Shown piece after piece: positions 1 to 64,000 of a DNA stretch of 64,000 bases (positions within the stretch are counted from its first letter, which is position 1; each line of letters begins with the position of its first letter). Made by a program: the position numbers and the translations under genes. The stretch comes from Bacilli bacterium. GTDB taxonomy: Bacteria; Bacillota_I; Bacilli_A; RFN20; CAG-826. Under the pieces are notes generated by a model. It did no database searches. It was not told the DNA's origin and saw only the letters and a program-made list of their open reading frames with translations. Where the stretch lies: positions 1,918 to 65,917 of the forward strand of contig JAGCCQ010000050.1 of the NCBI GenBank assembly GCA_017651565.1, read 5' to 3'.

Positions 1-2
1 TT

Positions 3-3000
3 GTTTTATCTATAATTGAGGCTAATGCAAGAATATGTCCTTTGGCTAATAAATTAAACCGAAGTGATTATTTAAACTATTGGTCTGATGGTGGAATAGA
101 TATAGGAAGAACAAGTGGAACCAAATCATTTAAAGAGGTTTATGCTTATTTTGATTTTGAGGAGAGCCTTTCTTCTTATGATAAGAGTATTACCGATGAA
201 GAAGTTAAGTTTATGGATAAGAACCTAGAGGAAGAAGAGGAAAAACTAGGTAAGTATGTAGCAGATGTTATAAAAGAACACTATGACGAGTTACTAGATA
301 TTATGCTAGATAATGAGTTTATAGACGAGGAAGAATTAGAAGAGTCAGAAAAAATTACTAATACAAACAATGATTTTTATTGTGAGTATTGTTGTAATAT
401 CTTCAGTGGAGAAATGAAGGAAGACGGAAGTATGCCTGATTGTCCTAGATGTGCTAATAGAAGAGCGTATGACACTGATATAAATATGACAGATGAAGAA
501 AGAAATAAACCAGCTAATGCCGATGTGCGTTTACTAAAAGATGGAGATATAGGTTTATTTGATGGAAATACTGTTCTAGACGAATTAGGTAGTGATTATG
601 AAGGAGTACTTGCTATGTATGACCTTCTTGGATATGACATAGAAGACGAGTTTATTTGGGAAGATATAGTTGATGACGCAGATAGTGAAAAACTTTATAT
701 AAAAAATGGAGACTTCTATTTAGATAAAGATGGAAAAACTGTTGTTTATAAAGGAAGAGACTCTGCAAACTTCCCTATTGTTTCTATTGTTAAGGGAAAT
801 AAGATAAAAGAAAGTATGTCATTAAAAGAAGAAGTAAATAATGAAATTGATAGTCACATTGAAAGTTTTAGAGGACCAGATCATAGTGGTTACTTTGATA
901 TGGACTTGTATGCTATAACTGTAAGAAGTGACTCAAAAGAAAGATACTTCTGGGCTTATTATAATTTCTCTGGTAAGCCAACAGTATATCCAGGTTATAA
1001 CCCAAGTCCAGAAGAAAAGAAGTTATTAAAACAAATGACAGGTGCAGAGGACTTTGAAGCAGGGTTAGATATTCTAGCAAATTATATAGATAAAAATCTA
1101 GATAGATTATTAAAAGAAAAAAATAAAAAAGGTATCTTTGATGTTTCATCTATGGAAGAATTAGACGAAGGATCCTTTGATGATTTAGACGCAGAGTATG
1201 GAAGTGTTGAAGAAGAAAACGGAAAGAAGTACTATGTTGCTGGTAGTACTCAACAAGGTTATTGTTATAAAAGTGTAGCAACATATAAGAATAGTCCAGA
1301 CGAAGTTTGCTATATTAGTGAGAGTGCCTTTGATGATAATAATGCAGTTGACGGAAAACTTCCACTAGACTATGTTGAAAAGAATAAAAATAAGTTAATT
1401 GAGGTTGGTAGTGTATCAACACACAATTCAATTCTTGAAGAAGTTAGAAGTGCTCTTGTTTTTGATAACTATAACTATACAGATAATTCTGGGAAAGTTA
1501 TTGAAGCAAAAGATTTTGATAATGAACTTATTGAGATGTTGGCTTTAGAAGCTTTTGAAATAGTTGATTGGCAAGGTACAGGATCATTTATTGGAGAACA
1601 AGATTATAAAGAAACTATTGAAGAGTATTATAGTCATAAACTTAATGAGAGTGTTACTGTTAAAAAACATAAAAGGTTAAGAGAGTCAGCATTACCAGAC
1701 GGAGTTGAAGTTACAGAAGATGGTTATCTTGTTGTAAAAGATTTTATTTATTACTTTATAGTTGGTGTTGCAAAAATACCAATGTATAGTGATGAAGACG
1801 ATAGTGAAGGTTGGGTTGAAACAGATTTTAATATACCTTTTAAAGTTAAAGACGAAAACTATGGAGTATTACCTTCTTTAGAAATGGCTGTTGAGTATGT
1901 TAAGTCCTATGTAGAGTCTGGAATACCAGGAACTTGTGGTGTTGTTGTTGAGTGTAAGACACCTGATTATGTAAGTGAAATGGACGCTGACGATAAGGAT
2001 AGAAATATTTACAATGGTTTTGCCGAGTGGGTAGATCCTTATGATATATATCATTATAAAGATAGTGACGGAAAAGTAGTTTATAGTGCTTATACAGACG
2101 AAAACAGTAACTTAATTGAAACAACGAAGGATACATCAACTGATAAAGTATCAATATCTTATAGTCCTAGTCCTGAAGTTTATGCAAATCTAATGGGGCT
2201 TAAATCTTTTGTAGAAGATAAGAGTAATAGAGAGTTATTCAAGTCAGATGGTATAGATGAAGAAGTAATTGATCTTGTTAATAATATTGTTAAGGGTTTA
2301 AAAAGTTTTAAGTTTAAATCTAAAAATGACTTTGTATCTTCTTTAGAACATATAAATAGTTTTATTGATGAAACAAAAGAATATTTTTACGATGGTATTG
2401 ATATAGATATAAAAGAGTATGTTAATTCTGTAATAGAGTCTGCTAAAAAAGGTATAAAGGAGTCTTTTAATACCAAGGCTTTGCGTAGGGTTTTAAAAGA
2501 AACAACAGATGAAGAAATAAATAAATTAAAAGTTGAACTTAAGAATAGAGCAGAAGATTTATATCACGATGGAGATATAAGTTTTGAATTAGATGAAAAA
2601 GATCTAGATCGTTTGGCTTATAAAATAAAACTTGGTGGTTTCTTTATATCTAATAATATATTTACTGACAATAATGATGAATATGAGTGGCAACAGATAA
2701 ATGATTTCTTGGACGATAGTATCCGTGATTATGCAGGGGAGAAAAGTATAAGAGATAAGTACAAAGATTTAAGTGACCTATCAACAACAAAAGACTTTAA
2801 ACAATTAGCAGATAGTTTAGACGATGAGACACTAAAAAATATTCAAAAAGTATTAGCACATTACATAGATTATACAGATAAAAATGATGACGGTGTTAAA
2901 GATATTATCGGAGAGTATACTACTCAATTTGGTAATGACTATGTAATTGATTGGTATGAAGGTTTAATGAGTACTAATGAGTTTATTAGTGAAATTAAAG

Positions 3001-4799
3001 ATAGTGGTTACACAGTTGAACCTAGGTTTAACGAATCAGTTAAGAACCTAAAAGAAGCAAGTAAGAAAACTGAACTTACAAAGTTTGATTGGAAAGATGG
3101 TTTAGACGGCTTTGATTACTATATGGATAAGGACAAATATATTTATGCTAAATCTAAAGATAGTGGAAGACTTTATTCTTGTACTGATGATGGAGATCCA
3201 GAAATAGAAATAGAAGATGACGAAAACTATATACTTAAGGAAGATAAAAAAACCGATCTTGAAAAAACTATTAGATCAAACACACAAAATAAAATAAAAA
3301 ATATTAGAGACATTAAAGATAATGAGTCTGGTACTGTTGTTTTAAACTTTGAATATCTTTATGATGACGAAGGTAATACAACAGTTAAGGGTTATGATAT
3401 AGTTTGTGACGATACAGGTGTTTATGATTTATTTGCAGACTATACATTATTAGGATCTAGTGGGGAAACTTTTGATTATAGATGGAATAAAAACGATGAT
3501 ACATTTGATTGTAGTGTTGTTGGAAAAGATTGTTGGTTTACTCTTACAGCAGAAGAGTTTAATATTGCTAATGAGGATATAAAAGAGTCTAGTCTTAATG
3601 AAAGTGCTTTTACTTCATTTAGATCTAGCCACCAGGACGAAGGTTTTTTAGGAAGACTTTGGTTTGAAATAGATGGTAAACCTTATACAATAGATTTATT
3701 TAAGATTGATGGAGAATATAGTCTAATTTATGGCATATATATTCCAGACGAATTACAAAAGTTTGTTGATGACTACGGTGGATACAAAAAGTTTTTACAA
3801 GACGCTATAGACTATGTTAAAGATAGTGGTTATTTAAAAGAGTCAGACATCTTTAAACCATTTGAAATTGAATCACTTGAAGGAAAAAGTGATTACGAAC
3901 TAGATGATTATGCTGATAAGTTACAACAAGAACTTAAGAGTGTTTATGAAAACGATGAGGCTAGTGCTTTAAGATATGACATATTAGACTTACTTAATAA
4001 AAAAGAAAAAGCAAATAATAGAGCCTCTGGAAATGGTTTAAGATATAATAAGAAACTAATTGAACTTATACATAAAGCTGAAGGTTATTTAGAAGAGTCA
4101 GTTGCTCCTAAAAAACCAAAGAAAAAGAAAAAGGGAGATAAAAAGGACGAGAAACGAGTTATTATGCAACAAGGAAATGTAACTTGTATAAAAGAAAGTA
4201 ATAATAAGTTTCTAGTATTTGAAAACGAAAACGATAATGAAAAAGAATATAAAGATCAAGATACTGCTATGGCTGATTTTTTACAAAGAGTTGGCGTTGA
4301 TCCTAATAGTGAACTAACAGAGAGTGTTAAAAGATATAATTTATTTGGAGATATAGTTGTATTAGATACTGATAATAAAAAACTTATAGTAAATGATAAA
4401 GAGTTTACATTTGATAAAATGGATGAGTTTGTTAAACAGGCTCGAGGCTCTAACAGACTATACAAGCCAATGGCACTATTACTTTACACAGATTATAAAA
4501 ATGGTAAGTTAAAAAATTGGGAAAGTGAAGCAATAAATGAAAGTGCTAAAGACTTTATACCAGAATTAATTGATAAGTATGTAGAAAACTATAATAAATC
4601 GCAGAAATGGATAAGAGGTAGGCGTAGACCAAGAGAAAAACAACCAGAAGATTTCGAGTGGCGATATATGGCTGGTAACATAGATGGTATGAAGGTTAGG
4701 GGCGAAGAAGAAATACAAATATTCGACAATAGTACGGGCGAATATTTAGGTCCACATAGTAAATATATTAATAGTGTGAGATCTGGCGATAGACACTAA
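3..4799 (+). CDS. Large acidic multi-module polyprotein, putative head internal (cargo) protein; 5' end lies outside the window
   Basis: The frame is open from base 3 (VLSIIEANARICP-LANK...), so the TTG at 42 is probably not the start. Roughly 20 L/I/F-x-E-[SAG] motifs (LEES, IKES, LNES, LRES, LKEAS, LTES, INES) separate small domains, including a CxxC...CxxC zinc ribbon. Confidence 0.75.
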   Translation, partial: VLSIIEANARICPLANKLNRSDYLNYWSDGGIDIGRTSGTKSFKEVYAYFDFEESLSSYDKSITDEEVKFMDKNLEEEEEKLGKYVADVIKEHYDELLDIMLDNEFIDEEELEESEKITNTNNDFYCEYCCNIFSGEMKEDGSMPDCPRCANRRAYDTDINMTDEERNKPANADVRLLKDGDIGLFDGNTVLDELGSDYEGVLAMYDLLGYDIEDEFIWEDIVDDADSEKLYIKNGDFYLDKDGKTVVYKGRDSANFPIVSIVKGNKIKESMSLKEEVNNEIDSHIESFRGPDHSGYFDMDLYAITVRSDSKERYFWAYYNFSGKPTVYPGYNPSPEEKKLLKQMTGAEDFEAGLDILANYIDKNLDRLLKEKNKKGIFDVSSMEELDEGSFDDLDAEYGSVEEENGKKYYVAGSTQQGYCYKSVATYKNSPDEVCYISESAFDDNNAVDGKLPLDYVEKNKNKLIEVGSVSTHNSILEEVRSALVFDNYNYTDNSGKVIEAKDFDNELIEMLALEAFEIVDWQGTGSFIGEQDYKETIEEYYSHKLNESVTVKKHKRLRESALPDGVEVTEDGYLVVKDFIYYFIVGVAKIPMYSDEDDSEGWVETDFNIPFKVKDENYGVLPSLEMAVEYVKSYVESGIPGTCGVVVECKTPDYVSEMDADDKDRNIYNGFAEWVDPYDIYHYKDSDGKVVYSAYTDENSNLIETTKDTSTDKVSISYSPSPEVYANLMGLKSFVEDKSNRELFKSDGIDEEVIDLVNNIVKGLKSFKFKSKNDFVSSLEHINSFIDETKEYFYDGIDIDIKEYVNSVIESAKKGIKESFNTKALRRVLKETTDEEINKLKVELKNRAEDLYHDGDISFELDEKDLDRLAYKIKLGGFFISNNIFTDNNDEYEWQQINDFLDDSIRDYAGEKSIRDKYKDLSDLSTTKDFKQLADSLDDETLKNIQKVLAHYIDYTDKNDDGVKDIIGEYTTQFGNDYVIDWYEGLMSTNEFISEIKDSGYTVEPRFNESVKNLKEASKKTELTKFDWKDGLDGFDYYMDKDKYIYAKSKDSGRLYSCTDDGDPEIEIEDDENYILKEDKKTDLEKTIRSNTQNKIKNIRDIKDNESGTVVLNFEYLYDDEGNTTVKGYDIVCDDTGVYDLFADYTLLGSSGETFDYRWNKNDDTFDCSVVGKDCWFTLTAEEFNIANEDIKESSLNESAFTSFRSSHQDEGFLGRLWFEIDGKPYTIDLFKIDGEYSLIYGIYIPDELQKFVDDYGGYKKFLQDAIDYVKDSGYLKESDIFKPFEIESLEGKSDYELDDYADKLQQELKSVYENDEASALRYDILDLLNKKEKANNRASGNGLRYNKKLIELIHKAEGYLEESVAPKKPKKKKKGDKKDEKRVIMQQGNVTCIKESNNKFLVFENENDNEKEYKDQDTAMADFLQRVGVDPNSELTESVKRYNLFGDIVVLDTDNKKLIVNDKEFTFDKMDEFVKQARGSNRLYKPMALLLYTDYKNGKLKNWESEAINESAKDFIPELIDKYVENYNKSQKWIRGRRRPREKQPEDFEWRYMAGNIDGMKVRGEEEIQIFDNSTGEYLGPHSKYINSVRSGDRH

Positions 4800-4816
4800 T
4801 AACAAATTATAAAGTA

Positions 4817-4837
4817 TCGTATAATAATTTAGAGGAG
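4817..4837 (+). promoter_or_regulatory. Phage promoter class A (TCGTATAATAATTTAG) abutting the RBS
   Basis: Near-identical to the motifs at 20900, 24339 and 25885; no canonical -35. Confidence 0.6.
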
Positions 4838-4842
4838 AGTTT

Positions 4843-5283
4843 ATGGAAAACAATTTAGAGCAAGGTAAAGAAATCGTTAATAACTCAAAGCCAGGGAAGA
4901 CTTATTCTCTGGCAGAGTTAAACGAGATAGTTAAAATGATAACAGAGAAGAAAGATGAGGTATTATCTTCTAGAGGGGAACTTAAGGTATTGGCAGCTCA
5001 CGAGTTGTCAGATACAAAGAAGATGACTAATAATTATAAAATAGCCGTTGAAAGAAACAATGCTACTATGGACTTAATTGTTGATATAAAAGATAACGCA
5101 TTAAGGTTTAAGTTAATCTCAAATAGAATAGATATAGCCACATCATTAGGTCAAGAACAGGTAAGACAGATTGAGTATCTTATTAAGGTGCTTAATGAAG
5201 TACTTGGTATCTTGAGAGAAGAAGAAAAGAAGTTAGACAGAGTTATAAGATTTTATGAAAGAAATTATAATTCCTATGTTTAA
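4843..5283 (+). CDS. Helical/coiled-coil hypothetical protein (possibly a UvsY-like recombination mediator)
   Basis: 146 aa, GAGGAG RBS; shares its promoter motif with recA, the sbcC C-half and sbcD. The function is a guess. Confidence 0.45.
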   Translation: MENNLEQGKEIVNNSKPGKTYSLAELNEIVKMITEKKDEVLSSRGELKVLAAHELSDTKKMTNNYKIAVERNNATMDLIVDIKDNALRFKLISNRIDIATSLGQEQVRQIEYLIKVLNEVLGILREEEKKLDRVIRFYERNYNSYV

Positions 5284-5298
5284 TTTAGGGAGGTAACA

Positions 5299-5826
5299 AT
5301 GAACTTATACGAAAGTATTAGGAACAATTTTGATAAGTTAAACGAGGCTAAAGATAGTCAAGTAACTAATTATATAGTTAACCGTGGAGATTATACTTTA
5401 ACTGTGACACAGAACCTTGTTGGTGGAAATGCTGTTTTAAAAGATAAAAGTGGAAAAGTTGTTGGTAAGTTAAAGTTTACAGAGAAGGACGAACCCTTCT
5501 ATAGTGATACAGTTGTAGATACTAATGACTTAACACACTTAATAAGTAAACTTAAACCAAATATTGGTATTTATAGTTTATACCGAGAAGGATATGAAGA
5601 TGAAGATCTTTTAGATCCAGATAGTAATAGCGATACAGAACTTTGGGTAAACGGCAAGATCTATTGGCAAGGATCTGCTAAAGATGTAGATGTAAATCTA
5701 TTAATGGATGTTGCAGATCAAGCTTCAGAAGAAGATGGAAAGATTTACGATACAGACGAAGTCGAGATAGTTTATACAGGCGAAGGTGGAGAACCTGACG
5801 CTACTCTACCTTGGGCTCGTTATTAA
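5299..5826 (+). CDS. Putative internal head protein with capsid-targeting-like leader
   Basis: N-terminus MNLYESIRNNFDKLNE|A; acidic body; GGAGG RBS. Confidence 0.65.
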   Translation: MNLYESIRNNFDKLNEAKDSQVTNYIVNRGDYTLTVTQNLVGGNAVLKDKSGKVVGKLKFTEKDEPFYSDTVVDTNDLTHLISKLKPNIGIYSLYREGYEDEDLLDPDSNSDTELWVNGKIYWQGSAKDVDVNLLMDVADQASEEDGKIYDTDEVEIVYTGEGGEPDATLPWARY

Positions 5827-5855
5827 GTTTAAAATATATAGTAAGGAGATATAGT

Positions 5856-5990
5856 ATGGCAAAAAGTAAAAGTAGTAGAGGTAAAGATTTTTACACTAGA
5901 CAGTACGCTAAAACAGAAGCGAACTTGAAAAGAAAAGGAAAAACTAATAAAAAAAGAAATCACGCTGGATACAAAGCCAATGTGAAATAA
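5856..5990 (+). CDS. Small basic protein (44 aa), not in the ORF track
   Basis: AAGGAG RBS, ATG 5856, MAKSKSSRGKDFYTRQYAKTEANLKRKGKTNKKRNHAGYKANVK*; fills the intergenic gap. Confidence 0.65.
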   Translation: MAKSKSSRGKDFYTRQYAKTEANLKRKGKTNKKRNHAGYKANVK

Positions 5991-6003
5991 AGGAGGTATT
6001 ACT

Positions 6004-6291
6004 ATGAGAAATAGTGATGTTGAAGTTGTATCGACAAAAGATTTAAGTGGTCTTATGATCGGTTATCAAGCAGGGGTAAATAGAATAGTTATTGTTACAA
6101 AAGACGGAGAGAAGTTAAGAAGAAACTTGGCTGTTAAAGGTTTAAATATCTTAAGAGCCCCTGGAGAGTCTGGATGTAACTTTAGTTATTATAATTATGA
6201 TGACGGACAACTTCATATAATAAATATGAAATATGTTGATAAGATACAATTATATAGAGATAAAGAATTAGTAGGAGAGATTGTAGAATAA
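6004..6291 (+). CDS. Hypothetical protein
   Basis: 95 aa, AGGAGG RBS. Confidence 0.7.
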   Translation: MRNSDVEVVSTKDLSGLMIGYQAGVNRIVIVTKDGEKLRRNLAVKGLNILRAPGESGCNFSYYNYDDGQLHIINMKYVDKIQLYRDKELVGEIVE

Positions 6292-6303
6292 GGAGGTAGT
6301 GTT

Positions 6304-9072
6304 ATGAATATTTATGAAAGTGTTAGAACTAATCTAAATGAAGTTAAAAAAATAAAAAACGATAAAAGCCTATTACAAAAAGTTTTAGATACTGCTGAAA
6401 ACCTTGGTTGGACTTATAGTGAAGTTAATTATGCTGGAGACGAAAAAGGTTATGAGTTTTATCAATACAGCCCAGCAGGAGAAGATTTTAGTTTTTCTTC
6501 TTGTTATGGTAGCGAAAGTTTATCAGATGATGAAAAAGGAAGAAACTTAATCAAGGATATAGTTGATTATGCTAATGACTTTGATACAAACGAACACGCT
6601 GGTATGTTATACAATGCAGGACAAGAAGGTTTTGAAGGCGTACCAGATTTAGATATACTTGTTGATGACGCAAAAGATATTGATAATATGTTACAAGATC
6701 TAGCAAATGAACTTGAAAAGATTAATGATGTTATGAACGAAAGTTACACATATTTTTGGCAAGATGATATTGAAGAAGTTGATTATTCTGAAGATAATGA
6801 CGAGATTTGGTATGCTGTTGCTAGTAATATGTGTGAAAAGGAACCAGAAGAATATGGAGACGATCCAACAGAAGTAATGAGCGATATAATTTCTATTTGG
6901 AAGATAGAGAAGAGAAGCCGTTTATATAAATACCTATTAAAGTGGTATGGATCTGAAGAAAAACTTTTAGATAATGTTAGAGATGTTTATGAAACAGATA
7001 ATGCTATTTATTTCGTAACAGGTTGTGGTTATTCAATCTTTTCTGCAGACTTACTTGGTGGTACTGCTGATGGTAATGCAGGAAGAGAGTTTGACGCTAT
7101 GGTTAGACAGGAAGAAGGACTTAATGAAGGAGTGCTTGAACCAAAATACTCATCAAGAAAGAGTTTCTATGGTAAAGCTGGTACTGATAGCACAGCTGAA
7201 GGTAATGTTTTAACAAGTTATGGAACACCTATAATGAGAATTAAAGATGGAAATGTTGAAATGTTATGTGGCGAGTGGGCTTTAACAAGTACAACATTAA
7301 GACATATAAGAGAGTTTATGCAACAAAACGGTCTTGAACCTTTATCTAAAAGACAATTAATTGATCTAATTAATAAAAAAGGTTTAAGAGAAAGTAAAAA
7401 AGATAAAGAGTCAGATAAACTTTTTAAGGCTTTAGTTAATTCAGATAAGTTTATTAAACAAGTTGAAAAAGAAAAAGGTTTAAAAAACTTAACTTCAAAA
7501 TCAGGAGAAGTAATTGATAGAGCAGAGGAGTATATTCAAGGCGACTATGAAGGTGCTCTTAAGTTTGCTGGTTTAAAGGAAAGTAAAGAAGATAAAGAAT
7601 ATAAGAAACAAGTTGAAGATGAAGGTAAGATGGCTGACGCTATACACCAAGAGTTTAAGAAATCTAAAAATAAAACTAGAAAAGAATTAGAAAAGATTTG
7701 TAAGAAGCATAATGTTGGTGTTGAAGATTATCTATACGCTGACGGTTATCAAGGAAACTTTGACGAATTAGTAAATGAATTAAAAGAGTCAGACAGTTTT
7801 AACTATAATGGTTACACATTTAGACCTGTAGGTAACTTTAAATCAAATAAAAACTTTGCTAGTTTTATAAATAGAGATATAGATAGTAATATTAATAATA
7901 ATTTTAAATATGACGATTTCTATAAAGTAGCACCAGAGGTTGATCTATTTACAGTTGATGAGTTAGATAATGCTTTGGTAATGCCTGGATCAAATGGTTT
8001 CTTTAGATATAGAGGAACTGAAGACGATTATATTCCAATGGAAAACCTTAAGAGTAAAGCAGAGTTAAACACTGTTGATAACCTAGGGTATATTGGAGAC
8101 GAATACGATAAAGAGATAGTTGATGATATACTTGGTAGTGAAGATTATGGAAGTATAGCACATAAAGTTGGTTGGGCTCTTAATAGGTATCAATTATATA
8201 ATTTAGCAACACTTTATATTAATGACGAAAGCACAAGAGAAAAAATTGAAGAATTACTTACTGATATTAATTATCATAGTGAGTGCTCTGACCTAATGGA
8301 TAACCCAGAAGCATTTAGAGATAGTCTTATGACAAGTTTATCTGAAAGTGCTACTGTGGTAGGTAAAAAGATATTAAAAGAAGCACCAACAGAAGAACAA
8401 GAAGACGAAGAGTTTGTACTTGCTGATGGTGGTATTAGTGATAATAGTCCAGAAAAGATGACAGCAGAAGAGACAGGCGAGGAAATGTCAGACACAGAAT
8501 ATGAGGAAGAAGCAGAGGATGACGCTAAAGATATAGTTAAAGACGATATTGAAGAACCGTTCTATGCTACCGTTCCTGAATATGATGAGTTAAGAGAAGT
8601 ACTTGTTGATCTAGACTATAGATTATTACTAATAAATGACGATATAGTTTGTATTGGAAGACTTAATGGACCAGATATAGAAATACTTACATCTAACCAC
8701 GAAAGTAGTGACGATATAAATAAATCAGAGTCAAATGATAAATCAGACGAAATAGAAGAAAGAGCTGAAGAGAACGAAGAAGATAGTTATGAATACTTAT
8801 GGATCAAAGCACCAAAGGGCTCTTTAGAAGATTTCTTAAAACAAGTTAATGTATTATATCTATCTCCTGAAATGAGTGAAGAAGATAAAGAACAATACGC
8901 TGGTCTTGAGGCTAATCACGAAAGCGTAATGAATTATCTAATGAACGAATTACCAGAGGATAAGAGAAAAGATAAAAAGGAAGAAGAAACTGAAGAAGAA
9001 GTGGAAGAGGAAACAGTAGAAGAACCTACTGAAGAAGTATCTACTGAAACTGAAGTTGAGGAGGAAAAATAG
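6304..9072 (+). CDS. Multi-module polyprotein, putative head internal/core protein
   Basis: Leader MNIYESVRTNLNE; internal MNES, LNEG, LRES, LKES, LSES, LKEA. Modules include a YSPAGEDF...GVP domain and an SFYGKA...TTLRHIREF domain; Glu-rich tail. Confidence 0.7.
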   Translation: MNIYESVRTNLNEVKKIKNDKSLLQKVLDTAENLGWTYSEVNYAGDEKGYEFYQYSPAGEDFSFSSCYGSESLSDDEKGRNLIKDIVDYANDFDTNEHAGMLYNAGQEGFEGVPDLDILVDDAKDIDNMLQDLANELEKINDVMNESYTYFWQDDIEEVDYSEDNDEIWYAVASNMCEKEPEEYGDDPTEVMSDIISIWKIEKRSRLYKYLLKWYGSEEKLLDNVRDVYETDNAIYFVTGCGYSIFSADLLGGTADGNAGREFDAMVRQEEGLNEGVLEPKYSSRKSFYGKAGTDSTAEGNVLTSYGTPIMRIKDGNVEMLCGEWALTSTTLRHIREFMQQNGLEPLSKRQLIDLINKKGLRESKKDKESDKLFKALVNSDKFIKQVEKEKGLKNLTSKSGEVIDRAEEYIQGDYEGALKFAGLKESKEDKEYKKQVEDEGKMADAIHQEFKKSKNKTRKELEKICKKHNVGVEDYLYADGYQGNFDELVNELKESDSFNYNGYTFRPVGNFKSNKNFASFINRDIDSNINNNFKYDDFYKVAPEVDLFTVDELDNALVMPGSNGFFRYRGTEDDYIPMENLKSKAELNTVDNLGYIGDEYDKEIVDDILGSEDYGSIAHKVGWALNRYQLYNLATLYINDESTREKIEELLTDINYHSECSDLMDNPEAFRDSLMTSLSESATVVGKKILKEAPTEEQEDEEFVLADGGISDNSPEKMTAEETGEEMSDTEYEEEAEDDAKDIVKDDIEEPFYATVPEYDELREVLVDLDYRLLLINDDIVCIGRLNGPDIEILTSNHESSDDINKSESNDKSDEIEERAEENEEDSYEYLWIKAPKGSLEDFLKQVNVLYLSPEMSEEDKEQYAGLEANHESVMNYLMNELPEDKRKDKKEEETEEEVEEETVEEPTEEVSTETEVEEEK

Positions 9073-9073
9073 T

Positions 9074-11815
9074 ATGAGATTAATTAATAAGAGTTTAACT
9101 GAAAGCATTTATTCCAACTTAAATCGTAGCGAGAGTTTAACTGAAGGAAAGAAATATATTTTACAGTATTGGGCTGACGAATACTCAAGAGACCAAGGTT
9201 TCTCTGAAATAGAGTATATTAATGCCACAGACGATGAGGACGCAGTAGCAAAAGCAAGAGAGATCTATTATGATAACTATTGGGCTTCTTGCGAACTTGG
9301 TAGACCAGGAGATAAGGAAGTATCAGATCCTATCTTTGGTATCTACGGTAAGAAAGAAGAAAGATGGGATAAGAAACCAGCAAATGAGAGCGTAGTTGTA
9401 ACAGCAGGTAGTACTTCTGTTGTATCTGATGAGTCAGGTGTTGTTGTGTCTGATAATAACACAACTATATCTGTATCTGGTGGGGCTTCTGTTGATATAG
9501 ATAACTCAATGCCAGAACCAATGCCTGTAGAAGATCCAATGACTACTGATCTAGGAGATATTCCTGGAGAAGATATGAAAGAGGAAGGAACTGACGAAGA
9601 AGAGACAGAAGAAACTGAAGAGGAAGAAGAAGTAATAGAACCTAGCGAAGAGTTAATCGAACCTGAAGAAGAGGAAGAAGAAAAACTAGAAGAAAACGCT
9701 GGAGATCCAAACAGTACTGTTGAAATATTTAAAAACCCAGACTATGATTATAAAATTACTGATATAACTGAACTTGATAATGTTGATGTTGGAGATGTGA
9801 GAAGTATTGATATGTTCTCAATACTTAATAATCTAGAAGAAGGACTTACAGCAAAGTATGGTACTGATAAGTGGGGACTTTTAAATACATATCAAACTAG
9901 GCAAGGAAGAGATAAGAAGACAAACGAAAGTTATGCCTCTGCTCTTTTAGATATATCTATTCCAAAAAGAGGACTTAAAGAAGAACTAAATACTGTCTTA
10001 ACTGTTGAAGTTATTGGAAATAGAAAGTTAAAAGAGTGTGTTGTTAAAGACGCAAGATATAATAAAAGAATAGAAAGATTTTGTGGTAAAACTAATAACC
10101 CAGCAAAGTTTTTAGAAGGTGTTATTGTAGACTTAATCAATAATCGTGGAACATCTGGGCTAGTAAAATATAAACCTATGTCTGAAGATGTTAGATCTTT
10201 AAAGGAACAAGTAGCAGATGAAGCTTATGAAATTGCAGATATAATTGATAAGAACGCAGAAGCAAGAGCACAAGTAAATAAAAAGGGAGACCAAATATTA
10301 CGCTGGAACGATTTTGACGAAGAGTTTATATTGGCTTGTAAAAAAGTATTTGGACTTAAAGATAAAGATTTAGATAATTTCTATGATGGAAACTTTCTAG
10401 CAGATAAGTATAAAGATCATCCATATAGTGGTTGTGAAGATATTAATGAACTAGAAAACACTGTAAGAGGTATCCTAGGACTAAATGGTTGGGAAACAAT
10501 TTGGGAAAGTGAAGACGATAACGATATTTACGAAGGAGACCTTGTTGCTAGAAATTGGGATGAATATAAACTAGACGATACAGGAAGAATAGTTAAAGAA
10601 GATGTTAACTTCCTTGTTAATAAAAAACCATTTAGTGATAAAGGTGTTAACTTTGCAGATGGTAGAGCAATCGAAAAAGATGAAAAAAGACAAAAAGCAC
10701 ATCTTAAAGATCGTAAGAGACTTGGTAAAACAGTTAAGACTTTTAAAGTTGAAAAGGAACCAGATCAAAAGAATACAAGAGGAAAAGAAATCTCAAAGAT
10801 TTCCGACATTGTTGTCAAAGAAGGATGTGACGGGAAAACTCCCAGGGGAAAGAAAGATAAGAAGAATATAGAAGAAAATGTAAATGAAGAAGCAGAGCGT
10901 ATTATGTTAACGCCTGTTGAAAACTTTGATTATATTGATCCGTATGGTATCTATTATAAAGACGATAATGGAAATCTTTATAAGTCAGATAGTAATGGTA
11001 CTGAATTATATATCTGTACTAAATCTGGAGAACCTATGGAGGCAGTAGATACTTCTAGTTATATCCTTGGGGATAAGGCTTTAAATGAAGGTAATGATAA
11101 ACCATTTCTTAAAAATAAAGAAACAGGGGAAACTTACACTTTAGAAGAAGTTAAAGATAAATGGAGAGAACAGATAGAAGATTGGCAAGGAACAAATATG
11201 GAAACAACTGAAGAGAATTATCCATTTGAAATGTATCTTTCTGATATTGACGGCTTACAAGAATATGAGTTTTTACAAGAAAAAGATTTAGTTGGTAAGA
11301 AAAAACCAATTAAAGAAGCAAAAGGTCTTTTAGATGATGAGGAAGACGAAGAAGAAGTTACTAGTGAAGTTAGTGACGAAGAATTAGTTGATACAGATTC
11401 AGAATTAGACGAAGGAACAACAGAGGTAGCAATATTCCATAGAAAACCAGCAAGTGTTGATACAATGAAACAAGCAGAGGAAAACGGTATCACTGTTAAT
11501 AAGTCAAACTATAAAATTATCGGAACTAAAGAACTAACTAATGAAGAGTTTGAAGATTTCTCAAAACACTTAACATCAAAAGGATATGATTGGTTAAAGT
11601 CTATGTATAAGGTAGAAGATAACTCTGGTATATTCAACTGTATAGAAGTTATTAATAAAGATGATGATACAGCAACAAAACTATTAGTTGATCCAAACGG
11701 ATATGATTATGGTAGATATGTAGCATTTGAAAAAGATCAAATCGAAGAGCCTGTTGAGGCTGAAGAAGAAATAAGTGTTGAAGAAGAACCTATAGAAGAT
11801 ATTAAGGAAGAGTAA
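9074..11815 (+). CDS. Multi-module polyprotein, putative head internal/core protein
   Basis: ATG 9074 after GGAGG; leader MRLINKSLTESIYSNLNRSESLTE|G; many LxE sites; Glu-rich tracts. The C-terminal FHRKP...LVDPNGYDYGRY module resembles DUF6329 (recalled, not searched). Confidence 0.7.
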   Translation: MRLINKSLTESIYSNLNRSESLTEGKKYILQYWADEYSRDQGFSEIEYINATDDEDAVAKAREIYYDNYWASCELGRPGDKEVSDPIFGIYGKKEERWDKKPANESVVVTAGSTSVVSDESGVVVSDNNTTISVSGGASVDIDNSMPEPMPVEDPMTTDLGDIPGEDMKEEGTDEEETEETEEEEEVIEPSEELIEPEEEEEEKLEENAGDPNSTVEIFKNPDYDYKITDITELDNVDVGDVRSIDMFSILNNLEEGLTAKYGTDKWGLLNTYQTRQGRDKKTNESYASALLDISIPKRGLKEELNTVLTVEVIGNRKLKECVVKDARYNKRIERFCGKTNNPAKFLEGVIVDLINNRGTSGLVKYKPMSEDVRSLKEQVADEAYEIADIIDKNAEARAQVNKKGDQILRWNDFDEEFILACKKVFGLKDKDLDNFYDGNFLADKYKDHPYSGCEDINELENTVRGILGLNGWETIWESEDDNDIYEGDLVARNWDEYKLDDTGRIVKEDVNFLVNKKPFSDKGVNFADGRAIEKDEKRQKAHLKDRKRLGKTVKTFKVEKEPDQKNTRGKEISKISDIVVKEGCDGKTPRGKKDKKNIEENVNEEAERIMLTPVENFDYIDPYGIYYKDDNGNLYKSDSNGTELYICTKSGEPMEAVDTSSYILGDKALNEGNDKPFLKNKETGETYTLEEVKDKWREQIEDWQGTNMETTEENYPFEMYLSDIDGLQEYEFLQEKDLVGKKKPIKEAKGLLDDEEDEEEVTSEVSDEELVDTDSELDEGTTEVAIFHRKPASVDTMKQAEENGITVNKSNYKIIGTKELTNEEFEDFSKHLTSKGYDWLKSMYKVEDNSGIFNCIEVINKDDDTATKLLVDPNGYDYGRYVAFEKDQIEEPVEAEEEISVEEEPIEDIKEE

Positions 11816-11830
11816 TCTTCCTTTTTATTT
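11804..11830 (+). terminator. Intrinsic terminator
   Basis: AAGGAAGA-GTAA-TCTTCCTT followed by a T-tract. Confidence 0.8.
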
Positions 11831-11884
11831 TGCCAATATTTGCCAATTATTTTTTGTTGACTTTAGAACTTACTATGATAAAAT
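11830..11884 (+). promoter_or_regulatory. SigmaA-type promoter with upstream TNCCA-N5-TNCCA box
   Basis: TTGACT(11857)-16 nt-TAAAAT with a TG extension; TGCCA-ATATT-TGCCA at 11831. Confidence 0.65.
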
Positions 11885-11902
11885 ATTCTTAAGGAGGTAT
11901 TT

Positions 11903-12421
11903 ATGGGAGAGTTAGAAGAAATGTTAAACGAAACAACTTTGACTAATGACGCTCAACCAATGAACGCAGAAGTTGAAGTAAATGTTATTAAGGAAGAGTC
12001 ACAGGAAGAACAAGTTTTAAAAAATGAGATTAAGGTTGAAAGCGAACATAAAAATCTGTATTTATTAAAAGAAGCAGAGGATGACGCTTTTAGAACTTTA
12101 GGTATTTATTTAGACAATGACTTTGAAAGAGAACTTGCTGATGATATAGAACTTTTAGAGCAAGTTAAAGAAAGAATTGAAACAAAGAAAGCCGAGATCA
12201 AAAAGTTTATTGAAGACAATCAGTTGGCTAGTTTTAAAACGAACTTACTTAATATTAAGTATGTATCAGCAACAACAACTACTTCAATAGATTCAGCAAG
12301 ATTAAAGAAAGAAATGCCTGAAATCGCAGCTAAATATAGCAAGGTTGGGGCTCGTAGTTCTTCAGTTTCAATAGACATATTAGAAATGCCTAAATTAGCC
12401 GAAGAAATTATTGATCTATAA
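11903..12421 (+). CDS. Hypothetical phage protein
   Basis: 172 aa, AGGAGG RBS; the C-terminal SIDSARLKKEMPEIAAKY motif is common in small phage proteins. Confidence 0.7.
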   Translation: MGELEEMLNETTLTNDAQPMNAEVEVNVIKEESQEEQVLKNEIKVESEHKNLYLLKEAEDDAFRTLGIYLDNDFERELADDIELLEQVKERIETKKAEIKKFIEDNQLASFKTNLLNIKYVSATTTTSIDSARLKKEMPEIAAKYSKVGARSSSVSIDILEMPKLAEEIIDL

Positions 12422-12431
12422 AAGGTACTTT

Positions 12432-12508
12432 TCAGCCCCGTACACGAAGTTTTTAATATTATAGTGTATTTTATTGATATAGTATTAAAACTCGTTGTAT
12501 GAGGCTGA
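12432..12508 (+). other. Long imperfect intergenic hairpin (about 29 bp stem with G-U pairs)
   Basis: TCAGCCCCGTACACGAAGTTTTTAATATTATA pairs with TATAGTATTAAAACTCGTTGTATGAGGCTGA. Confidence 0.65.
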
Positions 12509-12529
12509 TTTTTAGTTAAGGAGGTATAT

Positions 12530-12907
12530 ATGGATAAAAGGTTATGTTATATTGAAAGAGTAGGAGATTGGATGGATGTATTTCAGTTATATTTTACTGA
12601 TAATCTAGTAGATCAGTGGGGAGACGATTGGAACGATACACCAGCCGTAAGTAATGCTGAATCTCCTTATGAAGACGAGACACATCATATTGAGTCTATG
12701 TTTATAAAATTAGATTATTCTTACAACTTTATCTTTGGAGGAGAAAGTTATTCAGTTGAACTTTTAAATCAAAGAATTGCTTGTTGGTTTGTAATAGAAA
12801 AGGAAAAAGAAAAAACACTGATACAGGGTGGGGAAACAATGGAAGAGGTTGTTACAAGTCTAGCCAAGATTGGAATACCTTGTTTTATACAATATAAAGG
12901 AGAATAG
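12530..12907 (+). CDS. Conserved-looking phage hypothetical protein
   Basis: QWGDDWNDTP...NAESPY motif; GGAGG RBS. Confidence 0.7.
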   Translation: MDKRLCYIERVGDWMDVFQLYFTDNLVDQWGDDWNDTPAVSNAESPYEDETHHIESMFIKLDYSYNFIFGGESYSVELLNQRIACWFVIEKEKEKTLIQGGETMEEVVTSLAKIGIPCFIQYKGE

Positions 12908-12909
12908 AA

Positions 12910-14349
12910 ATGCAAGTATTAAGTGAAAAAGAACCGTTAGAGGTTTATGTTAATGCAAGTGAAATAGCTAATAGAGCCGTAGCACACACGCTAGGACCTG
13001 CAGGAACAAATACAGCAGTAGTTAATAAAAAAGGAAGTCACGATATAATTAATGATGGTTATACAATACTTTCTAAACTAACTAGTCTTGATCCAGCAGA
13101 AGCAGAGGCACTTGAGACTTTAAAGTTAGCCTCTTTTGAAACAAATAGAAGAGCAGGAGATGGAACAACATCAACAACGATACTAACTTATAGGTTGTTG
13201 TCGGGTGCAAAGAAGTACCTGGAGGATAATAATATAACTAAAGTTAAGTTAAGAGATGTTATAGAAGAGGCAAGAGATTTCTATATAGATTTACTTCACT
13301 CTTCTTTCTCTAATAAGATTGAAGATAAGGACTATGAGAATATAGCGAAAGTATCTTTAGGTAGTGTTAAGTATGCCTCAACTATTGCTGAAGCATATCG
13401 TTTCTTACCCGAAGGGTTAAGACCTAGTGTTGTAAGAAGTGATATTCAAGATGTGATGATTGAAAAGAAAGACGGTGTTGTACTAGATAAAGTTGAGTTA
13501 ATAGTACCAGCCGATATGTTTGATAAAGGTCCAAAGGAATATGTGGACTCTGATGTATACTTAATATATGATAAGTTAGATAGGTGGAACCAAATATCTC
13601 CACTTGTAGAGCAAATCATAAGATTAAAAAGAAAAGCAGTTTTATTCTATAATGAATTATCTATGGATATATTACAAAATATTCAATATCAAATAGTTAA
13701 AGGTTATGCTGATATAATACCAATAAGGCTTGGTTGTCTTGGTGTAAACACAAGAAGTGTTATGAACCAATTAGCACTTTATACTAATACTACTTTAATA
13801 GATGGTGTTGAAGTAAGACTTCCAAAAGCTTTATCTCAAATAAATATAGGAAAGATTGATTACTTATTACTTTCTCCTGATACAGTAATTTTAAATAATA
13901 AAGATTTTACTGATATAGATAAGATAACATTACCAACTAGAAGTTGTGTTATTCGTGTCGGAGGAATAAATAACTCTGCTATGGAAGAGAATTATAGAAG
14001 AATTGAAGACGCAGTTAATAGTTTGGGTAATGCAATAGAAAGTGGTATCTCCGTAGGTGCTGGTGTAACTTATCAAAGACTTGCTGGAGTTGACGAGAAG
14101 ATACCAGAGTTTATAAGAGAGTCAATGGAAAGTATTTATAGACAAATAATTAAGAATATTACGGGTAGTGATGTTATTGATGAAGATACTGATGGTCTTA
14201 TTATTGATAAAAGTGGAGAATACACCCTAGTAGAGAAGTTAGAGATATTTGACGCAACTAAAGTTATAGAGCAAGTTATCTTAAATGCTTTTAGTCTAGT
14301 GGCTCAAATAGTAACAACTGATATTATGATTATAGAAAATGTCAGATAA
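12910..14349 (+). CDS. groEL: Phage chaperonin, GroEL/Cpn60-like
   Basis: TLGPAG, INDGYTI, AGDGTTSTT (ATP-binding), IEDAVNS...GAG motifs; 479 aa. Confidence 0.9.
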   Translation: MQVLSEKEPLEVYVNASEIANRAVAHTLGPAGTNTAVVNKKGSHDIINDGYTILSKLTSLDPAEAEALETLKLASFETNRRAGDGTTSTTILTYRLLSGAKKYLEDNNITKVKLRDVIEEARDFYIDLLHSSFSNKIEDKDYENIAKVSLGSVKYASTIAEAYRFLPEGLRPSVVRSDIQDVMIEKKDGVVLDKVELIVPADMFDKGPKEYVDSDVYLIYDKLDRWNQISPLVEQIIRLKRKAVLFYNELSMDILQNIQYQIVKGYADIIPIRLGCLGVNTRSVMNQLALYTNTTLIDGVEVRLPKALSQINIGKIDYLLLSPDTVILNNKDFTDIDKITLPTRSCVIRVGGINNSAMEENYRRIEDAVNSLGNAIESGISVGAGVTYQRLAGVDEKIPEFIRESMESIYRQIIKNITGSDVIDEDTDGLIIDKSGEYTLVEKLEIFDATKVIEQVILNAFSLVAQIVTTDIMIIENVR

Positions 14350-14384
14350 TGGTTGGTAATTTTTAACAAAATGAAAAAATTGGT

Positions 14385-14422
14385 AAAAGTTTGGGACAAG
14401 CCCAAACTTTTTATGTTATAAT
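14385..14422 (+). terminator. Terminator hairpin overlapping an extended -10 element
   Basis: AAAAGTTTGGG-ACAAG-CCCAAACTTTT, then TG-T-TATAAT at 14414-14422. Confidence 0.65.
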
Positions 14423-14508
14423 TTTTTTAGACACACAGTTAGGCATAGGAAGGAGGTTATAGTAGATACTGTTGTGCTGTTAAGTTTGTATGATATAGGA
14501 GACTAAAT

Positions 14509-15180
14509 ATGCTAGAAGAACTTAATAATGCAAGAGTGGAGGGGTTAACTTTTATAGAGTTTCAGCCAAGACTAATGGACTTTGTGTCAAGGTTTGTTAG
14601 AGATAAGTTTAAAAGTTTTTCATATCTTAAGTATTACTTTGGAATTAGTCCTGAAGATGTTGAAAGCCAAGTATATGTTAAGTTATGTAATAGGAAGACA
14701 GCTGATACTTTAAGTAATTTAGAAAGATATTTTATATCTGCTAGTAAATGTGGGTTATCGTATCTATCTAATGTGTTAAGAAGGGTAGTTAGTAGTGTAT
14801 TTATTGATATTAAGAGGTCAGTTGATAAAGGTAAGTATTCACACACATTATTTAGTGAAGAGGTACCTGATGTAATTGATACTTATGATTACTTTCAAGA
14901 TATTTCATATAGAGATATTTTAGATCTAGTCCCAGATCTTTATGTCGAGGAACTCTATATGAAGACACCACGATATTATGGAGTATATAACAGTAAGATA
15001 CTACTTGAGTTATTACTAGATGGGTATTCAATAAAGGAAATATCTAAAATGGTTTTCTTGAAAGATGGTAGTAATGTTAATAGTAATTATATTAGTAGCG
15101 ACTTAAGTAACCTAAAGAAGAGGTATATAGTAGAAATAGGGAGATGTGTTAATGGATATAAAAGTAAAACTAAAGAATAA
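14509..15180 (+). CDS. Divergent sigma-factor-like protein
   Basis: EDVESQVYVKL...YLSNVLRRVVSSVFIDIKR is region-2-like; LLLDGYSIKEISKM is a region-4-like HTH. Confidence 0.5.
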   Translation: MLEELNNARVEGLTFIEFQPRLMDFVSRFVRDKFKSFSYLKYYFGISPEDVESQVYVKLCNRKTADTLSNLERYFISASKCGLSYLSNVLRRVVSSVFIDIKRSVDKGKYSHTLFSEEVPDVIDTYDYFQDISYRDILDLVPDLYVEELYMKTPRYYGVYNSKILLELLLDGYSIKEISKMVFLKDGSNVNSNYISSDLSNLKKRYIVEIGRCVNGYKSKTKE

Positions 15181-15433
15181 AAATATCATTGTATCAGAGT
15201 TAACAGATGACTTATATGTTGATAATATTGTATTAATGTATGATGATGAAAGTCCTTATATGTTTTGTAAGGTAAAGAGTGTTGACTCAAGTATTACTGA
15301 TATTGAACCAGGAGATATTCTTGTTGTAAGAAGATATGCAAAAGAAGAGTTTATCTCTAATTTATATTTTGTTGCAGAACAAGATGTAAGATGTATAATT
15401 AAAGAAGAAGAGTATGAGAGATTAATAAGTTAA
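15152..15433 (+). CDS. groES: Co-chaperonin, GroES/Cpn10-like
   Basis: About 93 aa; KVKSV...IEPGDILVVRRY..E....YFVAEQDV follows the GroES pattern; near the GroEL-like gene. Confidence 0.65.
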   Translation: MDIKVKLKNKNIIVSELTDDLYVDNIVLMYDDESPYMFCKVKSVDSSITDIEPGDILVVRRYAKEEFISNLYFVAEQDVRCIIKEEEYERLIS

Positions 15434-15444
15434 GAGGTAAGAGT

Positions 15445-15885
15445 ATGGAAGAGATAAAGACAGAAGGAAAAGATTATGAAGAAGAGGTTAGACTATCAGC
15501 ACTTGTTATAAAGTATTTATGTGCCATAATGAACGAGGAAGAAGATATAGAGGCTTATAGTGATAAAACACCAGAGGAAACAGTTGATATATGGAACTCA
15601 ATTTTAGCAAGATACCCAGATAATACTATGGCTAGTCTTGATCCAATGTATACAATATTAGGACAAGTTTGTATGAACGGATATAAAACATTTGGGATAG
15701 ACTTTTTAAAGGTATTAGTTAATAGAAAAGACGAAACACCAAAGTTATGTATTAAAGGTTTAATAGATTACATTGATAACCTATTAGTACAAAATGAGTT
15801 TATAGCACTTGATAGTTTACCAGAAGAAGAAAGAGAAAAAGTAATGAGAGATTTTTTAAGTTTAAGTAATGAGGAGGAAAAATAA
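15445..15885 (+). CDS. Hypothetical protein
   Basis: 146 aa ORF with RBS. Confidence 0.65.
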   Translation: MEEIKTEGKDYEEEVRLSALVIKYLCAIMNEEEDIEAYSDKTPEETVDIWNSILARYPDNTMASLDPMYTILGQVCMNGYKTFGIDFLKVLVNRKDETPKLCIKGLIDYIDNLLVQNEFIALDSLPEEEREKVMRDFLSLSNEEEK

Positions 15886-15886
15886 T

Positions 15887-16888
15887 ATGAATCTTGAAGA
15901 AGAACTAAATATGTTAGGAACAACAACTGAAGAAACAGTAGGAACAACAGGAGTAGTTAGTAATGAACTACCACAACCACAACTTGCCACAGTTAGTGAG
16001 TTGCAAACAGCAGTGGCTCAACCAATGATGGCTCAACCAACAATGCAACCAGCTATGGTTAACCCAAATGTGGCACAACAATCAGTAGATAATTTTAATT
16101 TAAGTATATCTACTGTAGATTTAAGTAAACCATTACCAGGTTTTAACCCACTTAAAAAGTTAACAGGACAAAATGGGGATACATTTAGAATACATTTACT
16201 ACCAGGTTTTCAACCAACAAGAGTGCGTATCCATTGGGATCAAGAAAAGCAACATAGTTTCCTATGCCTAACTGACGCTTATGGGACAGAAGATGGAACA
16301 GAAGGTTGCTGTATAACACACGGAAACCCAAAAATAAGATATTTGATACCTGTAGTTGTAATACCATCACAAAATGGTAGAGTACAAGTACAACCTGGAG
16401 TATTATTAAACGGAGAATTAAAAATATTAATTCTTTCAGGAAAACAGTTAGAAACACTTAAGAGTCAAGCAGAAGTTTTACAAACAACATTAGAGCAAGT
16501 TGATCTAATCGCTCAAATGCAAGAGGCTAAATATAGAACATTTAACTTTACAGTAGATACAACTTCATTTATTACACAAGTTTCTAATGTGGCACAATTA
16601 CAAAATGAATATCAAGTAAATGCAACTGAAAAGAACCTTATTGGTGTTGTAGGAAGATTAATCACAAGAGATGTATATAAGTCAGCATATTCTGATTATG
16701 ACTATAAAAAATACATTACGAAAGATAATTCTAATGCGAATAATACACCAACACAGGCTCCTGTTATGTATCAACAACCAGGACAATATCCACAACCACA
16801 AATGTATCAACAACAAGTACAACCACAAATGTATCAACAAATGCAACCACAACAAGAGCCTTATGGTAGTAACCCATTAGGGTATTAA
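15887..16888 (+). CDS. Putative gp32-like single-stranded DNA-binding protein with Gln/Pro-rich termini
   Basis: FRIHLLP...HW...FLC...CC...RYLIPVV core (His/Cys zinc ligands as in gp32-type SSBs); QPQMYQQ repeats; ATG 15887 after GAGGAGG. Confidence 0.55.
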   Translation: MNLEEELNMLGTTTEETVGTTGVVSNELPQPQLATVSELQTAVAQPMMAQPTMQPAMVNPNVAQQSVDNFNLSISTVDLSKPLPGFNPLKKLTGQNGDTFRIHLLPGFQPTRVRIHWDQEKQHSFLCLTDAYGTEDGTEGCCITHGNPKIRYLIPVVVIPSQNGRVQVQPGVLLNGELKILILSGKQLETLKSQAEVLQTTLEQVDLIAQMQEAKYRTFNFTVDTTSFITQVSNVAQLQNEYQVNATEKNLIGVVGRLITRDVYKSAYSDYDYKKYITKDNSNANNTPTQAPVMYQQPGQYPQPQMYQQQVQPQMYQQMQPQQEPYGSNPLGY

Positions 16889-16892
16889 AAAG

Positions 16893-16916
16893 AGCCCTCT
16901 TAATTGAGGGCTTCTT
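16893..16916 (+). terminator. Probable terminator hairpin
   Basis: AGCCCTC-TTAATT-GAGGGCT-TCTT. Confidence 0.6.
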
Positions 16917-16931
16917 AACTATGGAGGTTAT

Positions 16932-17414
16932 ATGACAAATAATATTATAATTTCACTAACTATAATAAACACGCTTTTAATCTTTTATATTTTAGTTAGT
17001 GATAAACTAAAAGAATTACACAATAAGAAAAAGGTTAATGCTAATATAAGTGCTATATCAACACTTGCAGAGCAGAAAGAAAAAGACGATCAACAGATAG
17101 AGCAAACAAAAGAAATGACACAGATTGATGAATATATGAATTACTTAAGAGACTTTATAGAAGTTTCTCGAAGTAAAAAGAGATTAAACTCAATAGATAA
17201 GCAAAATATTTTATGCCGTACAGTACAAGCAGTACCTCTATTCTCTAAATATATAGAGATTGACGCTTTCTTTAATGTAGAGGAGATACCACAAAAGCCA
17301 AAGGAAAAAGATTTACTTAATATGTTAGAGTCATCTTATAATGATTTTACAAAGGATAACCTAGAAGGTTTTAATATGATACTTTCTATAGTTATGATCT
17401 TGAGAGGTATCTAA
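16932..17414 (+). CDS. Hypothetical protein with N-terminal transmembrane segment
   Basis: Hydrophobic IIISLTIINTLLIFYILV. Confidence 0.65.
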   Translation: MTNNIIISLTIINTLLIFYILVSDKLKELHNKKKVNANISAISTLAEQKEKDDQQIEQTKEMTQIDEYMNYLRDFIEVSRSKKRLNSIDKQNILCRTVQAVPLFSKYIEIDAFFNVEEIPQKPKEKDLLNMLESSYNDFTKDNLEGFNMILSIVMILRGI

Positions 17415-18031
17415 TGAACTTTTTAGGACTTGATCCATCATTATCGGCTTTTGGTATTGCAATAATTGATACTGATAGAAAAGAGATAATTTTAGACCAA
17501 TTTAAGTCAGACGATCATCATAACTTTGTGTTTATGTGCTGGGCTGTAAAGAACCTACTTAATGATTTTATATCTAAATATTCAAGGTATTTAAGTGCTT
17601 CACTTTTCATAGCACAGGAGTCGCCTATCGCCTCTGGAATAAACTCTGGAAAGTTAAACGCTTTAGGTTTTTGTTTTTATTCAGAACTAGGAAGGATAAG
17701 TAGTTATAGTAGAATAAATACATATCTTCCATTAAGATTAAAACAGTTTCATAAAAAAAGAGGAATAAAGAAGTATTGTAAAAAGGACACAATGGATGTA
17801 GTAGAAGAGATACTAAAGGAGTTTGAGTCCTATGGCTATACAGTTAACATAGTTTATTCAAGAACTAAAAAAGAGGTTAATATAACAGATGGAGAAGCTG
17901 ACGCTTTTATGTACGCTCTTAAAAACTTTACTGATTGGAGTAAAGACGAATTATCTATTAAGTTAAAAGAAAAATATCCATTAGATGTGTTTACATCTAT
18001 CGAGGGAGGTGTTTACTATGACAAAGGTTAA
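17414..18031 (+). CDS. ruvC: RuvC-like Holliday junction resolvase
   Basis: FLGLDPSLSAFGIAII, QESP and DGEADAF catalytic motifs. Confidence 0.75.
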   Translation: MNFLGLDPSLSAFGIAIIDTDRKEIILDQFKSDDHHNFVFMCWAVKNLLNDFISKYSRYLSASLFIAQESPIASGINSGKLNALGFCFYSELGRISSYSRINTYLPLRLKQFHKKRGIKKYCKKDTMDVVEEILKEFESYGYTVNIVYSRTKKEVNITDGEADAFMYALKNFTDWSKDELSIKLKEKYPLDVFTSIEGGVYYDKG

Positions 18032-18419
18032 GAAAGCATATAGGTTAACATATCAAGACGAGAATAGATTTAAAGGACTATTCAACACTTTGCGTAAATA
18101 TAATATGTTGGCTTATAAGCAGTTTGTTTTTAATTATCTACCAGAGTTACGAAAAGGAAATCTAGTAGGTAGTAAGGTTAATGATACTACTTATAGACTA
18201 CCTCTTTCGTCAGATAATCTTTTTGAGTTTGTTTATGGTGCTACTTTTATAGAGTATACAGTTAACGATAATATTATTACTATAACTGATATTGAACCAC
18301 AAAGATTTTTGTTTGAAGGTAGAAGAAGAGCATTGGAGTCTTATAAGGGTTGTCCTTATATTTCTACCAAGGAAAGATTTTTAATAGACTTTTACTATCA
18401 AACACATAGGGAGGAATAA
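18018..18419 (+). CDS. Hypothetical protein
   Basis: ATG 18018 after GGAGG. Confidence 0.65.
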   Translation: MTKVKKAYRLTYQDENRFKGLFNTLRKYNMLAYKQFVFNYLPELRKGNLVGSKVNDTTYRLPLSSDNLFEFVYGATFIEYTVNDNIITITDIEPQRFLFEGRRRALESYKGCPYISTKERFLIDFYYQTHREE

Positions 18420-18420
18420 G

Positions 18421-18873
18421 ATGGAGACAGTAATTTGGTGTATACTTCTATTTATAACGGGATCTTGTGCTATATTCTTTTATAGAGAGTGGAGAGAACT
18501 TTCTGGTATAGTTGTTAATAAAGAAGACTTTATGGACGGTGCTATGCTTAAACAAGTTGAGGACGCTTATGGATCTATTGTAAAGTTTGTAGAAGCACAT
18601 AATACTGATTTCGATATATTTAGAAGTAATACGCTAGTTTTTATAGCAAGGTTAACACATTTAAGAGATGGAATTAAAAAGGTATTACCTAATATTAAAG
18701 ACGAAGATTTTAAGGCTACGCTAACAGTTATTAAAGATACACTTGATAAACAAATAGAAGATATGACTAATTTTTTAGAAGATGAGTTAAAAGCACATCA
18801 TCCTGGAACAGAGTCAATCACTAATATACTAGAAGAGTTATCCGATAGTACAAAGGAGCATAATTTCTTTTGA
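18421..18873 (+). CDS. Hypothetical membrane-anchored protein
   Basis: N-terminal hydrophobic helix; GGAGG RBS. Confidence 0.65.
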   Translation: METVIWCILLFITGSCAIFFYREWRELSGIVVNKEDFMDGAMLKQVEDAYGSIVKFVEAHNTDFDIFRSNTLVFIARLTHLRDGIKKVLPNIKDEDFKATLTVIKDTLDKQIEDMTNFLEDELKAHHPGTESITNILEELSDSTKEHNFF

Positions 18874-19223
18874 CAAATAAAAAGAATATGAGAGTTACAA
18901 CGCACTCTAGGATAAGAACTAGGGAGCGATTTGAAATAACCCACCACGCCTCTGTAAATAAGTTTTTGGCGAAAGCACTAACGCACGGACATAAAATAGA
19001 TAAGTATACGGGAGCCTTTGCTGAATATTTAGAACATAAAAAGAGACGAAATAAATCTACGGGTATAAAAGTGTATGACAACATCATTATTCTATATCGA
19101 GGAAGATATGTAATAACTGTTTATGAAGCACCGAAAAGGTTTGTACCAACAAGTAACTATTTAAAGTGTAATGGAGGAAAAAATGGAAATAGAAATAAAC
19201 AAAATGCCAAGAGTAATAAATAA
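18870..19223 (+). CDS. Small basic hypothetical protein (possible RelE/DUF4258-like fold)
   Basis: RVTTHSRIRTRER...VITVY pattern. Confidence 0.5.
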   Translation: MTNKKNMRVTTHSRIRTRERFEITHHASVNKFLAKALTHGHKIDKYTGAFAEYLEHKKRRNKSTGIKVYDNIIILYRGRYVITVYEAPKRFVPTSNYLKCNGGKNGNRNKQNAKSNK

Positions 19224-20085
19224 GAATACCTATTTTAATCTTGGAAGTAATAAATCTATTGATGTTGAGAACCTAGAAGAAGTTATAAACCTAGAAACTC
19301 AATATGCTTTTGAAAAATATAAAGAGAATATAAAAGAGGAAAAGCTGGAGGTAGAAAAGAATAAGGCTATGCACGAATATATTTTAGATAAAGTTAAGTC
19401 TTTATATAAACCTCTTTTAGATAATGATTATATGAAACAACGAGACGCTATATCTTTTGTTTCAGGTAAAGCAGAAGAACCTTTTAATGATACCTTACTT
19501 GAGAATATTGTTAAAGATCATCCGAAAGATTATAAAGAAATCATTAAGGGTGTTATAGATATTATAGAAGGTTTTGATGGAACTATAGATTATAGTGAGA
19601 TCAAGAAGAGAGTATTAAAAGACTCGGACATAGACTTAATGTCTGGTTTAATTGTTAAGAGCCAAGTTAATAGTTTTATAGTAAAGTCTTACATAGATAG
19701 ATTAGTTTGTCTCCTTTATGATATAGTTTTGGCGACAGATACTTATGAAGAATATATTGAGAAGAAGATAGTTGAAAAGACACCAAAGGTGGAAAGATCT
19801 GTTGAAAGACAGTTTAAACAATATAAGTTTTCTAATATAGAAGAAATAGAGGAAGAAAGTGCTAATAACTTAATAAATCTATTTGATTATGTTTTAGGAA
19901 GTAAGTTAGTTAATTGGGTTGATACAGGAAGAACTATAATTTATGCAAATAACGGATATACTACTGTAAATACTGATAGTGGAGTTATTTATAAGTTTAG
20001 ATCTGGAAATGAAATAATATCTATCCCAAGTGAAGATATTGTAAAAATTAATAGGGAAGGAAAAGATTTTACGGTTGTATTATGA
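19183..20085 (+). CDS. Hypothetical protein
   Basis: ATG 19183 after GGAGG; about 300 aa. Confidence 0.65.
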   Translation: MEIEINKMPRVINKNTYFNLGSNKSIDVENLEEVINLETQYAFEKYKENIKEEKLEVEKNKAMHEYILDKVKSLYKPLLDNDYMKQRDAISFVSGKAEEPFNDTLLENIVKDHPKDYKEIIKGVIDIIEGFDGTIDYSEIKKRVLKDSDIDLMSGLIVKSQVNSFIVKSYIDRLVCLLYDIVLATDTYEEYIEKKIVEKTPKVERSVERQFKQYKFSNIEEIEEESANNLINLFDYVLGSKLVNWVDTGRTIIYANNGYTTVNTDSGVIYKFRSGNEIISIPSEDIVKINREGKDFTVVL

Positions 20086-20552
20086 TAAAGTATAAATATT
20101 TAGATGATTTAAAAGTACCAAGGGAAGAGCAATACCAAAATTGGTTTGATATGTTGAAAAAGGATGAGAGAAAAGATTTCTGGAAAGAACAAAGAAAAAC
20201 CTATGGAATTGATGAAAGAGAAACTTGGAATTGGAATACAGAGTTTATGGACTATTGCTATATTCATTTAAAGATGTATAACGAAGTTAATAATGTTAAT
20301 CTTAATTATGATACAGTTGACTTTGAAGGAAAGAATATAACTTTACAAGAGGCAATAGACTTAATACTTAATTGGTTTGAAAAAGATTTCTACCCTGATA
20401 AGTTTGATACTATTGCAAACAAGGAGAAGTCTTTAAGGTGTGGAGATGACTTTAATATAGAACTATACAAAAGTCTAGAAGAAGATTTCTATAGTGGTTA
20501 TATTAAAAGTATGACACTTCTTATAAAGATAATGCCTTATTTATGGTGGTAG
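20082..20552 (+). CDS. Hypothetical phage protein
   Basis: ATGA overlap; YGIDERETWNW...LWW motif. Confidence 0.65.
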   Translation: MIKYKYLDDLKVPREEQYQNWFDMLKKDERKDFWKEQRKTYGIDERETWNWNTEFMDYCYIHLKMYNEVNNVNLNYDTVDFEGKNITLQEAIDLILNWFEKDFYPDKFDTIANKEKSLRCGDDFNIELYKSLEEDFYSGYIKSMTLLIKIMPYLWW

Positions 20553-20556
20553 TCCT

Positions 20557-20892
20557 ATGGGAAACTATATGGATGAGGTAACAAGAAGGTTACAGGAATA
20601 TATTGATAATGACGAACTATATCAAAAAGTATTAATAAAAAGAACACCGATCACTAAATTAAGTGACGAAGATTGTTTAAAAGTTAAGCATTGTTTGGAT
20701 ATAGATTTATTGTTACAAGAGAATAAAGGTTTAAAGAATTGCTGTAGAAGTATGAATACTGAAAGAGATTCACTTATAGAGGCATTAGCACAAGCAAAAA
20801 GAAAGCATAATGGGGATAAAGCAAAGTATAGAAGAAAAGCAAATAAATATAGGAAAGAGTTAAGAGATTTACAAAAAAGCATTAAGAAGTAA
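20557..20892 (+). CDS. Hypothetical protein
   Basis: 111 aa with a basic C-terminus. Confidence 0.6.
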   Translation: MGNYMDEVTRRLQEYIDNDELYQKVLIKRTPITKLSDEDCLKVKHCLDIDLLLQENKGLKNCCRSMNTERDSLIEALAQAKRKHNGDKAKYRRKANKYRKELRDLQKSIKK

Positions 20893-20899
20893 AAGTTTT

Positions 20900-20919
20900 T
20901 CGTATAATAATTTAGGAGG
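20900..20919 (+). promoter_or_regulatory. Phage promoter class A fused to the RBS
   Basis: TCGTATAATAATTTAGGAGG. Confidence 0.65.
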
Positions 20920-20924
20920 TATTT

Positions 20925-22064
20925 ATGGGAAAAGCAAAAAGTGGAATTGAAAACGCCTTATTAGGACTTTCTAAAAAGTATAAAATGAACCTTGACTTTG
21001 ACTTTTTAGACACAGGGTACGCTATGCTAAATATGGTAATGGGTGGTGGACTACCTATGGGTAAAATGATAGAGATATTCTCTCCAAGTGCCTATGGTAA
21101 GACTACTGTGGTATTATCAATATGTAAGAACCTATGTAGAGAAGGACATAAGGTTATTTACATTGACGCAGAAGGATCAATAAATCAATTAGTAGAAGAT
21201 ATGGGTTTTTACAAAGAAGGTTTAATATGGGACGAGGAACATCCAGATAGACCGTTTGTAATATTTCAAACAAGTTACTTTGAAGATATAGAGGAAATAC
21301 TAGAGAAGACAGTACCAAAATACGATGAGGATGGAAACCCAATGGACTCTGATTTTAGATTAGTTGTAATTGATAGTGTCGCTATGTTATCTCCAAGGGA
21401 ATATAGAGGAGACGCTGGAGAAAAAGATGGTATATCTATAGCCTCAAAACAACCAGGTGTTGTTGCAAAGTTAATGACAGCCTTTTGTCGAAAGTTTAAT
21501 GGATATAAGACAGCATATAATATGTCTTTCTTCTTCATTAATCAAATGAGAGCAGATGTTTCTGGAAGTTTTGTTAAAGATGTTAATAAAACAACAGGAG
21601 GTATGGCTCTAACCTATGCTGAAGATATTAGATTAAAGTTAGTTGCAAGAAAAGGTGGAGGAGAAGAAAAGAAAGTTATAACAACAGGAGCAGGAGAAAA
21701 ACAAGAGATTATTACAGGTAGAGAAGTTGGAATTACTGCTATAAAGAATAAGTTAACTTTTGGTGGTATTGTACTACCTTTATATGTTATGTATGGAAAA
21801 GGAATATCTAATTTAGCTGCCTTAAGGTATATTTTACCAAAGAAGACTATTGTAAAAGATGGTAAGCAAGTACCTTGTATTGAAAGAACAGGATCCTGGT
21901 CTACTTTAAATCTACCAAGTAAGTCTATTAGATGTAATGGGGATAAGATGTTAAAAGACGCATTAAGAGAAAACGCACAAGAAGCTTTTTCACTTATTGA
22001 TCCAGAAGTTGATTTTAATTTATTAGTTGAGGAGGATACAAGTGGAGACTACGAAGACGAATAA
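20925..22064 (+). CDS. recA: RecA/UvsX-family recombinase
   Basis: GGLPMGKMIEIFSPSAYGKTT (Walker A), YIDAE, VVIDSVA, FINQMR, TTGGMAL, KNK. Confidence 0.92.
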   Translation: MGKAKSGIENALLGLSKKYKMNLDFDFLDTGYAMLNMVMGGGLPMGKMIEIFSPSAYGKTTVVLSICKNLCREGHKVIYIDAEGSINQLVEDMGFYKEGLIWDEEHPDRPFVIFQTSYFEDIEEILEKTVPKYDEDGNPMDSDFRLVVIDSVAMLSPREYRGDAGEKDGISIASKQPGVVAKLMTAFCRKFNGYKTAYNMSFFFINQMRADVSGSFVKDVNKTTGGMALTYAEDIRLKLVARKGGGEEKKVITTGAGEKQEIITGREVGITAIKNKLTFGGIVLPLYVMYGKGISNLAALRYILPKKTIVKDGKQVPCIERTGSWSTLNLPSKSIRCNGDKMLKDALRENAQEAFSLIDPEVDFNLLVEEDTSGDYEDE

Positions 22065-23259
22065 TGAGTTTAATGTTTCAATAAAAGACTTTCAAATAAT
22101 TAAAAGTGCTTCCCTTACTTTTTTACCAGGACTAAATTGCATAATAGGACAGAGTAATAATGGTAAGAGTGCAATATTAAAGGCTACGAAATCAGCCATA
22201 TATAATAAGCCAGGTACAACATCAGTTAGATCTGGATGTAATGCTTATGCCGTTGGTATAAAGGCTAACGGTCACACTATAATATTTCAAAAAGGATCTG
22301 CCTCATCCTATAAAGTTGACGGTACAGTGCTAGGTAAGATTGGAAGAACTCAATTAGAAGAAGTTGCTAAAGCACTTAACATAAGAGAATTAAACTTAAA
22401 TGGAAGTAATGAGGAGATAAACTTTTTAGATCAAATGGAAAAACCATTTCTATTAGATAGGTCTGAAACTGATTTATTTAGATTTATCGTTGATAGTGGT
22501 AAAGACGCAAACATAACATCAGCACTAAAGACTATAACTCAAGATAGACAACAAATAACAAGGGATATAACTTCTACCGAAGGAAGACTAGAGTTGCTGG
22601 ACTCACAAATTAGTCAACAAGAATTAGAGTTAAAAAATGCCGATACCGAGTTAGCAATATACCAAAGAATTATAGATTTAGGTCCAACTGTTAGTAGAAA
22701 TAAAGATATGAAAGATTTATGCTCTATTATGGTGGACTTAAATAATAGTAAAAAAGTTTTATCTAGTGATTTAGATAAGTATAGTAAACTTTTAGATGAA
22801 ACTGAACCAATGTTAAAGACATCAGAGGTAAAGATAAAAAAGTTAAACTTAATTTCTGATATTGTTAATAGTAATAGTACTTATACAAATAACTTAAAAG
22901 AATTAAAAGATAAGTTAAGTGCCTATAATAATGTAAATTGTGATAAGTTATCAGATACTTATACAAAATGGTATGAGGTAACAAGTCTAGTCAATGATTA
23001 TAGAGATAAGAAGAGTATTATTGATACTCTTAAAAATAAAAAATACCCAGATCTACCTGATGGGTTTGCAGAGAAGTTTGATTTATATAAAAAATGTAAA
23101 GAAATCACTAATAGTATAAGATTAGGTACTCAACAACAAAACCAATTACTTGAGACACTTTCAAATATAAAGAGTGAGTTAAAAGAGGCACAGGACGAAA
23201 TAAATAAACAAGGTGTTTGCCCTGTGTGTGGAAGTCCTTTACATAAAGAGGTTATTTAG
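22042..23259 (+). CDS. sbcC: SbcC/Rad50-like ATPase, N-terminal half
   Basis: IKDFQII, GQSNNGKS Walker A, Q-loop, coiled coil, terminal CPVC zinc hook; no Walker B. GTG 22042 after GGAGG. Confidence 0.8.
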   Translation: METTKTNNEFNVSIKDFQIIKSASLTFLPGLNCIIGQSNNGKSAILKATKSAIYNKPGTTSVRSGCNAYAVGIKANGHTIIFQKGSASSYKVDGTVLGKIGRTQLEEVAKALNIRELNLNGSNEEINFLDQMEKPFLLDRSETDLFRFIVDSGKDANITSALKTITQDRQQITRDITSTEGRLELLDSQISQQELELKNADTELAIYQRIIDLGPTVSRNKDMKDLCSIMVDLNNSKKVLSSDLDKYSKLLDETEPMLKTSEVKIKKLNLISDIVNSNSTYTNNLKELKDKLSAYNNVNCDKLSDTYTKWYEVTSLVNDYRDKKSIIDTLKNKKYPDLPDGFAEKFDLYKKCKEITNSIRLGTQQQNQLLETLSNIKSELKEAQDEINKQGVCPVCGSPLHKEVI

Positions 23260-23447
23260 TGACAAACTTAAAAGCAAAGTCTGTTTTAGAACTTGCAAAG
23301 AGACTAAATGAAATAGATGTTATGTTAAGACAATTAGAGTTGGAATATAACGAGATTGTTGATGAGATACAAGAGAGACTTCCTTCTTTAAAAGAAGATA
23401 AGAACTTACAGAAGATAAAGAGAAAGTGTAGAGGGGTATTAAAATAG
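23259..23447 (+). CDS. Small hypothetical protein
   Basis: 62 aa, GAGG RBS. Confidence 0.55.
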   Translation: MTNLKAKSVLELAKRLNEIDVMLRQLELEYNEIVDEIQERLPSLKEDKNLQKIKRKCRGVLK

Positions 23448-23460
23448 GTGGAGTAGTTTT

Positions 23461-24234
23461 ATGAAATTAATTTGTAATGATTGTTTAGAAGAGTTATCAA
23501 AGATGGATGAAGAGTCAGTTGATTTAGTTATCACTTCTCCACCTTATGATGACTTACGAGAATATAATAGTTATGTAAACTTTGAAGAGATTATAAAACA
23601 ATTATATCGAGTACTTAAAAGGGGTGGTGTTGTTGTGTGGAATATTAATGATAAGATAAAAAATGGAAGTAAAACACTATCGTCTTTTAGACAAGCCATT
23701 ATATTTCAAACAACAGGTTTTAATGTTAATGATGTTATGATATGGGAAAAGACTAACCCTATGCCACAGGTAAAACAACCTAGGTATAACCAGGTATTTG
23801 AGTATATGTTTATTTTTAGTAAAGGTAAGCCAAAAACTTTTAACCCTATTTTAGTAGATTGTAAAAGTGCTGATAAGTATTATAGAAGTACTTGTAAGAA
23901 GATTACTAAAGGGAAAGAAAGAACTTATAAAGAGTTTATAATAAATAAAAAGAAAGTTGATAGTAATGTTTGGAGGTTTGCTGTCGCTCAAAATAAAACA
24001 GAGCACCCAGCAGTTTTCCCACTAGAACTACCAATGAAACATATACAAAGCTGGAGTAATGAAGGAGATCTTGTATTAGATCCGTTTATGGGAAGTGGTA
24101 CAACAGGTCTCGCTTGTAAACTTTTAAATAGAGATTTTATAGGAATAGAGTTAGATCCAAACTACTGTAAAATAGCAGAGGAGAGAATAAATGGAGAAAG
24201 AAAAGATAATGCAGGAGATAACACAGTTTTGTAG
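23461..24234 (+). CDS. DNA methyltransferase, N4-C/N6-A beta class
   Basis: ITSPPY (motif IV), HPAVFP, LDPFMGSGTTG (motif I), GIEL. Confidence 0.92.
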   Translation: MKLICNDCLEELSKMDEESVDLVITSPPYDDLREYNSYVNFEEIIKQLYRVLKRGGVVVWNINDKIKNGSKTLSSFRQAIIFQTTGFNVNDVMIWEKTNPMPQVKQPRYNQVFEYMFIFSKGKPKTFNPILVDCKSADKYYRSTCKKITKGKERTYKEFIINKKKVDSNVWRFAVAQNKTEHPAVFPLELPMKHIQSWSNEGDLVLDPFMGSGTTGLACKLLNRDFIGIELDPNYCKIAEERINGERKDNAGDNTVL

Positions 24235-24334
24235 TACCTGTAATAGTAGTGATTGTTGTCCTGAAGACGATTGTGTTTTATTTAGAATAGAAAAAATTGT
24301 CTGTGAAGAGGACAAGGAAGAAGAAAGTAAGTAA
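24191..24334 (+). CDS. Small Cys-rich protein (47 aa), not in the ORF track
   Basis: GAGGAG RBS; MEKEKIMQEITQFCSTCNSSDCCPEDDCVLFRIEKIVCEEDKEEESK*. Confidence 0.55.
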   Translation: MEKEKIMQEITQFCSTCNSSDCCPEDDCVLFRIEKIVCEEDKEEESK

Positions 24335-24338
24335 TTTT

Positions 24339-24358
24339 TCGTATAATAATTTAGGAGG
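24339..24358 (+). promoter_or_regulatory. Phage promoter class A fused to the RBS
   Basis: TCGTATAATAATTTAGGAGG, identical to the copy at 20900. Confidence 0.65.
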
Positions 24359-24364
24359 TAATTT

Positions 24365-24613
24365 ATGGATCAAGATTTAGTAGTAAGAGTACAAGAGTTA
24401 ATGTCAAAGGTAGATAACTTAAAAGTATCTAAAATTGAGACAGAAACTAAAATTAAAGCACTAGAAGAAAGTTTAGAAGAAAACTTAAACAAAGCAAAAG
24501 AGTTAGGGTATGACTCTATTGAAAAACTAGTTGAAGCACAAGAACAATTAGAAGAAAGTATTAAAAAAGAGTGTAGCGAAGTTGAGAACCTATTAAAAGA
24601 AGCAGGTGTTTAA
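24365..24613 (+). CDS. Small coiled-coil protein
   Basis: 82 aa, heptad-rich, directly upstream of the SbcC C-half. Confidence 0.7.
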   Translation: MDQDLVVRVQELMSKVDNLKVSKIETETKIKALEESLEENLNKAKELGYDSIEKLVEAQEQLEESIKKECSEVENLLKEAGV

Positions 24614-24614
24614 T

Positions 24615-25250
24615 ATGTTTGAAAACTATCAAGACTACTTTAATAAAGCAATCTCTGGTAAGACTAAAATAGAGATGTTAAAGTCACAACACGAGCAATC
24701 AAAGAAAGACCGTTTGGCTATATCACAAGAGTTAAAAGATCTTATAGCAAAAGAGCATAACTTTGAGTTAGCCGTTGATCTAATGAAGAAGTTAGTTGAA
24801 GGTATGAGTAGGTCTCAAATTAATCATTTAGAGACATTAATTAATTCAGCACTTTCAACTATATTTTATGACAGACAGTATTCAGTTGAACTTGTTGTTA
24901 CAGAGTTAAGGAATACTAATAACTTACAAATACTTTTAAATGAAGTACAAGACGATGGAACTGTGATAAAAACTAAATTAGAAGACAATGGTTTTGGTGT
25001 AAAGTCAATTATAGGGTTTATCTTACAGGTTTACTTTATAATTTATTATAAGCAATATCCAATATTATTCTTGGATGAAGCCTTTACACAATTATCAAAG
25101 CAATACCTACCATATTTAAAAAGTCTTATAAATGATTTATCAAAACAATATGGTTTTATCTTTGTTTTAGTAACACACGATAGAGATTTGATGGAACTTG
25201 CTGATAGAACTTATTTAGTTAATAAGGGAAATGTAAGTTTAAATAATTAG
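24615..25250 (+). CDS. sbcC: SbcC/Rad50-like ATPase, C-terminal half
   Basis: Short coiled coil, degenerate signature DNGFGVKS, Walker B ILFLDEAF, H-loop LVTHD. Confidence 0.8.
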   Translation: MFENYQDYFNKAISGKTKIEMLKSQHEQSKKDRLAISQELKDLIAKEHNFELAVDLMKKLVEGMSRSQINHLETLINSALSTIFYDRQYSVELVVTELRNTNNLQILLNEVQDDGTVIKTKLEDNGFGVKSIIGFILQVYFIIYYKQYPILFLDEAFTQLSKQYLPYLKSLINDLSKQYGFIFVLVTHDRDLMELADRTYLVNKGNVSLNN

Positions 25251-25259
25251 GGAGGAAAA

Positions 25260-25490
25260 ATGAATAATAAAAAAATTGAATTAAAGATTTCATATCTAAC
25301 AGCTTCTGATGTAAAGCAGTTAGAGGAAGAGGTTAACAAGGAGTTAGTTGCAATACAAACAAATGTTAACTATGCGATTGTAAATGTTGATACTAAAGTA
25401 GTACCAAATGGATATTTAGTACAAATCGCTTATGCAGATATTGAGCCAAAAACTGTAAGTAATCTTTTTGAAAGCCAAGGAGGAAAGTAA
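25260..25490 (+). CDS. Hypothetical protein
   Basis: 76 aa, GGAGG RBS. Confidence 0.65.
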   Translation: MNNKKIELKISYLTASDVKQLEEEVNKELVAIQTNVNYAIVNVDTKVVPNGYLVQIAYADIEPKTVSNLFESQGGK

Positions 25491-25491
25491 T

Positions 25492-25884
25492 ATGTTTTTA
25501 AGAATAGATACTGATTGTTTTATACGAGTTGATAGTATTGTGTCATATAAGTTATATGATTTAGGAGACGCTTTTAAGGTAACTTTTTGGGCTGATGGTG
25601 GTCTACTTCATAATGTAATATACCCTAAAACATCACAGGAACAAATGGACTTACTTCAAGAGGTTGTTGCTTACTTTAGGGAAAGAACAGTAAACCCAGA
25701 GCAATTTAAACAAGTACAAATACCTATGGTATTAGATAATAAAGCAATACCTACTATGGAAAGCCAACACCCAGAGATAAAAAGAGAAGGTATAAGCCCT
25801 ATTCAAGAAGTAATTACTGATAAGGATGAAAGACCTAAAAAATTACAAAAAGACTTTCAACAAATGTCATTATTTGATGATTAA
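25492..25884 (+). CDS. Hypothetical protein ending in a clamp-binding-like motif
   Basis: The C-terminal QMSLF matches the bacterial beta-clamp-binding consensus QL[SD]LF. Confidence 0.6.
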   Translation: MFLRIDTDCFIRVDSIVSYKLYDLGDAFKVTFWADGGLLHNVIYPKTSQEQMDLLQEVVAYFRERTVNPEQFKQVQIPMVLDNKAIPTMESQHPEIKREGISPIQEVITDKDERPKKLQKDFQQMSLFDD

Positions 25885-25903
25885 TCGTATAATATATAGG
25901 AGG
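25885..25903 (+). promoter_or_regulatory. Phage promoter class A fused to the RBS
   Basis: TCGTATAATATATAGGAGG. Confidence 0.6.
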
Positions 25904-25908
25904 TATTT

Positions 25909-26829
25909 ATGGCAAAATTAATATTTATACCTGATTTACATTTACAAGAGTATAGTCCAAGATCAAGAAAAGATAACTACCCAACTGTAGTCCTTGAGAA
26001 GTTAAAGTGGGTAGTTGACTATGCTAATAGTAAAGACGCAAAGTGTATTTTTCTTGGAGACATTTTTAATGCCGTTAATATGCCAATGATATATATGTAT
26101 CGTTGTATTGAGGTATTTAAAGGGTTTAAGAATATACCTTATGCTATCATAGGTAATCACGATGTCCCTAGAAATAATCAGGAACTAATGGAAAGAAGTC
26201 CACTTGGTTTATTAGAGCAGGTTGGACTTGTTGAATATTTACAGCATTTAGAGATAGAGGGTACCACTGTTATAGATGGTTATCACTATACACAGGTGCC
26301 ACAGAAAGCAACACAACTAACAAGTACACAGGTACCAATGAAGAAGATATGCGTAGCACATCTTTTCTATGAAAACCCTTTTGAGTTAGAGCATAACCTA
26401 AAAATAACTGATTGTGTTAATCTTGGGTATGATTACTATATATTAGGGCACGATCACACAAGATATGAAACAGTTATTTGTCCTGGGTATAAAGTATTTA
26501 GAATTGGGAGTTTAACTAGAGGTTCTGCAAATGAGAATCAATTAATAAGAGATAATGTATATATTTTAGAATATGATACAGCGTTGGACTCATTTACAGA
26601 GGTATCAGTTCCTTGTGCCCCTGCTAAAGAAGTATTTAAGGAGAGTATATTCCAAAGAAAAGAAGAGCACACTATAGATACACAAGAGATCTTAAATAAT
26701 CTTATCTTTACATCTAATGACTCGATATATGATGTATTAGATAAATCTGAATATGACGAAGATATAAAGAAGATAGTAGAAACTTATTTACAATCTGCTG
26801 GTATTTATAGAGATAATATTATTTTATAG
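25909..26829 (+). CDS. sbcD: SbcD/Mre11-like metallophosphoesterase nuclease
   Basis: DLH, LGDIF, GNHD, AH and LGHDH motifs; next to the SbcC halves. Confidence 0.85.
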   Translation: MAKLIFIPDLHLQEYSPRSRKDNYPTVVLEKLKWVVDYANSKDAKCIFLGDIFNAVNMPMIYMYRCIEVFKGFKNIPYAIIGNHDVPRNNQELMERSPLGLLEQVGLVEYLQHLEIEGTTVIDGYHYTQVPQKATQLTSTQVPMKKICVAHLFYENPFELEHNLKITDCVNLGYDYYILGHDHTRYETVICPGYKVFRIGSLTRGSANENQLIRDNVYILEYDTALDSFTEVSVPCAPAKEVFKESIFQRKEEHTIDTQEILNNLIFTSNDSIYDVLDKSEYDEDIKKIVETYLQSAGIYRDNIIL

Positions 26830-26838
26830 GTGGTGCTT

Positions 26839-28020
26839 ATGAATAACTATATTGAAGATTTTTTAGATAGTACTGAAACTGTTGATGGTTCTATTAATAG
26901 ATTTGTAGTTGAAGGACAAGAACATATTTTATTTAAGAAAGAAAGTTTAATAAATATGTTAAGAGTATCGTCATCAATTTTAAACTTAAAGTCAACACAG
27001 GTGGTACCAAGATCTATTGTAATTACTCCAAGAGATAATCATTTTGTTATGATAGCAAATAATGATATGGAGTATCTAGAGTATAGATTTGAAGTATTAA
27101 ACCCAAATGATAGACTAAAAGAGCCAATAGCAATTCCTTTTGATATATTAAGCCCACTATTAAAGTTAATGAGTGAAGATGTTTTAATATATAAAGGGTT
27201 AGATGGGTATTATATAAGATTATTATTAGAAGGAGACTTATATTTAGACTTACCAAAGCCAGAAGAGTCACTAATAGAAAAGCCATATAAAGATGTTATG
27301 TCTCTTGATTTTAAAGTTGAGAACGCTGAAAAAACAAACGCTGTTTCTAGTTTACACTTATATAATGGTTTAAAGTCTTTAATACCTATAGTAGAAGAGG
27401 AGATAGTTCTTGATAGAAGACGAATATCTTTTAATAGAGATAAGATGTTTTATAATTCAAGTGCTTATTCTATTCAATACATATTACCATTACCATCATT
27501 TAAAATAAGTTTAAGAGTAGCGTATGCTTTAAAGAAGATCTTACAGGTATTACCAGAAGGTCCTGTATTCTTTTTTAGAGATAATGCTATGCCTAGTAGA
27601 ATAGTGGTAAGGTATAAAAATGTAGAGTATTCTTCTTATACAACTAGTATGGTAGATAATAAAAATCTATATGATTATTTAGATAGAGTACAAAAATATA
27701 GTGGGTTACAGGTTGAGGTTAAAGATTTAAGTAAGATACTTAATATCGCAGTTGGACTTCCCTATGCAAAGAAGGAAGTTAAGTTTAAGTATCAAGACGA
27801 GTTAATTTTAACAGTACCAATGAAAACTAAAGAGTCAGTATTTAAACTATCAAGTAAAAAGATAGGAGAAGACATAACTAAAAAAGAGATAACAGTACAA
27901 GCGTCAAGAATTAAAAAATTATTAGATTGTTTTTCTGCTTATGAAAACATCTCGATTTCTTTTCTTGATAGTTGTATAATAATAAACAAAGGAAATCTTA
28001 TAGGGGTTTTAGAATTGTAG
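26839..28020 (+). CDS. Putative DNA sliding clamp (beta-clamp-like)
   Basis: About 390 aa with repeated helix/strand units; neighbours primase and the clamp loader. No strong motif. Confidence 0.5.
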   Translation: MNNYIEDFLDSTETVDGSINRFVVEGQEHILFKKESLINMLRVSSSILNLKSTQVVPRSIVITPRDNHFVMIANNDMEYLEYRFEVLNPNDRLKEPIAIPFDILSPLLKLMSEDVLIYKGLDGYYIRLLLEGDLYLDLPKPEESLIEKPYKDVMSLDFKVENAEKTNAVSSLHLYNGLKSLIPIVEEEIVLDRRRISFNRDKMFYNSSAYSIQYILPLPSFKISLRVAYALKKILQVLPEGPVFFFRDNAMPSRIVVRYKNVEYSSYTTSMVDNKNLYDYLDRVQKYSGLQVEVKDLSKILNIAVGLPYAKKEVKFKYQDELILTVPMKTKESVFKLSSKKIGEDITKKEITVQASRIKKLLDCFSAYENISISFLDSCIIINKGNLIGVLEL

Positions 28021-28716
28021 GTGGTATGTTTGTATCAAAAGCTTTTTGACATATCCAGAAAGATAACAACGCAACGCAATAAGTATGAATATATATCTAG
28101 CCACTTCGGACTATTAAACTATCGTACAATAACTGATAGTGAAGTTAGGATGAGAAGTAGTGAGTTAGATATTCCACAGTGGGTAAAATCATTTATATAT
28201 ACCCACCACGAAGTAATTTTAATAGCAAATATTATAAGAGGTAAAGTCAAGGGTATGCTACTTCGTAGTATAACCGATAAAGCATTTATGGACTATGGTT
28301 TTAAAAAAGGCTCTTTCTATGGTTTAGGTTCTTTGGATCCAGGGTTTAAGTTTGGAGATCCAATTATGATTGTAGAAGGTGCTATAGATTGTGATGTATC
28401 AAAACAATTTATAACTAGAAACTGTCTTGCTGTATTGACATCGTCTATATCTGAAGCAAGAGCAAAGGTTTTAAGTTGTCTTACTGATAGAGTATTATTA
28501 TTTTTAGATAATGACGAGGCAGGAAGACAAGGAGAGATAACATCAAAAAGAAGACTAGAGTCCTATGGTATAAACGTGCAAATCGTACCAAAAGTTGAAA
28601 AGATAAAAGATTTGGGGGACCTCCTTGATAAGTATAGAAGAGGAGATTTATTTGTGGATACTATTATTAATGATATAAGAAGTAGTGTATTACTTCGAGG
28701 GGGTAAGTTAGTATGA
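28021..28716 (+). CDS. TOPRIM-domain primase-like protein
   Basis: IVEGAIDC, LFLDNDEAG, KDLGD; no N-terminal zinc-binding domain. Confidence 0.75.
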   Translation: MVCLYQKLFDISRKITTQRNKYEYISSHFGLLNYRTITDSEVRMRSSELDIPQWVKSFIYTHHEVILIANIIRGKVKGMLLRSITDKAFMDYGFKKGSFYGLGSLDPGFKFGDPIMIVEGAIDCDVSKQFITRNCLAVLTSSISEARAKVLSCLTDRVLLFLDNDEAGRQGEITSKRRLESYGINVQIVPKVEKIKDLGDLLDKYRRGDLFVDTIINDIRSSVLLRGGKLV

Positions 28717-29750
28717 AGTTAATAACACAAATAGCAAGACCAAAGAGAATAGAAGATGTAGCAGGTCAGGAATTAGCAAAACAAGCTTTATTATCTATTG
28801 CTAAAAAGCCCTACGATAGTCCAAGAGTAATAATCTTACACGGTACCTATGGTGTCGGTAAGACTTCTCTTGCTAGAGCATTTGCTAGAGCACTTAACTG
28901 TCAAAATCAAAATAATGGAGACGCTTGTGGTAAGTGCTATACCTGTTCTATTAATATAGAGGATACCGAGTTTTATGAAGAGTATGACTCAAGTATTATA
29001 GGTAATGTTGAAGATATTAAAAAGTTACGAGAGTTTTTTAACTTTAATTCAGATCAAGGTTATAGAGTTATAACTATTGATGAGGCTCATTTATTATCAA
29101 GACAAGCCCAATCTTCACTACTAAAAGTTTTTGAAGAGGTTAATAGTAGAGTATTCTTTATATTATGTACTACCGAAAAAGATAAATTATTATCCACAAT
29201 ACAATCAAGGAGTATGGATATAAGACTAAATAAAGTACCCGATAGTTGTATTAGAGATAATTTAAAGAAAGTGGCAGAGGATAACTCTATTACTATTGAC
29301 GATAAGTCTATAGATCTAATTGTTTCTAAATGTGAAGGACACTTAAGAGACGCACACATCTTACTTCAAAACTATATGATTTTAGATGAGGATAGTTTTA
29401 AGAAGTTAGTGGGTACAGCAAGGAAATCTTTTCTAGGTTTCTATATATGCTGTTATTTAGGCGATTTAGGGCGTTCTCAACAGTTTTTAGGAGAATTAAT
29501 AAAATATCCACTGTCAGACTTAAAACGAGACTATGAGGCACTTCTGCTGGAAATAATGGAGTGTTCTGTTAGTGTTAAAGAGCCAAAAGATGAACTTATG
29601 CGTGAACTAATGAAACTAATGAAACAAAAAGTACTTAATCTATACTATATAATGGTTGATCCCATTATAATTAATTCATTTGACAATAGTGATAGATTCC
29701 AGGCAGCTCAGTATGACATATATTTAAAGATAAATCAAAAAATGAGGTAG
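28713..29750 (+). CDS. dnaX: DNA polymerase III gamma/tau-like clamp loader
   Basis: RPKRIEDVAGQ, GTYGVGKTS, LNC...ACGKCYTC, IDEAHLL, TIQSR. Confidence 0.88.
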   Translation: MKLITQIARPKRIEDVAGQELAKQALLSIAKKPYDSPRVIILHGTYGVGKTSLARAFARALNCQNQNNGDACGKCYTCSINIEDTEFYEEYDSSIIGNVEDIKKLREFFNFNSDQGYRVITIDEAHLLSRQAQSSLLKVFEEVNSRVFFILCTTEKDKLLSTIQSRSMDIRLNKVPDSCIRDNLKKVAEDNSITIDDKSIDLIVSKCEGHLRDAHILLQNYMILDEDSFKKLVGTARKSFLGFYICCYLGDLGRSQQFLGELIKYPLSDLKRDYEALLLEIMECSVSVKEPKDELMRELMKLMKQKVLNLYYIMVDPIIINSFDNSDRFQAAQYDIYLKINQKMR

Positions 29751-29754
29751 ATTA

Positions 29755-30279
29755 ATGAATAGTAGTGTGTCTATGTATGATATGGTTGAGAACATAGTCC
29801 AAGTAGTTATAAATACGCATTACAGTTTTGTAACAGATCCAGAGTTAAAGAAAGATCTAACGCAAACAGGTTTTTTGAAAGCGTATGAACTTTTAAATAG
29901 TGGTAACTATGATCCCAATCTAGCATTAAGAAATTATATTTATACAGGTGTAAGAAATGAAATACACAATGTTTTATACCATCTAGGGAAAGTATCGGTG
30001 TCTTCATTAGATACTTTAGATGTATATGATAATGTTATAGGTTATACACAAACTAAAGAATATGATATTGATTTAAGTATTGTTAAAGAAGTTTGTGATA
30101 AGTTTAAGTTTTCAGGAGATTACTATGTACCTGTTTTAAAGTATCTTAATGATATAGGTATGATTACTTTTGATCCTAAAGGTTATGATTTAAAAAACTA
30201 TAATCAAGAAATGCTTGAAGGAATAATTACTATTGTTTTATGGAAATTATATGATAGAGAGGTTGTTAATGAGTTCTAA
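29755..30279 (+). CDS. Truncated sigma-factor-like protein (region 2)
   Basis: DLTQTGFLKAYE...YDPN...RNYIYTGVRNEI resembles sigma70 region 2; no clear region 4. Confidence 0.6.
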   Translation: MNSSVSMYDMVENIVQVVINTHYSFVTDPELKKDLTQTGFLKAYELLNSGNYDPNLALRNYIYTGVRNEIHNVLYHLGKVSVSSLDTLDVYDNVIGYTQTKEYDIDLSIVKEVCDKFKFSGDYYVPVLKYLNDIGMITFDPKGYDLKNYNQEMLEGIITIVLWKLYDREVVNEF

Positions 30280-30655
30280 AGTTTATGATGACCTGGGGTG
30301 TCTTCTACTTTTTAATAATATCAGTGAAGAAGATATGGGTTTACTTATAGATTTATTACAAAATGAAAAGTATGGTTTTATTGCTCTATTACGAGAGGTT
30401 ATTGATGATGATAAAGTTTTACTAGAACTTTTAGATGTACTTTCAGGACAGAGAGTACAGTTCCCACCAAGAAGAAAAGTTTATAAAACATTGGAAAGAA
30501 TATCAATATATACCTTCTGTAAGAAGAGAGACTTTACTTATGATAGTTATAGACTTGCAAGTAAACAATTTGGTAAAAGAATACCACAGATTAAGGCTAT
30601 CATTGAAACAATGCGTAAATATGTAGATTCCGAGGAGGGAAATAGTGAAATCTAA
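30269..30655 (+). CDS. Mor/C-like transcription activator
   Basis: LLDVLSGQRVQFP...IY...LASKQFGKRIPQIKAII resembles the Mor-family GG-x-x-Y-x-P plus HTH layout. Confidence 0.5.
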   Translation: MSSKVYDDLGCLLLFNNISEEDMGLLIDLLQNEKYGFIALLREVIDDDKVLLELLDVLSGQRVQFPPRRKVYKTLERISIYTFCKKRDFTYDSYRLASKQFGKRIPQIKAIIETMRKYVDSEEGNSEI

Positions 30656-30860
30656 ATATAAGAAATGCGATAATAAGCGTATTGAGTGGCTAGAAAATAA
30701 TATGAATAAGTTTAACTATTTTTATTTTAAGGAGAATAAGGAAGATAAAAACATAATTGATTGTTATTGGAAGGGTAATGACAAAAGTTTCTGTGTATTT
30801 TATGGAGGTATCATTGATAAATTAATTGAAGATGAGAATATACCAACCAAAAAGGAATAA
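30645..30860 (+). CDS. Small hypothetical protein
   Basis: GTG start after GAGGAGG. Confidence 0.55.
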   Translation: MKSKYKKCDNKRIEWLENNMNKFNYFYFKENKEDKNIIDCYWKGNDKSFCVFYGGIIDKLIEDENIPTKKE

Positions 30861-30912
30861 CCAAAAATTGCCAAAAAATGTTATTGACAGTTTTTGGTTT
30901 TTTTGATATTAT
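30859..30912 (+). promoter_or_regulatory. SigmaA-type promoter with CCAAAAA repeats at 10-bp spacing
   Basis: TTGACA(30884)-17 nt-TATTAT with a TG extension; AACCA-AAAAT-TGCCA upstream. Confidence 0.75.
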
Positions 30913-30931
30913 TTTAATTGGAGGAAAGATT

Positions 30932-31318
30932 ATGGAAAGAAATATTGACTCTATGGGAAGAATAGTTATTCCTTCAGAGTATAGAAAGCAATTACATATT
31001 GGAGATAAGGACCTTTTAAATATGGATGTTTTAGATAATAAGATAGTCATATCAAAGGCTAACCCAAAACCAACTGATGTAAGAAGAGAAAAGATTTTAT
31101 TATATAATGAAAAGAAGATAAAAGAGTTAAGAGAAAAGTATCCTCAAGGTATGATACTAGAGTGTATTGAAATGAACGATCCGTATTCTCCTGTACCAAC
31201 AGGTGTTAAGGGTGTTGTTACTCTTGTTGATGATGTTGGTTCTATTCACGTTTCTTGGGAGAACGGACAAACACTAGCATTACTAGAGGACGAAGATAGG
31301 TTTAAGATAGTAAAGTAG
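30932..31318 (+). CDS. AbrB/MazE/SpoVT-family regulator fused to a DUF4314-like domain
   Basis: RNIDSMGRIVIPSEYRKQL (AbrB) plus MNDPYSPVPTG..G.V..VDDVGSIHVSWENG..L (DUF4314); ATG 30932. Confidence 0.85.
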   Translation: MERNIDSMGRIVIPSEYRKQLHIGDKDLLNMDVLDNKIVISKANPKPTDVRREKILLYNEKKIKELREKYPQGMILECIEMNDPYSPVPTGVKGVVTLVDDVGSIHVSWENGQTLALLEDEDRFKIVK

Positions 31319-31326
31319 GAGGAATT

Positions 31327-31737
31327 ATGAAGAAATTAGAGGAAACTAACAATGGTTATTTATATGCGAAAGTAAGTAGGCTTGAGTGCTTATCCTGGGG
31401 AGGTATGGGTATGTGTGACTTTTGTGGAAAAGATATGGACGAAGGTTATTTAGTATTTGTACTTCACAGTTGTATATGCCCCGAGTGTTTTAATACCTGG
31501 ATAGGAAGATCAAAGAAATATGAAGACGATTTAAACTACCAGGATGAAAGAGCTGATGGCTGGTTTAAAGCATATCTTGGAAGTAGTCTAGTTTATCCTG
31601 AAGGTTTTTCAAATAGGAATATTAGAAGATTACAAAAAAAGAATAATGAGATATTAAAAGATATAGAGAAACTCGATAAAGTCATAAGCGATGGTTTAAA
31701 AGATTTATTAAGTAAGGATAGTGATAAAAGTGCCTAA
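31327..31737 (+). CDS. Hypothetical protein with CxxC...CxxC
   Basis: WGGMGMCDFCG...CICPECF. Confidence 0.7.
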   Translation: MKKLEETNNGYLYAKVSRLECLSWGGMGMCDFCGKDMDEGYLVFVLHSCICPECFNTWIGRSKKYEDDLNYQDERADGWFKAYLGSSLVYPEGFSNRNIRRLQKKNNEILKDIEKLDKVISDGLKDLLSKDSDKSA

Positions 31738-32065
31738 TCAAGAGTTACCAAGTATAGAAAGATTAGATAGTATCTTTATGGGCTTATATAATGTGGTCCT
31801 AAAAGAATATAAGGATATGGAAGAAAAGAAAAATGAAAAACCTGTGAAACTTGATAGTAATAAGTTTACTGAAGATTTGAGTTTTGCATTTATTATGTAT
31901 AAGGATAAAGATATGGAGTCAGTAAAGCATTTACTTGTTGGAGATTATTTTGGAGTTATATCAGCACTGCTAGGGACAGTTAATGCTTTAAGGGAACAAG
32001 GTGTAATAAGTGATGATTTATTACTAGATATACTTAATATAAAAGATTGTAGAGGGGGGAAATAG
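31721..32065 (+). CDS. Hypothetical protein
   Basis: Overlapping ORF within the operon. Confidence 0.55.
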   Translation: MIKVPNQELPSIERLDSIFMGLYNVVLKEYKDMEEKKNEKPVKLDSNKFTEDLSFAFIMYKDKDMESVKHLLVGDYFGVISALLGTVNALREQGVISDDLLLDILNIKDCRGGK

Positions 32066-32068
32066 AAT

Positions 32069-32344
32069 ATGAATATTGTTACTATTGTTGGAAATATAGC
32101 AGGTATTTCAAAAATCTTAAAAGAAGATGGTAAAAAACAAATAAAACTAACTATTGAGTTAGAAAAAGAAACATATACGGAAGATGGTATTACTCATAAT
32201 GTTATAGTTCCTTGTTATATGGAAGATCCATTGGATGATGTTGAGATCTTTTCAATAAGTACGAGAGTATGTATAAAAGGAAGATATAGAAACGATAATG
32301 ACGGTGGACTAATTGTTATTGTTGATAGAATAGTAAACTTGTAG
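32069..32344 (+). CDS. Small OB-fold/SSB-like protein
   Basis: MNIVTIVGNI...VPC...VCIKGRY...VIVDRI resembles an SSB OB fold without the tail. Confidence 0.55.
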   Translation: MNIVTIVGNIAGISKILKEDGKKQIKLTIELEKETYTEDGITHNVIVPCYMEDPLDDVEIFSISTRVCIKGRYRNDNDGGLIVIVDRIVNL

Positions 32345-32358
32345 GTTAAGGAGGAAAT

Positions 32359-32859
32359 ATGGGTTTAGATCACGGTATCTATATTAAAAAAATTGGTAAA
32401 GGTAATAATAAGTTTAAAGATGTTGCTTATTTTAGAAAGTGTAACCAGGTACACGGTTGGTTTTTAAGAAACTGTGTATCAAGAGAGTTTAAAGATCCAA
32501 ATGAGTGGTGTGGTTCTATGGTTAAAATAGAGAAACAAGATCTTGAAAGTTTATTGCAAGATATTGAGAAAGTCCTTGAAGTAAGTAAACTTAAGAAGGG
32601 TAAAGTTATTGTGGACTATGATTATAAAATGATATTGGGGCATAAATATAAAAGACCTGTAAAGATGGAAGGGAGTGTAATTAAAAACCCAAAGACAGCA
32701 AAGAAACTTCTTCCTTGTTGTAAAGGTTTCTTCTTTGGTAGTTATAATTATGACGATTTCTATTTAGACCAACTATATGATGTAAAAATGCAATTAATTG
32801 AAATACTAAAAACTGTTGATTTTAATAAGTATAATGCTTACTATTGGGGTTGGTGGTAA
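32359..32859 (+). CDS. Conserved phage hypothetical protein
   Basis: MGLD...YFRKCNQVHGWF...GFFFGSYNYDDFY...WW family pattern. Confidence 0.75.
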   Translation: MGLDHGIYIKKIGKGNNKFKDVAYFRKCNQVHGWFLRNCVSREFKDPNEWCGSMVKIEKQDLESLLQDIEKVLEVSKLKKGKVIVDYDYKMILGHKYKRPVKMEGSVIKNPKTAKKLLPCCKGFFFGSYNYDDFYLDQLYDVKMQLIEILKTVDFNKYNAYYWGWW

Positions 32860-32863
32860 TATA

Positions 32864-33334
32864 ATGGAACACGAGTTAAGATATGGTCTTACTGTTCCTT
32901 ATGTTAGAGAAAAGGGTGTTTATAGTGGAACAACTTATTATATTGTAGAGGGTTATCTAACTCCTACTGCGTATATAGTTATACCAAAGAAGATAGGTTT
33001 GTTTAAGAAACACCCTTTTTATAAGTCCAAAGAGGAAATGCCATATACAAAAGCACCAGGTGGAATTACCTATGTTAGTGATGACTTCTATATTGATTGT
33101 GTTGGTAAAGATAATTTTGTAATAGGGTGGGACTACGCTCATTTTAATAATTATTTATATTTTGAAGATCCAAAACCACCAGCACCATCTTTTTGGAATT
33201 ATAATGAAGGGCATAAGGTTACATTAGAAGAAGTAAGAAGGGATGTAGAAAAAGTTATTGACTATGTTAAGGGGGTAGAAAAAAGATATGAGAAATCTAG
33301 ACGAAATACTAAAGACAAGAAATCTAAAAATTAA
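32864..33334 (+). CDS. Conserved phage hypothetical protein
   Basis: PTAYIVIP...GGITY...IGWDYAH pattern. Confidence 0.7.
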   Translation: MEHELRYGLTVPYVREKGVYSGTTYYIVEGYLTPTAYIVIPKKIGLFKKHPFYKSKEEMPYTKAPGGITYVSDDFYIDCVGKDNFVIGWDYAHFNNYLYFEDPKPPAPSFWNYNEGHKVTLEEVRRDVEKVIDYVKGVEKRYEKSRRNTKDKKSKN

Positions 33335-33935
33335 AGCAATAGAAAGAAATATGCCAATGGTTGGTGGAAGTTATTATGATACTATTAGTGGTAAATGGCT
33401 TAACTTTATGTTTTCAGTACAAATGGGTTGGGAACATTTATCAGTTAGTATGCCTAGTAAGACACCTAGTTGGGACCAAATGTGTGTTATGAAAGACATA
33501 TTTTTTGAAGAAGAGGAAGAGTGTTTTGAATACCACCCTAAAAAGAGTGAGTATGTTAATATGCACCCACACTGTCTTCATATTTGGAGACCAAGAGTAG
33601 AAGATAGAATTAATGCTTTTAGTCAATTAGGTTTTATTAAGCCTTATAAAGTTAATGTGCTTGAGGTTTTAAAAGATTTTAATATGAGTGAAGAGCAAAA
33701 AGAAGCTATGGATAAGTTCTTAAGTGCTGAAGGATCTAGTGAAAAAGTTGATGAGTTAACTATTACACTTGCTGATAAAGTACCTTTAGAATTATTAGAT
33801 ATAGTAAAGCCACCTAGTATTTTAGTTGGGACTAAAAATACTGAAAGTTTTAATGCCTTTAAAGATGTGGCTAAAAGTTTCGGTAAAGAAGTTAACCCAT
33901 CTAGTATTTATGTGGATGGTGTTAAAAATGAGTAA
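33288..33935 (+). CDS. Conserved phage hypothetical protein
   Basis: GWEHLSVS...PSWDQMC..KDIFF...YVNMHPHCLHIW pattern. Confidence 0.75.
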   Translation: MRNLDEILKTRNLKIKAIERNMPMVGGSYYDTISGKWLNFMFSVQMGWEHLSVSMPSKTPSWDQMCVMKDIFFEEEEECFEYHPKKSEYVNMHPHCLHIWRPRVEDRINAFSQLGFIKPYKVNVLEVLKDFNMSEEQKEAMDKFLSAEGSSEKVDELTITLADKVPLELLDIVKPPSILVGTKNTESFNAFKDVAKSFGKEVNPSSIYVDGVKNE

Positions 33936-34389
33936 TGACTCTTGGAAAGATTGTAAGTTTGATTTTAGATCAATACCAACTAAATGTGATAATTGTGGTA
34001 GTGATAGAGTAAGATATACAACAAACGATGAAATCTATGGAAAGATATATGGTAACGGGGGTTGTTATATTTGCGATAGTTGTAGATCCTATGTAGGTGT
34101 TTATGATACTAAAAGTAAAAAGCCTTTAGGAAGATTAGCAACAAAAGAATTAAGAGAATTAAAGATGGCTTGTCATAGTAAACTTGATCCTTGGTGGAAG
34201 AGTGGTAAGTTTAAGCGAACTGATTGTTATGGTTACCTGGCTAATAAGTTAGGGTTACACTTAAGAGAAACTCACTTTGGATGGTTTGATAAAGAGTATT
34301 TAGATAAGTCATTGATAATTCTAGGTACAACAACCGAAGACGATATTCGTAAGTATGTTAATAGTAGGAAGGAGATTAATAATGGATAG
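33928..34389 (+). CDS. Zinc-finger protein (DUF3268-like)
   Basis: CDNCG...CDSC.SYVG...PLGRLA..ELR...H..LDPWW...HFGWFD. Confidence 0.75.
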   Translation: MSNDSWKDCKFDFRSIPTKCDNCGSDRVRYTTNDEIYGKIYGNGGCYICDSCRSYVGVYDTKSKKPLGRLATKELRELKMACHSKLDPWWKSGKFKRTDCYGYLANKLGLHLRETHFGWFDKEYLDKSLIILGTTTEDDIRKYVNSRKEINNG

Positions 34390-34693
34390 TATGTATTTGG
34401 AAGATAGGGCTTTAGAAAGAAAGCATTTAGAAGACGATCTAATGCGTCTTGTTGATAATTATATGATAGTAAGTGAAGAATATAATAAGACCTTTAGTAG
34501 AGATAGTGCTTTTATAAAAGACCTTGTAGCAGGTGGTTTAAGAGGAATACTTGCTATATATGAAGTATATGCAAGGGACGGGCATATATACCCTTCTTAT
34601 GCTTTGGAAAAACTAAATAATGTATTACCTTTTATAGAAGAGAATATAAAGTATTTTGAATTAAAGTTAAAAGAAGAAAAAGAAGATATATAG
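34382..34693 (+). CDS. Hypothetical protein
   Basis: ATG 34382 after AAGGAG. Confidence 0.6.
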   Translation: MDSMYLEDRALERKHLEDDLMRLVDNYMIVSEEYNKTFSRDSAFIKDLVAGGLRGILAIYEVYARDGHIYPSYALEKLNNVLPFIEENIKYFELKLKEEKEDI

Positions 34694-34703
34694 GAGAGTT
34701 TAT

Positions 34704-34856
34704 ATGAAGATAAGAGATTTACCTTTAGGGTGTATTATATGGTATCGTAATGATATTTTAGGAATTACAGGAGCAACACTTCCTGGTAAATATTATGATA
34801 TGAATTGTAAGAAGATTAATGGAAATGATTTTGATTATGAATTAGTGGAGGAATAA
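34704..34856 (+). CDS. Small hypothetical protein (50 aa), not in the ORF track
   Basis: AGGAG RBS; MKIRDLPLGCIIWYRNDILG...ELVEE*; fills the gap. Confidence 0.55.
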   Translation: MKIRDLPLGCIIWYRNDILGITGATLPGKYYDMNCKKINGNDFDYELVEE

Positions 34857-34857
34857 A

Positions 34858-35148
34858 ATGCGAAGAGGAATAAAAGCAAGTTTATATCTTCCATTAGATT
34901 GTCTTGATACTCTTACAAATAGAGAAGAAGATCTTAATGACTACTTTGATAGTATTAAAGATTTTGCTTATGATTATGGAAGTATGGAATATCAGGAAAA
35001 AGAAGTGTGCTACTTTGATGTTATTCTTTTAGATAAGACAATAAAGAGTGTTAGACAAAAATATACAGGTGTAAAAAAGTATTTAAAGGTTTTAACAGGT
35101 AAACAACCAAAACAAATCTTTATAATTACATTTGATAAAATAATGTAG
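34858..35148 (+). CDS. Hypothetical protein
   Basis: GGAGG RBS. Confidence 0.6.
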   Translation: MRRGIKASLYLPLDCLDTLTNREEDLNDYFDSIKDFAYDYGSMEYQEKEVCYFDVILLDKTIKSVRQKYTGVKKYLKVLTGKQPKQIFIITFDKIM

Positions 35149-35156
35149 GTGGTATT

Positions 35157-35456
35157 ATGAAAAATAGATTAGATCTAGATAAAGTTATGAGTATAACAAC
35201 TATTATTGTGGCATTTATATTTTTAGTTTTAACTATTATAAACCTAGTAGTACTTGATAGTGAGCGTTTACGCTATTTTATATTTGGTGGAAACGCAATA
35301 CTTATTATCTTTTCTTGTATTAGGTTTTGGGTAATAGATAGTAATATGAATAAAGATTTTAAAGAAATGACTCGTGCTTTTAGAGTAATAAAAGATATGC
35401 ACGAAGATTTATATAAGGAGAACCAAGAGTGGGAGATAATTACGAAGAAAAAATAA
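35157..35456 (+). CDS. Small membrane protein with two transmembrane segments
   Basis: Two hydrophobic stretches. Confidence 0.65.
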   Translation: MKNRLDLDKVMSITTIIVAFIFLVLTIINLVVLDSERLRYFIFGGNAILIIFSCIRFWVIDSNMNKDFKEMTRAFRVIKDMHEDLYKENQEWEIITKKK

Positions 35457-35779
35457 GAGAGAGAAGAGATTACCAATTCTATGATGACGAACTAAATGAA
35501 GAAGTATGGACTAATATAATGATGTATTCTTGTACTAGAGGAAGTTTTAAAGAAGTTTGTAAGGCTTTTAGAGAAGTTTGTTACGATCAGGTTAGTTATT
35601 ATGGAGAGGATAACTGTTCCCCAATATATAAAGACGAAGAGAAGTACCCAAGAGAAGTAATAGATCAACTAACATATCTTCAGCGTAAAATATCAACAGC
35701 AGTTGATTTATACGAGCAAGGACTTGTTAATGGAAGAAAGTTTGATTGGGACTATCTAGTTAGTAGGTTAGGGGTTTAA
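35429..35779 (+). CDS. Hypothetical protein
   Basis: 116 aa, ends at the terminator. Confidence 0.55.
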   Translation: MGDNYEEKIRERRDYQFYDDELNEEVWTNIMMYSCTRGSFKEVCKAFREVCYDQVSYYGEDNCSPIYKDEEKYPREVIDQLTYLQRKISTAVDLYEQGLVNGRKFDWDYLVSRLGV

Positions 35780-35815
35780 AGAACATTGAGTAATGTTCTT
35801 TTTTTATATATAATA
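35778..35815 (+). promoter_or_regulatory. Terminator fused to phage promoter class B (late-type)
   Basis: AAAGAACATT-GAGT-AATGTTCTTT, whose T-tract runs into TATATATAATA. Confidence 0.65.
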
Positions 35816-35824
35816 TTAGGAGGT

Positions 35825-36073
35825 ATGACTATGAGTGATAAAGAAAAATACTTTATATTATTTACCTTATTAGGTATTATTATTGCTATGTTTATAATTT
35901 ATATATGTTTAATTTCAGAGATAAATGATATAAAGAAAACGGAAGAAGAGCCAAAATATTGTAATGTAAAAATAGAAGAGGGTATTAATGGAGATGTTTT
36001 TATTATGAATTGTGTACCTAAATCTATATACAAAGAAGTAGTAAAAGAAAGTATAGAAGAAAAAACAATATAA
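35825..36073 (+). CDS. Small membrane-anchored protein
   Basis: ATG 35825/35831 after AGGAGG; one TM helix. Confidence 0.6.
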   Translation: MTMSDKEKYFILFTLLGIIIAMFIIYICLISEINDIKKTEEEPKYCNVKIEEGINGDVFIMNCVPKSIYKEVVKESIEEKTI

Positions 36074-36082
36074 GGAGTTTTT

Positions 36083-37975
36083 ATGGAGCAAGATACGGAG
36101 AAGAAAGCGTTGGACTCTTTCTTTAGTGCTATTGATAGCTTTAGAGGAGTTAATACTGACGCTAAATTAGTAAGAGAAGTAGTAAATATTGAGACTTGGC
36201 TTTCAGAGGAGTTCTATTCAGGACCAAGTGCAAAACAAATATATCCATATTGGAAACAGGCGATAATAGATGTTTTTAATTCTCCAACAAGAATTAATGA
36301 GGTTATAATTTCAGGTTCTATTGGTACAGGTAAAAGTACTATAGCGTGTTATATGATGATCTATCGTCTATATGAGTTAAGTTGTTACTTTCCACCACAA
36401 GCATTATATAATCTAATGTCTAATACTAAAATCTTATTTGCATATTTTAATATAACAAAAGATTTAGCAGGACAAGTTGGTTTCGCACAAATGAGAGACA
36501 TAATAGATACTATCCCTTACTTTCAGAACATATTTAAGAGAAATGAAAAGAAGAACTCACAGTTAGAGTGGGAGCAATCACATATCTATATGAAACCAGC
36601 AAGTAGTTCTAATGATGTTATAGGTATGAACTTAATATCTTTCTTTATAGATGAGGCAAACTTTTTTAAGGGAGATGGGCTTCAATCAACAGGTTCTTCT
36701 ATAAATGACGCTCAATCAAGAGCACAGGAATTATATAATTCAGTAAGAACAAGAGGAAAGTCTCGTTTCGTTGTAAATAATGAAGACTTTACTTTTAATA
36801 TTCTAGTGTCATCAAGTATGTATGAGTCATCATTTACAGCAACAAGAATTAGAGAAGGTCAAGGAGATCCACACACTAAAGTCTTTGAACCAAGGATATG
36901 GGAAGTAAAGAATACAAATACCTATTCTAAAGAGAGGTTTATAGTCTTTTCGGGTAATGAATTAATTGATCCAATGATTTGTGAGACAGTTTCAGATGTT
37001 AATTATATAAGAACATATTATAAACTTAATGAAGTTGTGGCTAAAACGCCAAAAGAAGCTATAGCCGATATAACTGATTATGATATTAAAAAGAGATTTA
37101 TTGAAGTACCAATGAACTTTTATACAGATTTTAAGGCTAATATAATTAGATCTTTGCAAGATATTGCTGGTGTTCCTGTTAGTGCTATGGGTAAGTTATT
37201 CTCAAATAGAGAAGCCTATGCTAAAGCAATAACTGAAGAATTAAGTCCTTTTATACAGGACGAGATTGTAATTTCTACTAACGCAAATACAACAATACAA
37301 GACTTCTTTAGACCAGAGTATCGTCCAAAAGATATTGAGAAGAAGAGATTTTTACACATAGACCAATCTATTTCAGGGGACTCAACAGGAGTAGCACAAT
37401 GTTATATAGACGAGATTGTATATGATAATTACGGTATACCGAGCCCAAGAATAAAGATAGATTGGATGATTAGAATAAACCCACCGAGACTACCTTATCA
37501 AATAGATCTTGCTAAAGTAAGAAGTGTTATTCAGTGGGAAGAGCAAAACTTTGGTATAAGTTTTGGGCTAATATCTTATGATACTTTCCAATCTTATGAA
37601 GCCGTACAAGATCTTGAAAAGTCAGGATACCCTGTTAAGTTTAGATCAGTTGATAGAACTGATAAGGAGTATTTAGATCTTTGTGATCTATATTACCAAG
37701 GAAGAATACAGCATTATAGAAACGGTATCTATGAGTTTGAACTGTTTAACCTTAATTGGTTCCGTGCAAAAAATAAAGTAGACCACGATAAAGATAAACA
37801 TAAGGACTTATCGGACGCTGTATGTGGCTCTGTTGCTAATGCTTTAGAATATCCAGCAATAGAGGAGATTCAAAGAGAACGAGATATAAATATATTTTTA
37901 GAGGATAGGAATTACGATAATATAAATAATAGTTATAAGAAAGACCGTGACGAATTGTTAAGTGGTTTTTTCTAG
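36083..37975 (+). CDS. terL: Terminase large subunit
   Basis: Walker A SGSIGTGKS, Walker B FFIDEANF, nuclease motifs LHIDQS, SYDTFQS and KDLSDAV. Confidence 0.85.
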   Translation: MEQDTEKKALDSFFSAIDSFRGVNTDAKLVREVVNIETWLSEEFYSGPSAKQIYPYWKQAIIDVFNSPTRINEVIISGSIGTGKSTIACYMMIYRLYELSCYFPPQALYNLMSNTKILFAYFNITKDLAGQVGFAQMRDIIDTIPYFQNIFKRNEKKNSQLEWEQSHIYMKPASSSNDVIGMNLISFFIDEANFFKGDGLQSTGSSINDAQSRAQELYNSVRTRGKSRFVVNNEDFTFNILVSSSMYESSFTATRIREGQGDPHTKVFEPRIWEVKNTNTYSKERFIVFSGNELIDPMICETVSDVNYIRTYYKLNEVVAKTPKEAIADITDYDIKKRFIEVPMNFYTDFKANIIRSLQDIAGVPVSAMGKLFSNREAYAKAITEELSPFIQDEIVISTNANTTIQDFFRPEYRPKDIEKKRFLHIDQSISGDSTGVAQCYIDEIVYDNYGIPSPRIKIDWMIRINPPRLPYQIDLAKVRSVIQWEEQNFGISFGLISYDTFQSYEAVQDLEKSGYPVKFRSVDRTDKEYLDLCDLYYQGRIQHYRNGIYEFELFNLNWFRAKNKVDHDKDKHKDLSDAVCGSVANALEYPAIEEIQRERDINIFLEDRNYDNINNSYKKDRDELLSGFF

Positions 37976-37987
37976 GAGGTAGATATA

Positions 37988-38185
37988 GTGAAAGAAAAGT
38001 ATATATGGAATTATGATATAAAGATCAAGACTAAAGATGGGACTTTTGATTATGAAGATAAGCCTTTAGATATGCTAGAACCTATCTTAAAGGAACATCC
38101 AGAGTATGAAGAAGTGCAAGTTAAACATAAGGTTTTAACCAAGAAACCACCAACTAAAAGTGTAAAGTTTGTGTCAAATAAATAG
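37988..38185 (+). CDS. Small hypothetical protein
   Basis: GTG start after AGGAGG. Confidence 0.6.
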   Translation: MKEKYIWNYDIKIKTKDGTFDYEDKPLDMLEPILKEHPEYEEVQVKHKVLTKKPPTKSVKFVSNK

Positions 38186-38326
38186 TCAATGTGTAAAGTA
38201 CCAAGAAATCATAAAATAAAAAAATTTTTTGGTACTTTTCTTTGTTTTTAAGCCTTATTTTATGGGGTGTGTAAAGTAAATGTAAAGTGGTTTACATTTG
38301 TTTCCACTTTCAAAATGTGGTATAAT
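38161..38326 (+). promoter_or_regulatory. Regulatory region: TGTAAAGT repeats, palindromes and an extended -10 promoter
   Basis: TGTAAAGT at 38161, 38192, 38270 and 38281; AAATGTAAA-GTGG-TTTACATTT palindrome; TG-G-TATAAT at 38318-38326. Confidence 0.55.
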
Positions 38327-38353
38327 ATTAGGTAAGAAAGGAGGGAAAGTGTC

Positions 38354-38737
38354 TTGAAAACATTTAAGGATATTCAAGATATTGTTATCAAGGAGTGCCG
38401 AGTAACAATTGTTGATAATAGTAAATGTTGGAGTAGGACACACGCACACGTTAAACAAAGAAAAGTTTGTAAATGGAAACAAGCAAGTAGTATTCAATCA
38501 ACCTTCACTCTGTTTCACGAGATAGGTCATATAATGACTTATAAGGGTTGGATGAGAAGATGTGAGAGTGAATACTATGCAACGGTTTGGGCTCTTGATA
38601 AATGTAAAGAGTTTAAACTAGATGTGCCAAAGTATATAATAGAGGCATATCAAAGGTATGTCTATAACGAACTTGAGCGTGGCTTAAGGCGTGGTGGATC
38701 TAATTACCCAACAAAAGAAGATTTGTGTTTATTATAA
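38354..38737 (+). CDS. Putative zincin metallopeptidase (HExxH)
   Basis: LFHEIGHIM...ESEYYA. Confidence 0.65.
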   Translation: MKTFKDIQDIVIKECRVTIVDNSKCWSRTHAHVKQRKVCKWKQASSIQSTFTLFHEIGHIMTYKGWMRRCESEYYATVWALDKCKEFKLDVPKYIIEAYQRYVYNELERGLRRGGSNYPTKEDLCLL

Positions 38738-38749
38738 TAGGAGGATAAA

Positions 38750-39031
38750 ATGATAAAAAACAATCAAGATCAGGATAGACAGTTACAAGAGTTAGCAAAT
38801 GACTTTATGTCTTTCCTATATGGTGTTAAACCAAAGCGTAAGAGGTTAAGACCTCTTACGAAAAGACTAACATATAATGGTGTTACTATAAAGTGGACGG
38901 AAGATGGTAGAGGCAATTTCCTAGATTTTGTCGGTAGCCACAAGTACGATTATTATGTGGGTAGGCTTAACGAAAACGAGTCAATTCGTGATTATGTTAA
39001 AAGATTAATTGACGAGGGGGCGTTTAAATGA
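38750..39031 (+). CDS. Hypothetical protein
   Basis: GGAGG RBS. Confidence 0.65.
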   Translation: MIKNNQDQDRQLQELANDFMSFLYGVKPKRKRLRPLTKRLTYNGVTIKWTEDGRGNFLDFVGSHKYDYYVGRLNENESIRDYVKRLIDEGAFK

Positions 39032-39237
39032 TAGACAATGTCGATCGAATTGAGATAGTAGGCTTAAATGGTTATGATAAGACCATTAAGCCCTCATCTC
39101 CTAGAGTTGTGGAGTCAAAATACTATATAGAGTACTATGACGATAGATTTCAGTATAGGCTTATAATTAAAAACGAAGTTAAAGAGGTAAAACTCTATAA
39201 AGGTAAAACCCTACTCAAATCAATAAAGACTAAATAA
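39028..39237 (+). CDS. Small hypothetical protein
   Basis: Overlapping start, GAGGGG RBS. Confidence 0.6.
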   Translation: MIDNVDRIEIVGLNGYDKTIKPSSPRVVESKYYIEYYDDRFQYRLIIKNEVKEVKLYKGKTLLKSIKTK

Positions 39238-39270
39238 AGAGACTTAATTGTCTCTTTTTTATATATTAAA
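39236..39270 (+). promoter_or_regulatory. Terminator fused to a class B promoter variant
   Basis: AAAGAGAC-TTAATT-GTCTCTTT, then TTTATATATTAAA. Confidence 0.6.
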
Positions 39271-39287
39271 ATAGAGGTGCAATTAGT

Positions 39288-40022
39288 ATGAATAACATTA
39301 GTTCCAAGATATTGGGAAACATAAAAGAAAGTAAGAAGAGAGTTATAAAAGAGAGTTGGGTGGAAGTGGACCACAAGAGCGTTAGTGACGCTGATGGTTT
39401 TACAACTGAATACACTTTATATAAAGACGATAACGGTAAGTTTAAAACTGTTTTTGGAGACAGAGATTTATATAACCCTGAAGATAATGCTGATATGGAG
39501 TTTGATAATGAAAAAGAAGCATTAGACTTTTATAATAGTTATGAAGGAATCGTTGAATCTTCGTATAATAAAGAGGATGGGAAAACTGATGAAGAGGTCT
39601 ATGAAGAGTATATGGCTCGTGAGAAAGAAAGAGCTGAAGAGGGTATTAAAGACTTATGCAATCAGATAACAGACGAGAGAAGACAGAAGTTTGAGGACCT
39701 TAAGGTTTTAACTGATGACAATATTGATTATGAGAAGACTTTAGTTAATGGTTTCTGGATACCAATAGACTTTGTTTATGCTGTTAATGACTCTGGAAAA
39801 GGGCACCACTTAAACCCATATATGGATCTAACTGATACAAATATATACTTCCTAGTTTATGAAAACGATACTATAGAAGACGCAATTAGAAGTTTATTTG
39901 ATGAATACAAAGCTGACAGTGCTTATTCTTGGGGAGATAACTTCTTATATGCTCTTGATAAGGCTAACCCAAATGCTTATCAAGAAATGCAAGATGACTA
40001 TAGTGAAGAGGAAGAAGACTAA
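39288..40022 (+). CDS. Putative internal head protein with leader, two modules
   Basis: Leader MNNISSKILGNIKE|SKKRVIKE|S; internal IVES; acidic. Confidence 0.65.
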   Translation: MNNISSKILGNIKESKKRVIKESWVEVDHKSVSDADGFTTEYTLYKDDNGKFKTVFGDRDLYNPEDNADMEFDNEKEALDFYNSYEGIVESSYNKEDGKTDEEVYEEYMAREKERAEEGIKDLCNQITDERRQKFEDLKVLTDDNIDYEKTLVNGFWIPIDFVYAVNDSGKGHHLNPYMDLTDTNIYFLVYENDTIEDAIRSLFDEYKADSAYSWGDNFLYALDKANPNAYQEMQDDYSEEEED

Positions 40023-40028
40023 ATATAA

Positions 40029-40223
40029 ATGTCTGATGAGTCATTAATACAAGTGCTTGGTGCTTGTATTGACACTATCTGCGAATTAAAGATCGACAAT
40101 GCTGATAAGATAGAACTCTTAATCAACATAAGAAACTTTTTAATGGTAGATAAGTATAAAAGGAACATAGACATTTTGCAAAAAGAAGAATATAAACTAG
40201 GGGAAAACAAAAGATATAAATAG
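40029..40223 (+). CDS. Small hypothetical protein
   Basis: 64 aa, immediately upstream of the portal. Confidence 0.55.
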   Translation: MSDESLIQVLGACIDTICELKIDNADKIELLINIRNFLMVDKYKRNIDILQKEEYKLGENKRYK

Positions 40224-40233
40224 AGGAGGACTT

Positions 40234-42180
40234 ATGGCACTATTTAAAAGAAAGAGTAAACAAACACTTAACGAGGGTAATGCTAATAACTATGAAATCG
40301 CTGGACTAGACTCGTTTAATTTTATACGAGGGTTAAGAAACATCGCCTCTGATACTTATAATGTAGACTATGTACTAGATAGGATGTTAGATGACGCTAT
40401 AATTTCATCAGCTATAGATATGTATATAGATGATACATTACAAGTTGATCCACAAAAACAAGAAATATTTTGGGTTGAAGTTGATAACACAGACGATAGA
40501 CTAGAGGATGAGTTAGCAAAAGGACTAACAACAGAGTTAAACAACTTCTTAAAATCAGAACTTCAAATGAATAAGAACTTAAGGCAGATCTTAAGAAGAG
40601 TTATTGTTTATGGAAGTTGTCCTACTCGATTAGATTTTATTGATAAATTAGAAGACGATAGGCTAACATTAATTGATAAGAATAAGAAAACCTTTGAGAG
40701 TGTTAGCGAGGTTATTCAAAAAGATATTTTTAGTGGTAAAGAGCAAGAAGACTTAACAGGGGCTTTATCAAAATTAAAAGAAGGGTTAGATTATAACCTA
40801 GAGAAAGCCTCTGATTATGATATAAAAAAGAAGATTGAAGAACTTGTTAAGGCTAGTCCTGGGAAGAAAAAATTAAAAGAAGATGTACTTTCTCGTGACG
40901 ATAAAGAAAATGTTAGAAGGTTAATGCGTGGTAGATGGTATACTGAAATAGTTTCTTCAGGAACTAATATCTGGGAGTTATGTGGTAAAGGAAAAACACT
41001 TGCTTATATGGATGTTAGAAAACCAAACTTCTTAATAAACCCAATTAATATTGTTAACTTTTCAAATGATACAGGTAAGTACTTTGTAAACTTTGAGGTT
41101 GGACCTTATCAAGAAGTAGATACAAAGAAAGATTACTTTGTATTAAAGAGAGGACAATCTTATTTAGATAAATCAATAGTTGCTTGGCAAGTATTATCAG
41201 CACTAGAAGATATTTTATTACTAACTCGTATGACAAGATCAACTCTATATAGAATATTCTCTGTCGAGGTTGGTAATAAAGGAGATGTAGCAACAAAACA
41301 ATTACTTCAAGATTTAAAAAATAAAATAAAACTTGATGAAACAATAAATGTTAAAGAAAGAATATATAATTCTGATTTAAGACAAATACCATTAGGAGAT
41401 AGTATATTTATTCCAACTAGAAATGGTATTGGTAATATAGATGTTAAAGTAGTTGGTGGAGATGTTAATTTAAAAGACGCAATAGATCTTGATTACTTTA
41501 AAGATAAGTTATTTGCTTCATTAGGTATTCCTAAAGCATTTCTTGGTTTCTCTGAAGAGAACGGTGGTGGGTTAATTAATACATCGTTAACTCGTATGGA
41601 TATAAGATATGCAAGAACTATAAAAGGAATACAGCAAATAGCTGCTGAAGGTTTAAAGGAGTTATGCTTAAAGTATTTATCTTTTACTAGACCTGAAAGT
41701 GTTTTAAGAGAATTACCAGATTTTAAAATTGTATTTACATCAATTAATACTGAAGAAGATAATCAGCGTTGCGAAACAAAACAAGTACAAATGGAAACAT
41801 TAGGAAAAATACTTGAGGCGTTTGAAGGACTTGGTATTAGTGTTGGAGAAACACCAACGCTTCGTGACGAGTTAATTAAAGAGTGGCTTGGATCTAATTA
41901 TTTAGAGATTATAAAAGAGGCAACAAAAGACGGAACACTAGCACAAGCAGACGAAGGTGGATCTGGTCTTGGTGGTCCAAGTTTGGGAGGAGGTCCTAGT
42001 TTAAGTGGAGGACCAAGTCTTGATACTTTTGATGGAGGACCTGATCTAGATAATTTAAGTGATGAGAACCCAGCTGAAAGTGATATTGATTTAGATACAG
42101 AACCTATAGGAGCAAATGACACAGACTTTGAGGCTAACCCAAGTCCAGAAGCACCTAGTGGTTTAAGAAGAACATTATAG
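40234..42180 (+). CDS. Portal protein (T4 gp20-like)
   Basis: SYLDK...WQVLSALEDILLLTRMTRS..YRIFSVEVGN, IFIPTRNG, DLDYFKDKLFASLGIP and DIRYARTI match gp20-family motifs. Confidence 0.88.
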   Translation: MALFKRKSKQTLNEGNANNYEIAGLDSFNFIRGLRNIASDTYNVDYVLDRMLDDAIISSAIDMYIDDTLQVDPQKQEIFWVEVDNTDDRLEDELAKGLTTELNNFLKSELQMNKNLRQILRRVIVYGSCPTRLDFIDKLEDDRLTLIDKNKKTFESVSEVIQKDIFSGKEQEDLTGALSKLKEGLDYNLEKASDYDIKKKIEELVKASPGKKKLKEDVLSRDDKENVRRLMRGRWYTEIVSSGTNIWELCGKGKTLAYMDVRKPNFLINPINIVNFSNDTGKYFVNFEVGPYQEVDTKKDYFVLKRGQSYLDKSIVAWQVLSALEDILLLTRMTRSTLYRIFSVEVGNKGDVATKQLLQDLKNKIKLDETINVKERIYNSDLRQIPLGDSIFIPTRNGIGNIDVKVVGGDVNLKDAIDLDYFKDKLFASLGIPKAFLGFSEENGGGLINTSLTRMDIRYARTIKGIQQIAAEGLKELCLKYLSFTRPESVLRELPDFKIVFTSINTEEDNQRCETKQVQMETLGKILEAFEGLGISVGETPTLRDELIKEWLGSNYLEIIKEATKDGTLAQADEGGSGLGGPSLGGGPSLSGGPSLDTFDGGPDLDNLSDENPAESDIDLDTEPIGANDTDFEANPSPEAPSGLRRTL

Positions 42181-42190
42181 GAGGTATATT

Positions 42191-45100
42191 ATGAAGATAC
42201 TAAAAGAAAACACAATTATAAAGACTTTAAAAGAAAGTGATGTTAATGCTGAAGGTTTAACTCTAATGGAAGTTATAGATAAACTATATGGTGGCTCTTT
42301 TGATTGTGATGTTTCAGATGTAGACATAGATATTTTAGTTTGTTTTAGTTACGATAAATATGTACTAGAAGATGATGAGTATTCTCGTTTCTTAAGAGTA
42401 CTTGCTGAAAGAACTAAAGTTGTTAAACAAATAACAGGCGAATATGGAAACACTTATGTCTGTGATTTTTCTTCTGTATTTAAGCCTTACAATGATGAGT
42501 TAATGAATATTTTTAATATGAATAACTCCGAGTTTGACGATAGCGAGGCTTACTATGAAGCAGTTGTTAACCTAGAGGCATTAATTCCAGGTTATGCTGG
42601 AGAAAGAACTTATAAAGAATTAAGTGATATACTAGAAGGAAAAGGGGAAAAACTAGAACCTGTTAATCAATTCAATCATAAGTCTTTAGACGAGGCTATT
42701 GATTTAAGTAAAAATAGGGCTATGGCTGGTGCTTTAGATAAAAATAAGATTGCAAAGTTTTTAAAGGACGCTGTAAATGATTTACAAACAACTAGTTATA
42801 CTTGTAGTCAGTATATTTTAGATCCAGAACTTGCTATCTATGTTGGTTGGTCTGCTGGATGGGGAGATGAAATAAGAGACGATATAATTCAAGATAAGGA
42901 AAACCCTGATTATGGACTAACGGCTGGTATCAGAATTAGAGCAACTTATTGGGCTGACTTTGAATATTTAGATAGTCCTTATTTTAAAGAAGATGGAGAG
43001 TACTATGACGCTGACTTATCAATGAAACCTAATATGACAGATAAAGACTATATTAAAGACGCAGAATATCTTATAAAGTGTTATAAAGAAATTAGAAAAG
43101 GTTTAGATAAAGGTACTTTAATATATGAGTCAAAGAAGGTTAAAGGAAAGAAAAAACTTAATGAGTCTAAAAAAGTATTAAAAGAAGGAAAAGAAAAAAA
43201 GAAATCAAAATTATCTTCTAATGATATTTTTGATGGTGTAAACTTTGAGTTTAAAAGTGGTAGTGATACTTTTTATATGTATGCTTCTTGGTATGACAAC
43301 TTTGACTTTGAAGAAGAGATAGAGAGTGGAAATATACCAGAGGACGCAAACGAAGAAGATTGGGGAGCAATATATTTTGATATATATGATACAAATGGAG
43401 AAAACATTGACGGTGGCTTAATGGTTACTGATGAAGATGATTTTACCGTTGAAAGTCTTTGCTCCGATTTAGCTGATCTTGCTGGATACTCTTCAGTAAC
43501 AAATGCTAAATTAATAGATAGTATCCCAAATAAAGATGGTGGTAAAGGTGCTAAAGTAACTTTATCTGATCTAGATAGTGAAGGGAAGAATTATACATTT
43601 ACAGGAGATAGAGGTAACGGAGAAGAAGAGATGATACTTAACTTCTTCACTTCTGGTAATGCTGATGGTATAGATTATACTTTCTATACTAAAGATGGAT
43701 CTGAAGTTGACGGTGGCGTTCTAGAAGTAGATAGTGAAAAAACTTGGAACTCTCCAGAGGAAGTTGCAAAAGAAATTATAGATTTCCAAGGAATTAAAAA
43801 TAAAGGAGATCTTAAAAAGTTAAACGATGGCTCTATAGAAGACATTTTAGAGGAATCAGTTAAGTCAAGTAAAAAAGTATTAAAAGAAGCAAATAGAACA
43901 AAACTAATTAAAAGTTATCTTGATTGTAAGTTAGAAAGAGATGGTAGTGGTTATGACATTGGTACTTCTTTTAAACAAGGAGAAACAGTAGAAGATTTTA
44001 TTAAAGACAACCACATTTCTATAGACAAGCCACTTTATCTGTTAAACAGATCTTTAAGAAATAACGGAATTAAACCTGTTCGTGCTTGGTTAGATGATGA
44101 AGAAACATATAATAAGTTTAAAAATTATGTTGATTGGCAATTAAGAGATGGTGCTATAGACGATCCAAACTATGTTATGACTTTATCTGATGAAGAGTAT
44201 AATAACTTATTAGTAAACTCTTGGATGAAGGATGAAGAAATGCGTGACGCATTTGAAGAGTTTGGACTAGAAGAGTCAATGGATCTTGTTGGATCTCATC
44301 CTGGTTATAATGACTTTAAAGGTAAAGATCAATTAAAGAAAGCATTAGTTTCTTCTATTACTGATTGGATAGACGATAATTACGGTAGCACTGAAGCTGA
44401 TGAACCTTGTTACAATATGAAGAAATTAGTTGATACCATAATTGACAGTGGTTGCTTAAGACAAAAAGATTTAAAAACAGTTATTTATGGTGTTATTATT
44501 AGTTGGATAGATGATAACTATGGTAGTACTGAAGCCGATGAGCCTTGTTATGATATGAAGAAGTTAACTGATGTTATTGTAAAAACAGTACAATCAATGA
44601 AGTTAAAAGAGTCAGACGAAGGTATTATAAACCCAGACGAAAAAGAATATTATGATGATACATTATATTTAGTTGGTTTATACCCTGGTGTTGGTTACGA
44701 ACTTGCAACATTTAAAGTTTATGCTAACAGTGAGGAAGGAGCACTTGAAACTGTAGTTGCTTATTGTGAAGAAAAAGGATATTTTGGTTTAATTACACCA
44801 ATTAATGATTTAGAAAAAGAAGTAGAAGAAACTTATAAAGATGAGTTTGCTGAATATCAAGCAAAAAACCCTGAAAGTGATTCTTTTGATTTTATTACAA
44901 ATTATCTAAATTACATTTATATTGACGCAACTCCAGAAGGTGCTAGTAAGCCATATTTTATTGACGGACAAGCAGTTTGTCATCCAATAGATAAAATAAA
45001 TGAAAGTATTGATTATGATAAAATTGTTGACGAGGGTATGACCGTTAAAGAACTAGACGATATAGCACAATGGTTATATGACTATAGAAGAGAAGAGTGG

Positions 45101-47185
45101 GACAAGTTTACTGATATTGAGTTAATTGAATTAGCAAAATTATGTCAGTTAACAGACGAGAACCCATTTGGAAGAAGTTATGATGATGAAGTTTTTGATG
45201 AGATGGATCGAAGAGGTTTATCTTTAAATAAAAATGAAGCCGTAACAACAAGTGAACCAAAAAGTGCAACTCAAACAACTAATTCTAAAAAGGTTAAAGA
45301 TTATCTAAATTATGAGTTACAGGACGATGATACTGAAACAGGTGGTGTATCTTTTAATGGAGAAACTGTTGAAGATTTTATCAAAGACGCAGATATAAAA
45401 GACGATGATGACCTAGATAAACTTAATAAGGCTCTAGTAAGTTGTGGAATAAAACCTATTACTGAAGGGTATGAGGGTAATTATCGTGGAGATGATTATT
45501 GGGACTTAAGTGATAGTTATACTAATGGTAATATAACAGAGGAAGAACTAGCACAAAGTCTATTAGATATGTATGACTCAAGAATAGAAGCTGTAAAAGC
45601 ATTTAAAGAGATAACTGATAATAAAGCATTTCCCAGAAAAGAAAAATCAACAGGATCAGATATAAAAGAGATTACTGATGAAGAGATGGGCTCTTATATA
45701 GAAGCCTGGGATAATGGAGACGAGTTACCATTTGAAGGAGATAGATTTATTACTGTTGGAGATGGAGACGGTCCTATTCGTGGTGTTGGTGGTAATGGTA
45801 TTATTGTTGCATTAGATAACAGAACAGGCGATTGTTGGGTTGAAGAGTTTGATAGTAAAGATAAAGCAATATCGTGGTTGAACGATGAGTTTAATGTTGG
45901 CGATGTTATTAATGAAGAAGAAAAAAGAAGAATAGACGAAAGTTTTAATATAAAAAGTGCTTATGTTTATGAAATAAATCTAATTAATATAATTGTAACT
46001 AACGGTCAATTTAGTGGATATTCTTACGAAGATATTAAAAAGGTATTAGAACAGAACATTAATTCCTTTACTAAAGATAAAGCAGACGATATTGAACTTA
46101 ATGATGGTAAATGGTTAATATTTGATGGTGTAAAAGGAATAGATAGATATAGATTTTATCAGTTTACAGTAGAAAAGCGTATGGTTGATCCAAAAGATAT
46201 AAAACCATTTCTAGAAGCAAAAGATGAGAGTTATGATGAGTATAGAAATTGGTGGGGCAGTAATATACAAACAGCAGTACCAAAAGAAGCACAAAAGATA
46301 ATAGCAGATCGTTATAGTGAAGACGAAATGATAGACTTACTTAAAGATTATGAATCTGCTGGGTTAGACCGTGTTGCTTTTAGAGATTCAATGGGTAATG
46401 GTAAGTTGAGAAATGAGTGGCTAATTATAAATGATATTTATATGATGGGTTTAACAGACGAAGATAAATATCCTAGATTGCATAAAGTTGCAAAAGAAAT
46501 ATACGATAAAAATAATACTGAAAAAGCAAAAGCAGAAGAACTTAACGGTGGAGGCAAAATAGAAAACGCCGTTAAGTTAGCCTCTGACGATTATAGAATA
46601 CACTTCGATAATAGAACACCATTTGATATGTTCTATGCACCTGAAGAGGATGAATACCTAGAAGATTATGATTATGTTAAGTATTACAATAAGATTTTAA
46701 ATAATTTAGGTTATGCTAATATTTTAATAAATCGTAGTCCTATGGTTACTTATGTATCTGATGGAAAGCAGGAGATGGACTTTGGTAGTGGTTATGTCAT
46801 AGATTTAAGAGCCTGGGATACATTTGAAGATGTTGTTAATAATACTAAAGATATTCTTGCAATATTAGAGGGGGAAGGATCTTTAAATGAATCTGTGGAA
46901 GATTTAGAAAAGAAACCCTTAAGTGTTAACAAGTTATTTAAGATCTGGTGTGATCTAATGATGGATATTGAAGATTTTGCTGATAAGTGGAACGGTTGCA
47001 AAGGAACACCAGACGAGGTAAGAAGACAAAGAATACAATTAGTTAACCCAGCTGTTGTTGAGTTTGTTAGTGAAAACTATGACTCAATTAAAGCACAATG
47101 GGACAGTTTTTATGATATTATGGAAGATAATAATTTCCACACGCCTTTAATAGCGATTGAAATGGAAATGAATAAATATAAATAA
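42191..47185 (+). CDS. Large multi-module polyprotein (1664 aa), putative head internal cargo
   Basis: Leader MKILKENTIIKTLKE|S; many LxE[SAG] sites; duplicated modules; two YT.Y...G..IDGG modules resembling polyvalent-protein LPD domains; a DNRTGDCWVEEF module. Confidence 0.75.
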   Translation: MKILKENTIIKTLKESDVNAEGLTLMEVIDKLYGGSFDCDVSDVDIDILVCFSYDKYVLEDDEYSRFLRVLAERTKVVKQITGEYGNTYVCDFSSVFKPYNDELMNIFNMNNSEFDDSEAYYEAVVNLEALIPGYAGERTYKELSDILEGKGEKLEPVNQFNHKSLDEAIDLSKNRAMAGALDKNKIAKFLKDAVNDLQTTSYTCSQYILDPELAIYVGWSAGWGDEIRDDIIQDKENPDYGLTAGIRIRATYWADFEYLDSPYFKEDGEYYDADLSMKPNMTDKDYIKDAEYLIKCYKEIRKGLDKGTLIYESKKVKGKKKLNESKKVLKEGKEKKKSKLSSNDIFDGVNFEFKSGSDTFYMYASWYDNFDFEEEIESGNIPEDANEEDWGAIYFDIYDTNGENIDGGLMVTDEDDFTVESLCSDLADLAGYSSVTNAKLIDSIPNKDGGKGAKVTLSDLDSEGKNYTFTGDRGNGEEEMILNFFTSGNADGIDYTFYTKDGSEVDGGVLEVDSEKTWNSPEEVAKEIIDFQGIKNKGDLKKLNDGSIEDILEESVKSSKKVLKEANRTKLIKSYLDCKLERDGSGYDIGTSFKQGETVEDFIKDNHISIDKPLYLLNRSLRNNGIKPVRAWLDDEETYNKFKNYVDWQLRDGAIDDPNYVMTLSDEEYNNLLVNSWMKDEEMRDAFEEFGLEESMDLVGSHPGYNDFKGKDQLKKALVSSITDWIDDNYGSTEADEPCYNMKKLVDTIIDSGCLRQKDLKTVIYGVIISWIDDNYGSTEADEPCYDMKKLTDVIVKTVQSMKLKESDEGIINPDEKEYYDDTLYLVGLYPGVGYELATFKVYANSEEGALETVVAYCEEKGYFGLITPINDLEKEVEETYKDEFAEYQAKNPESDSFDFITNYLNYIYIDATPEGASKPYFIDGQAVCHPIDKINESIDYDKIVDEGMTVKELDDIAQWLYDYRREEWDKFTDIELIELAKLCQLTDENPFGRSYDDEVFDEMDRRGLSLNKNEAVTTSEPKSATQTTNSKKVKDYLNYELQDDDTETGGVSFNGETVEDFIKDADIKDDDDLDKLNKALVSCGIKPITEGYEGNYRGDDYWDLSDSYTNGNITEEELAQSLLDMYDSRIEAVKAFKEITDNKAFPRKEKSTGSDIKEITDEEMGSYIEAWDNGDELPFEGDRFITVGDGDGPIRGVGGNGIIVALDNRTGDCWVEEFDSKDKAISWLNDEFNVGDVINEEEKRRIDESFNIKSAYVYEINLINIIVTNGQFSGYSYEDIKKVLEQNINSFTKDKADDIELNDGKWLIFDGVKGIDRYRFYQFTVEKRMVDPKDIKPFLEAKDESYDEYRNWWGSNIQTAVPKEAQKIIADRYSEDEMIDLLKDYESAGLDRVAFRDSMGNGKLRNEWLIINDIYMMGLTDEDKYPRLHKVAKEIYDKNNTEKAKAEELNGGGKIENAVKLASDDYRIHFDNRTPFDMFYAPEEDEYLEDYDYVKYYNKILNNLGYANILINRSPMVTYVSDGKQEMDFGSGYVIDLRAWDTFEDVVNNTKDILAILEGEGSLNESVEDLEKKPLSVNKLFKIWCDLMMDIEDFADKWNGCKGTPDEVRRQRIQLVNPAVVEFVSENYDSIKAQWDSFYDIMEDNNFHTPLIAIEMEMNKYK

Positions 47186-47196
47186 GGAGAGGTAAT

Positions 47197-47763
47197 ATGA
47201 AAGATAGATTAAGTAATACAATACTAAAAAACATTAATGAAGCCTATGAAGGTCCATCTTATGAAAACTATGTTTGTGATTATCTTGGAGATTATTTTAT
47301 AGCATTAGAGGAAAAAGGTTTAAATAATGGTTATACATCTTTTTATGATTTTGTTTATAGTCTTTTAGATCACGCAGAGGAAGATGATTGGTATAAAAAA
47401 GAAATGCGTCTCGTAGAAAAAATTGATGTTATAGTAAATAAAATAATAAATTATTTATATAAAGAAGACCATAAGCCCGTTAAACGATATAATCTTTTAT
47501 TAGATAAGAAAAAGACACCAAGTTTAACTAACTTTATGCTTGGATCTATTGGGTATATGTTTAAAAGTGAGGCAGATTCTAATATAGAGATTGATCCTAT
47601 AGGTCTTTATGATTGGTTAAGTGGTGGGGAAACATTTGAAATGCTTGTTAATGATGATGATACACCAATGTTTAATCAAACTGCTATTGATAAACTAAAT
47701 GAAATGTTAACCGAGTTAGATCCATTAATTCAACAAATAAATAAGTTATTATGTGAGGCTTAA
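47197..47763 (+). CDS. Putative internal head protein with leader
   Basis: MKDRLSNTILKNINE|A. Confidence 0.65.
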   Translation: MKDRLSNTILKNINEAYEGPSYENYVCDYLGDYFIALEEKGLNNGYTSFYDFVYSLLDHAEEDDWYKKEMRLVEKIDVIVNKIINYLYKEDHKPVKRYNLLLDKKKTPSLTNFMLGSIGYMFKSEADSNIEIDPIGLYDWLSGGETFEMLVNDDDTPMFNQTAIDKLNEMLTELDPLIQQINKLLCEA

Positions 47764-47772
47764 GGAGGAAAT

Positions 47773-48315
47773 ATGAAGAATATAAGTAATGACATATTCA
47801 GTAAGTTAAACGAAAGTGCTGAAGATAGTAAAGAAAGATTACAAGATATGGCTTATAACTTCTGTAGTGAAGTTGGTAGCGAAGCTGATCTTGAATATGT
47901 AATTAAAGAAATGAAATGGTGGTTAGAAGAAAGAAAAAGACAAAATAGAGAGGATAAGATTTCTAACCCAGGGAAAGATACATTTCCTAGTGATATGTCT
48001 GATGACGCTTTAAGAAAACATTTAAAAGGTCTTAAAGGTAAAGGAAATGCAACAAAACGAGCAGAAGCAAAAGACGAAATTAAAAGAAGAGGAATAAAAG
48101 AGGCAAAAAGTATAGACGAGTTTGATCCAGAAGTTTTAATTGATAATATAATATCTATGCTTAAGGATACAAGTGGAATTAAAAATGTAACAAAGAGCCA
48201 CGAAGACTATTCTGTTATAAGTGGAGACTATATATACTTTGATGAGTATGCTGACGATGGAGAAGTATACAAATGGGTTTTGGCTTTAGGAGAGGACGAT
48301 CATAATGAAGAATAA
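47773..48315 (+). CDS. Putative internal head protein with leader
   Basis: MKNISNDIFSKLNE|SA; internal IKEA. Confidence 0.65.
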   Translation: MKNISNDIFSKLNESAEDSKERLQDMAYNFCSEVGSEADLEYVIKEMKWWLEERKRQNREDKISNPGKDTFPSDMSDDALRKHLKGLKGKGNATKRAEAKDEIKRRGIKEAKSIDEFDPEVLIDNIISMLKDTSGIKNVTKSHEDYSVISGDYIYFDEYADDGEVYKWVLALGEDDHNEE

Positions 48316-48577
48316 TGTAAGTACAAAAATACTTGAAGGAATTGAAAACGCAACTGAAATCACTTCTAATATTCAAGGAGAGTGTCCTAAATGTGGAGGA
48401 ACATCACTAGACTATGGCGATGTTGTCTTTGAAGATTTTATTGACGATGGTGCTGTATATTTCCCTTGGACTTGTCCTGATTGTGGTGCTGAAGGTAGAG
48501 AGTATTACTATATATATTTTGCAACACATAAAGTAAAAGATAAGGAAGGCTACTTCGATGAAGTAGAAAAGTGGTAA
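48305..48577 (+). CDS. Zinc-ribbon protein with leader
   Basis: MKNNVSTKILE|G; CPKCG...WTCPDCG. Confidence 0.65.
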   Translation: MKNNVSTKILEGIENATEITSNIQGECPKCGGTSLDYGDVVFEDFIDDGAVYFPWTCPDCGAEGREYYYIYFATHKVKDKEGYFDEVEKW

Positions 48578-48579
48578 GT

Positions 48580-49083
48580 ATGAGATTAAGAGAAGGAATT
48601 GATATAACAAAATCTATGGTAAAAAGTCTTAATGAAGAAGACGAAGTTGCAACTGATAATCAATATATGGAAAAACTTAAAAGTCTTATGGATCAACTTT
48701 CAGAAGAAGGAACTGCTTTAGAGAAAGATGTTTTAGACGATCAGTATGACGAAGTCGATGATTATGAAACACCACAAGATTTTTTAGAGCACCTTTGCGA
48801 TTTACATATTGCAGACGGTAGCGTAACATCTATGATTTATTATGATGATACTCTTGCTTTTTTAGAAAAACACGAAGACGAAATTAATGAATTATTAAGT
48901 GAGTTGTTAAAAGAAGTTGGAGGATCTTTCAAAGATTTATTTGGAGATAATTATGACGATACTGATCCAATGAATATAGGAACTTCAAATAAAAACTTAT
49001 TTGCCTGGTTTGGTTATGAAGAAATAGCCAGAAATCTTGCTTATAAGTTAAACGAACTTGGCGACTTTAACGCAAATATATAG
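48580..49083 (+). CDS. Acidic Ocr-like (DNA-mimic-like) protein with leader
   Basis: Leader ends SLNE|E; very acidic; DGSVTSMIYYDDT...NLFAWFGYEEIA is reminiscent of T7 Ocr YYADI...IYEQL. Confidence 0.5.
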   Translation: MRLREGIDITKSMVKSLNEEDEVATDNQYMEKLKSLMDQLSEEGTALEKDVLDDQYDEVDDYETPQDFLEHLCDLHIADGSVTSMIYYDDTLAFLEKHEDEINELLSELLKEVGGSFKDLFGDNYDDTDPMNIGTSNKNLFAWFGYEEIARNLAYKLNELGDFNANI

Positions 49084-49092
49084 GAGGTAAAA

Positions 49093-51333
49093 ATGAAAAA
49101 AGATAGATTATCAGAGAGTATTTTAAGTAATATTAAAGATGGTGGTGGTAACTTTCCAAAAAGAAAACCACTTAAAGAGTCAAAAGAGTCAGTAGTATCA
49201 AAGAAGAAATTAAAAGAAGGTAATTTCGTAATGGTTGATACACCAGATGGACCTATCTTTACTATGGCTGATGTTGTAAATAAATGGAATAATACAAGAC
49301 CAGAAGATAAAAAGTTAAAAGCAAAATCTGTTAAACCAGAGGATGTTCTTGGAAAGAAGTCTAAAAAAGACGGAAAGAAATTAAAGGAAAGTGCTGATAC
49401 AGTTGAAAAAGTAATCGCAGAGGTTAATAACTTAAATAATAGCAACTTAACTAGAGGTAAATTAAAAAAAGCACTTGCCGATTTAGTTGGAGATGATTTT
49501 AATTGGTATAGAGTAGATCCAAATGATGACTATGAGTTTTCAGGATATTTTACTATAAACGATGAAGACTATGAGTTTTGTGTTAACTTTGCTGACGAGG
49601 TTTATGCCGAGTTTCGTAACGCTGATGGGGATATTCTAAATGAGTCTTGTAAAGGTAAAAAACCTAAAAAGACGATAAAAGAAGGCATTAAAGATGACGC
49701 TAAAAGTTTTATAAAGGCTAACGGTTTAGAAAGAGATTTAAAAACAAAAAGTCCAAGCGACTTTATGAAATCTGTAGATAAAATGTTTGCAGATAATAAT
49801 TTATGTACTTGGTGTGGAAAAAAGATAGTTGGAAAAGTTTGTAAAGATAAACACGGAAACCCTACTTGTGAAAAATGCTATAAAGAACTAAATGAGTCAT
49901 ATAAAGGAAAGAAATTAAAAGAGTCTGGTTTTAATTTATCTATACAAGGTACTTCAATTAAACCTTGTAATTGGTATTTAGAAAGAAAGTCAGAGTTTGA
50001 CTCTTTATACTGTATGGCAATAGGTAGTGATAATTTAGATTATATTAAAGAAAAGTTAGACGTTTTTTATAATATGGCTAAAGATAGTATACTAGATCCA
50101 GAACATCTTGGTTATGTTAATATGGCTGAAGGTTATAAAGGTAAAAGAAGTAAATTAAAAGAAAGTAGTGCAAACAGAAGAAATAACTTTGCTAGTTATG
50201 TAAATAATGTTTGTAACTTCTTAAACAACTTAAGCCCTGAATTAAGTGAGGACCAAGCTGCCGAGTTAGTACATCAAGCTGCCTTTGTATACAACGATGA
50301 AGATTTAGAATTATACGAGTGTCATCATAGACTTACAGACGATATAATGAGTGAGTTGAATATTTCTGTTGAAACAGACGATGGAGATCGTATGCTTAAA
50401 ACTTTACAAAGAGCAGTAGGTTATGATATTGACCTTGTTAATGAAAGTTGCAGAAGTAAGATGAGAAAAAAATTAAAAGAGTCAGATGATTTCGATATAC
50501 CTAATATGACAGATGACGAATTATTTAGGTTGTTTTGGGAAATTAAAGATGATTTTGAGACAGGACAGTGGAGTTCTATGGATGAATTGCTCCCTGCTAT
50601 TGAGGAAGAACTTGAAAAAAGAGATTTAGAGCCTATATATAGTGACGAATATGACGCTTCTGTTGAGTTTGATGACGGCATTATCGAATCTTGTAAGGGT
50701 AGAAAGAAAAAATCAATTAAAGAGAGTGCTGAAGAAGTAAAGGCTTTTTGGGATAAAGTTGGTAATAAAGAAATAAAAATTGGCGATAGTATTCCAATGG
50801 ATAATAGCATAGGTAGTCAAGCAGAAATATTGGATCTTGGTGGAAGTTATTGGGACTATATTTTAGTTAAAGTAAATCACAAAAACGGAGATTATGAATA
50901 TGTAGCTGCCTGGGCTCCAGGACTATATAATGATAAATTAGTTTGGGGACAAGGACATTATTTTGATACTGATTTAGACTCTGCTAGAAACTATTTTAAA
51001 AATAAAGTTGGTAGAGGTACAGTTTATACTGAAGCCTGTAAAGGTAGAAAGAAAAAATTAAAAGAAGATATAATAAAAGTTGGTGGCGTTGATCGTAACT
51101 ATCGTGATGATATTGAAAGAGGAATTATGAACGAGATAAGATATGTTATTGATTCTGTTTTAGATTCTTTAGGTTCTGATGTAAGTGAAGAGAAACGCAA
51201 AAAACTAGAGGCTTTAACAGATGAAGATCTTTATAACATAGCGTCATCCGTATTATATGACAATCAATTCAATGTTGATTTAAGAAATGCTATCCAATAT
51301 TATTTAGAACGATATATTAAAACATCTAGATAG
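49093..51333 (+). CDS. Multi-module polyprotein with repeated basic double-cut linkers
   Basis: Leader MKKDRLSESILSNIK; six E-[SGA]-[CY]-[KR]-[GS]-[KR]...[LI]KE linkers; modules include a CxxC zinc finger and a WGQGHYF domain. Confidence 0.75.
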   Translation: MKKDRLSESILSNIKDGGGNFPKRKPLKESKESVVSKKKLKEGNFVMVDTPDGPIFTMADVVNKWNNTRPEDKKLKAKSVKPEDVLGKKSKKDGKKLKESADTVEKVIAEVNNLNNSNLTRGKLKKALADLVGDDFNWYRVDPNDDYEFSGYFTINDEDYEFCVNFADEVYAEFRNADGDILNESCKGKKPKKTIKEGIKDDAKSFIKANGLERDLKTKSPSDFMKSVDKMFADNNLCTWCGKKIVGKVCKDKHGNPTCEKCYKELNESYKGKKLKESGFNLSIQGTSIKPCNWYLERKSEFDSLYCMAIGSDNLDYIKEKLDVFYNMAKDSILDPEHLGYVNMAEGYKGKRSKLKESSANRRNNFASYVNNVCNFLNNLSPELSEDQAAELVHQAAFVYNDEDLELYECHHRLTDDIMSELNISVETDDGDRMLKTLQRAVGYDIDLVNESCRSKMRKKLKESDDFDIPNMTDDELFRLFWEIKDDFETGQWSSMDELLPAIEEELEKRDLEPIYSDEYDASVEFDDGIIESCKGRKKKSIKESAEEVKAFWDKVGNKEIKIGDSIPMDNSIGSQAEILDLGGSYWDYILVKVNHKNGDYEYVAAWAPGLYNDKLVWGQGHYFDTDLDSARNYFKNKVGRGTVYTEACKGRKKKLKEDIIKVGGVDRNYRDDIERGIMNEIRYVIDSVLDSLGSDVSEEKRKKLEALTDEDLYNIASSVLYDNQFNVDLRNAIQYYLERYIKTSR

Positions 51334-51345
51334 ATTATAAAATAT

Positions 51346-51366
51346 AAAAGGACGAAAGTCCTTTTT
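51346..51366 (+). terminator. Intrinsic terminator
   Basis: AAAAGGAC-GAAA-GTCCTTTT. Confidence 0.8.
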
Positions 51367-51385
51367 GTTTTGCATTTATGCGAGG

Positions 51386-51401
51386 TTTTTATATATAAAT
51401 A
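51386..51401 (+). promoter_or_regulatory. Phage promoter class B (late-type)
   Basis: TTTTTATATATAAATA (contains the T4 late consensus TATAAATA) just before AGGAGG. Confidence 0.6.
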
Positions 51402-51413
51402 TAGGAGGACTTT

Positions 51414-52862
51414 ATGACGAAGAAACAAGCAGAGAAAAAATATAAAGAGTATCTTGAAGGTCATATAGGAAATGTTAGTAAAGCCCTTGAACTCCTATAT
51501 AGTCTTGAGATACCCTATGTTGTTAAAAATATAGATAAGTTAAGAAGTATTGTAAAAGAGCACGATAAGTCCAAATATGATGAGCCAGAGTGGTCTGCTT
51601 ATCTTCATCATTTTTATCCTACTAAAAAGGAAGAGGAAATGATGGGAGAAGAGTTTGATGTTGCTGTTAAGCACCACATTAAAAATAATAAACATCATTG
51701 GGACTTCTGGTGTGACGAAAAGGGTAAGTTACAAAAAAATATAGATAGGGAAGATTATAAACTATACTGTATTGAAAGAATATGTGATTGGTTAAGTATG
51801 GCAGGACAAAATGATGAAAGTCCAGACGGTTACTATAATGCTAATAAAGATTTTATAAAGCAACCAAAATATGCTAGAAAGATGTGTGATGAGATCTTTG
51901 CTATTATCCCAAAAGACTATGCTAAAGATATGTGGAAGGGAAATAGAGGTAAACTTGATGAAGATATATATCTAAATAGAAAAGTAGTAGATAAACTTGG
52001 TAAAAGAGTTAAGAAGAGTAAAACATCTAATACCATAGAGATTGATACACAGATGACTAATCACGATAAACAATTAAAAGAGATGAAGTTATCACAGATT
52101 AAAAATGACTCAAAGAGACAAGATCCAGAAAGAATTAGCAGATCAAAAAATGTTAAGTCAACTTATCTGGGTATGAGTAAGTTTGGTATCTTAAACTTTA
52201 AGACAACTTCAGAGTCAAGAAATGGTTATCATTATCAAACAATAGAGTTTAAAGATTTAAGACCTTTTGAAGATATAATTAAGAGTGGAAAAGATATAAC
52301 ACCACAAGATGTTAAGAAACAGTTACAAGATCAAGATATGAATATCTGGTGTACTGACGAGAGTTTTTCTTATTGGGCTTGGGGACATAAAGCATATAAA
52401 CACGATTTCTTATACATTGATGAAAGAATACCAGACTTAAAGAAAAGAATACAGGCACCAACAGTTAATAATGTTGATCTAAATGGGGGCTCTTGTAAGC
52501 ATATATTATCTGTGATAGACTATGTTACGAAACCATTTGTATTATTGGCTATCGCTGACGATATAAATGAGTACTTAAAAGGTAATGAAGAAGTAAGTCC
52601 TAAATATAAGAAACAAGATGTTGCAGTGCAGAACCAATACGATCAAGTTGCAGAGTGGGATTGGTCTGATATTGAAGATTATACAGGTTTAAGTAAGGCA
52701 CAAATATTAAGAGACTTATCAAAAACAATACAAGTTGTACCTAGTATAGATAAGGGGGATGTACTAACTGATTTAGTTGGAGAGGCGTTACCTCAAGAGT
52801 CACAGGGTTTAAAAAGGGAGATAGTTAATAGAGCAGAGGAGTTACTAGCACAAGATAAATAG
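51414..52862 (+). CDS. HD-domain (DUF5662-like) protein fused to a SWIM-like domain
   Basis: H...HDKSKYDEPE...HH...NKHH...ERICDW in the N-half; WCTDESFSYW...CKHI in the C-half. Confidence 0.7.
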   Translation: MTKKQAEKKYKEYLEGHIGNVSKALELLYSLEIPYVVKNIDKLRSIVKEHDKSKYDEPEWSAYLHHFYPTKKEEEMMGEEFDVAVKHHIKNNKHHWDFWCDEKGKLQKNIDREDYKLYCIERICDWLSMAGQNDESPDGYYNANKDFIKQPKYARKMCDEIFAIIPKDYAKDMWKGNRGKLDEDIYLNRKVVDKLGKRVKKSKTSNTIEIDTQMTNHDKQLKEMKLSQIKNDSKRQDPERISRSKNVKSTYLGMSKFGILNFKTTSESRNGYHYQTIEFKDLRPFEDIIKSGKDITPQDVKKQLQDQDMNIWCTDESFSYWAWGHKAYKHDFLYIDERIPDLKKRIQAPTVNNVDLNGGSCKHILSVIDYVTKPFVLLAIADDINEYLKGNEEVSPKYKKQDVAVQNQYDQVAEWDWSDIEDYTGLSKAQILRDLSKTIQVVPSIDKGDVLTDLVGEALPQESQGLKREIVNRAEELLAQDK

Positions 52863-52881
52863 TAAGAGGAGATTTTATAGT

Positions 52882-53928
52882 ATGGTAGATGTTATTATTC
52901 CTGCATATAATAGTCAGGATACAATTATTAGAACATTAAGCAGTATTGCTATGCAATTAGATAGGGAAAACATTATGGTTACGATTGTTAACGATGGTGG
53001 AGAACCTTATACAGATATAATAAAAATATTTGAACCTATTTTAAAAATAAAAGAAATAGGTTATAAAGAAAACAAAGGACCAGGTTATGCAAGACAGTAT
53101 GGTATTGATAATACTAATAATGATTACATAATCTTTATAGACGCAGACGATACATTTTTAGAGGCTTGTTCTGTCTGGCTTCTAACAAATGCGATAAAAG
53201 AGTCAAATGCGAAATTAGTTATTAGTCCGTTCGTCCAAATAGGTAAGCACTGCGAACAAAGTGTTATCCCTGCTAACCTAACTTGGATATTCGGACATAT
53301 TTATCAAAGAAACTTTTTAACAAAACATAATATAAGATTTACACCAACAAGATCAAATGAAGATGTTGGGTTTAATACAATGGTATATAATATAGCATTT
53401 CATTATTTTGGAGATAATGGTGGTAAACTTTTAACCACTCCAACTTATGAGTGGCATTATAACGAAGCCTCTATTACAAGAAGAGGTAAAGATGAGTATG
53501 AGTATGGTATCTGTACTCCAGGTTATATTTATAACTTACATAATGCTTTCGATGTTTGTATTAGAGAAGGTGTTACATTAAAAGAAATAGCAAAAGCTGT
53601 TCTTGAGTCATTATTTAGTTGTTTTGTTTACTATAATGTTGCTCTTGCTAAAGAAGTACCAGCACAAACATTATGGTCTATAGAAGAATTAAGCCGTAAG
53701 TTTTACTATGATTATTATAATCAAGTACAAGACTTTATATCAAAAGACGAGTATAAAGAGATCTATACTCAAGCGTATAATAGTAAAGGAGCACACTTAC
53801 AAGGAATAATACCTAAAATGACTTTAGAAGGGTTTATTGAATTAATGTTTAGTAAAGAAGTTAATGAAAAAGATTACGCACAATTTGAAAAAGAAGTACA
53901 AAGTGTAGCAGAAGAAGAAAGAAATTAA
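52882..53928 (+). CDS. Glycosyltransferase family 2
   Basis: VDVIIPAYNS, IVNDG, GPGYARQYG, FIDADD, NEDVGFN. Confidence 0.9.
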   Translation: MVDVIIPAYNSQDTIIRTLSSIAMQLDRENIMVTIVNDGGEPYTDIIKIFEPILKIKEIGYKENKGPGYARQYGIDNTNNDYIIFIDADDTFLEACSVWLLTNAIKESNAKLVISPFVQIGKHCEQSVIPANLTWIFGHIYQRNFLTKHNIRFTPTRSNEDVGFNTMVYNIAFHYFGDNGGKLLTTPTYEWHYNEASITRRGKDEYEYGICTPGYIYNLHNAFDVCIREGVTLKEIAKAVLESLFSCFVYYNVALAKEVPAQTLWSIEELSRKFYYDYYNQVQDFISKDEYKEIYTQAYNSKGAHLQGIIPKMTLEGFIELMFSKEVNEKDYAQFEKEVQSVAEEERN

Positions 53929-53949
53929 TTAAGAGAGGAGTTGAAAGTT

Positions 53950-54492
53950 ATGAGATTAAACAACGAGATACTTTCAAGTCTTAAAAAAGAAAAATTAAGA
54001 GAGTCAATGTGGAAAAAATCTTTTGGTAAGAAACAAAAGTTTATTGACGATAAGCCACAACAACAAATACAAGAGGACTTAATACCTCTTTTAAATGCTT
54101 ATGGTATTAAAATGATAGCAAAGCCATATATTAATAGACCACAACAACAAACATATATTGGGTTTGATAATAATAACAATAGAATACATCTAACTTTCTC
54201 TATAAGTCCTAGAGTTGTTGACGATAACTTTGGTAATATTGCTGTTAGTATTCGTTATAAAGGTAAGGATGAAGATTTAGGAACTATTGATATAAGTACA
54301 CCACAGGGACTTGACGAAACTTTCTCTTTAATAACAAGTGCTCTAGAATATTTAGGACTTGATATTGAGGGTAATGGTAAGGAAGAGGAAAAGCCTAAAG
54401 AAGAGAACGATCCAGATGTAGACGAATTAATTAAGTTTAAGAGTAGTTTAAAAGAAAGTGAACTTAAAGAATTGGAGGTAGTCTATGAGTAG
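53950..54492 (+). CDS. Putative internal head protein with leader
   Basis: MRLNNEILSSLKKEKLRE|S; C-terminal LKESELKE. Confidence 0.6.
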   Translation: MRLNNEILSSLKKEKLRESMWKKSFGKKQKFIDDKPQQQIQEDLIPLLNAYGIKMIAKPYINRPQQQTYIGFDNNNNRIHLTFSISPRVVDDNFGNIAVSIRYKGKDEDLGTIDISTPQGLDETFSLITSALEYLGLDIEGNGKEEEKPKEENDPDVDELIKFKSSLKESELKELEVVYE

Positions 54493-56023
54493 AAATATTT
54501 ATTATAAGATATTAGAAGCTAATAGTGCTATTGCCAACAAAGTTGCTGGAGAAGTTAGAACTAAATATAAAAATAAGGAGACAGGGGAGTTAACAAAGTC
54601 TATAGAAGATGTTAGAAGAGAATACCCCTATTATGATATAGAAGATGTTGATCTTGGTTATAATATGGCGAAAGAGGAAACAGAAAAGGAACAAGAACAA
54701 AAACAAAAGGAAACACCAAGTAAGGACGAGTTAACACAAGAACAAATAGATACAGGAAATAAGATAGTAGAAATCTTGGCTAGTTATGGAATTAAAGCAG
54801 AGTTTATCACTGCTAAAAAAGGTCCTAATGTAACTCAATATTCTTTTAGTCTTGCAGGTGGAACAAGAATAAATGATGTTAAAAGACTAGATAAAGAAAT
54901 TGCTATGGGACTTGCTGTTAAGAGTGTATCTGTAGAACAAGTAGAAGGAACTTCATATATAGGAATACAAGTACCAAACGAGCAAATAAATAATGTATCT
55001 TTAGACGAGGTTTTAAATAACACTAAAAAAGAAGGTTTATCTTTTGGGTTAGGTGTTAACTTAAAAGGAGAGCCTGTTAGTGCTGATATTCTAAAACTTC
55101 AGCATATACTTATTGGTGGATCAACAGGATCAGGTAAATCTTCTTGTATAAACTCTATAATATGCTCTTTAATTAAAGAATATAGTCCAGAGCAAGTTAA
55201 GTTAGTTTTAATAGATCCTAAAAGGGTTGAATTGGCTCCATATTCAAACATTTCTCACTTATTAATGCCAATTATAACTGACTCACAAAAAGCGTCAGAA
55301 ACGCTTAAAAACTTAATTTCAGAGATGGATAAAAGGTATAGTACTTTTGAAAAAGTTGGAGTTAAGAATATTGAAAGTTATAATAACCTAGTGACAAAGG
55401 CAAAAGAGTCTGGTAAGAATATTAAACTAATGCCTTATATAGTTGTTGTTATAGATGAGTTGGCTGACTTAATGCAAACAACAGGAAAAGAAGTTGAGTC
55501 ATCAATTCAAAGACTTACACAACTAGCAAGAGCCTCTGGTATCCACTTAATAGTAGCAACGCAAAGACCTTCAGTAGATGTTGTTACGGGTGTTATAAAA
55601 TCTAATTTAGTAAGTAGAATAGCTTTTACAACATCATCTGGTGTTGATAGTAAAACAATTATAGATAAACAAGGTGCAGAAAAACTTTTAGGTAAAGGCG
55701 ATATGCTTTATAGACCTGTTGGATCAAGTAATGCTTCTAGATTACAAGGTGTTTATGTACCTGATGATGAGGTTGAGGATATTGTAAGAGAAGTTAAAAA
55801 TAAATACCCAACACAGAATAGTGGTACTGAAGAGACAGTACAAAAAACTGATATAAAAGATAATATTGATAATTATATAGATAGTGCCGTACAGTTGGCA
55901 AATAAGTATGGAAAAGTATCCCCTGCTATATTACAAATAGGGTTACATATACCTTATAGTAAAGCAGTGGCTATTATAAATAAAATGATAGAAAAAGGAA
56001 TAATTAAAAATAAGGAGGAATAG
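54485..56023 (+). CDS. ftsK: FtsK/SpoIIIE-family DNA translocase (soluble, with alpha, beta and gamma domains)
   Basis: GPNVTQY, HILIGGSTGSGKS, IDPKRVEL, VVIDELADLM, ATQRPSVDVVTG, GAEKLLGKGDML; C-terminal winged helix; no TM segments. Confidence 0.92.
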   Translation: MSRNIYYKILEANSAIANKVAGEVRTKYKNKETGELTKSIEDVRREYPYYDIEDVDLGYNMAKEETEKEQEQKQKETPSKDELTQEQIDTGNKIVEILASYGIKAEFITAKKGPNVTQYSFSLAGGTRINDVKRLDKEIAMGLAVKSVSVEQVEGTSYIGIQVPNEQINNVSLDEVLNNTKKEGLSFGLGVNLKGEPVSADILKLQHILIGGSTGSGKSSCINSIICSLIKEYSPEQVKLVLIDPKRVELAPYSNISHLLMPIITDSQKASETLKNLISEMDKRYSTFEKVGVKNIESYNNLVTKAKESGKNIKLMPYIVVVIDELADLMQTTGKEVESSIQRLTQLARASGIHLIVATQRPSVDVVTGVIKSNLVSRIAFTTSSGVDSKTIIDKQGAEKLLGKGDMLYRPVGSSNASRLQGVYVPDDEVEDIVREVKNKYPTQNSGTEETVQKTDIKDNIDNYIDSAVQLANKYGKVSPAILQIGLHIPYSKAVAIINKMIEKGIIKNKEE

Positions 56024-56024
56024 T

Positions 56025-56558
56025 ATGAAACTTAATGAAAGTATTTTACATAATTTAAAGGAAGGTAGCCCTGTAACAGTTATATGTGGTGGGACAAAGT
56101 TTGAGTTTGATAGTTTAGATAAAGCAAAGTCTTTCTGGTTAAACTGTTACTATAATAGTGAAGGATCAGAGCAAAGTAGATATGAAGATATTTTAATGGA
56201 TCTAAATGACGGAGAAACTTTTGTTACTGACGGATCAACTCCAAAATCTGGTGTTGACCTATACAATAAATACAAGGGTGTTAAGGACTCTGGAAAGTAT
56301 AAAGTAATGGATAGAGAATATACTTTAGGTGGAGATAGTTGGAAAACAGCAGAAGATTATATCACTTTCTTTAATGGATCTGATCTTGCTAGAAGTAAAT
56401 CTACTTGGAAAGAGTTTAGAGACGAAATGGCTAAAGGTGGCTATGACAAGGAGTCTAAATATTTACAAAATAAATTAGAAAAAGATTTTGGTGTTAAACT
56501 TGAGGGAGCAACACCAAGAAGACATAAAGGCGTTAGAAGAAAAAGAGGAGGGTGTTAG
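56025..56558 (+). CDS. Putative internal head protein with leader
   Basis: MKLNESILHNLKE|G; a VTVICGG...SEGSEQSRY module. Confidence 0.65.
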   Translation: MKLNESILHNLKEGSPVTVICGGTKFEFDSLDKAKSFWLNCYYNSEGSEQSRYEDILMDLNDGETFVTDGSTPKSGVDLYNKYKGVKDSGKYKVMDREYTLGGDSWKTAEDYITFFNGSDLARSKSTWKEFRDEMAKGGYDKESKYLQNKLEKDFGVKLEGATPRRHKGVRRKRGGC

Positions 56559-56559
56559 T

Positions 56560-57552
56560 ATGCGAGTACATAACAGAATACTATCACTATTAAAGGAAGA
56601 GTATAGTGATAACTATAAAGAGTTATTATCATCTTTACACAATGTTGCCGAAATGTTTGGCGAAGATATGCTTGATGATGAAGGCGATGTTTTTGGTGGA
56701 ACTGCTGATAGTTATGCTAGTGAAATGTTAGAGCAACATTTATTTGACGCTATTTACTATAATGAGTTATTCTCTGGTCTTGGAGACGAAAAGATTTCAA
56801 ATATATATAATGAGATACTTGACTATCTTTCATCTGGTAAAGTTGTGTCTGAAGAGTGGCTTAAGGGACTTTTAAGTAAGTACGGAATTAATGTTGGTGG
56901 TGTAGAAGAGAAACCAAAGGCAAAACAACCAAGTAAGAAAAGTTATAGACAAAGTGAGTTTAAAAAGTTAGCCATTGATAATCTTGGCTTTGATTATCAA
57001 ATTAAAATAAAATCTCAAGATGGAGAAACTAAATGGCTAGATATAAGCCCTAAAGAATTATCTGGTATAGAAGGTATTTTAGTACATAATTTAAAAGAAG
57101 GAACTATCTATAAATGGGATAGAGATAAGGGTTATGGATATTTTACTTCAAGTGATAATGATAATAAATCAGAAGAACCAAAACATAAGATTAGTAGAAC
57201 AGACTATTCAAACGATGAAGACTTTTTAAGCGAATTAAAACCAGGATATTCTTCTGAAATTGAAAACGATTATGTTATAAGAAATATTGGCGATGGTTTT
57301 CAAATATATTCAATTCATCCTTACGATGAAACAGATTATTCTTTTGCTAAATCTAAAGATGGTATTAATTGGATAGTTGTTGATCCAGAGAAAAGAACTC
57401 TTGATTTACAAACAGTAACAAAACCAGCAACAACTTATGAGATTAAAATCGAGCCATCTAACCCTGCTGTTTATGAAAACGATCTTACAGCAGTTGTTGA
57501 TAAAATGAGAGAGATTGACGCTACTAAAAAGCCAAGAATAGATAGAACATAG
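56560..57552 (+). CDS. Putative internal head polyprotein with leader
   Basis: ATG 56560 after GAGGAGG; MRVHNRILSLLKE|E; internal ILVHNLKE|G. Confidence 0.65.
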   Translation: MRVHNRILSLLKEEYSDNYKELLSSLHNVAEMFGEDMLDDEGDVFGGTADSYASEMLEQHLFDAIYYNELFSGLGDEKISNIYNEILDYLSSGKVVSEEWLKGLLSKYGINVGGVEEKPKAKQPSKKSYRQSEFKKLAIDNLGFDYQIKIKSQDGETKWLDISPKELSGIEGILVHNLKEGTIYKWDRDKGYGYFTSSDNDNKSEEPKHKISRTDYSNDEDFLSELKPGYSSEIENDYVIRNIGDGFQIYSIHPYDETDYSFAKSKDGINWIVVDPEKRTLDLQTVTKPATTYEIKIEPSNPAVYENDLTAVVDKMREIDATKKPRIDRT

Positions 57553-57561
57553 GAGGAAGTT

Positions 57562-57948
57562 ATGAAGTTAGGACAATCAATTTTAAAGAACTTAAACGAG
57601 ATCGAAGTACACACTGTTGATAACGATCCACTTTGGGCTAAAGCTGTTGCTGAAGTTAACGCACAGTGGGAAAAAGAAAAACCAGGGGTAGCAGAAGATA
57701 TTAAAGCAGAATATAAGGAATATTTAAAAACTTTAAAAGAGGCTGGATACACTAAAGAACAGATAGATAAAATGCCAGAGACAAAAGCCTATAAAGACGC
57801 TATAAAAGATCCAGACGATATATGGTGTGAGTGTGGCTATTACTCTGACGATGAAACATATTACAAAGAATACGGAGAGTTTTACCTAGGAGTTGAGTCC
57901 GAAGGATACCTTTGTAAAAAATGTATGAAGTTTACTCAAATTGGGTAA
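57562..57948 (+). CDS. Putative internal head protein with leader and C-terminal zinc ribbon
   Basis: MKLGQSILKNLNE|I; WCECG...LCKKC..TQIG. Confidence 0.65.
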   Translation: MKLGQSILKNLNEIEVHTVDNDPLWAKAVAEVNAQWEKEKPGVAEDIKAEYKEYLKTLKEAGYTKEQIDKMPETKAYKDAIKDPDDIWCECGYYSDDETYYKEYGEFYLGVESEGYLCKKCMKFTQIG

Positions 57949-57960
57949 GGGGAGGTAAGT

Positions 57961-60492
57961 ATGAAAAGTACATTAATAGAAAGTACAAAATCAAAGTTTC
58001 AAGTACTAGCACAAAAACCAGCAAATGTCTTAAAAAGAATACAGGGCGTACTTTCAGACTTTGGTTCTAATAGAAATGGTAGAATATATCCAAGAGAGTT
58101 ATGGGAAAATGTAATTAATTCAGATTATGTAAAAGAAATGATTGACTCTCACGGACTTGTTGGAGAATTAGACCACCCAGAAGAAAGACTTGAAATATCA
58201 CTTCAAAATGTTTCGCACGTTATTAATGATATGTGGATCGAAGGCGATAAAGTTATGGGTGTTATAGATATATTACCAACACCAAACGGAAAGATTGTAA
58301 ATGAATTATTAGACTATGGTACTGATATTGGTATTAGTTCTCGTGGTGCTGGTTCTGTAGGTGCTGGAAATATAGTTGATCCAGATTATCAATTTATAAC
58401 TTTTGATTTTGTAGCAAGACCTAGTTGTGAGGCAGCTAGACTTAACACAATTCTTGAGGGTGTTAAAGTTGATCTAGAGAACAACAGTGACGATAAAGTA
58501 AATAAAATACTAGAAAGTTATAAGTCAGAACTAAAAGAAAGTTCTGATGGTGCTGATATAACAGATGAAGAGAAAGAGTTTTATGGCTATGGAAATAGAT
58601 ATAGAACTTTAGAGCAAATGATTAAGTTATTTAAACAATATTCTTATGAGTTTGAAACTAAAGCACACAGGGAGAAAAATGAGTTCTATAGAGGACTTGC
58701 TGAAGGTTATAGTAGGGCTTCCTTTGAGTTAGAACATAATCTAGATCCAGAGAAACATAAATTAAACGAGGCTATGTCAGATCAAGAAGTATATAAAGTA
58801 GTGCTTAATTGGTATAAAGATCAAATTGAGGCTGGTAAAATGACACTTAATCAGTGTTACGAGTTACTATCAGATAAAGCAAAGGTTAGTTTAAATAAAT
58901 TAGTTGATAAATCTAAAATACAAGAAAGTATAAGAGCAACATTAAAAAAACCTTTAAGAGAAGCCGTTGAAACAGTTTATTATACTCTTGCTATACCAAC
59001 TGAAAAGGGGGAGCGTAACTTATTAGTTAAGGCTCCAAAGAAGTATAATATTGATAGTAAAGAAGATTATCTAAAACTTGTTGATGATTTATATAAAAAA
59101 GGTTTAATTAATTTAGACGAAAAAGAAGATTTTGAGTTTGGTAATTTCAAATGTATTGAAAGAGACGATTCAGCAGAGTTTTTCATAAGCCACGGAATTA
59201 AACTATTAGACTTAACATCTAAAGGTAATAAGTTAAAGGAAGACTATGAAGACTATGCAAACAAAGGAGAATACTCTGATAAAGTATTTGTTGCTAAAGC
59301 AAATGACAACGAAAGAAAAAACTTAAAAAAAGAACTTGCTAAAAGATTTAAAGTAGGTACAAGAGTTTATGTTTATGGAGAAGGTCCTGGAAGTGTAAAA
59401 CTATATGATGAGAAAAATGGAGAGTTTGGATCTGTAAAAGTTTTATTAGATAGGGGAGAGTTGATCCCTGTTAGTCTTGGTGTAGACCGTATTGATTTGA
59501 TAAAAGATGTTGAATCTTTCGTTTGTTATAACTGTGGAAAGTATTTTGTAGGTAAGTTAAAACAAAATGGTACTATGCCTAACTGTCCTAATTGCTATGA
59601 GACAGTATATAAAGACGATGATAGAAGAGATAGTGACGGACACGCTAATAAGGACGTGCATATCCATAAACTAGGAGAGTCATATAAAATGATAGGTAAA
59701 CCAATATATGAAGCATATAACCCAAAAGAAGATCAAAAATATAAAAAGATGATCCAGGATGAGTTTGGCTATTGTATAGATGAGATAGATGTAGAAGGAC
59801 CTGGAGAAATCTGGATATACCTTAAAGATAAATATATATCATCAGAGATGGAAGGACACACAATTCACGAGCAAACTTTTAAGGCTTGTTATGAAATGCT
59901 TAAAAATGGAATCGAAGAATCGTTAAGTGAATCTGCTGACGGTGTACCTTCATCACTAGAACTAAATACAGGAGTACTTCCAATAATAGATACAGGTATT
60001 TATGGGCGTGAAGAAGATATATGGCGTTATATAGAAGATGACGAAGGAAGTTATGAGGATGGTCCAGAAACTATGGAAGATCTAGATAAGGCTATGATAG
60101 ACATCGGTGGACCTATGCTTCAAGAGATGATACAGGAAGTTTTACCGAGTGCTACTGTAGAAGTAACAGGGGTACATCATCCTACTTTCTATAACTATTC
60201 AACTGATGAGTTAGAGTTTAATTTAGGATATGATCCAAATGAACTTAATGAACTTATTAATAGAGCCGTTAGTGAAAAAGAGTTTGAAGAATACTTAAAA
60301 TCATTTAGTAGTTACAGTGGTTTTGTTTCATTTATGGCTGATAATCTAGAGGACTTTGATACAGAAGACTATTGGAAAAAAGCAGTACAAGTTTTATGTT
60401 ACTACCTAGGGGACAAAAAAGATTATCACGAAGCATTAAACTATGAAGCAACAACCGATTTCTGGGATGATGTTATTCAATCTTTTAGATAA
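57961..60492 (+). CDS. Prohead maturation protease (T4 gp21-like) with a long C-terminal module array
   Basis: NRNGRIYP, GELDHP, VSHVI, GISSRGAGS and FDFVARPS in the first ~165 aa; then about 650 aa divided by LKES, LNEA, IQES, LREA, LKED, LGES, IEESLSES. Confidence 0.9.
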   Translation: MKSTLIESTKSKFQVLAQKPANVLKRIQGVLSDFGSNRNGRIYPRELWENVINSDYVKEMIDSHGLVGELDHPEERLEISLQNVSHVINDMWIEGDKVMGVIDILPTPNGKIVNELLDYGTDIGISSRGAGSVGAGNIVDPDYQFITFDFVARPSCEAARLNTILEGVKVDLENNSDDKVNKILESYKSELKESSDGADITDEEKEFYGYGNRYRTLEQMIKLFKQYSYEFETKAHREKNEFYRGLAEGYSRASFELEHNLDPEKHKLNEAMSDQEVYKVVLNWYKDQIEAGKMTLNQCYELLSDKAKVSLNKLVDKSKIQESIRATLKKPLREAVETVYYTLAIPTEKGERNLLVKAPKKYNIDSKEDYLKLVDDLYKKGLINLDEKEDFEFGNFKCIERDDSAEFFISHGIKLLDLTSKGNKLKEDYEDYANKGEYSDKVFVAKANDNERKNLKKELAKRFKVGTRVYVYGEGPGSVKLYDEKNGEFGSVKVLLDRGELIPVSLGVDRIDLIKDVESFVCYNCGKYFVGKLKQNGTMPNCPNCYETVYKDDDRRDSDGHANKDVHIHKLGESYKMIGKPIYEAYNPKEDQKYKKMIQDEFGYCIDEIDVEGPGEIWIYLKDKYISSEMEGHTIHEQTFKACYEMLKNGIEESLSESADGVPSSLELNTGVLPIIDTGIYGREEDIWRYIEDDEGSYEDGPETMEDLDKAMIDIGGPMLQEMIQEVLPSATVEVTGVHHPTFYNYSTDELEFNLGYDPNELNELINRAVSEKEFEEYLKSFSSYSGFVSFMADNLEDFDTEDYWKKAVQVLCYYLGDKKDYHEALNYEATTDFWDDVIQSFR

Positions 60493-60500
60493 AAATAATA

Positions 60501-60556
60501 AAAAGAACAAAGTTTGTAATTTTTTACATTTTTTGTTCTTTTTTTATATATAATAG
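60501..60556 (+). promoter_or_regulatory. Terminator fused to phage promoter class B, upstream of the major capsid gene
   Basis: AAAAGAACAAA...TTTGTTCTTTT, then TTTATATATAATAG. Confidence 0.65.
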
Positions 60557-60560
60557 TAGA

Positions 60561-60656
60561 AGAGTAAAATAACTCTTTATTGTGTTGCACTAATAGAGAA
60601 ATTAGAAACTGTCTATTGGTTTACAGTGCTACTTACTACTATTACCACTAACACAA
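60561..60656 (+). other. Structured 5' leader of the major capsid mRNA
   Basis: AGAGT/ACTCT hairpin, then nested pairs TTGTGTT/AACACAA, GCACT/AGTGC and AATAGA/TCTATT. Confidence 0.5.
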
Positions 60657-60683
60657 GAAAAATATTATAGGAGGAAATGAAAA

Positions 60684-62039
60684 ATGGAAGTTAGACAATA
60701 CTTAACTGAAAACGAACATTTACTTCGTAAACATAGCCGTATGATTAGTGCTGTAAACAAAGCATTAAAAGAAAATGCTAATTACGGAAGAGAATTAGAT
60801 GAGTTTAAAAAAGCTAATTTAGCAGTTATGCTTGAAAATGTTTCACACGCTTTTGATGTTAGAAAAAAACTTACTGAAGCACAAGGAACACAAGTAGGAG
60901 ACATAGCAAAGAAAAATGACTATTTAAACTTAATCTCTGCAGTAATGCCAACACTAGTTGCTGAAGACCTAGTAAATGTGCAACCTTTAAAACAAAAAGC
61001 AGGAGTAGTTTACTACTTAAAAAATGTTTTTGATGATGATAAAGGTGGAATTAGCAAGGGAGATGTAATATCTTCATTTGAAAGAGTTTATGTAGAAGAC
61101 TCAAAACTAAATAGTGCGTTTAATTATTCTGCTGAAACTGTAGATAGCGAAGCACTAACTATCGTAGAAGGATCAGCAAAATTAGCTTGGATACCTGTAG
61201 TACCAGGATCAGTTGTAATCGGTACTGATACAGATGACGGAGAAGGTCATATCGGAACAGCAACTATTGATTACGAAACAGGTGTTATCACAGGTTTAAC
61301 AGATCAAACTGAAGCGTCTTATAAACAAGACCTATATCAAGCACCAATTAGAGTGCCAAGAGTAAAAACAATCGTTACTGATATTACTGTAACAGCAAGA
61401 CCTAGAAAACTAGCAACTGCTTTCAGTTTAGACGCAGCTTACGATTTACAAATGACACAAAATGTTGATTTACAATCAATCATCGCTGGTGCAGCTACTG
61501 ATGAAATCAGAAGCGAAATTGATGGAGAAATCTTAAATGATTTAGCAAACTCTGGAACATCAATGACTATAAGTTGGAACCAACCTGTACCATTTGGTAT
61601 TTCAAAGTTCGATCACTATGAAAGTTTCTATCAAACAATCGTTGAGGGTGCTAATAAGATTTATGCTAAAACTCGTAGAATTACAGGAAACTTTGTAATT
61701 GTAGGAGAAAACGCAGCTAATGTTATTGAAACTCACTCAAAGTTTAAGGCAGCTGCTAGTCTTAATGAGGCTGGACCACACGTTGCTGGAACACTTAACG
61801 GTAAGTACCTAGTTGTTAAAAACCCTTACTTTGACGCAGATCAATTCGTAATCGGTTACAACGGAGATACTCCTTGGGATGGTGGTTATGTTTATGCTCC
61901 ATATATGGCAATTACATCAACTCAATTCATTATGGGAGAAAACTTCTTGGGTACTCAAGGATATGCAACTTCTTACGCAAAGAAATTACTTTCTGGTAAC
62001 TTCTATGTAAACGGAACAATAACACATATCACTGAATAG
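60684..62039 (+). CDS. Major capsid protein (T4 gp23-like)
   Basis: LVAEDLVNVQPL, VTARPRKLAT.FSLDAAYDL, EIRSEIDGEIL, GYVYAPY; LTE|A at residues 64-67 mirrors the T4 gp23 maturation site. Confidence 0.93.
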   Translation: MEVRQYLTENEHLLRKHSRMISAVNKALKENANYGRELDEFKKANLAVMLENVSHAFDVRKKLTEAQGTQVGDIAKKNDYLNLISAVMPTLVAEDLVNVQPLKQKAGVVYYLKNVFDDDKGGISKGDVISSFERVYVEDSKLNSAFNYSAETVDSEALTIVEGSAKLAWIPVVPGSVVIGTDTDDGEGHIGTATIDYETGVITGLTDQTEASYKQDLYQAPIRVPRVKTIVTDITVTARPRKLATAFSLDAAYDLQMTQNVDLQSIIAGAATDEIRSEIDGEILNDLANSGTSMTISWNQPVPFGISKFDHYESFYQTIVEGANKIYAKTRRITGNFVIVGENAANVIETHSKFKAAASLNEAGPHVAGTLNGKYLVVKNPYFDADQFVIGYNGDTPWDGGYVYAPYMAITSTQFIMGENFLGTQGYATSYAKKLLSGNFYVNGTITHITE

Positions 62040-62076
62040 TTAAGAGATCAAAAACCTTTTGTAAAATTGTAATTTT

Positions 62077-62109
62077 AAAAAAGAACCTTATGCAAGGGTT
62101 CTTTTTTTT
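62077..62109 (+). terminator. Intrinsic terminator after the capsid gene
   Basis: AAAAAAGAACCTT...AGGGTTCTTTTTTTT. Confidence 0.8.
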
Positions 62110-62110
62110 C

Positions 62111-62146
62111 TGGTAATTTGACAAATCTGGCAAAATATGGTAATAT
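62111..62146 (+). promoter_or_regulatory. SigmaA-type promoter overlapped by TGGNA-N5-TGGNA
   Basis: TTGACA(62118)-17 nt-TAATAT with a TG extension; TGGCA-AAATA-TGGTA at 62128. Confidence 0.65.
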
Positions 62147-62173
62147 TATTAGCAACTAAAAGGAGGGGATAAA

Positions 62174-62368
62174 ATGCCAATACAAGAATTACTTACAGTA
62201 TTAAGGGACAAAGATACTGTTTATTTAGAGTTGAATAATAAGGCTGGTTATATAGATACACATTATATAGGCGTTAGTGAAATTAAACTTATACAAAAAT
62301 ATCTAACAGCAAAGGTGGACTCTATATCAGTATTTAAGGGAAAACTTTATATTAAAGTACATTTATAG
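62174..62368 (+). CDS. Small hypothetical protein in its own transcription unit
   Basis: AGGAGG RBS; flanked by a promoter and a terminator. Confidence 0.65.
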   Translation: MPIQELLTVLRDKDTVYLELNNKAGYIDTHYIGVSEIKLIQKYLTAKVDSISVFKGKLYIKVHL

Positions 62369-62398
62369 GATCTATAGTAAAAGACTATAGATCTTTTT
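62369..62398 (+). terminator. Intrinsic terminator
   Basis: GATCTATAGT-AAAAG-ACTATAGATC-TTTTT. Confidence 0.75.
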
Positions 62399-62414
62399 AT
62401 TTGTAAACCTATTT

Positions 62415-62466
62415 AAAGAGACTTTTGTCTCTTTTTTATATATAATAGTAGAGTTAGAGAAACTCT
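62415..62466 (+). promoter_or_regulatory. Terminator fused to phage promoter class B, with a 5' hairpin
   Basis: AAAGAGAC-TTTT-GTCTCTTT, then TTTATATATAATAGTAGAGTT...AACTCT. Confidence 0.65.
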
Positions 62467-62489
62467 ATTTGTTATTAGGAGGAGTGTAT

Positions 62490-62954
62490 ATGGAAGACAA
62501 ATATAACATATTAATCACTTATAGTGGAGATGGAGATTTTAAGTTTATAGTAAGACGCATAGGGGAGATCATAATTTCAAAAACAAGACCTGTTTATATC
62601 TATAATGTAACGGCTGATGTTGTAAATGATTTAAGACCATTAAGAAGATTATTACTTAATGTAAGCATTGGATCAAAACCTGATGGTGCTTATAAAGTGT
62701 ATGATTTTGATAATTATACAAATATGCCAAAGGCTTTTGTGGGACAAAGACCTAACTTTGTAGAACACGCACCAATAACTAACGCTGAAATATCAAGTAT
62801 ACTTAAAAGTGGGACAAAAGGTCCTGAAGTTATTGAAGAAGTTAAACCTCAAGTGCAAGGAACTACTAAAGAAGAAGAAAAAGCCCCTGAAGTAAAAGTA
62901 GAAAAGCCAAAAGCAAAATCAACTAAAGCAAAACCAAAGAAAAAGAAAAAATAA
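62490..62954 (+). CDS. Hypothetical late protein with Lys-rich tail
   Basis: ATG 62490 after AGGAGGAG. Confidence 0.65.
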   Translation: MEDKYNILITYSGDGDFKFIVRRIGEIIISKTRPVYIYNVTADVVNDLRPLRRLLLNVSIGSKPDGAYKVYDFDNYTNMPKAFVGQRPNFVEHAPITNAEISSILKSGTKGPEVIEEVKPQVQGTTKEEEKAPEVKVEKPKAKSTKAKPKKKKK

Positions 62955-62966
62955 GGTGGTTGTTAT

Positions 62967-63623
62967 ATGACTAACGATGAATTAAGAAATTATATAAGGA
63001 CAATGCTTGGAGATAGTTTTGTCGATGTAGAGATAACTGATGAAGATATTTATACAATAGTAAGACAGGCTCTTTCAAAAGTTGCACCCTACTACGATGG
63101 AAGGCGTTTTATACTAGGACACGGACCTGTTGTAGATTTATCTAGTCACACTAATATTAAAGAGATAATAAATGTATATAATACTAGTAATGTAAATATA
63201 TATTCAATGCAAGAATATGTTTTTGGTGGTAGTGATATACTTATTTATTCAGCAACAATAATGGATAGGCTAGAGTTATATAATTGTTATAAAATGTTAT
63301 ATAATGAACTAAATAATCTAAAAGGTATTAGTTTTAGATATATAAAACCTACGCTTTATGTTGATGGATATACAGACGATGTCTTAATCGAGGCTATGGT
63401 TCGTCCAGAAAGTTTATACGATATAGATAGAAATAGTGAATATTTTGCTTGGGTTAAAGACTATTGTCTTGCTCTTGCAAAAGAATTAGTTGGTAGAACC
63501 AGATCAAAGTTCTCTGTTGATGGAAGTCCATATCAACTAGACGGGGATAGGCTATTAGGAGAGGCTCAAACAATGAAGCAAGAGTTAGAGGCAAGACTAA
63601 TAGGATCTATCTTTATATTATAG
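62967..63623 (+). CDS. Neck/head-completion protein (T4 gp13-like)
   Basis: LRNYIRTMLG...VDVEITDEDI...WVKDYCLALAKELVGRTRSKF...LDGDRL..EA; lies after the capsid gene. Confidence 0.75.
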   Translation: MTNDELRNYIRTMLGDSFVDVEITDEDIYTIVRQALSKVAPYYDGRRFILGHGPVVDLSSHTNIKEIINVYNTSNVNIYSMQEYVFGGSDILIYSATIMDRLELYNCYKMLYNELNNLKGISFRYIKPTLYVDGYTDDVLIEAMVRPESLYDIDRNSEYFAWVKDYCLALAKELVGRTRSKFSVDGSPYQLDGDRLLGEAQTMKQELEARLIGSIFIL

Positions 63624-63636
63624 AGGAGGAAATGAT

Positions 63637-64000
63637 ATGCTACTTTATAAAGGAGATAAGTTTATAAAAGGTAAAAAGTTTACAATAAATGAGTCTGTTT
63701 ATAGATTTCAAAAAAGAGATAATAATGATAATCTTATTTTTGAGGGTATAAATGGGAGTAAGTTAAAACTAACAGAAGAAGAGTTTAATAACAAGTCAAG
63801 AAAAGTAACAGAGGGAATACACAGTTACGGTTTAGGTAGAAGTTGTCATAGAAAAAGAAGCCTAACTGAAGGAGACGGATCTGCTAGAGAACTAGCGTAT
63901 AGTGTAGTTGATAACTTTAAAAAGATCACAGGAAGAGATTTAAAAGATATATTCAACTATTCAAATACCGAAGACGCTGTAGTTTTCAATCAAGATGTTG
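63637..64000 (+). CDS. Partial ORF running off the window end; carries LxE motifs
   Basis: ATG 63637 after GAGGAGG; open to the end; contains INES, LTEE, VTEG, LTEG. Confidence 0.6.
   Translation, partial: MLLYKGDKFIKGKKFTINESVYRFQKRDNNDNLIFEGINGSKLKLTEEEFNNKSRKVTEGIHSYGLGRSCHRKRSLTEGDGSARELAYSVVDNFKKITGRDLKDIFNYSNTEDAVVFNQDV

What the first reader, a model, noticed from the sequence alone, without database searches (positions are those of the whole stretch)
3..60492. Putative protease-processed polyprotein cargo system: about 26 kb of ORFs built from small domains joined by prohead-protease sites
Seen: the ORFs at 3, 6304, 9074, 42191, 49093 and 56560, the protease tail and about ten smaller genes are punctuated by L/I-x-E-[S/A/G] (LKES, LNES, IKES, LTES, LRES). 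The motifs sit in basic linkers between compact acidic or zinc-binding domains of roughly 50-200 aa. The replication-block proteins do not show this punctuation. Known: T4 gp21 cleaves after Glu in L/I-x-E and processes gp23 at LTE|A, and this capsid protein has LTE|A at the equivalent position. Inference: the giant ORFs are loaded into the prohead as polyproteins and cut into dozens of separate small proteins. These would be injected with the DNA as an anti-defence or host-takeover arsenal. Several modules resemble domains of the polyvalent proteins of phages and plasmids. I cannot check whether this maturation-protease-delimited form has already been described.
Basis: partly seen in the sequence, partly recalled or inferred. 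Interest (0 to 1): 0.92.

Follow-up and report, generated by a model that had tools for sequence, protein, structure and literature searches.

The report
Protease-cut modular phage head cargo
An uncultured 116 kb phage spends about a fifth of its genome on proteins that share a short entry tag and are strings of small modules joined by the cutting motif of its own head-maturation protease, so they are probably chopped into many small proteins inside the capsid.

Summary
In the six large ORFs, [LI]-x-E-[SAG] occurs 70 times against 18±4 in global and local shuffles. Five same-composition control motifs sit at expectation. The same statistic picks out T4's known multi-cut scaffold gp22 (8 vs 1.4) but not T4 non-substrates.

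Fourteen ORFs (22.4 kb, 19% of a circular ~116 kb SP-15-like phage genome) begin with a shared 10-25 aa leader. The leader is built like the T4 capsid-targeting sequence.

The sites mark module borders:
- Ends of homology blocks lie within 5 aa of a site in 18 of 56 cases, against 5.1 expected.
- One domain is preceded by [LIVMF]xE|[SAGT] in 29 of 32 distant homologues, at protein positions 6 to 655.
- Modules also occur as stand-alone leader-bearing genes.

The ORF at 56560 does not share the pattern.

Most likely (0.58) these are leader-targeted internal head proteins, cut by the gp21-type protease into about 50 mostly acidic modules. Packaging, cleavage, ejection and any anti-defence role are inferred, not shown. 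I rate it a new variant of known kinds: T4 CTS/internal proteins and polyvalent proteins.

The parts
3..4799 (+). Giant ORF A. The full ORF starts 288 nt before the window, at contig C42:1629, and is 1695 aa. It has a leader, then about 18 predicted fragments.
   Evidence: true start and leader; 16 sites vs 3.8 in the window part; fragment list; the 1288-1378 module matches P0002/P0003 with ends 5 and 1 aa from sites.
5299..5826 (+). Small leader-bearing ORF (175 aa). Its mature part is homologous to internal modules of giant ORFs in other phages.
   Evidence: leader; matches P0004 1214-1326 and P0006 1503-1601, each starting 3 aa after a cut motif.
6304..9072 (+). Giant ORF B (922 aa), with leader and 7 sites.
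   Evidence: PHROG 4264 match 272-357 lies between cuts after 275 and 363. Module 424-493 matches P0004 1472-1537 with ends 3 and 2 aa from sites.
9074..11815 (+). Giant ORF C (913 aa). It has the same leader type as ORF A and 8 sites.
   Evidence: Four separate homology blocks match an 863-aa ORF of the relative G001. That ORF has 10 sites vs 2.8.
39288..40022 (+). Leader-bearing ORF (244 aa) just upstream of the portal gene.
40234..42180 (+). T4 gp20-type portal protein. L-N-E|G at residues 12-15 is kept in three relatives.
   Evidence: Portal_T4, 2.5e-40; N-termini of G001, L015, L016.
42191..47185 (+). Giant ORF D (1664 aa): leader, 15 sites and an LPD16 match.
   Evidence: Ten homologues of 972-1841 aa, nine starting with the D-type leader and one (P0009) with the M-x-L-Y-E leader type. 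Leader residues and the P1 Glu E1092 are invariant. Mosaic blocks end at sites.
47197..49083 (+). Four small leader-bearing ORFs: 47197-47763, 47773-48315, 48305-48577 (zinc-ribbon-like) and 48580-49083 (DUF7222).
   Evidence: Residues 102-185 of ORF 47197 match internal modules of P0007/P0011/P0005/P0010. The same small ORFs follow the D-family gene in L015 and L016.
49093..51333 (+). Giant ORF E (746 aa): leader and 12 sites, several in pairs that flank 9-13 aa basic spacers.
   Evidence: The C-terminal domain is preceded by the motif in 29 of 32 aligned homologues. Module 184-269 matches P0006 1600-1684 with ends 1 and 1 aa from sites.
53950..54492 (+). Leader-bearing ORF (180 aa).
   Evidence: homologue in G001.
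54485..56023 (+). FtsK/SpoIIIE-like ATPase with a possible degenerate leader ending I-L-E|A. Whether it belongs to the set is uncertain.
   Evidence: FtsK_SpoIIIE, 8.7e-58; N-termini in the window, G001 and L015. No internal site excess: 0 in 482 aa.
56025..56558 (+). Leader-bearing ORF (177 aa). It has the best match to the leader profile.
   Evidence: score 25.0.
57562..57948 (+). Leader-bearing ORF (128 aa) directly upstream of the protease gene.
57961..60492 (+). Prohead protease (S77/gp21 type, residues about 8-166) fused to a tail of about 630 aa. The tail has 8 sites and a zinc-ribbon-like motif. L-I-E|S sits at residues 5-8.
   Evidence: Peptidase_S77, 61.4 bits vs 27; PHROG 207, 7e-47; T4 gp21 structure chain, 5.6e-8.
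60684..62039 (+). gp23-type major capsid protein. The predicted maturation site L63-T64-E65|A66 is at nt 60870-60881.
   Evidence: (Gp23, 3.1e-52). E65 is invariant in the window, G001, LIS04 and SP-15. T4 gp23 has the same four residues at the same numbers.

Best explanation
The window is about half of a complete, circular ~116 kb genome of an uncultured myovirus. Its head module is of the T4 type and its nearest cultured relatives are the SP-15/LIS04 group.

Fourteen of its proteins start with a conserved 10-25 residue leader. The consensus is roughly M-(K/R/N)-x-L-x-E-S-I-L-x-N-L-K-E, and it usually ends in [LI]-x-E followed by S, G or A. The leader most likely works as the T4 capsid-targeting sequence does: it brings the protein into the prohead core and is then removed by the prohead protease.

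Nine of the fourteen are single-module proteins. Five (746-1695 aa) are concatenations of the same kind of module, joined by [LI]-x-E|[S/G/A]. The sites often come as two sites flanking a basic spacer of 7-13 residues.

The gp21-type serine protease encoded next to the capsid gene most likely cuts these junctions inside the prohead. With the protease tail included, the products would be about 50 mostly acidic modules (median 108 aa, range 22-310), plus the leaders and short basic peptides. The modules are probably kept in the head and leave with the DNA at infection.

Shown here:
- the motif excess and its specificity;
- the leader;
- the coincidence of sites with module borders;
- conservation of both features across a metagenomic clade;
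- selection on the motif at the protein level.

Inferred: head targeting, cleavage, retention, ejection, and any function in the host.
For: Motif excess and controls
- 70 vs 18±4, with order-permuted controls at expectation.
- The statistic is validated on T4. The multi-cut scaffold gp22 gives 8 vs 1.4. gp24 has L-R-E|S after residue 10, and gp23 has L-T-E|A at 63-66. gp17, gp18, uvsW, gp48 and gp20 are at expectation.
- T4 facts come from passages in PMC9026906 and PMC9958956: L/I-X-E specificity, a 10-residue CTS, and loss of 65 and 10 N-terminal residues from gp23 and gp24.
- Leader-bearing ORFs have 0.81 sites per 100 aa after residue 30; 61 other ORFs have 0.37 (p=1.6e-4).
- Four leaderless genes inside the same head cluster have 0, 2, 0 and 1 sites.
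- Nineteen large tail and replication ORFs beyond the window have 22 vs 17.3.

Sites mark module borders
- 18 of 56 breakpoint clusters in the window's own ORFs lie within 5 aa of a site, against 5.1 expected.
- Over the whole family set the figure is 79 of 337 vs 27.9.

Conservation in relatives
- Ten D homologues: 102 sites vs 36.3. Nine start with the D-type leader and one (P0009) with the M-x-L-Y-E type; leader residues M1, L4, E6, N7 and L13 and the P1 Glu E1092 are invariant.
- 33 representatives (each standing for a separate cluster at 50% identity) hit by ORF E: 173 vs 41.0, reverse control 52 vs 40.9. By eye about 20 of the 33 have similar leaders; this was not scored.
- The junction before E's C-terminal domain reads [LI].E[SAG] in 24 of 32 aligned rows and [LIVMF].E[SAGT] in 29 of 32. 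It lies at residues 6-655 of those proteins.

Modules are independent units
- The same modules occur as stand-alone leader-bearing genes and as internal parts of giant ORFs, and in different giant ORFs.
- Their structural neighbours are stand-alone phage proteins of 65-85 aa.

Other points
- Codons at the sites are diverse: 61 distinct 12-mers among 72 sites.
- Gene order portal, then leader genes, then protease, then capsid recurs in G001, L015 and L016. This mirrors T4's order 20-67-68-21-22-23.
- SP-15, LIS04 and HSE3 lack these genes between portal and protease. They are therefore not needed to build this kind of head.
Against: - No experimental datum exists for this phage or any relative. 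The SP-15 genome paper holds no protease or mass-spectrometry terms.
- The modules are acidic: 42 of 50 are net negative, mean charge -12.7. T4's retained internal proteins are, as I recall, basic. Acidity fits proteins displaced by incoming DNA.
- Structure support is weak. The AlphaFold2 model of E has mean pLDDT 58; 7 of 11 internal sites fall in segments below pLDDT 50, which cover 40% of the protein (p about 0.10). The model of D 939-1262 has mean pLDDT 60.5.
- Some motif instances lie inside homology blocks and may not be cut. Examples are C at L-E-E|G 254 and the capsid protein at 160, 319 and 360.
- The excess of closely spaced site pairs is modest: 16 vs 9.2±2.7.
- The reverse-order control is somewhat raised in the D homologues (92 vs 58.6).
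- The leader profile was trained on the sequences it then finds, so its count is circular.
- Breakpoints among related proteins are not independent.
- No function could be assigned to any module.
Confidence: 0.58

Rival explanations
1. Expendable core or scaffold. The giant ORFs are prohead core proteins like T4 gp22, gp67 and gp68. They are loaded, cut into pieces and expelled before or during DNA packaging, so nothing is delivered to the host.
For: - T4 core proteins are cut into multiple fragments that mostly leave the head (PMC9026906, passages).
- T4 gp22 shows the same motif excess (8 vs 1.4).
- The cluster sits where T4 has genes 67/68.
- The modules are strongly acidic.
- The SP-15 protease ORF has a coiled-coil-like tail with 11 sites vs 2.0. 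In this lineage, then, a scaffold-like substrate with this motif exists.
Against: - Site density differs. T4 gp22 has 16 L/I-x-E in 269 aa, and SP15_031 has 11 [LI]xE[SAG] sites in 568 aa, nine of them in its last ~320 residues (about 3 per 100 aa there). The giant ORFs have 0.8-1.6 per 100 aa, leaving domain-sized pieces of median 108 aa and up to 310 aa.
- SP-15, LIS04 and HSE3 build related heads without these genes.
- Content is highly mosaic between phages whose portal proteins are 72% identical.
- Modules are homologous or structurally similar to stand-alone small proteins. One of these lies next to an SSB-like ORF in another phage.
- 19% of the genome is a large outlay for a scaffold.
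Confidence: 0.17
2. Linker motif without cleavage. The proteins act full-length, packaged or not, as giant multidomain (polyvalent-type) proteins. [LI]-x-E-[SAG] is then a structural or recombination junction feature and not a protease site.
For: - Some large virion proteins are packaged uncut; N4 virion RNA polymerase is given as an example in PMC5512222 (passage).
- The motif is short.
- No cleavage has been observed.
- Module shuffling could favour a common junction sequence.
Against: - The junction is not kept at DNA level. There are 61 distinct 12-mers among 72 sites, and codon use there is roughly that of the ORFs (TTA and GAG somewhat commoner at the sites).
- Specificity matches the T4 protease logo position by position: L/I at P3, E at P1, and small P1' residues as at the T4 gp23 and gp24 sites.
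- The same motif stands at the capsid propeptide site with an invariant Glu, at the portal N-terminus and at the protease N-terminus. T4 gp21 has L-I-E near its own N-terminus (PMC9026906).
- Tandem sites around short basic spacers are hard to explain structurally.
Confidence: 0.15
3. Processed elsewhere. The proteins are cut in the cytoplasm, by the phage protease or a host enzyme. They act during the producing infection, for example as a compact way to express many small proteins, and never enter the capsid.
For: Nothing direct. The leader's role in targeting is inferred only. The leader-bearing genes of cluster 1 (window 3-11815) are not flanked by head genes.
Against: - In T4, gp21 becomes active only after prohead assembly (PMC9958956, passage).
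- Cluster 2 is embedded between the portal and protease genes in four phages.
- Leader-bearing single-module genes would need no processing for expression.
Confidence: 0.05

Closest known systems
T4 capsid-targeting sequence (CTS) proteins IPI-III and Alt, with the gp21 prohead protease
   Same: Both have a short N-terminal propeptide that ends in L/I-x-E and sits on proteins encoded with the head genes. Both have an S77 protease gene beside a gp23-type capsid gene. The capsid propeptide site L-T-E|A lies at residues 63-66 in both (PMC9026906 and PMC9958956 passages).
   Different: T4 cargo proteins are single small proteins cut at the ends. Here five proteins of 746-1695 aa carry 7-19 internal sites at module borders. 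The modules are acidic. The set takes up 19% of the genome. Sequence similarity of the leader to the T4 CTS was not tested.
T4 prohead core proteins gp22, gp67 and gp68
   Same: Both are multiply cut at L/I-x-E. The genes lie between portal and capsid genes, and there is a motif excess.
   Different: Sites are much denser in gp22, giving pieces of tens of residues. No sequence-family match to any scaffold family was seen for the window's ORFs. Cultured relatives lack the giant ORFs.
Ejection and inner-body proteins of phiKZ, 201phi2-1 and SPN3US, cut by gp175/gp245
   Same: Many head-internal proteins are processed after Glu by a diverged gp21 homologue. Propeptides hold several sites, and the proteins are ejected into the host (PMC9026906, PMC10052503 and PMC5694885 passages).
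   Different: There the motif is S/A-x-E or A-x-E, the propeptides are 111-254 residues long, and one mature piece per protein is described. Here P3 is L/I, leaders are 10-25 residues, and the predicted products are many modules per protein.
Polyvalent proteins of phages and conjugative elements (Iyer et al. 2017)
   Same: Both are large, mosaic, multi-domain proteins in virion-gene contexts. The authors propose that they travel with the DNA and are released into units by peptidases, and they draw the polyprotein analogy themselves (PMC5512222 passages). There is one LPD16 match in ORF D.
   Different: The release they propose is by embedded MPTase or C-terminal assemblin-like peptidase domains. 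No junction motif for a trans-acting prohead protease and no shared leader appears in the passages I read. Hallmark polyvalent domains were not found in the proteins scanned here, apart from LPD16. The paper lists LPD16 as found only in conjugative-element polyvalent proteins. Its supplementary architecture files could not be seen.

Membership tests
Peptidase S77 (T4 gp21-type prohead protease) | Sequence match to the family model above the curated threshold | tested here: met
   Pfam PF03420, 61.4 bits vs cut-off 27, residues 36-137. PHROG 207 'head maturation protease', 7e-47. T4 gp21 structure chain 5jbl_A, 5.6e-8.
Peptidase S77 (T4 gp21-type prohead protease) | Catalytic His and Ser present at the aligned positions | tested here: inconclusive
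   H72 and S126/S127 of the window protein align with two Ala residues of the crystallised T4 chain. I recall, but did not verify, that these are the mutated catalytic positions.
Peptidase S77 (T4 gp21-type prohead protease) | Cleaves after Glu in L/I-x-E | not testable with these tools
   Indirect only. The motif stands at the capsid propeptide site with an invariant Glu, and there is a motif excess in neighbouring proteins.
T4-type CTS-bearing internal head proteins | N-terminal propeptide of 10-20 residues ending in a prohead-protease site | tested here: met
   Fourteen ORFs share a leader. It contains or ends in [LI]xE[SAG] within the first 27 residues in 12 of the 14 (read by me from the site list and N-termini). 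The two exceptions are 48580 (leader core ends L-N-E-E) and 57562 (ends L-N-E-I); 48305 and 49093 have their motif at residues 9-12 and 6-9.
T4-type CTS-bearing internal head proteins | Leader directs the protein into the prohead and is removed there | not testable with these tools
   No experiment. Supported only by conservation (invariant M1, L4, E6, N7, L13 in 11 D-family proteins) and by gene position.
T4-type CTS-bearing internal head proteins | Sequence homology to T4 IPs or to the T4 CTS | not tested
   No T4 IP sequence was fetched or compared. No Pfam or PHROG internal-protein family was hit.
Polyvalent proteins (Iyer et al. 2017) | Many unrelated domains in one polypeptide, in a phage virion-gene context | tested here: met
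   Predicted modules per giant ORF: 6 to 16. Mosaic module order among homologues. Location between portal and protease genes.
Polyvalent proteins (Iyer et al. 2017) | Hallmark domains (MPTase, ART, DdrB-ParB, PBECR, LPD families and so on) | tested here: not met
   Only LPD16, at 28.4 bits vs cut-off 27. No other such Pfam family at E<=0.01 in any leader-bearing ORF or the protease tail.
Polyvalent proteins (Iyer et al. 2017) | Embedded peptidase for self-release | tested here: not met
   No peptidase domain in ORFs A-E. Only the protease ORF itself joins an S77 domain, N-terminal, to a modular tail. The paper describes assemblin-like domains at the C terminus.
T4 scaffold/core proteins (gp22, gp67, gp68) | Dense L/I-x-E sites giving short peptides; needed for head assembly | tested here: not met
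   Density is 0.8-1.6 per 100 aa against about 3 per 100 aa for [LI]xE[SAG] in gp22. Related cultured phages lack the genes.

The most novel reading that the evidence does not exclude
A clade of uncultured phages runs a plug-in cargo system. Any small phage protein can be turned into capsid-delivered cargo in one of two ways: by giving it the leader, or by splicing it into a leader-bearing polyprotein behind an [LI]xE|S junction. The prohead protease then releases some 50 ready-made proteins per genome, which enter the host with the DNA as a fast-evolving takeover or counter-defence set. The excised basic spacers stay on the DNA as condensing peptides. This would be a true polyprotein strategy in a dsDNA phage, with the maturation protease acting in trans.
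Probability: 0.3. Interest if true: 0.85.

Novelty: new variant of a known kind. Interest (0 to 1): 0.62.

Why it matters
If the reading is right, the short motif and leader would let one predict, from sequence alone, which proteins of this uncultured phage clade ride in the capsid and where they are cut. It would mark out about 50 small proteins per genome as candidates for first-minute functions in the host. It would also link two bodies of work that have stayed apart: T4-type capsid targeting and processing, and polyvalent proteins. The leader plus junction could be a natural design for loading several foreign proteins into a capsid as one gene. The claim is cheap to test with one recombinant protease and one substrate.

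Tried and rejected
Function of the modules
- Pfam and PHROG scans gave only families of unknown function plus LPD16.
- Foldseek against the PDB gave 0 matches at E<=0.001 for both models.
- BFVD gave 2 matches at E<=0.001, both uncharacterised 82-85 aa phage proteins.
- The Atlas feature search gave no usable hit. Its structure search gave unnamed 77-82 aa viral proteins.

Structure test of 'sites in linkers'
- Both AlphaFold2 models were of low confidence (mean pLDDT 58.1 and 60.5), so the test is weak (p about 0.10 strict, 0.02 with a 2-residue tolerance).

Recombination-junction idea
- Rejected on codon diversity.

Internal copies of the leader
- The leader profile finds no internal copies in the giant ORFs at the level of the true leaders. 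There are two weak hits in E, scores 13.2 and 16.0. The giant ORFs are therefore not simple end-to-end fusions of leader-bearing genes.

T4-late-promoter-like TATAAATA
- 26 matches vs 19.4±4.6: no signal.

Relatives
- No DNA match among cultured phages.
- E's C-terminal domain has no tblastn match in 50,697 phage records.
- The genome-contig scan with the capsid protein found none.
- 0 of 30 genomes related to the host bin hold the capsid gene.
- Viral contigs gave one close relative and one small contig. Metagenome contigs gave five loci.

Literature
- Searches listed no paper that describes junction motifs for a prohead protease in giant phage proteins.
- This covers only the held open-access library.
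- Thomas et al. 2012 on phiKZ is not held.

Full report
WHAT THE WINDOW IS. All 45 ORFs of at least 150 aa lie on the + strand, and G+C is 0.29-0.35. The window is C42:1918-65917 of a 1.58 Mb, 80-contig bin. The first bases of C42 recur at position 116,030 of the 116,171-base contig. The contig is therefore a circularly closed element of about 116 kb.

It encodes a T4 gp20-type portal (40234-42180; Pfam 2.5e-40). It also encodes a Peptidase_S77/gp21-type protease (57961-60492; 61.4 bits vs cut-off 27), a gp23-type capsid protein (60684-62039; 3.1e-52) and a weak TerL match. Tail genes follow beyond the window.

The nearest cultured capsid proteins are 36-39% identical. They belong to Listeria phage LIS04, Bacillus phages SP-15 and HSE3, and a Streptococcus phage. 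There is no DNA-level match in 50,697 phage records.

THE OBSERVATION. Per-ORF and pooled counts confirm a roughly four-fold excess of [LI].E[SAG] in five of the six named ORFs and in the protease ORF. The pooled count is 70 vs 18.1±4.2. It is the same against shuffles confined to 15-residue blocks (18.1±4.0; the maximum of 100 was 28), so local composition does not explain it. Five control motifs of the same letters in another order, or with V/F/M at P3, lie at expectation, as does the D-for-E variant (22 vs 16.3). [LI].E followed by another residue is slightly depleted (69 vs 83.6).

I tested the statistic on T4 itself, from its public record. The scaffold gp22, known to be cut many times, gives 8 vs 1.4. 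gp23 reads L63-T64-E65|A66. gp24 reads L-R-E|S after residue 10. gp17, gp18, uvsW, gp48 and gp20 are at expectation. The T4 facts used come from passages of PMC9026906 and PMC9958956. These are the L/I-X-E specificity, removal of 65 residues from gp23 and 10 from gp24, a 10-residue capsid-targeting sequence, and core proteins cut into fragments that mostly leave the head.

The ORF at 56560 does not share the pattern (1 vs 0.9). The 12-39 kb block shows a mild excess (27 vs 17.4±4.4). Nineteen large tail and replication ORFs outside the window show none (22 vs 17.3 in 9,841 aa).

Fourteen ORFs begin with a related 10-25 residue sequence: a basic start, then a hydrophobic heptad pattern. The leader contains or ends in [LI]xE[SAG] within the first 27 residues in 12 of the 14; 48580 (L-N-E-E) and 57562 (L-N-E-I) are the exceptions. 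The starts, in window coordinates, are -288 (C42:1629), 5299, 6304, 9074, 39288, 42191, 47197, 47773, 48305, 48580, 49093, 53950, 56025 and 57562.

A profile of the leader core scores at least 15 at 14 places in C42 (35,455 aa). It does so at only 4 places in the other 79 contigs (463,574 aa). This count is circular for the 13 training members. It does show that the pattern is rare elsewhere and is essentially confined to N-termini.

Together these ORFs are 7,469 aa, or 22.4 kb, which is 19% of the genome. After residue 30 they carry 0.81 sites per 100 aa, against 0.37 in 61 other ORFs (p=1.6e-4). The nine small ones have 0-1 internal sites; the five large ones have 6-16. Four leaderless genes in the same head cluster have 0, 2, 0 and 1 sites. 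They are DUF5662, a family-2 glycosyltransferase, an FtsK-like ATPase, and the ORF at 56560.

SITES ARE MODULE BORDERS. Cutting at every site predicts 50 pieces longer than 21 aa (median 108, range 22-310; 42 net acidic, mean charge -12.7). It also predicts 21 short pieces (mean 12 aa, 13 net basic). Sites sit in lysine-rich, less hydrophobic surroundings.

Relatives give the main test. A 123.5 kb viral contig (G001; portal 72% identical) has the same leaders but a largely different set of shorter cargo genes. Homology to the window comes in separate blocks. Ten homologues of ORF D (972-1841 aa, on contigs of up to 127 kb) carry a leader at the start: nine the D type and one (P0009) the M-x-L-Y-E type. 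They carry the modules in different orders.

Ends of BLAST blocks that do not reach a protein end lie within 5 aa of a site in 18 of 56 clusters, against 5.1 expected. That count is for the window's five ORFs. Over all 31 proteins compared it is 79 of 337 vs 27.9. The latter set is not independent.

Single cases are clean:
- A 1288-1378 matches P0002 155-242.
- B 424-493 matches P0004 1472-1537.
- E 184-269 matches P0006 1600-1684.
Each has both ends 0-5 aa from a site in the window protein; in the matched protein the ends are 1-5 aa from a site, except the start of the P0006 match (14 aa). Modules thus move between different giant ORFs.

PHROG and Pfam envelopes also abut sites. Examples are B 272-357 between cuts after 275 and 363, D 572-675 between 566 and 695, D 1033-1091 before 1092, and LPD16 486-550 before 555.

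Two small leader-bearing proteins (5299 and 47197) are homologous to internal modules of giant ORFs in other phages. In the best cases the match begins 3 aa after a motif.

CONSERVATION. The D homologues have 102 sites vs 36.3. [MV].E[SAG] is also raised (41 vs 22.3). The reverse control is somewhat raised too (92 vs 58.6). In their alignment M1, L4, E6, N7 and L13 of the leader and E1092, the P1 Glu of a junction, are invariant.

A full HMMER scan with ORF E found 33 other cluster representatives, each standing for a separate cluster at 50% identity. They hold 173 sites vs 41.0, with the reverse control at 52 vs 40.9. By eye about 20 of the 33 start with a similar leader; this was not scored.

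E's C-terminal domain is the only part modelled with confidence. In the alignment it is directly preceded by [LI].E[SAG] in 24 of 32 rows and by [LIVMF].E[SAGT] in 29 of 32. In those proteins the junction lies anywhere from residue 6 to 655. A few of these rows may be alignment noise.

The capsid site Glu is invariant in the window, G001, LIS04 and SP-15. The portal N-terminus keeps L-N-E|[GA] in four phages.

The motif is kept as protein, not as DNA. There are 61 distinct 12-mers among 72 sites, and codon use there is roughly that of the ORFs, with TTA and GAG somewhat commoner at the sites.

CONTEXT. In L015 and L016 the gene order recurs: portal, small leader genes, a D-family giant ORF, more small leader genes, DUF5662, then an FtsK-like gene. 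T4 has genes 20-67-68-21-22-23 in the same relative places. SP-15, LIS04 and HSE3 have only one or two small ORFs and ribonucleotide reductase genes between portal and protease. The SP-15 560-residue protease ORF has a coiled-coil-like tail with 11 sites vs 2.0. This fits a protease-scaffold fusion degraded at the same motif.

STRUCTURE AND FUNCTION. AlphaFold2 on ORF E (35-row alignment) gave mean pLDDT 58.1, with only residues ~550-640 confident. Seven of 11 internal sites fall in segments below 50, which cover 40% of the chain, and 9 of 11 fall within 2 residues of such segments. This is weak support.

For D 939-1262 the mean pLDDT was 60.5. The invariant I-T-E|G junction lies in a coil between two helices at a confidence dip. 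The two other junctions lie in low-confidence stretches.

Foldseek found nothing in the PDB. BFVD and the Atlas returned stand-alone, unnamed phage proteins of 65-85 aa. One 65-aa module of D is a separate 70-aa ORF beside an SSB-like ORF in L014. No module could be given a function. Zinc-ribbon-like motifs occur four times.

MECHANISM AND RIVALS. The most economical reading is T4's known scheme, extended. A leader brings the protein into the prohead core. The gp21-type protease removes the leader and here also cuts at each junction, releasing modules and short basic spacers. I give this 0.58.

The scaffold rival (0.17) is favoured by the acidity of the modules, by the gene position, and by the fact that gp22 shows the same statistic. 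Several points count against it:
- The sites are sparser, leaving domain-sized pieces.
- Cultured relatives lack these genes.
- The gene content is hypervariable.
- The modules are related to ordinary small phage proteins.

The uncut-linker rival (0.15) is weakened by protein-level selection on exactly the T4 logo positions. It is also weakened by the same motif at three canonical processing sites. Cytoplasmic processing gets 0.05, and the remainder is left open.

WHAT IS KNOWN. Four things are in print: T4 CTS proteins; multiply cut T4 core proteins; the heavily processed ejection proteins of phiKZ-like phages (PMC9026906, PMC10052503, PMC5694885; passages only); and polyvalent proteins. The polyvalent-protein authors already drew the polyprotein analogy and proposed release by embedded peptidases (PMC5512222; passages only; also PMC7824862).

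In six literature searches I did not find the following described:
- a shared short leader combined with a trans-acting prohead-protease motif at every module junction of giant proteins;
- tandem sites around basic spacers;
- the same module alternating between a stand-alone leader gene and a polyprotein segment.
Those searches cover the held open-access library only. Supplements and the 2012 phiKZ paper could not be read. I therefore file this as a new variant of a known kind.

Noticed in passing
window 54485-56023; L015 16425-17993; G001 reverse-strand ORF 6149-7681: An FtsK/SpoIIIE-like ATPase (alpha, motor and gamma domains) sits in the head gene cluster. In three phages it starts with a leader-like N-terminus ending in [LI]xE|A or similar. 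It could be a DNA translocase that is itself packaged.
   Followed up: partly
window 63637-64000 (continues to C42:66354, 266 aa); L001 22741-23766; L002 23899-24915: The ORF after the gp13-like neck gene has 3 motif sites in its first 80 residues. Its counterparts in cultured LIS04 (6 vs 1.5) and SP-15 (3 vs 1.0) also carry N-terminal sites. It is probably a conserved processed head protein, and it could be tested in a cultured phage.
   Followed up: partly
L002 18237-19943 (SP15_031, annotated hypothetical); L001 18245-19924: The SP-15 and LIS04 'hypothetical/peptidase' ORFs look like protease-scaffold fusions. Each has an S77-type N-terminus, then a coiled-coil-like tail rich in L-x-E|[SA] (SP-15: 11 vs 2.0).
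   Followed up: partly
contig C42, ends (outside the window): The first bases of the contig recur at 116,030 of 116,171, so the assembly closes on itself. It is a complete phage genome binned with a 1.58 Mb bacterial genome. The capsid gene was found in 0 of 30 related genomes.
   Followed up: yes
window 12910-14349: A phage-encoded Cpn60/GroEL-type chaperonin (Pfam 6.2e-34) lies just after the first cargo cluster. Its cultured relatives carry GroES-type genes instead.
   Followed up: no
window 51414-53928: A DUF5662 protein and a family-2 glycosyltransferase sit inside the portal-to-protease cluster. They have no leader and no motif excess. DUF5662 keeps its place in G001 and L015.
   Followed up: partly
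window 24365-24613: An 82-aa ORF in the replication block has 4 motif sites vs 0.5 expected. Its sequence looks like a coiled coil, so this may be a heptad by-product and not a protease substrate.
   Followed up: no
L014 9998-10210: The 65-aa module of ORF D (PHROG 30135) exists as a separate 70-aa gene next to an SSB-like ORF on an unrelated 18 kb viral contig. This suggests that cargo modules derive from ordinary small phage genes.
   Followed up: partly

Follow-up and report, generated by a model that had tools for sequence, protein, structure and literature searches.

The locus raises the question why proteins with unrelated bodies, encoded by an uncultured myophage, begin with one common short peptide, and what this leader might do. 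The window analysed, a stretch of 64,000 nucleotides, is part of a contig that closes into a circle of about 116,030 bp and is binned within a 1.58-Mb MAG; coordinates are those of the window, except where the prefix C42 denotes phage contig numbering. Judged by this binning and by the closest cellular FtsK proteins, the phage presumably infects a Bacilli bacterium of gut or rumen with a small genome ('Tenericutes'-labelled), not a proteobacterium. A megablast search with window 40000-60000 against 50,697 phage records gave 0 matches. Gene calls were home-made (ORF plus SD score), so that all denominators of protein counts are approximate. The 15 N-termini for which a first-pass annotation had listed a shared leader were all found at their genes, and the giant ORF open at its 5' end at the left window edge encodes a 16th leader protein. 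In four of the 15 (window 9074, 48580, 53950, and 56560), the leader requires an SD-backed internal ATG and not the first start codon. Together, the 16 tagged genes comprise 24.9 kb of the 116-kb phage genome (21%). They are given below along with three head genes, with slashes marking candidate cut positions.

3..4799, forward strand: 1695-aa acidic giant leader protein, 3' 1598 codons in the window (start 288 nt left of it, C42:1629); leader MRLINKSLTE/SLYTNLK...TLKE/G, of the same kind as that of the ORF at 9074.
5299..5826, forward strand: 175-aa leader protein (MNLYE/SIRNNFDKLNE/A), without Pfam or PHROG family.
6304..9072, forward strand: 922-aa multi-module leader protein (MNIYE/SVRTNLNE/V), with PHROG modules of no assigned function at residues 189-254 and 272-357.
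9074..11815, forward strand: 913-aa leader protein (MRLINKSLTE/SIYSNLNRSESLTE/G; ATG with strong SD).
39288..40022, forward strand: 244-aa leader protein (MNNISSKILGNIKE/S), directly upstream of the portal gene.
40234..42180, forward strand: portal protein, T4 gp20 type (PF07230, 2.5e-40; phrog_213; N-terminus MALFKRKSKQTLNE/G).
42191..47185, forward strand: 1664-aa leader protein of polyvalent-type architecture (MKILKENTIIKTLKE/S), with an LPD16 domain (28.4 bits, cut-off 27) and four PHROG modules of no assigned function.
47197..47763, forward strand: 188-aa leader protein (MKDRLSNTILKNINE/A).
47773..48315, forward strand: 180-aa leader protein (MKNISNDIFSKLNE/S).
48305..48577, forward strand: 90-aa zinc-ribbon-like protein with a weaker leader (MKNNVSTKILE/G).
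48580..49083, forward strand: 167-aa DUF7222 leader protein (MRLRE/GIDITKSMVKSLNE/E; PF23864, 5.6e-11).
49093..51333, forward strand: 746-aa leader protein (MKKDRLSE/SILSNIKD).
53950..54492, forward strand: 180-aa leader protein (MRLNNEILSSLKKEKLRE/S), 36% identical to its orthologue in the relative G001.
54485..56023, forward strand: 512-aa soluble FtsK/SpoIIIE motor with leader, MSRNIYYKILE/A replacing the membrane domain.
56025..56558, forward strand: 177-aa basic leader protein (MKLNE/SILHNLKE/G).
56560..57552, forward strand: 330-aa leader protein (MRVHNRILSLLKE/E).
57562..57948, forward strand: 128-aa leader protein (MKLGQSILKNLNE/I).
57961..60492, forward strand: 843-aa prohead protease polyprotein, gp21 type (Peptidase_S77; PF03420, 1e-16; phrog_207, 7e-47).
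60684..62039, forward strand: major capsid protein, gp23 type (PF07068, 3.1e-52), with [LI]xE at 9, 30, 40, and 65.

The leader is 10-20 residues long, with the core [ST]-I-L-x-N-L-[NK]-E and the terminus [LI]-x-E. The N-terminal motif is real; the consensus proposed before was h-x-x-[SKT]-I-[LF]-x-N-L-[NK]-E. Four members deviate from the core: the final Glu is replaced by Arg or Asp at 9074 and 49093, an additional Lys is present at 53950, and the form at 48305 is short. All four have another [LI]-x-E close by. The median helical hydrophobic moment of the leaders is 0.59 versus 0.46 in other N-termini (Mann-Whitney P = 2e-4), which counts in favour of capsid targeting, and the bodies are indeed unrelated, as BLASTP without the first 25 residues detects no within-genome pair at E ≤ 1e-3. 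The tagged proteins are acidic (median pI 4.5 versus 5.2 in other phage proteins), 14/16 having a pI below 5.5. Two further leader-like N-termini, at C42:38 (MLEELYNRLKNIKE...) and C42:115652 (MNLYEEVKNN...), were not counted, their G001 homologues being without a terminal [LI]-x-E at that place.

Tagged genes form two clusters, from window -288 to 11815 and from 39288 to 57948, the second of which flanks the portal gene and abuts the protease gene. On the called ORFs between 11.9 and 39.2 kb, which include replication and metabolism genes, the leader was not seen; replication, nucleotide-metabolism, and tail genes are without it, with a single weak matrix match in the tail region. Within the second cluster, the DUF5662 gene (51414) and the family-2 glycosyltransferase gene (52882) do not carry it either. 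An association of the motif with N-termini and with these two clusters is evident, and equal frequency on non-virion genes, named by the first-pass annotation as an outcome that would refute its proposal, was not observed. The T4 late-promoter word TATAAATA has 26 matches versus 19.4 ± 4.6 in shuffles, which is no enrichment, and provides no timing information. Adjoining the first cluster, a Cpn60/TCP-1-type chaperonin gene is found at window 12910-14349.

In the protease polyprotein, a gp21-type domain of about residues 1-195, starting with MKSTLIE/S and ending in ILE/S and LKE/S, is followed by a variable insert, a conserved element with a leader-like peptide at its end, and more modules, and relatives of this protein are 290-946 aa long. 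When aligned with T4 gp21, the GELxHP and SSRGxGS blocks are kept, and the start can be compared with MNEPQLLIE/T of T4 gp21 and MAKINELLRE/S of T4 gp24. The [LI]xE sites of the capsid protein lie within its N-terminal propeptide, K-L-T-E-65/A corresponding to F-L-T-E-65/A in T4 gp23, and over residues 1-60 the present phage and G001 hardly differ. In T4, gp21 cuts are placed at [LI]-x-E (T4 genome record; reviews), the motif being defined here from the termini of T4 gp23, gp24, gp21, ipII, and ipIII and from PMC9026906. The same rule as at the end of the leader is visible at the predicted cut sites of the phage's own head proteins.

Five of the leader proteins are giants of 746-1695 residues, with altogether 23 internal [LI]-[KNTL]-E/S sites, a rule whose serine after the Glu was spotted post hoc. 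Because of these sites, the giants look like polyproteins to be cut by the protease. Ten of them are in the 1695-aa protein, five in the 1664-aa protein, and eight, of the K-K-L-K-E/S type and mostly 70-106 residues apart (two only 9 apart), in the 746-aa protein. The latter has, besides itself, only two homologues, both partial, among 5.8 billion proteins, and the 1695-aa protein has neither a Pfam match above cut-off nor a PDB relative by sequence; three of the giants, searched by sequence against the PDB, had no match at E ≤ 0.01. In 12/13 N-terminal leaders, two hydrophobic residues stand at -6/-5, counted from the terminal Glu, while among the internal candidate cut sites only 4/23 and 5/23 are hydrophobic there. 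As this pair is mostly missing from internal sites, the leader, like that of T4, carries more information than the cut site alone.

The FtsK protein possesses the alpha, beta, and gamma domains (PF17854; PF01580, 8.7e-58; PF09397) with intact Walker A and B motifs, Walker A (GSTGSGKS) aligning with the cellular protein, whereas the membrane domain PF13491 is absent. Cellular homologues (n = 36) begin with a lysine run and membrane helices, and none of them bears [LIVMF]-x-E within the first 20 residues, in contrast to 76/79 phage-type homologues, in which the leader takes the place of the membrane anchor. Contigs of 117-128 kb carry the FtsK homologues of the clade. The occurrence of the leader on these motor domains is the nearest natural hint that the tag alone may load a foreign protein. 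In an AF2 model (pLDDT 79.9), the leader begins a helix of residues 3-28, and the predicted cut after Glu-11 lies inside this helix and not in a loop, which counts against the capsid-targeting reading. Searches for genomes with other leader dialects of the FtsK homologues, aimed at co-variation of tag and phage, resulted in four unrelated elements (L014-L017) in IMG/VR with P0048 and in none with P0070; in genome contigs, the results for P0048, with 80 loci kept out of 564 relatives, and for P0063, with two loci, were swamped by cellular FtsK genes. The comparison of tag and phage therefore covers G001 and the cultured phage GXN1.

In G001, with a capsid protein 88% and a portal 72% identical to those of the present phage, about 14 leader proteins are found at syntenic places. 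Cargo counterparts between the two genomes number only six each and are mostly partial or shuffled; for example, the 922-aa protein has a part in common with a 428-aa protein of G001, and the modules of the 913-aa protein are shuffled in comparison with an 863-aa protein. By these sequence comparisons, the leader recurs in G001 on a largely different protein set, and it is conserved while the cargo changes. In 3/3 relatives inspected (G001, L018, and L023), the gene immediately preceding the protease gene is leader-tagged, with a sequence that varies. HSE3 and LIS04, two distant relatives in culture, lack a cargo cluster in the interval from portal to protease and show only one conserved ...[LI]-N-E/S protein, located after the neck gene. 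In the cultured Streptococcus phage vB_SagM-GXN1, at least six small proteins encoded close to head and tail genes begin with a leader dialect, MRLV[KR]L[TN]E/. Among 401 genomes of the MAG's order, a capsid-protein search found matches in three, including the MAG itself, the other two being distant (27-30% identity).

A short motif built largely from the residues that are most frequent in this genome (I, L, N, K, E, and S) could in principle reflect chance resemblance or low-complexity bias, with N-termini being alike through composition only. This was tested and is not supported. A weight matrix of 9 residues, built on 13 leaders and applied to the 1011 called proteins of the whole MAG, places 13/13 seeds at residues 3-11, and only seven non-seed positions across the MAG proteome reach at least 13.5 bits, one of these near an N-terminus; in leave-one-out scoring, seeds attain 4.8-17.8 bits, with 6/13 at 13.5 or above. 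Pairwise comparison of 126 phage proteins over their first 22 residues, which does not presuppose a motif, gives 19 pairs beyond the 99.9th percentile of internal-segment pairs versus 7.9 expected, and nine out of ten proteins with at least two partners are members of the leader set. [LI]-x-E in the first 20 residues is present in 16/16 leader proteins, 32/110 other phage proteins, and 155/886 other MAG proteins, albeit this count is partly circular because the leader set was chosen by that motif. The scan of a related genome, proposed earlier as a check, yielded N-terminal matches in 11/140 proteins of G001 versus 2.3 expected with the matrix trained only on the present phage. With all these results against it, chance resemblance is scarcely credible. 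Likewise, the shared N-terminus might tag proteins for a role unrelated to the capsid (docking to the phage's own chaperonin, membrane or secretion, degradation) or reflect the translation of AT-rich 5' coding sequence, for which one could cite the chaperonin gene next to the first cluster and the general preference of AT-rich genomes for Lys/Asn/Ile-rich N-termini. Yet the same codon is used in 123/256 identical-residue core pairs versus 122.5 expected from codon usage; selection is on the leader peptide, not on the DNA, and apart from the SD no common upstream DNA element was seen. Moreover, leader hydrophobicity is too low for a signal peptide, even the loose [LI]-x-E is found in no more than the above-mentioned fraction of host-MAG N-termini, the leader terminus equals the head protease motif, and the genes are situated within the head module. 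Such a tag for another role, or a translational feature, is quite unlikely.

Closer to the preferred reading is a peptide serving processing or activation only, for example by keeping proteins inert until maturation, with capsid entry being mediated by other parts or no packaging at all. The best-conserved leader positions, -2 and 0, are both those of the protease motif, which according to the internal sites is able to stand alone, and processing and targeting are separable in T4, as reported in PMC9026906. However, the -6/-5 hydrophobic pair and the preceding Ser/Thr/Asn are conserved in 12/13 leaders and absent from internal sites, and bare motor domains such as FtsK have gained the entire leader and not the cut site alone. 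In addition, the prohead protease works inside the prohead (established T4 biology; PMC5694885), so that its substrates must already be there. A propeptide without targeting function is therefore unlikely.

Capsid targeting is what the first-pass annotation had proposed for the leader, and those predictions that can be checked hold, namely the type of protease, its motif, the clustering with head genes, the untagged non-head genes, and the recurrence in a relative. The leader is probably a propeptide that targets proteins to the capsid in the manner of the T4 CTS, and circumstantial evidence from sequence and gene order suggests that tagged proteins are packaged and cleaved. Speaking against this reading are the four deviating members, the two untagged genes within the second cluster, the acidity of the cargo, the helix around the predicted FtsK cut, the post hoc origin of the internal-site rule, the lack of scorable similarity to the T4 CTS, and the negative search with T4 gp22. 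For core binding, cleavage, packaging, and ejection, we infer the following course. During prohead assembly, the amphipathic N-terminal helix (with the -6/-5 pair and Leu/Ile at -2) would bind a component of the scaffolding core, by which the attached protein would be drawn into the prohead. There, the gp21-type protease would cut after the Glu of [LI]-x-E and free the cargo inside the head, where it would remain with the DNA until ejection into the host upon infection. In addition, the five giants would be polyproteins from which cutting at internal [LI]-[KN]-E/S joints might release modules of about 70-300 residues.

A wider reading, possible but doubtful when taken as a whole, regards the T4-type head of this phage clade as a vehicle for bulk delivery. 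The 16 genes, with their 24.9 kb or roughly a fifth of the genome, would then encode leader-addressed precursors, which the head protease might dice at about 40 [LI]-x-E/S joints into fast-evolving small acidic modules. Besides, the soluble FtsK DNA pump might be injected with the genome and, once in the new host, work on DNA by drawing in the phage chromosome or else by moving or clearing host DNA.

If the leader works as a capsid-targeting propeptide, the injected protein set of an uncultured gut or rumen phage clade would be readable from sequence alone, and these proteins would be likely anti-defence and takeover factors. The T4 principle would extend to Gram-positive-type hosts, giant polyprotein cargo, and a DNA motor, and a second, different address peptide would be at hand for loading foreign proteins into phage heads. 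Nothing is overturned by this, the principle being already known for T4.

Encapsulin systems are similar in that a short peptide tag sends unrelated cargo into an HK97-fold shell, but cargo-loading peptides of encapsulins usually sit at the C-terminus, attach to the shell protein itself, and remain uncleaved, and no encapsulin is present in this phage. Much nearer is T4, whose protease, portal, and capsid protein are homologous to those found here and whose CTS (on IPI, IPII, IPIII, and Alt; removed by gp21) is likewise a short N-terminal propeptide of unrelated, fast-changing proteins, ending in [LI]-x-E followed by a small residue, with targeting and cutting positions separable. Several differences are evident. 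Whereas T4 internal proteins are basic and T4 tags a handful of small proteins, cargo here is acidic, comprises 16 genes or 21% of the genome, and includes an FtsK motor as well as five proteins of 746-1695 residues whose internal joints resemble cut sites. As given above, the presumed host is a Bacilli bacterium, not a proteobacterium, and the T4 gp22 query on the phage's own genome found no gp22-type scaffold, the presumed receptor, an empty answer which is uninformative. The tag had been called analogous but different; its sequence does differ, with ipII/ipIII scoring -3.4 and ipI 2.7 on the matrix of this phage, yet it is not merely analogous, given the homology of protease and capsid protein to gp21 and gp23. 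The functional likeness rests on layout and context, because similarity between the tags is not scorable. According to PMC9026906, the T4 CTS is a propeptide of 10-19 residues with processing determined at residues 8 and 10 and targeting at 4 and 7, the principle having been known since 1996 (Mullaney and Black, cited therein), and ipII and ipIII start with MKTYQEFIAE/A (also PMC3012670).

In the giant phages phiKZ, 201phi2-1, and SPN3US, a gp21-related protease processes many proteins of the head interior at x-x-E, with several cuts per protein, and propeptides are thought to direct proteins into the prohead (PMC5694885). These propeptides, however, are described there as mostly longer than 100 residues and heterogeneous, with the motif A/S/G-x-E, whereas the present phage has one short common leader with [LI]-x-E, nearer to T4. 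For the polyvalent proteins that phages and conjugative elements encode near packaging genes, which are very long and multi-module, packaging and delivery along with the DNA are predicted (Iyer et al., 2017; PMC5512222). Their characteristic enzymatic (effector) domains were not detected in the cargo by Pfam and PHROG searches. A possible resemblance lies in the LPD16 domain of the 1664-aa protein, slightly above its cut-off (28.4 versus 27 bits), in the several PHROG modules of no assigned function, and in the shuffling of modules between relatives. While processing of polyvalent proteins is tied to built-in metallopeptidase domains in passages of that paper, the proteins of this phage carry an N-terminal leader and joints matching the motif of the prohead protease.

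Sixteen otherwise unrelated proteins encoded on phage contig C42 start with a common N-terminal leader that is probably an address-and-cut tag resembling the capsid targeting sequence (CTS) of T4, loading the precursors (the cargo) into the prohead. Binding and packaging via the leader would be followed by its removal by the phage's counterpart of gp21, the T4 prohead protease, which probably also dices the giant cargo proteins, and the processed cargo might finally be ejected.

C42 is a complete myophage genome that was binned into a 1.58-Mb MAG (G000) of 74% completeness. Both ends of the 116,171-bp contig carry the same 141 bp, hence the genome is circularly closed at about 116,030 bp despite the bacterial bin. 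Nearly all long ORFs lie on the + strand, most of them preceded by AGGAGG-type ribosome sites, and the GC content is 0.30-0.33. At the DNA level, no match was obtained in a collection of 50,697 phage records, while by capsid protein the closest cultured phages are Listeria LIS04 (39%) and Bacillus SP-15 (38%), followed by Streptococcus vB_SagM-GXN1 and Bacillus HSE3 (both 36%). Among the matches listed, the nearest cellular FtsK genes to the phage-type homologue P0048 (45-55% identical) belong to gut or rumen MAGs labelled Bacilli or 'Tenericutes', and genomes in the MAG's order have about 1-1.4 Mb, both consistent with a small-genome Bacilli host, of which binning alone is no proof. The following head genes were assigned, downstream of which contractile-tail and baseplate-like genes are predicted by N-terminal sequence, position and length only.

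Head genes of the phage (window, G000:C42:1918-65917)
C42: portal protein, T4 gp20-type (PF07230, 2.5e-40)
C42: major capsid protein, gp23-type (PF07068, 3.1e-52)
C42: large terminase (weak match)
57961-60492: prohead protease polyprotein, 843 aa, gp21-type (PF03420, 1e-16; phrog_207, 7e-47), gp21-like domain in the first ~195 residues

All 15 N-termini quoted in the first-pass annotation, which had proposed a leader with protease site on about 15 unrelated proteins, are found in the window. Leader no. 16 opens a giant ORF cut by the window's left edge (start at C42:1629) and is nearly identical to the leader at window position 9074. An alignment anchored at the terminal Glu gives the core [ST]-I-L-x-N-L-[NK]-E, often with a first [LI]-x-E/S ahead of it (the slash marks the predicted cut after Glu of [LI]-x-E). 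The proposed unrelatedness of the bodies is borne out, as the 16 proteins without their first 25 residues gave no within-genome BLASTP pair at E <= 1e-3. Moreover, the same codon is used in 123 of 256 identical-residue pairs of the core (122.5 expected from phage codon usage) and nothing common except the SD was seen in the upstream DNA of leader genes; hence, the leader is conserved as a peptide and neither as a DNA/RNA element nor through recent duplication.

A mere chance resemblance is extremely improbable. When the N-terminal 22-residue stretches of 126 phage proteins were compared all-vs-all without any preset motif, 19 pairs exceeded the 99.9th percentile of internal-segment pairs (7.9 expected), and 9 of the 10 proteins with at least two partners belong to the leader set. 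When a weight matrix seeded with 13 leaders was run over the 1011 proteins called across the entire MAG, every seed was located at residues 3-11 (leave-one-out scores 4.8-17.8) and non-seed positions scoring at least 13.5 bits numbered 7 in the whole proteome, with denominators in these tests being approximate because gene calls were home-made. The leaders also have a higher helical hydrophobic moment (median 0.59) than other N-termini (0.46, P = 2e-4). A tag for a destination other than the prohead appears unlikely. The tail region contains one weak match to the matrix. The tagged genes are grouped in two clusters, the second lying on both sides of the portal gene and reaching up to the protease.

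Clusters of tagged genes (window coordinates)
-288 to 11815: cluster 1, three giants plus one protein of 175 aa; the ORFs at 4843 and 6004 lying between them are untagged
39288, directly upstream of the portal gene, then 42191-57948, between portal and protease: cluster 2
51414 (51414-53928 with neighbour): DUF5662 protein, 482 aa, within cluster 2, without leader
52882: family-2 glycosyltransferase, 348 aa, within cluster 2, without leader
54485-56023: FtsK/SpoIIIE motor with alpha, beta and gamma domains (PF17854; PF01580, 8.7e-58; PF09397)

Together, the 16 leader genes amount to 24.9 kb or 21% of the phage genome. No leader was seen in ORFs called between 11.9 and 39.2 kb, and the tail match is a single weak one. 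Non-virion genes thus do not carry the motif at equal frequency; equal frequency had been named beforehand as the outcome that would refute capsid targeting. Directly after the first cluster, a Cpn60/TCP-1-family chaperonin is encoded (12910-14349; PF00118, 6.2e-34), instead of which a GroES-type co-chaperonin is annotated in the distant relatives HSE3 and LIS04.

That the leader is a processing signal only is a small but real possibility, as similar sites also occur within the cargo. Ser follows [LI]-x-E in 29% of cases in the leader set versus 6% in other phage proteins, a rule noticed post hoc, and the resulting [LI][KNTL]E/S motif is enriched in the leader set.

Density of [LI][KNTL]E/S sites
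Leader set of window phage: 31 sites in 8311 aa, 3.73 per 1000 aa
Other proteins of window phage: 9 sites in 27,095 aa, 0.33 per 1000 aa
Rest of MAG: 54 sites in 290,076 aa, 0.19 per 1000 aa
Leader set of the related phage contig G001: 8 sites in 4947 aa, 1.62 per 1000 aa

Residue-shuffling of the leader set (1000 runs) gave 2.4 sites on average and never more than 10. Of the 31 sites, 23 are internal, typically K-K-L-[KN]-E/S at a spacing of 70-300 residues, and the 746-aa and 1695-aa proteins have 8 and 10 sites, respectively. Of 13 leaders, however, 12 have a hydrophobic pair at -6/-5, versus only 4/23 and 5/23 of the internal sites. In the T4 propeptide, residues 4 and 7 are described as targeting and residues 8 and 10 as processing positions (PMC9026906), and a like division of labour seems visible in the phage leader.

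The protease gene likewise appears to be built like the giant cargo proteins, which are putative polyproteins. Its gp21-like domain ends with ...ILE/S...LKE/S at about residue 193, and the subsequent segment differs completely among relatives, whose protease genes encode 290-946 aa. Beyond it, a conserved element (ELLSDKAKVSLNK..DQSKI.E/S) bears a leader-like peptide at its end (S-x-M-N-x-T-x-K-x-L-x-N-E/S in relatives), followed by more modules; it is a candidate for the missing scaffold or for the leader receptor.

Pfam assigned only LPD16 (barely above cut-off), DUF7222, sub-threshold DUF6329 and zinc-ribbon hints to the cargo, PHROG matches were modules of unknown function, and PDB sequence searches with three giants gave no match. 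The pI is below 5.5 in 14 of 16 leader proteins. The architecture is reminiscent of the polyvalent proteins predicted by Iyer et al. to be packaged and injected (PMC5512222).

The FtsK-like cargo has intact Walker motifs and is membrane-less, bears the leader and is surrounded by head genes; of all cargo, it comes nearest to a natural experiment on the tag. Among its best 120 homologues, 79 are phage-type (455-716 aa, several from 117-128-kb contigs), nearly all opened by a leader dialect (e.g., MSRNIYYxLNE, MSITKNILxNLYE, MKLKLVE, MRIKSRLLE or MKKTLSxxLLESFNE). [LIVMF]-x-E is present within the first 20 residues in 76 of 79 of these versus 0 of 36 cellular FtsK (>700 aa), which open with a run of lysines and four membrane helices. 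Hence, the tag has taken the place of the membrane anchor in a host-type enzyme. In the AF2 model (mean pLDDT 79.9), the leader begins helix 3-28, behind which come a helical N-region and, at 74-80, a linker of low confidence. Cleavage at Glu-11, as predicted, would thus have to occur within a helix, a mild point against the address-and-cut reading.

G001, an IMG/VR contig of 123.5 kb (identity of capsid 88%, portal 72%, protease N-part 82%), encodes about 14 leader proteins in syntenic positions, with N-terminal matches in 11 of 140 called proteins (2.3 expected from the internal rate; matrix trained on the window phage only). Only six cargo proteins in each phage have counterparts (11 local alignments), with FtsK 65% identical over 428 residues and the others partial or shuffled blocks; hence, the tag is retained while cargo turns over. 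Metagenome contigs with 73-92% capsid identity resemble G001 on the stretches available. In phage GXN1, small proteins encoded close to head and tail genes, at least six in number, open with a shorter dialect, MRLV[KR]L[TN]E/. Its 176-kb record (PQ819873.1) has only 40 annotated features, and these ORFs, starting with MRL[IV]..L[TN]E/ or MLLINKSLNE/, are unannotated (e.g., at 98803, 132585, 132841, 134401, 143096 and 144003). In HSE3 and LIS04, no cargo cluster was found, just one conserved ...[LI]-N-E/S protein after the neck gene. At this place, the window phage encodes a 266-aa protein (63637-63999 and beyond; C42:65554-66354) with ...FTINE/S near residue 19, and the counterparts in HSE3, LIS04 and GXN1 have ...[LI]-N-E/S near residue 20-23; the protein is probably a conserved head protein trimmed by the protease.

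The address-and-cut principle is already known, and no paper describing it for this phage clade was found among the open-access main texts in PMC and bioRxiv. T4 internal proteins have propeptides of 10-19 residues that direct them to the scaffolding core before gp21 removes these propeptides, and the tag brings foreign proteins into heads (PMC9026906); T-even internal proteins are described as diverse, with the CTS as sole common part (PMC3012670), and longer propeptides are reported from giant phages (PMC5694885). In the T4 genome record, from which the head and internal-protein sequences were taken, gp23 reads F-L-T-E-65/A, and the phage capsid protein shows K-L-T-E-65/A at the identical residue number, besides additional [LI]-x-E motifs at positions 9, 30 and 40. 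Residues 1-60 of the capsid protein (propeptide, window 60684-60880) are almost invariant versus G001 at 88% identity of the whole protein; the propeptide thus varies less than the mature shell protein, as would be expected of a segment that many partners have to fit. The phage portal N-terminus reads MALFKRKSKQTLNE/G. T4 gp21 starts with MNEPQLLIE/T and the phage protease with MKSTLIE/S, both sharing GELxHP and SSRGxGS blocks, while T4 gp24 starts with MAKINELLRE/S and ipII and ipIII with MKTYQEFIAE/A. The leader and the T4 propeptide are alike in length, position and terminal motif but differ in sequence, the T4 CTS scoring -3.4 on the phage's leader matrix.

Follow-up and report, generated by a model that had tools for sequence, protein, structure and literature searches.

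Results

The protease gene and its surroundings

The window analysed here, a stretch of 64,000 nucleotides, lies in a 116-kb contig of a phage that is uncultured, as are its close relatives. A gp20-like portal gene at 40234 and a terminase gene are present, and a gene for a gp23-like major capsid protein starts 192 nt downstream of the 843-aa ORF studied here (P0001; Table 1), which occurs in single copy within the 1.58-Mb assembly. The synteny with gp20-like portal and gp23-like capsid genes is retained in the relative L006. The N-terminal part of P0001 was originally predicted to be a gp21-like catalytic domain of about 165 aa, and this is borne out by matches to PF03420 (Peptidase_S77; 61.4 bits with a cut-off of 27, residues 36-137), to phrog_207 (E 7e-47, residues 17-209) and to the structure of T4 gp21, 5jbl_A (E 5.6e-8, residues 34-188). 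His72, Ser127 and Asp149 are unchanged across 30 aligned homologues. In the alignment with 5jbl_A, Ser127 pairs with the Ser of ASRG, Asp149 with the Asp of GVDAV and His72 with an Ala of the crystallised chain (gp21 residue 85 by counting), which we take to be an inactivating mutation of the catalytic His. The triad of the S77 family is given as His/Ser/Asp in PMC5694885. Judged from its sequence, P0001 is this phage's only T4 gp21-type prohead protease and its catalytic domain is intact.

The predicted reading frame is real, with zero stops within its 843 codons and a strong Shine-Dalgarno sequence that only the first ATG possesses. For the same phage, the public gene call starts at Met220 and yields 624 aa (P0002). 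A nested internal start at Met220 is rejected because a Shine-Dalgarno sequence is missing there and the sole other in-frame internal candidate, GGAGA-10-ATG at M577, is weak. A slippery A-run at the protease/tail junction was found neither in the P0001 gene nor in that of L006. By this reading of the sequence the 843-aa chain is made as one polypeptide, consisting of a protease followed by exchangeable, independently folding C-terminal modules. The shorter public call could be taken to mean that the long ORF is an artefact, produced by mis-assembly or by a chimeric contig or left over from a decayed fusion that is not expressed in this form. This is hardly credible, given the unbroken frame and the single strong start, and given that 119 independent metagenomic homologues of 480-1056 aa, as well as an IMG/VR contig, have the identical head-junction-tail arrangement.

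Table 1. Features of the protease locus and related genes (positions refer to the window; a slash marks the predicted cut)
Feature	Position	Strand	Basis
1664-aa leader polyprotein with LPD16 (PF18830), downstream of the portal gene	42191..47185	+	Pfam
Three leader ORFs directly upstream of the protease gene, leaders MKLNESILHNLKE/, MRVHNRILSLLKE/ (internal Met) and MKLGQSILKNLNE/	56025..57948	+	ORF reading
Shine-Dalgarno sequence AAGGGGAGG, strong, ATG 5 nt further on	57947..57955	+	Direct sequence reading
Protease with module train, 843-aa ORF	57961..60492	+	ORF reading
gp21-like (Peptidase S77) catalytic domain, residues ~17-166, His72/Ser127/Asp149	58009..58458	+	Pfam, PHROG, 5jbl_A alignment
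Junction helix SDDKVNKILESYKSELKE, residues 176-193, first strict site LKE/S at its end	58486..58539	+	Motif in 117/120 sequences
Segment 1, residues 194-270, semi-conserved, helical, ends LNE/A	58540..58770	+	Homology
Segment 2, residues 271-334, invariant helical module, ends IQESIRATLKKPLRE/A	58771..58962	+	41/41 other architectures
Segment 3, residues 335-427, variable, ends LKE/D	58963..59241	+	Strict site
Segment 4, residues 428-573, beta-rich part and putative zinc ribbon, ends LGE/S	59242..59679	+	Homologues elsewhere
Segment 5, residues 574-657, ends LSE/S	59680..59931	+	Stand-alone homologues
Segment 6, residues 658-843, alpha/beta phage domain (PTFYNY...SYSGF)	59932..60489	+	AF2, phmmer
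Major capsid protein, gp23-like, strict site LTE/A at residue 65	60684..62039	+	PF07068, E 3e-52

A conserved head with an exchangeable tail

There were 184 matches to P0001, and the 120 listed cover 23-40% of the query at 62-93% identity. Junction and architecture were examined in 120 sequences, P0001 and 119 homologues, and the expected picture of a conserved head with a variable tail was found. In close relatives the head is 77-93% identical and the capsid protein 87-93% identical over its full length, yet the tails of the proteases (480-1056 aa in all) fall into 42 architectures. They part right behind a junction, ILESYKxxLKE; its general form [IVL][ILV]E[SGN]Y[KR]xxLxE occurs in 117 of the 120 sequences, and LPD11 is carried by 15 of 44 homologues. 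The relatives also form a size series (215-237 aa, 274 aa, 372-432 aa and up to 1056 aa), in which the inserts separate the junction from a C-terminal helix that is conserved.

Tails of the coiled-coil scaffold type, which would speak against exchangeable modules, were found in the distant cultured relatives SP-15, HSE3 and LIS04, whose protease heads are 44-48% identical to that of P0001, and not in the close relatives. These proteases (559-568 aa, same gene position, E/Q/S/L-rich coiled-coil tails) are consistent with a different reading, in which the tail of P0001 is mainly a prohead scaffold or core that is fused to the protease and replaces a gp22-type protein, while the modules are bulk filler that is cut and expelled, varying because only bulk and a docking module are selected. 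A separate gp22-like scaffold gene was not recognised between the portal and capsid genes, and one invariant helical module, described below, is C-terminal in 19 of 41 architectures, like the coat-binding ends of scaffolds. The variable parts, however, are not low-complexity coiled coil and include a putative zinc ribbon and a confident alpha/beta fold; hundreds of proteins from other phages, some of them stand-alone, retain these modules at 30-50% identity, and modules are swapped as units rather than drifting. In addition, the relatives of 215-237 aa are nearly tail-less although their contigs are comparable in size (up to 113-130 kb), and therefore bulk is not required. A tail that serves mainly as scaffold is thus considered unlikely, although such a role is compatible with, and not exclusive of, the transport of cargo, since the T4 internal proteins are core components and ejected cargo at once.

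Six segments of the tail

The catalytic domain is followed, as had been claimed, by KILESYKSELKES (residues 182-194), and cuts at the strict form of the motif, after residues 193, 270, 334, 427, 573 and 657, give six segments past the junction, each of which has separate homologues elsewhere. Segment 1 is common to 18 of 41 other architectures from residues 199-241 onward. In segment 2, which is present in all of them, residues 274-323 are nearly all invariant. This 64-aa module varies no more than the protease does and is therefore probably an element of assembly rather than cargo; it sits between two variable slots, one on each side. The short relatives of 215-237 aa finish in a helix resembling its end, which suggests that the end of segment 2 represents the C-terminal helix of the ancestral protease. 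A complex prediction with the capsid protein and residues 262-340 gave a score of 0.00 and is uninformative on binding either way.

Segment 3 was found only in the group of P0003, P0004, P0010 and P0011 and in P0031 and P0089. Segment 4 consists of a beta-rich part (residues ~457-515) and, in residues 520-573, the pattern C-x2-C-x17-C-x2-C, and its homologues in other proteins include P0209, P0198, P0202 and the stand-alone 64-aa P0217. The putative zinc ribbon, proposed at 59518-59680, shows this cysteine pattern and has a stand-alone homologue; the several Pfam zinc-ribbon families that match it are all sub-threshold (E 0.003-0.05, best 0.0032). The DUF4314-like SH3 barrel proposed for the beta-rich part (59330-59505) found no support: the fragment has no Pfam match at E<=10, a search of the whole genome with PF14192 finds a true DUF4314 at 31109-31312 (90 bits) and none in the protease, and a BLASTP comparison of that domain with residues 444-520 reaches E 0.079. 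The full-length AF2 model (30-row alignment) is of poor quality (pLDDT 49.6, with even the protease below 50), too low for use on domain boundaries or on an SH3-type fold. Segment 5 has stand-alone homologues of 63 aa (P0237) and 69 aa (P0257) and matches phrog_9082 with E 0.0069.

Segment 6, which had been noted as a PTFYNYSTD...SYSGFVSF domain, is confirmed as a folded unit by an AF2 model of residues 641-843 (pLDDT 88.3, pTM 0.82), in which the fold begins at about residue 661, and P741 and Y744 are unchanged in 40 aligned homologues. Most of 206 phmmer matches, in proteins of 99-1804 aa, lie over this segment; it also matches BFVD proteins of uncharacterised phages, and an Atlas query with the C-terminal domain returned viral hypothetical clusters only. 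No fold match was obtained with Foldseek against the PDB (best E 0.31), a wide VIA search gave at best a SEA-like hit with Z 5.6, within the stated noise range of the tool, and a profile search of PDB sequences reached E 0.098. Pfam found no family above cut-off and no catalogued polyvalent domain (LPDs and the like) on the tail, NCBIfam gave nothing meaningful on the whole protein or the tail, and a function was recognised for none of the modules by Pfam, NCBIfam or the Foldseek and VIA structure searches. When all ORFs of the 116-kb contig were searched with the tail (phmmer, E<=10), no paralogue came up.

A putative cleavage motif

Two forms of the putative cleavage motif were counted, a strict one, [LI][KNTRSG]E/[GSADE], which was defined after viewing the data, and a loose one, [LI]xE. 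Six or more LxE-bounded modules had been anticipated, and the strict form does delimit six segments, but the loose form is no better than chance in the P0001 tail (15 vs 10.1 ± 2.8 shuffled, p 0.06, not significant alone). The strict motif occurs five times in this tail against 1.3 expected, a number that 22 of 2000 shuffles reach. Hence the signal is strong only at the level of the family, where 42 tails contain 210 strict motifs against 40.3 ± 6.0 expected (about five-fold), counts that are not independent across the tails because these have modules in common. The motif is also frequent in the 15 leader ORFs described below (68 vs 16.6 ± 4.2) and in 48 long non-protease proteins that share modules with the tails (226 vs 95.9 ± 10.1), and 70 other phage ORFs (43 vs 30.8 ± 5.5) were counted as not enriched. 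Based on these statistics, cleavage of the head proteins at (L/I)-x-E by the P0001 protease is predicted.

The strict sites also coincide with the places where homology between the tails breaks off. Of 189 breakpoints, 75 (40%) fall no more than 5 aa from a strict site, compared with 10.5% of random positions, and half are not near such a site; tests that used the loose motif and raw BLAST edges showed an enrichment of only about two-fold. A position matrix derived from 14 leaders had its best match on the C-terminal helix in five of eight shorter proteases. Since the P0001 junction, with a score of 4.2, was not above shuffled sequences, whose mean best score was 5.4, this is kept as no more than a hint.

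Leader-bearing ORFs share modules with the protease

At least 14 neighbouring ORFs begin with leaders of 10-20 residues (M.L.ESIL.NLKE) that resemble the T4 CTS and have the strict motif at their end. Together the 15 leader ORFs of this genome amount to 7,835 aa, to which the protease tail adds 650 aa. The leader expression, which was likewise defined post hoc, is found in 8 of 112 ORFs of the contig, in 18 of 1356 ORFs of other contigs and in 9 of 918 internal windows. Putative cargo polyproteins reach 1695 aa and have internal sites. By analogy with T4, the products of the leader ORFs are predicted to be incorporated into proheads and to lose their propeptides.

Modules of one kind can follow a leader in one phage and the protease in a second one, joined exactly at LKE/G. 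The ORF at -288..4799 of the window reads ...KKTLKE/GSFGEEVGF and the protease homologue P0187 reads ...ILESYKGSLKE/GTFGEEVGF. Residues 1303-1570 of the 1664-aa polyprotein match the tail of P0010 (50.5% identity over 275 aa, E 4e-52), ORF 5299 matches P0020, P0021 and P0022, ORF 56025 matches an internal module of P0127, and the C-terminus of ORF 57562 matches that of the protease homologue P0470.

Discussion

A protease that may carry its own cargo

The explanation favoured here, with rather more confidence than doubt, is that the protease enters the prohead with its linked modules and cuts them free, and that the modules are probably delivered to the next host. In T4 about 100 copies of gp21 enter the prohead core. 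In the phage described here the protease would do so by means of determinants of its own, namely the junction helix together with the conserved module or the C-terminal helix, and the attached modules would be dragged along. Once the shell is closed, the activated protease would cut after Glu at the motifs between modules, and the same motifs would be cut in the capsid protein and in the leaders of stand-alone cargo. The modules would thereby be freed within the head, where small helical pieces would exit or be degraded, whereas modules with a fold, among them the putative zinc ribbon and the C-terminal domain of 186 aa, would stay with the DNA and probably be ejected into the next host like the T4 internal proteins. 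Packaging and autoprocessing are modelled on the biology of T4, phiKZ and SPN3US. The original prediction of the protease as a carrier is thus supported by the variable tails, the motif enrichment, the position of the breakpoints and the shared modules, except for residues 271-334, which are fixed and probably not cargo.

A broader version of this model would describe an 'address-and-cut' system of the whole lineage, in which one amphipathic helix ending in (L/I)-(K/N)-E is both the targeting signal and the cleavage site, in leaders, in polyprotein linkers and in the junction and C-terminal helix of the protease. Anything behind it would be loaded, released and injected, the result being a hypervariable arsenal of mostly counter-defence and takeover effectors, with the protease-linked modules present at about the copy number of the protease. 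This is put forward as a tentative and somewhat doubtful extension.

Relation to known head maturation and cargo systems

The closest parallel is T4, with which the phage shares the S77 fold with His/Ser/Asp, the adjoining gp20-like and gp23-like genes and the (L/I)-x-E motif. The capsid site at residue 65 equals the length of the T4 gp23 propeptide, which is 65 residues according to PMC5694885. The leaders are comparable to the CTS of IPI-III and Alt, and CTS propeptides of 10-20 aa target proteins into T4 proheads (Mullaney and Black 1996, as cited in PMC5694885). Unlike P0001 with its 843 aa, T4 gp21 is short (the solved chain has 231 aa including a tag). Here the protease itself carries modules, cargo would also come as polyproteins, and phages with about 90% identity in their capsid proteins differ in the predicted cargo set.

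PMC5694885 also states that the proteases of T4, phiKZ, 201phi2-1 and SPN3US all cleave after Glu, and that phiKZ gp175 and SPN3US gp245 remove their own C-termini by self-cutting. Removal of its own C-terminal extension is likewise predicted for the related protease P0001, although the phiKZ and SPN3US extensions are about 60-70 residues long, with the motif A/S/G-x-E and no attached domains. Self-cutting is regarded by the authors as a possible activation step (PMC5694885), and in the alignment the P0001 junction coincides with the end of the T4 gp21 chain. Both points would fit tail modules that act in the producing cell, either holding the protease inactive or soluble or recruiting host factors, with the LxE sites serving only to discard them at activation. 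A regulatory tail would be expected to be conserved, however, and 42 architectures are found on near-identical heads, while the same modules occur on leader-bearing proteins without a protease. A role in the producing cell is accordingly given little credence.

Polyvalent proteins (Iyer et al. 2017, PMC5512222) likewise combine many unrelated domains in one polypeptide, are encoded among virion genes, vary in architecture and are predicted to travel with the DNA, both in packaging and in delivery. Relatives of P0001 carry LPD11 and a neighbouring gene LPD16, although P0001 itself is without a catalogued polyvalent domain. According to that paper, an assemblin-like peptidase, where present, is at the C-terminus of polyvalent proteins. 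Here, in contrast, a gp21-type protease leads at the N-terminus (residues ~17-166 of 843), explicit cleavage motifs lie between the modules, and a parallel leader-based route exists for the same modules. In a search of literature outside subscription journals, no protease-led cargo polyprotein was found described beyond Iyer et al. 2017. The P0001 system is regarded as a variant of the polyvalent and T4-CTS cargo systems.

Long proteases as such are not confined to this lineage. Those of Bacillus phages SP-15 and HSE3 and Listeria phage LIS04 also have the protease N-terminal to a long tail, encoded directly upstream of the capsid gene, but their tails are coiled-coil and of low complexity, and that of P0001 is a mosaic of folded modules with one fixed helical module. 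Lambda C/Nu3, P2 gpO and herpesvirus UL26 are protease-scaffold fusions. Their long tail is cut after assembly, as is predicted by analogy for P0001. Jamet and colleagues reportedly described, in 2017, polymorphic toxins and effectors that are led by MuF. As is proposed for P0001, these have a head protein with assured packaging as conserved N-terminal carrier of variable C-terminal modules. Their carrier is associated with the portal and is not a maturation protease, and they usually have one effector domain and no built-in processing enzyme. MuF fusions are also mentioned in PMC5512222.

Implications

If the carrier model holds, a maturation protease doubles as a loading vehicle, and position in its tail alone marks a large pool of proteins that are carried into the cell before gene expression. 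The rapid turnover of the modules suggests roles in host takeover or counter-defence, for which delivered proteins of this kind are prime candidates. The tail modules are dark-matter domains, such as the 186-aa C-terminal domain, which is found in more than 100 representative clusters and is without known fold or function. The motif and leader would be a natural, evolvable counterpart of the engineered use of T4 CTS for packaging foreign proteins in capsids. The size series, which runs from 215 aa to above 1000 aa, suggests that carriers of this type originate through insertions placed between junction helix and C-terminal helix.

Gene start and protease head

The ORF comprises 843 open codons, and a Shine-Dalgarno sequence, AAGGGGAGG, lies 5 bases upstream of its ATG. 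The public gene call for the same phage (P0002, 624 aa, on a 118,174-bp contig) starts instead at Met220, which is not favoured since inspection of the sequence upstream of it revealed no Shine-Dalgarno signal. The sole other in-frame Shine-Dalgarno-plus-start, at Met577, is weak, and inspection of the head-tail junction revealed no homopolymer run. The gene is therefore read as a single product of 843 residues, termed P0001.

The gp21-like catalytic domain placed at the front of the ORF by the original prediction was confirmed by matches to Pfam Peptidase_S77 (residues 36-137, 61.4 bits, cut-off 27), phrog_207 "head maturation protease" (residues 17-209, E 7e-47) and the T4 gp21 crystal chain 5jbl_A (residues 34-188, E 5.6e-8). 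The catalytic positions of the last alignment fall on His72, Ser127 (in GISSRG) and Asp149, all unchanged across 30 aligned homologues, and the catalytic triad of gp21 is described as His/Ser/Asp (PMC5694885). The capsid gene follows, its start 192 nt downstream of the protease ORF. The window covers positions 1918-65917 of contig C42 (116,171 bp, 31.4% GC), which also encodes a terminase, a T4 gp20-like portal, a gp23-like capsid protein and tail genes; relatives' contigs are 117-132 kb, and C42 probably represents an entire phage genome that was binned with a bacterial assembly.

Positions of the features discussed, in window coordinates unless stated otherwise
Feature	Position	Details
Leader ORF crossing the window start	C42:1629-6716 (= -288..4799)	1695 aa
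Leader ORF region	5299-11815	
DUF4314 ORF	30878-31318	PF14192 at 31109-31312, 90 bits
Leader ORF region	39288-40022	
Portal gene	40234-42180	
Leader ORF region	42191-51333	
ORF 42191	42191-47185	1664 aa
Leader ORF region	53941-57948	
FtsK/SpoIIIE-type translocase gene	54485-56023	Pfam E 9e-58
Protease ORF	57961-60492 (+)	843 codons
Met220 of protease ORF	58618	start of P0002
A8 run	62102-62109 (minus)	

A constant head with variable tails

Among 2407 cultured-phage records the match was confined to the head, and none covered 80% of the query. The closest, from Bacillus phages SP-15 and HSE3 and Listeria phage LIS04 (44-48% identity over residues 11-168), are proteases of 559-568 aa at the same position, whose E/Q/S/L-rich coiled-coil tails look like scaffolds and so favour the main rival explanation, that the tail of P0001 is core or scaffold material. 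A metagenomic search across 5.8 billion proteins yielded 184 matches much closer to P0001 than the cultured ones; the 120 listed span 480-1056 aa, and their best local matches (62-93% identity) cover just 23-40% of the query, mostly the head alone. The junction [IVL][ILV]E[SGN]Y[KR]xxLxE was found in 117 of the 120 sequences examined, and homologue tails are unrelated from the first residues past it. Clustered at 90% identity over 90% of length, these 117 tails fell into 42 architectures, P0001's own included, as against 87-93% full-length identity of capsid proteins from the same lineage, which bears out the constant head and variable tail that had been anticipated.

One part of the tail, overlooked in the original prediction, is fixed: all 41 other architectures match residues ~264-337. 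This module of 64 aa (residues 271-334), bounded by LNE/A and LRE/A (the slash marks the presumed cut point), is predicted to be helical, in a low-confidence region of the AF2 model. In a 30-sequence alignment residues 274-323 are nearly all invariant, Glu334 is invariant and Glu270 occurs in at least 90% of rows. Such invariance would suit a scaffold, as would the lack of a recognisable gp22 gene. The stretch N-terminal of the module measures 68-686 aa (median 283) in the other architectures and that C-terminal of it ≤15 aa in 19, 16-100 aa in 6 and >100 aa in 16; in P0001 the two stretches measure 77 aa and 509 aa, respectively.

Searching for shorter proteases yielded a series graded in length. 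Those of 215-237 aa, with heads 52-62% identical and some on contigs of 113-130 kb, finish in a helix (e.g., ...ISTNIISKLIKE/SENL), and in those of 274 aa and 372-432 aa inserted sequence separates the junction (LLESYKSGLKE/) from a C-terminal helix of similar kind. From this series, cargo appears to have been inserted between two elements that the protease kept and, in the P0001 clade, appended additionally past the second. Near-tail-less relatives are left unexplained if the tail is a scaffold.

Distribution of the cut motif

Modules bounded by LxE had been proposed for the tail of P0001, and in that tail alone the pattern is not significant (loose [LI]xE, 15 against 10.1 ± 2.8 shuffled, p 0.06). 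A strict motif, [LI][KNTRSG]E followed by [GSADE], was drawn post hoc from the junctions. Although its counts across tails are not independent, because the tails have modules in common, the contrast between the tails and the phage's other genes is clear.

Occurrences of the strict motif against shuffled sequences
Set	Observed	Shuffled
P0001 tail	5	1.3 (5 reached in 22/2000 shuffles)
42 tail architectures	210	40.3 ± 6.0
15 leader-bearing window ORFs	68	16.6 ± 4.2
70 other contig ORFs	43	30.8 ± 5.5
48 long non-protease proteins with tail modules	226	95.9 ± 10.1

Strict sites in P0001 lie at residues 193, 270, 334, 427, 573 and 657. Of 189 homology breakpoints deduced from BLAST edges, 75 (40%, against 10.5% of random positions) have a strict site no more than 5 aa away, and about half are not near one. 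The capsid protein has a strict site, LTE/A, at residue 65, and the propeptide of T4 gp23 is given as 65 residues (PMC5694885). A leader-type site (QTLNE/G) stands at residue 14 of the portal, which contains three further strict sites; any trimming of its N-terminus would set it apart from T4 gp20, reported to remain unprocessed (PMC5694885).

Modules and their exchange with leader-bearing proteins

Immediately after LSE/S at residue 657 a well-predicted C-terminal fold begins (~residue 661, AF2). The C-terminal domain of the original prediction (residues 658-843) has a confident predicted alpha/beta fold (pLDDT 88.3); BFVD matches (E down to 6e-6) place it in uncharacterised proteins from a range of phages, and solved-structure searches gave no convincing relative. 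For the proposed zinc ribbon the motif is present and profile matches are sub-threshold, while no match supports the "DUF4314-like" label of another segment. A true DUF4314 occurs elsewhere in the window, in an ORF whose N-terminal part presumably resembles an AbrB/SpoVT-type motif (GRIVIPSEYRKQL). LPD11 ("large polyvalent protein-associated domain") was found in 15 of 44 homologues scanned and, by Pfam search, not in P0001.

At least 14 window ORFs (90-1695 aa) start with a leader, a short N-terminal stretch of the type M[KR]L.ESIL.NL[KN]E ending in a putative cut site (e.g., MKLNESILHNLKE/, MKLGQSILKNLNE/, MKILKENTIIKTLKE/ and MKDRLSNTILKNINE/). They cluster round the portal, protease and capsid genes and jointly comprise ~7,800 residues, almost all without Pfam or PHROG function, and their products are candidate packaged proteins. 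The leader expression, itself post hoc, matched 8 of 112 contig ORFs, against 18 of 1356 ORFs of other contigs and 9 of 918 internal windows. The related IMG/VR contig L006 keeps the order FtsK-like gene, leader ORFs, protease and capsid gene, with leader ORFs that differ from those of the window. The FtsK/SpoIIIE-type DNA translocase is complete (alpha, motor and gamma domains) and sits in the head module between portal and protease, the same place as in L006 (ORF 497-2029).

Four cases of module sharing emerged when every contig ORF was compared with the collected proteins by local BLAST. The 1695-aa ORF (...KKTLKE/GSFGEEVGF...) and the homologue P0187 (...ILESYKGSLKE/GTFGEEVGF...) have the same module with an identical join. 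ORF 42191, directly past the portal gene, matches residues 572-839 of the homologue P0010 with its residues 1303-1570 (50.5% identity, E 4e-52), both finishing in LNE/; its leader, ten strict motifs and LPD16 (E 1.4e-6) suggest a second polyvalent cargo polyprotein, here headed by a leader. ORF 5299 has a module in common with the tails of the homologues P0020, P0021 and P0022. At its C-terminal end ORF 57562 carries a CxC...CxxC piece that matches the C-terminus of P0470, a protease homologue of 290 aa (pairwise E 6e-9). Proteins of 55-1804 aa that are not proteases also contain segments of P0001 (206 matches at E ≤ 0.001; 135 of the 139 given new protein ids have no protease signature). A strict-type site lies within residues 6-30 in 25 of these 135, about ten having a clear leader (e.g., MNLYEGIKNSLKE/ and MKLYESIRKNLNE/), and a Pfam scan of 30 module-sharing non-protease proteins found almost none with any family. 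Folded, widely conserved modules swapped as units are not explained by a scaffold, and the cargo and scaffold explanations can both be partly true.

Proposed mechanism and relation to known systems

The architecture, the motif distribution and the exchange of modules are observed; prohead entry and cutting we infer by analogy with other phages. Most economically, the protease would be built into the prohead with its train of modules attached, and would dock through two candidate parts, namely the junction helix and the invariant module together with its C-terminal helix; once the shell closes, the enzyme would cleave the sites between modules and likewise the capsid protein and leaders. In the account of PMC5694885, ~100 copies of T4 gp21 enter the prohead, T4 proheads are loaded with proteins by way of CTS propeptides 10-20 residues long, the proteases of T4, phiKZ, 201phi2-1 and SPN3US all cleave after Glu, and phiKZ gp175 and SPN3US gp245 remove their own C-termini.

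Polyvalent proteins were defined by Iyer et al. 2017 (PMC5512222), where assemblin-like peptidases, of limited distribution and "always at the C termini", are proposed to process them during virion assembly. Here, in contrast, a protease of gp21 type comes first in the polypeptide, modules are set apart by explicit cut motifs, the fixed module has an insertion slot on either side, and leaders provide a parallel route that draws on the same module pool. A literature search, with subscription journals outside its scope, found nothing on such protease-led cargo polyproteins beyond Iyer et al. 2017.

Across the whole window, 61 of the 63 ORFs with ≥100 aa lie on the + strand and GC skew is positive in all 2-kb bins (0.05-0.43). 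Long A/T homopolymers are strongly avoided in this 31% GC genome, with a single A8 run in the window, counting either strand, against 32.5 ± 8.1 in dinucleotide-preserving shuffles.
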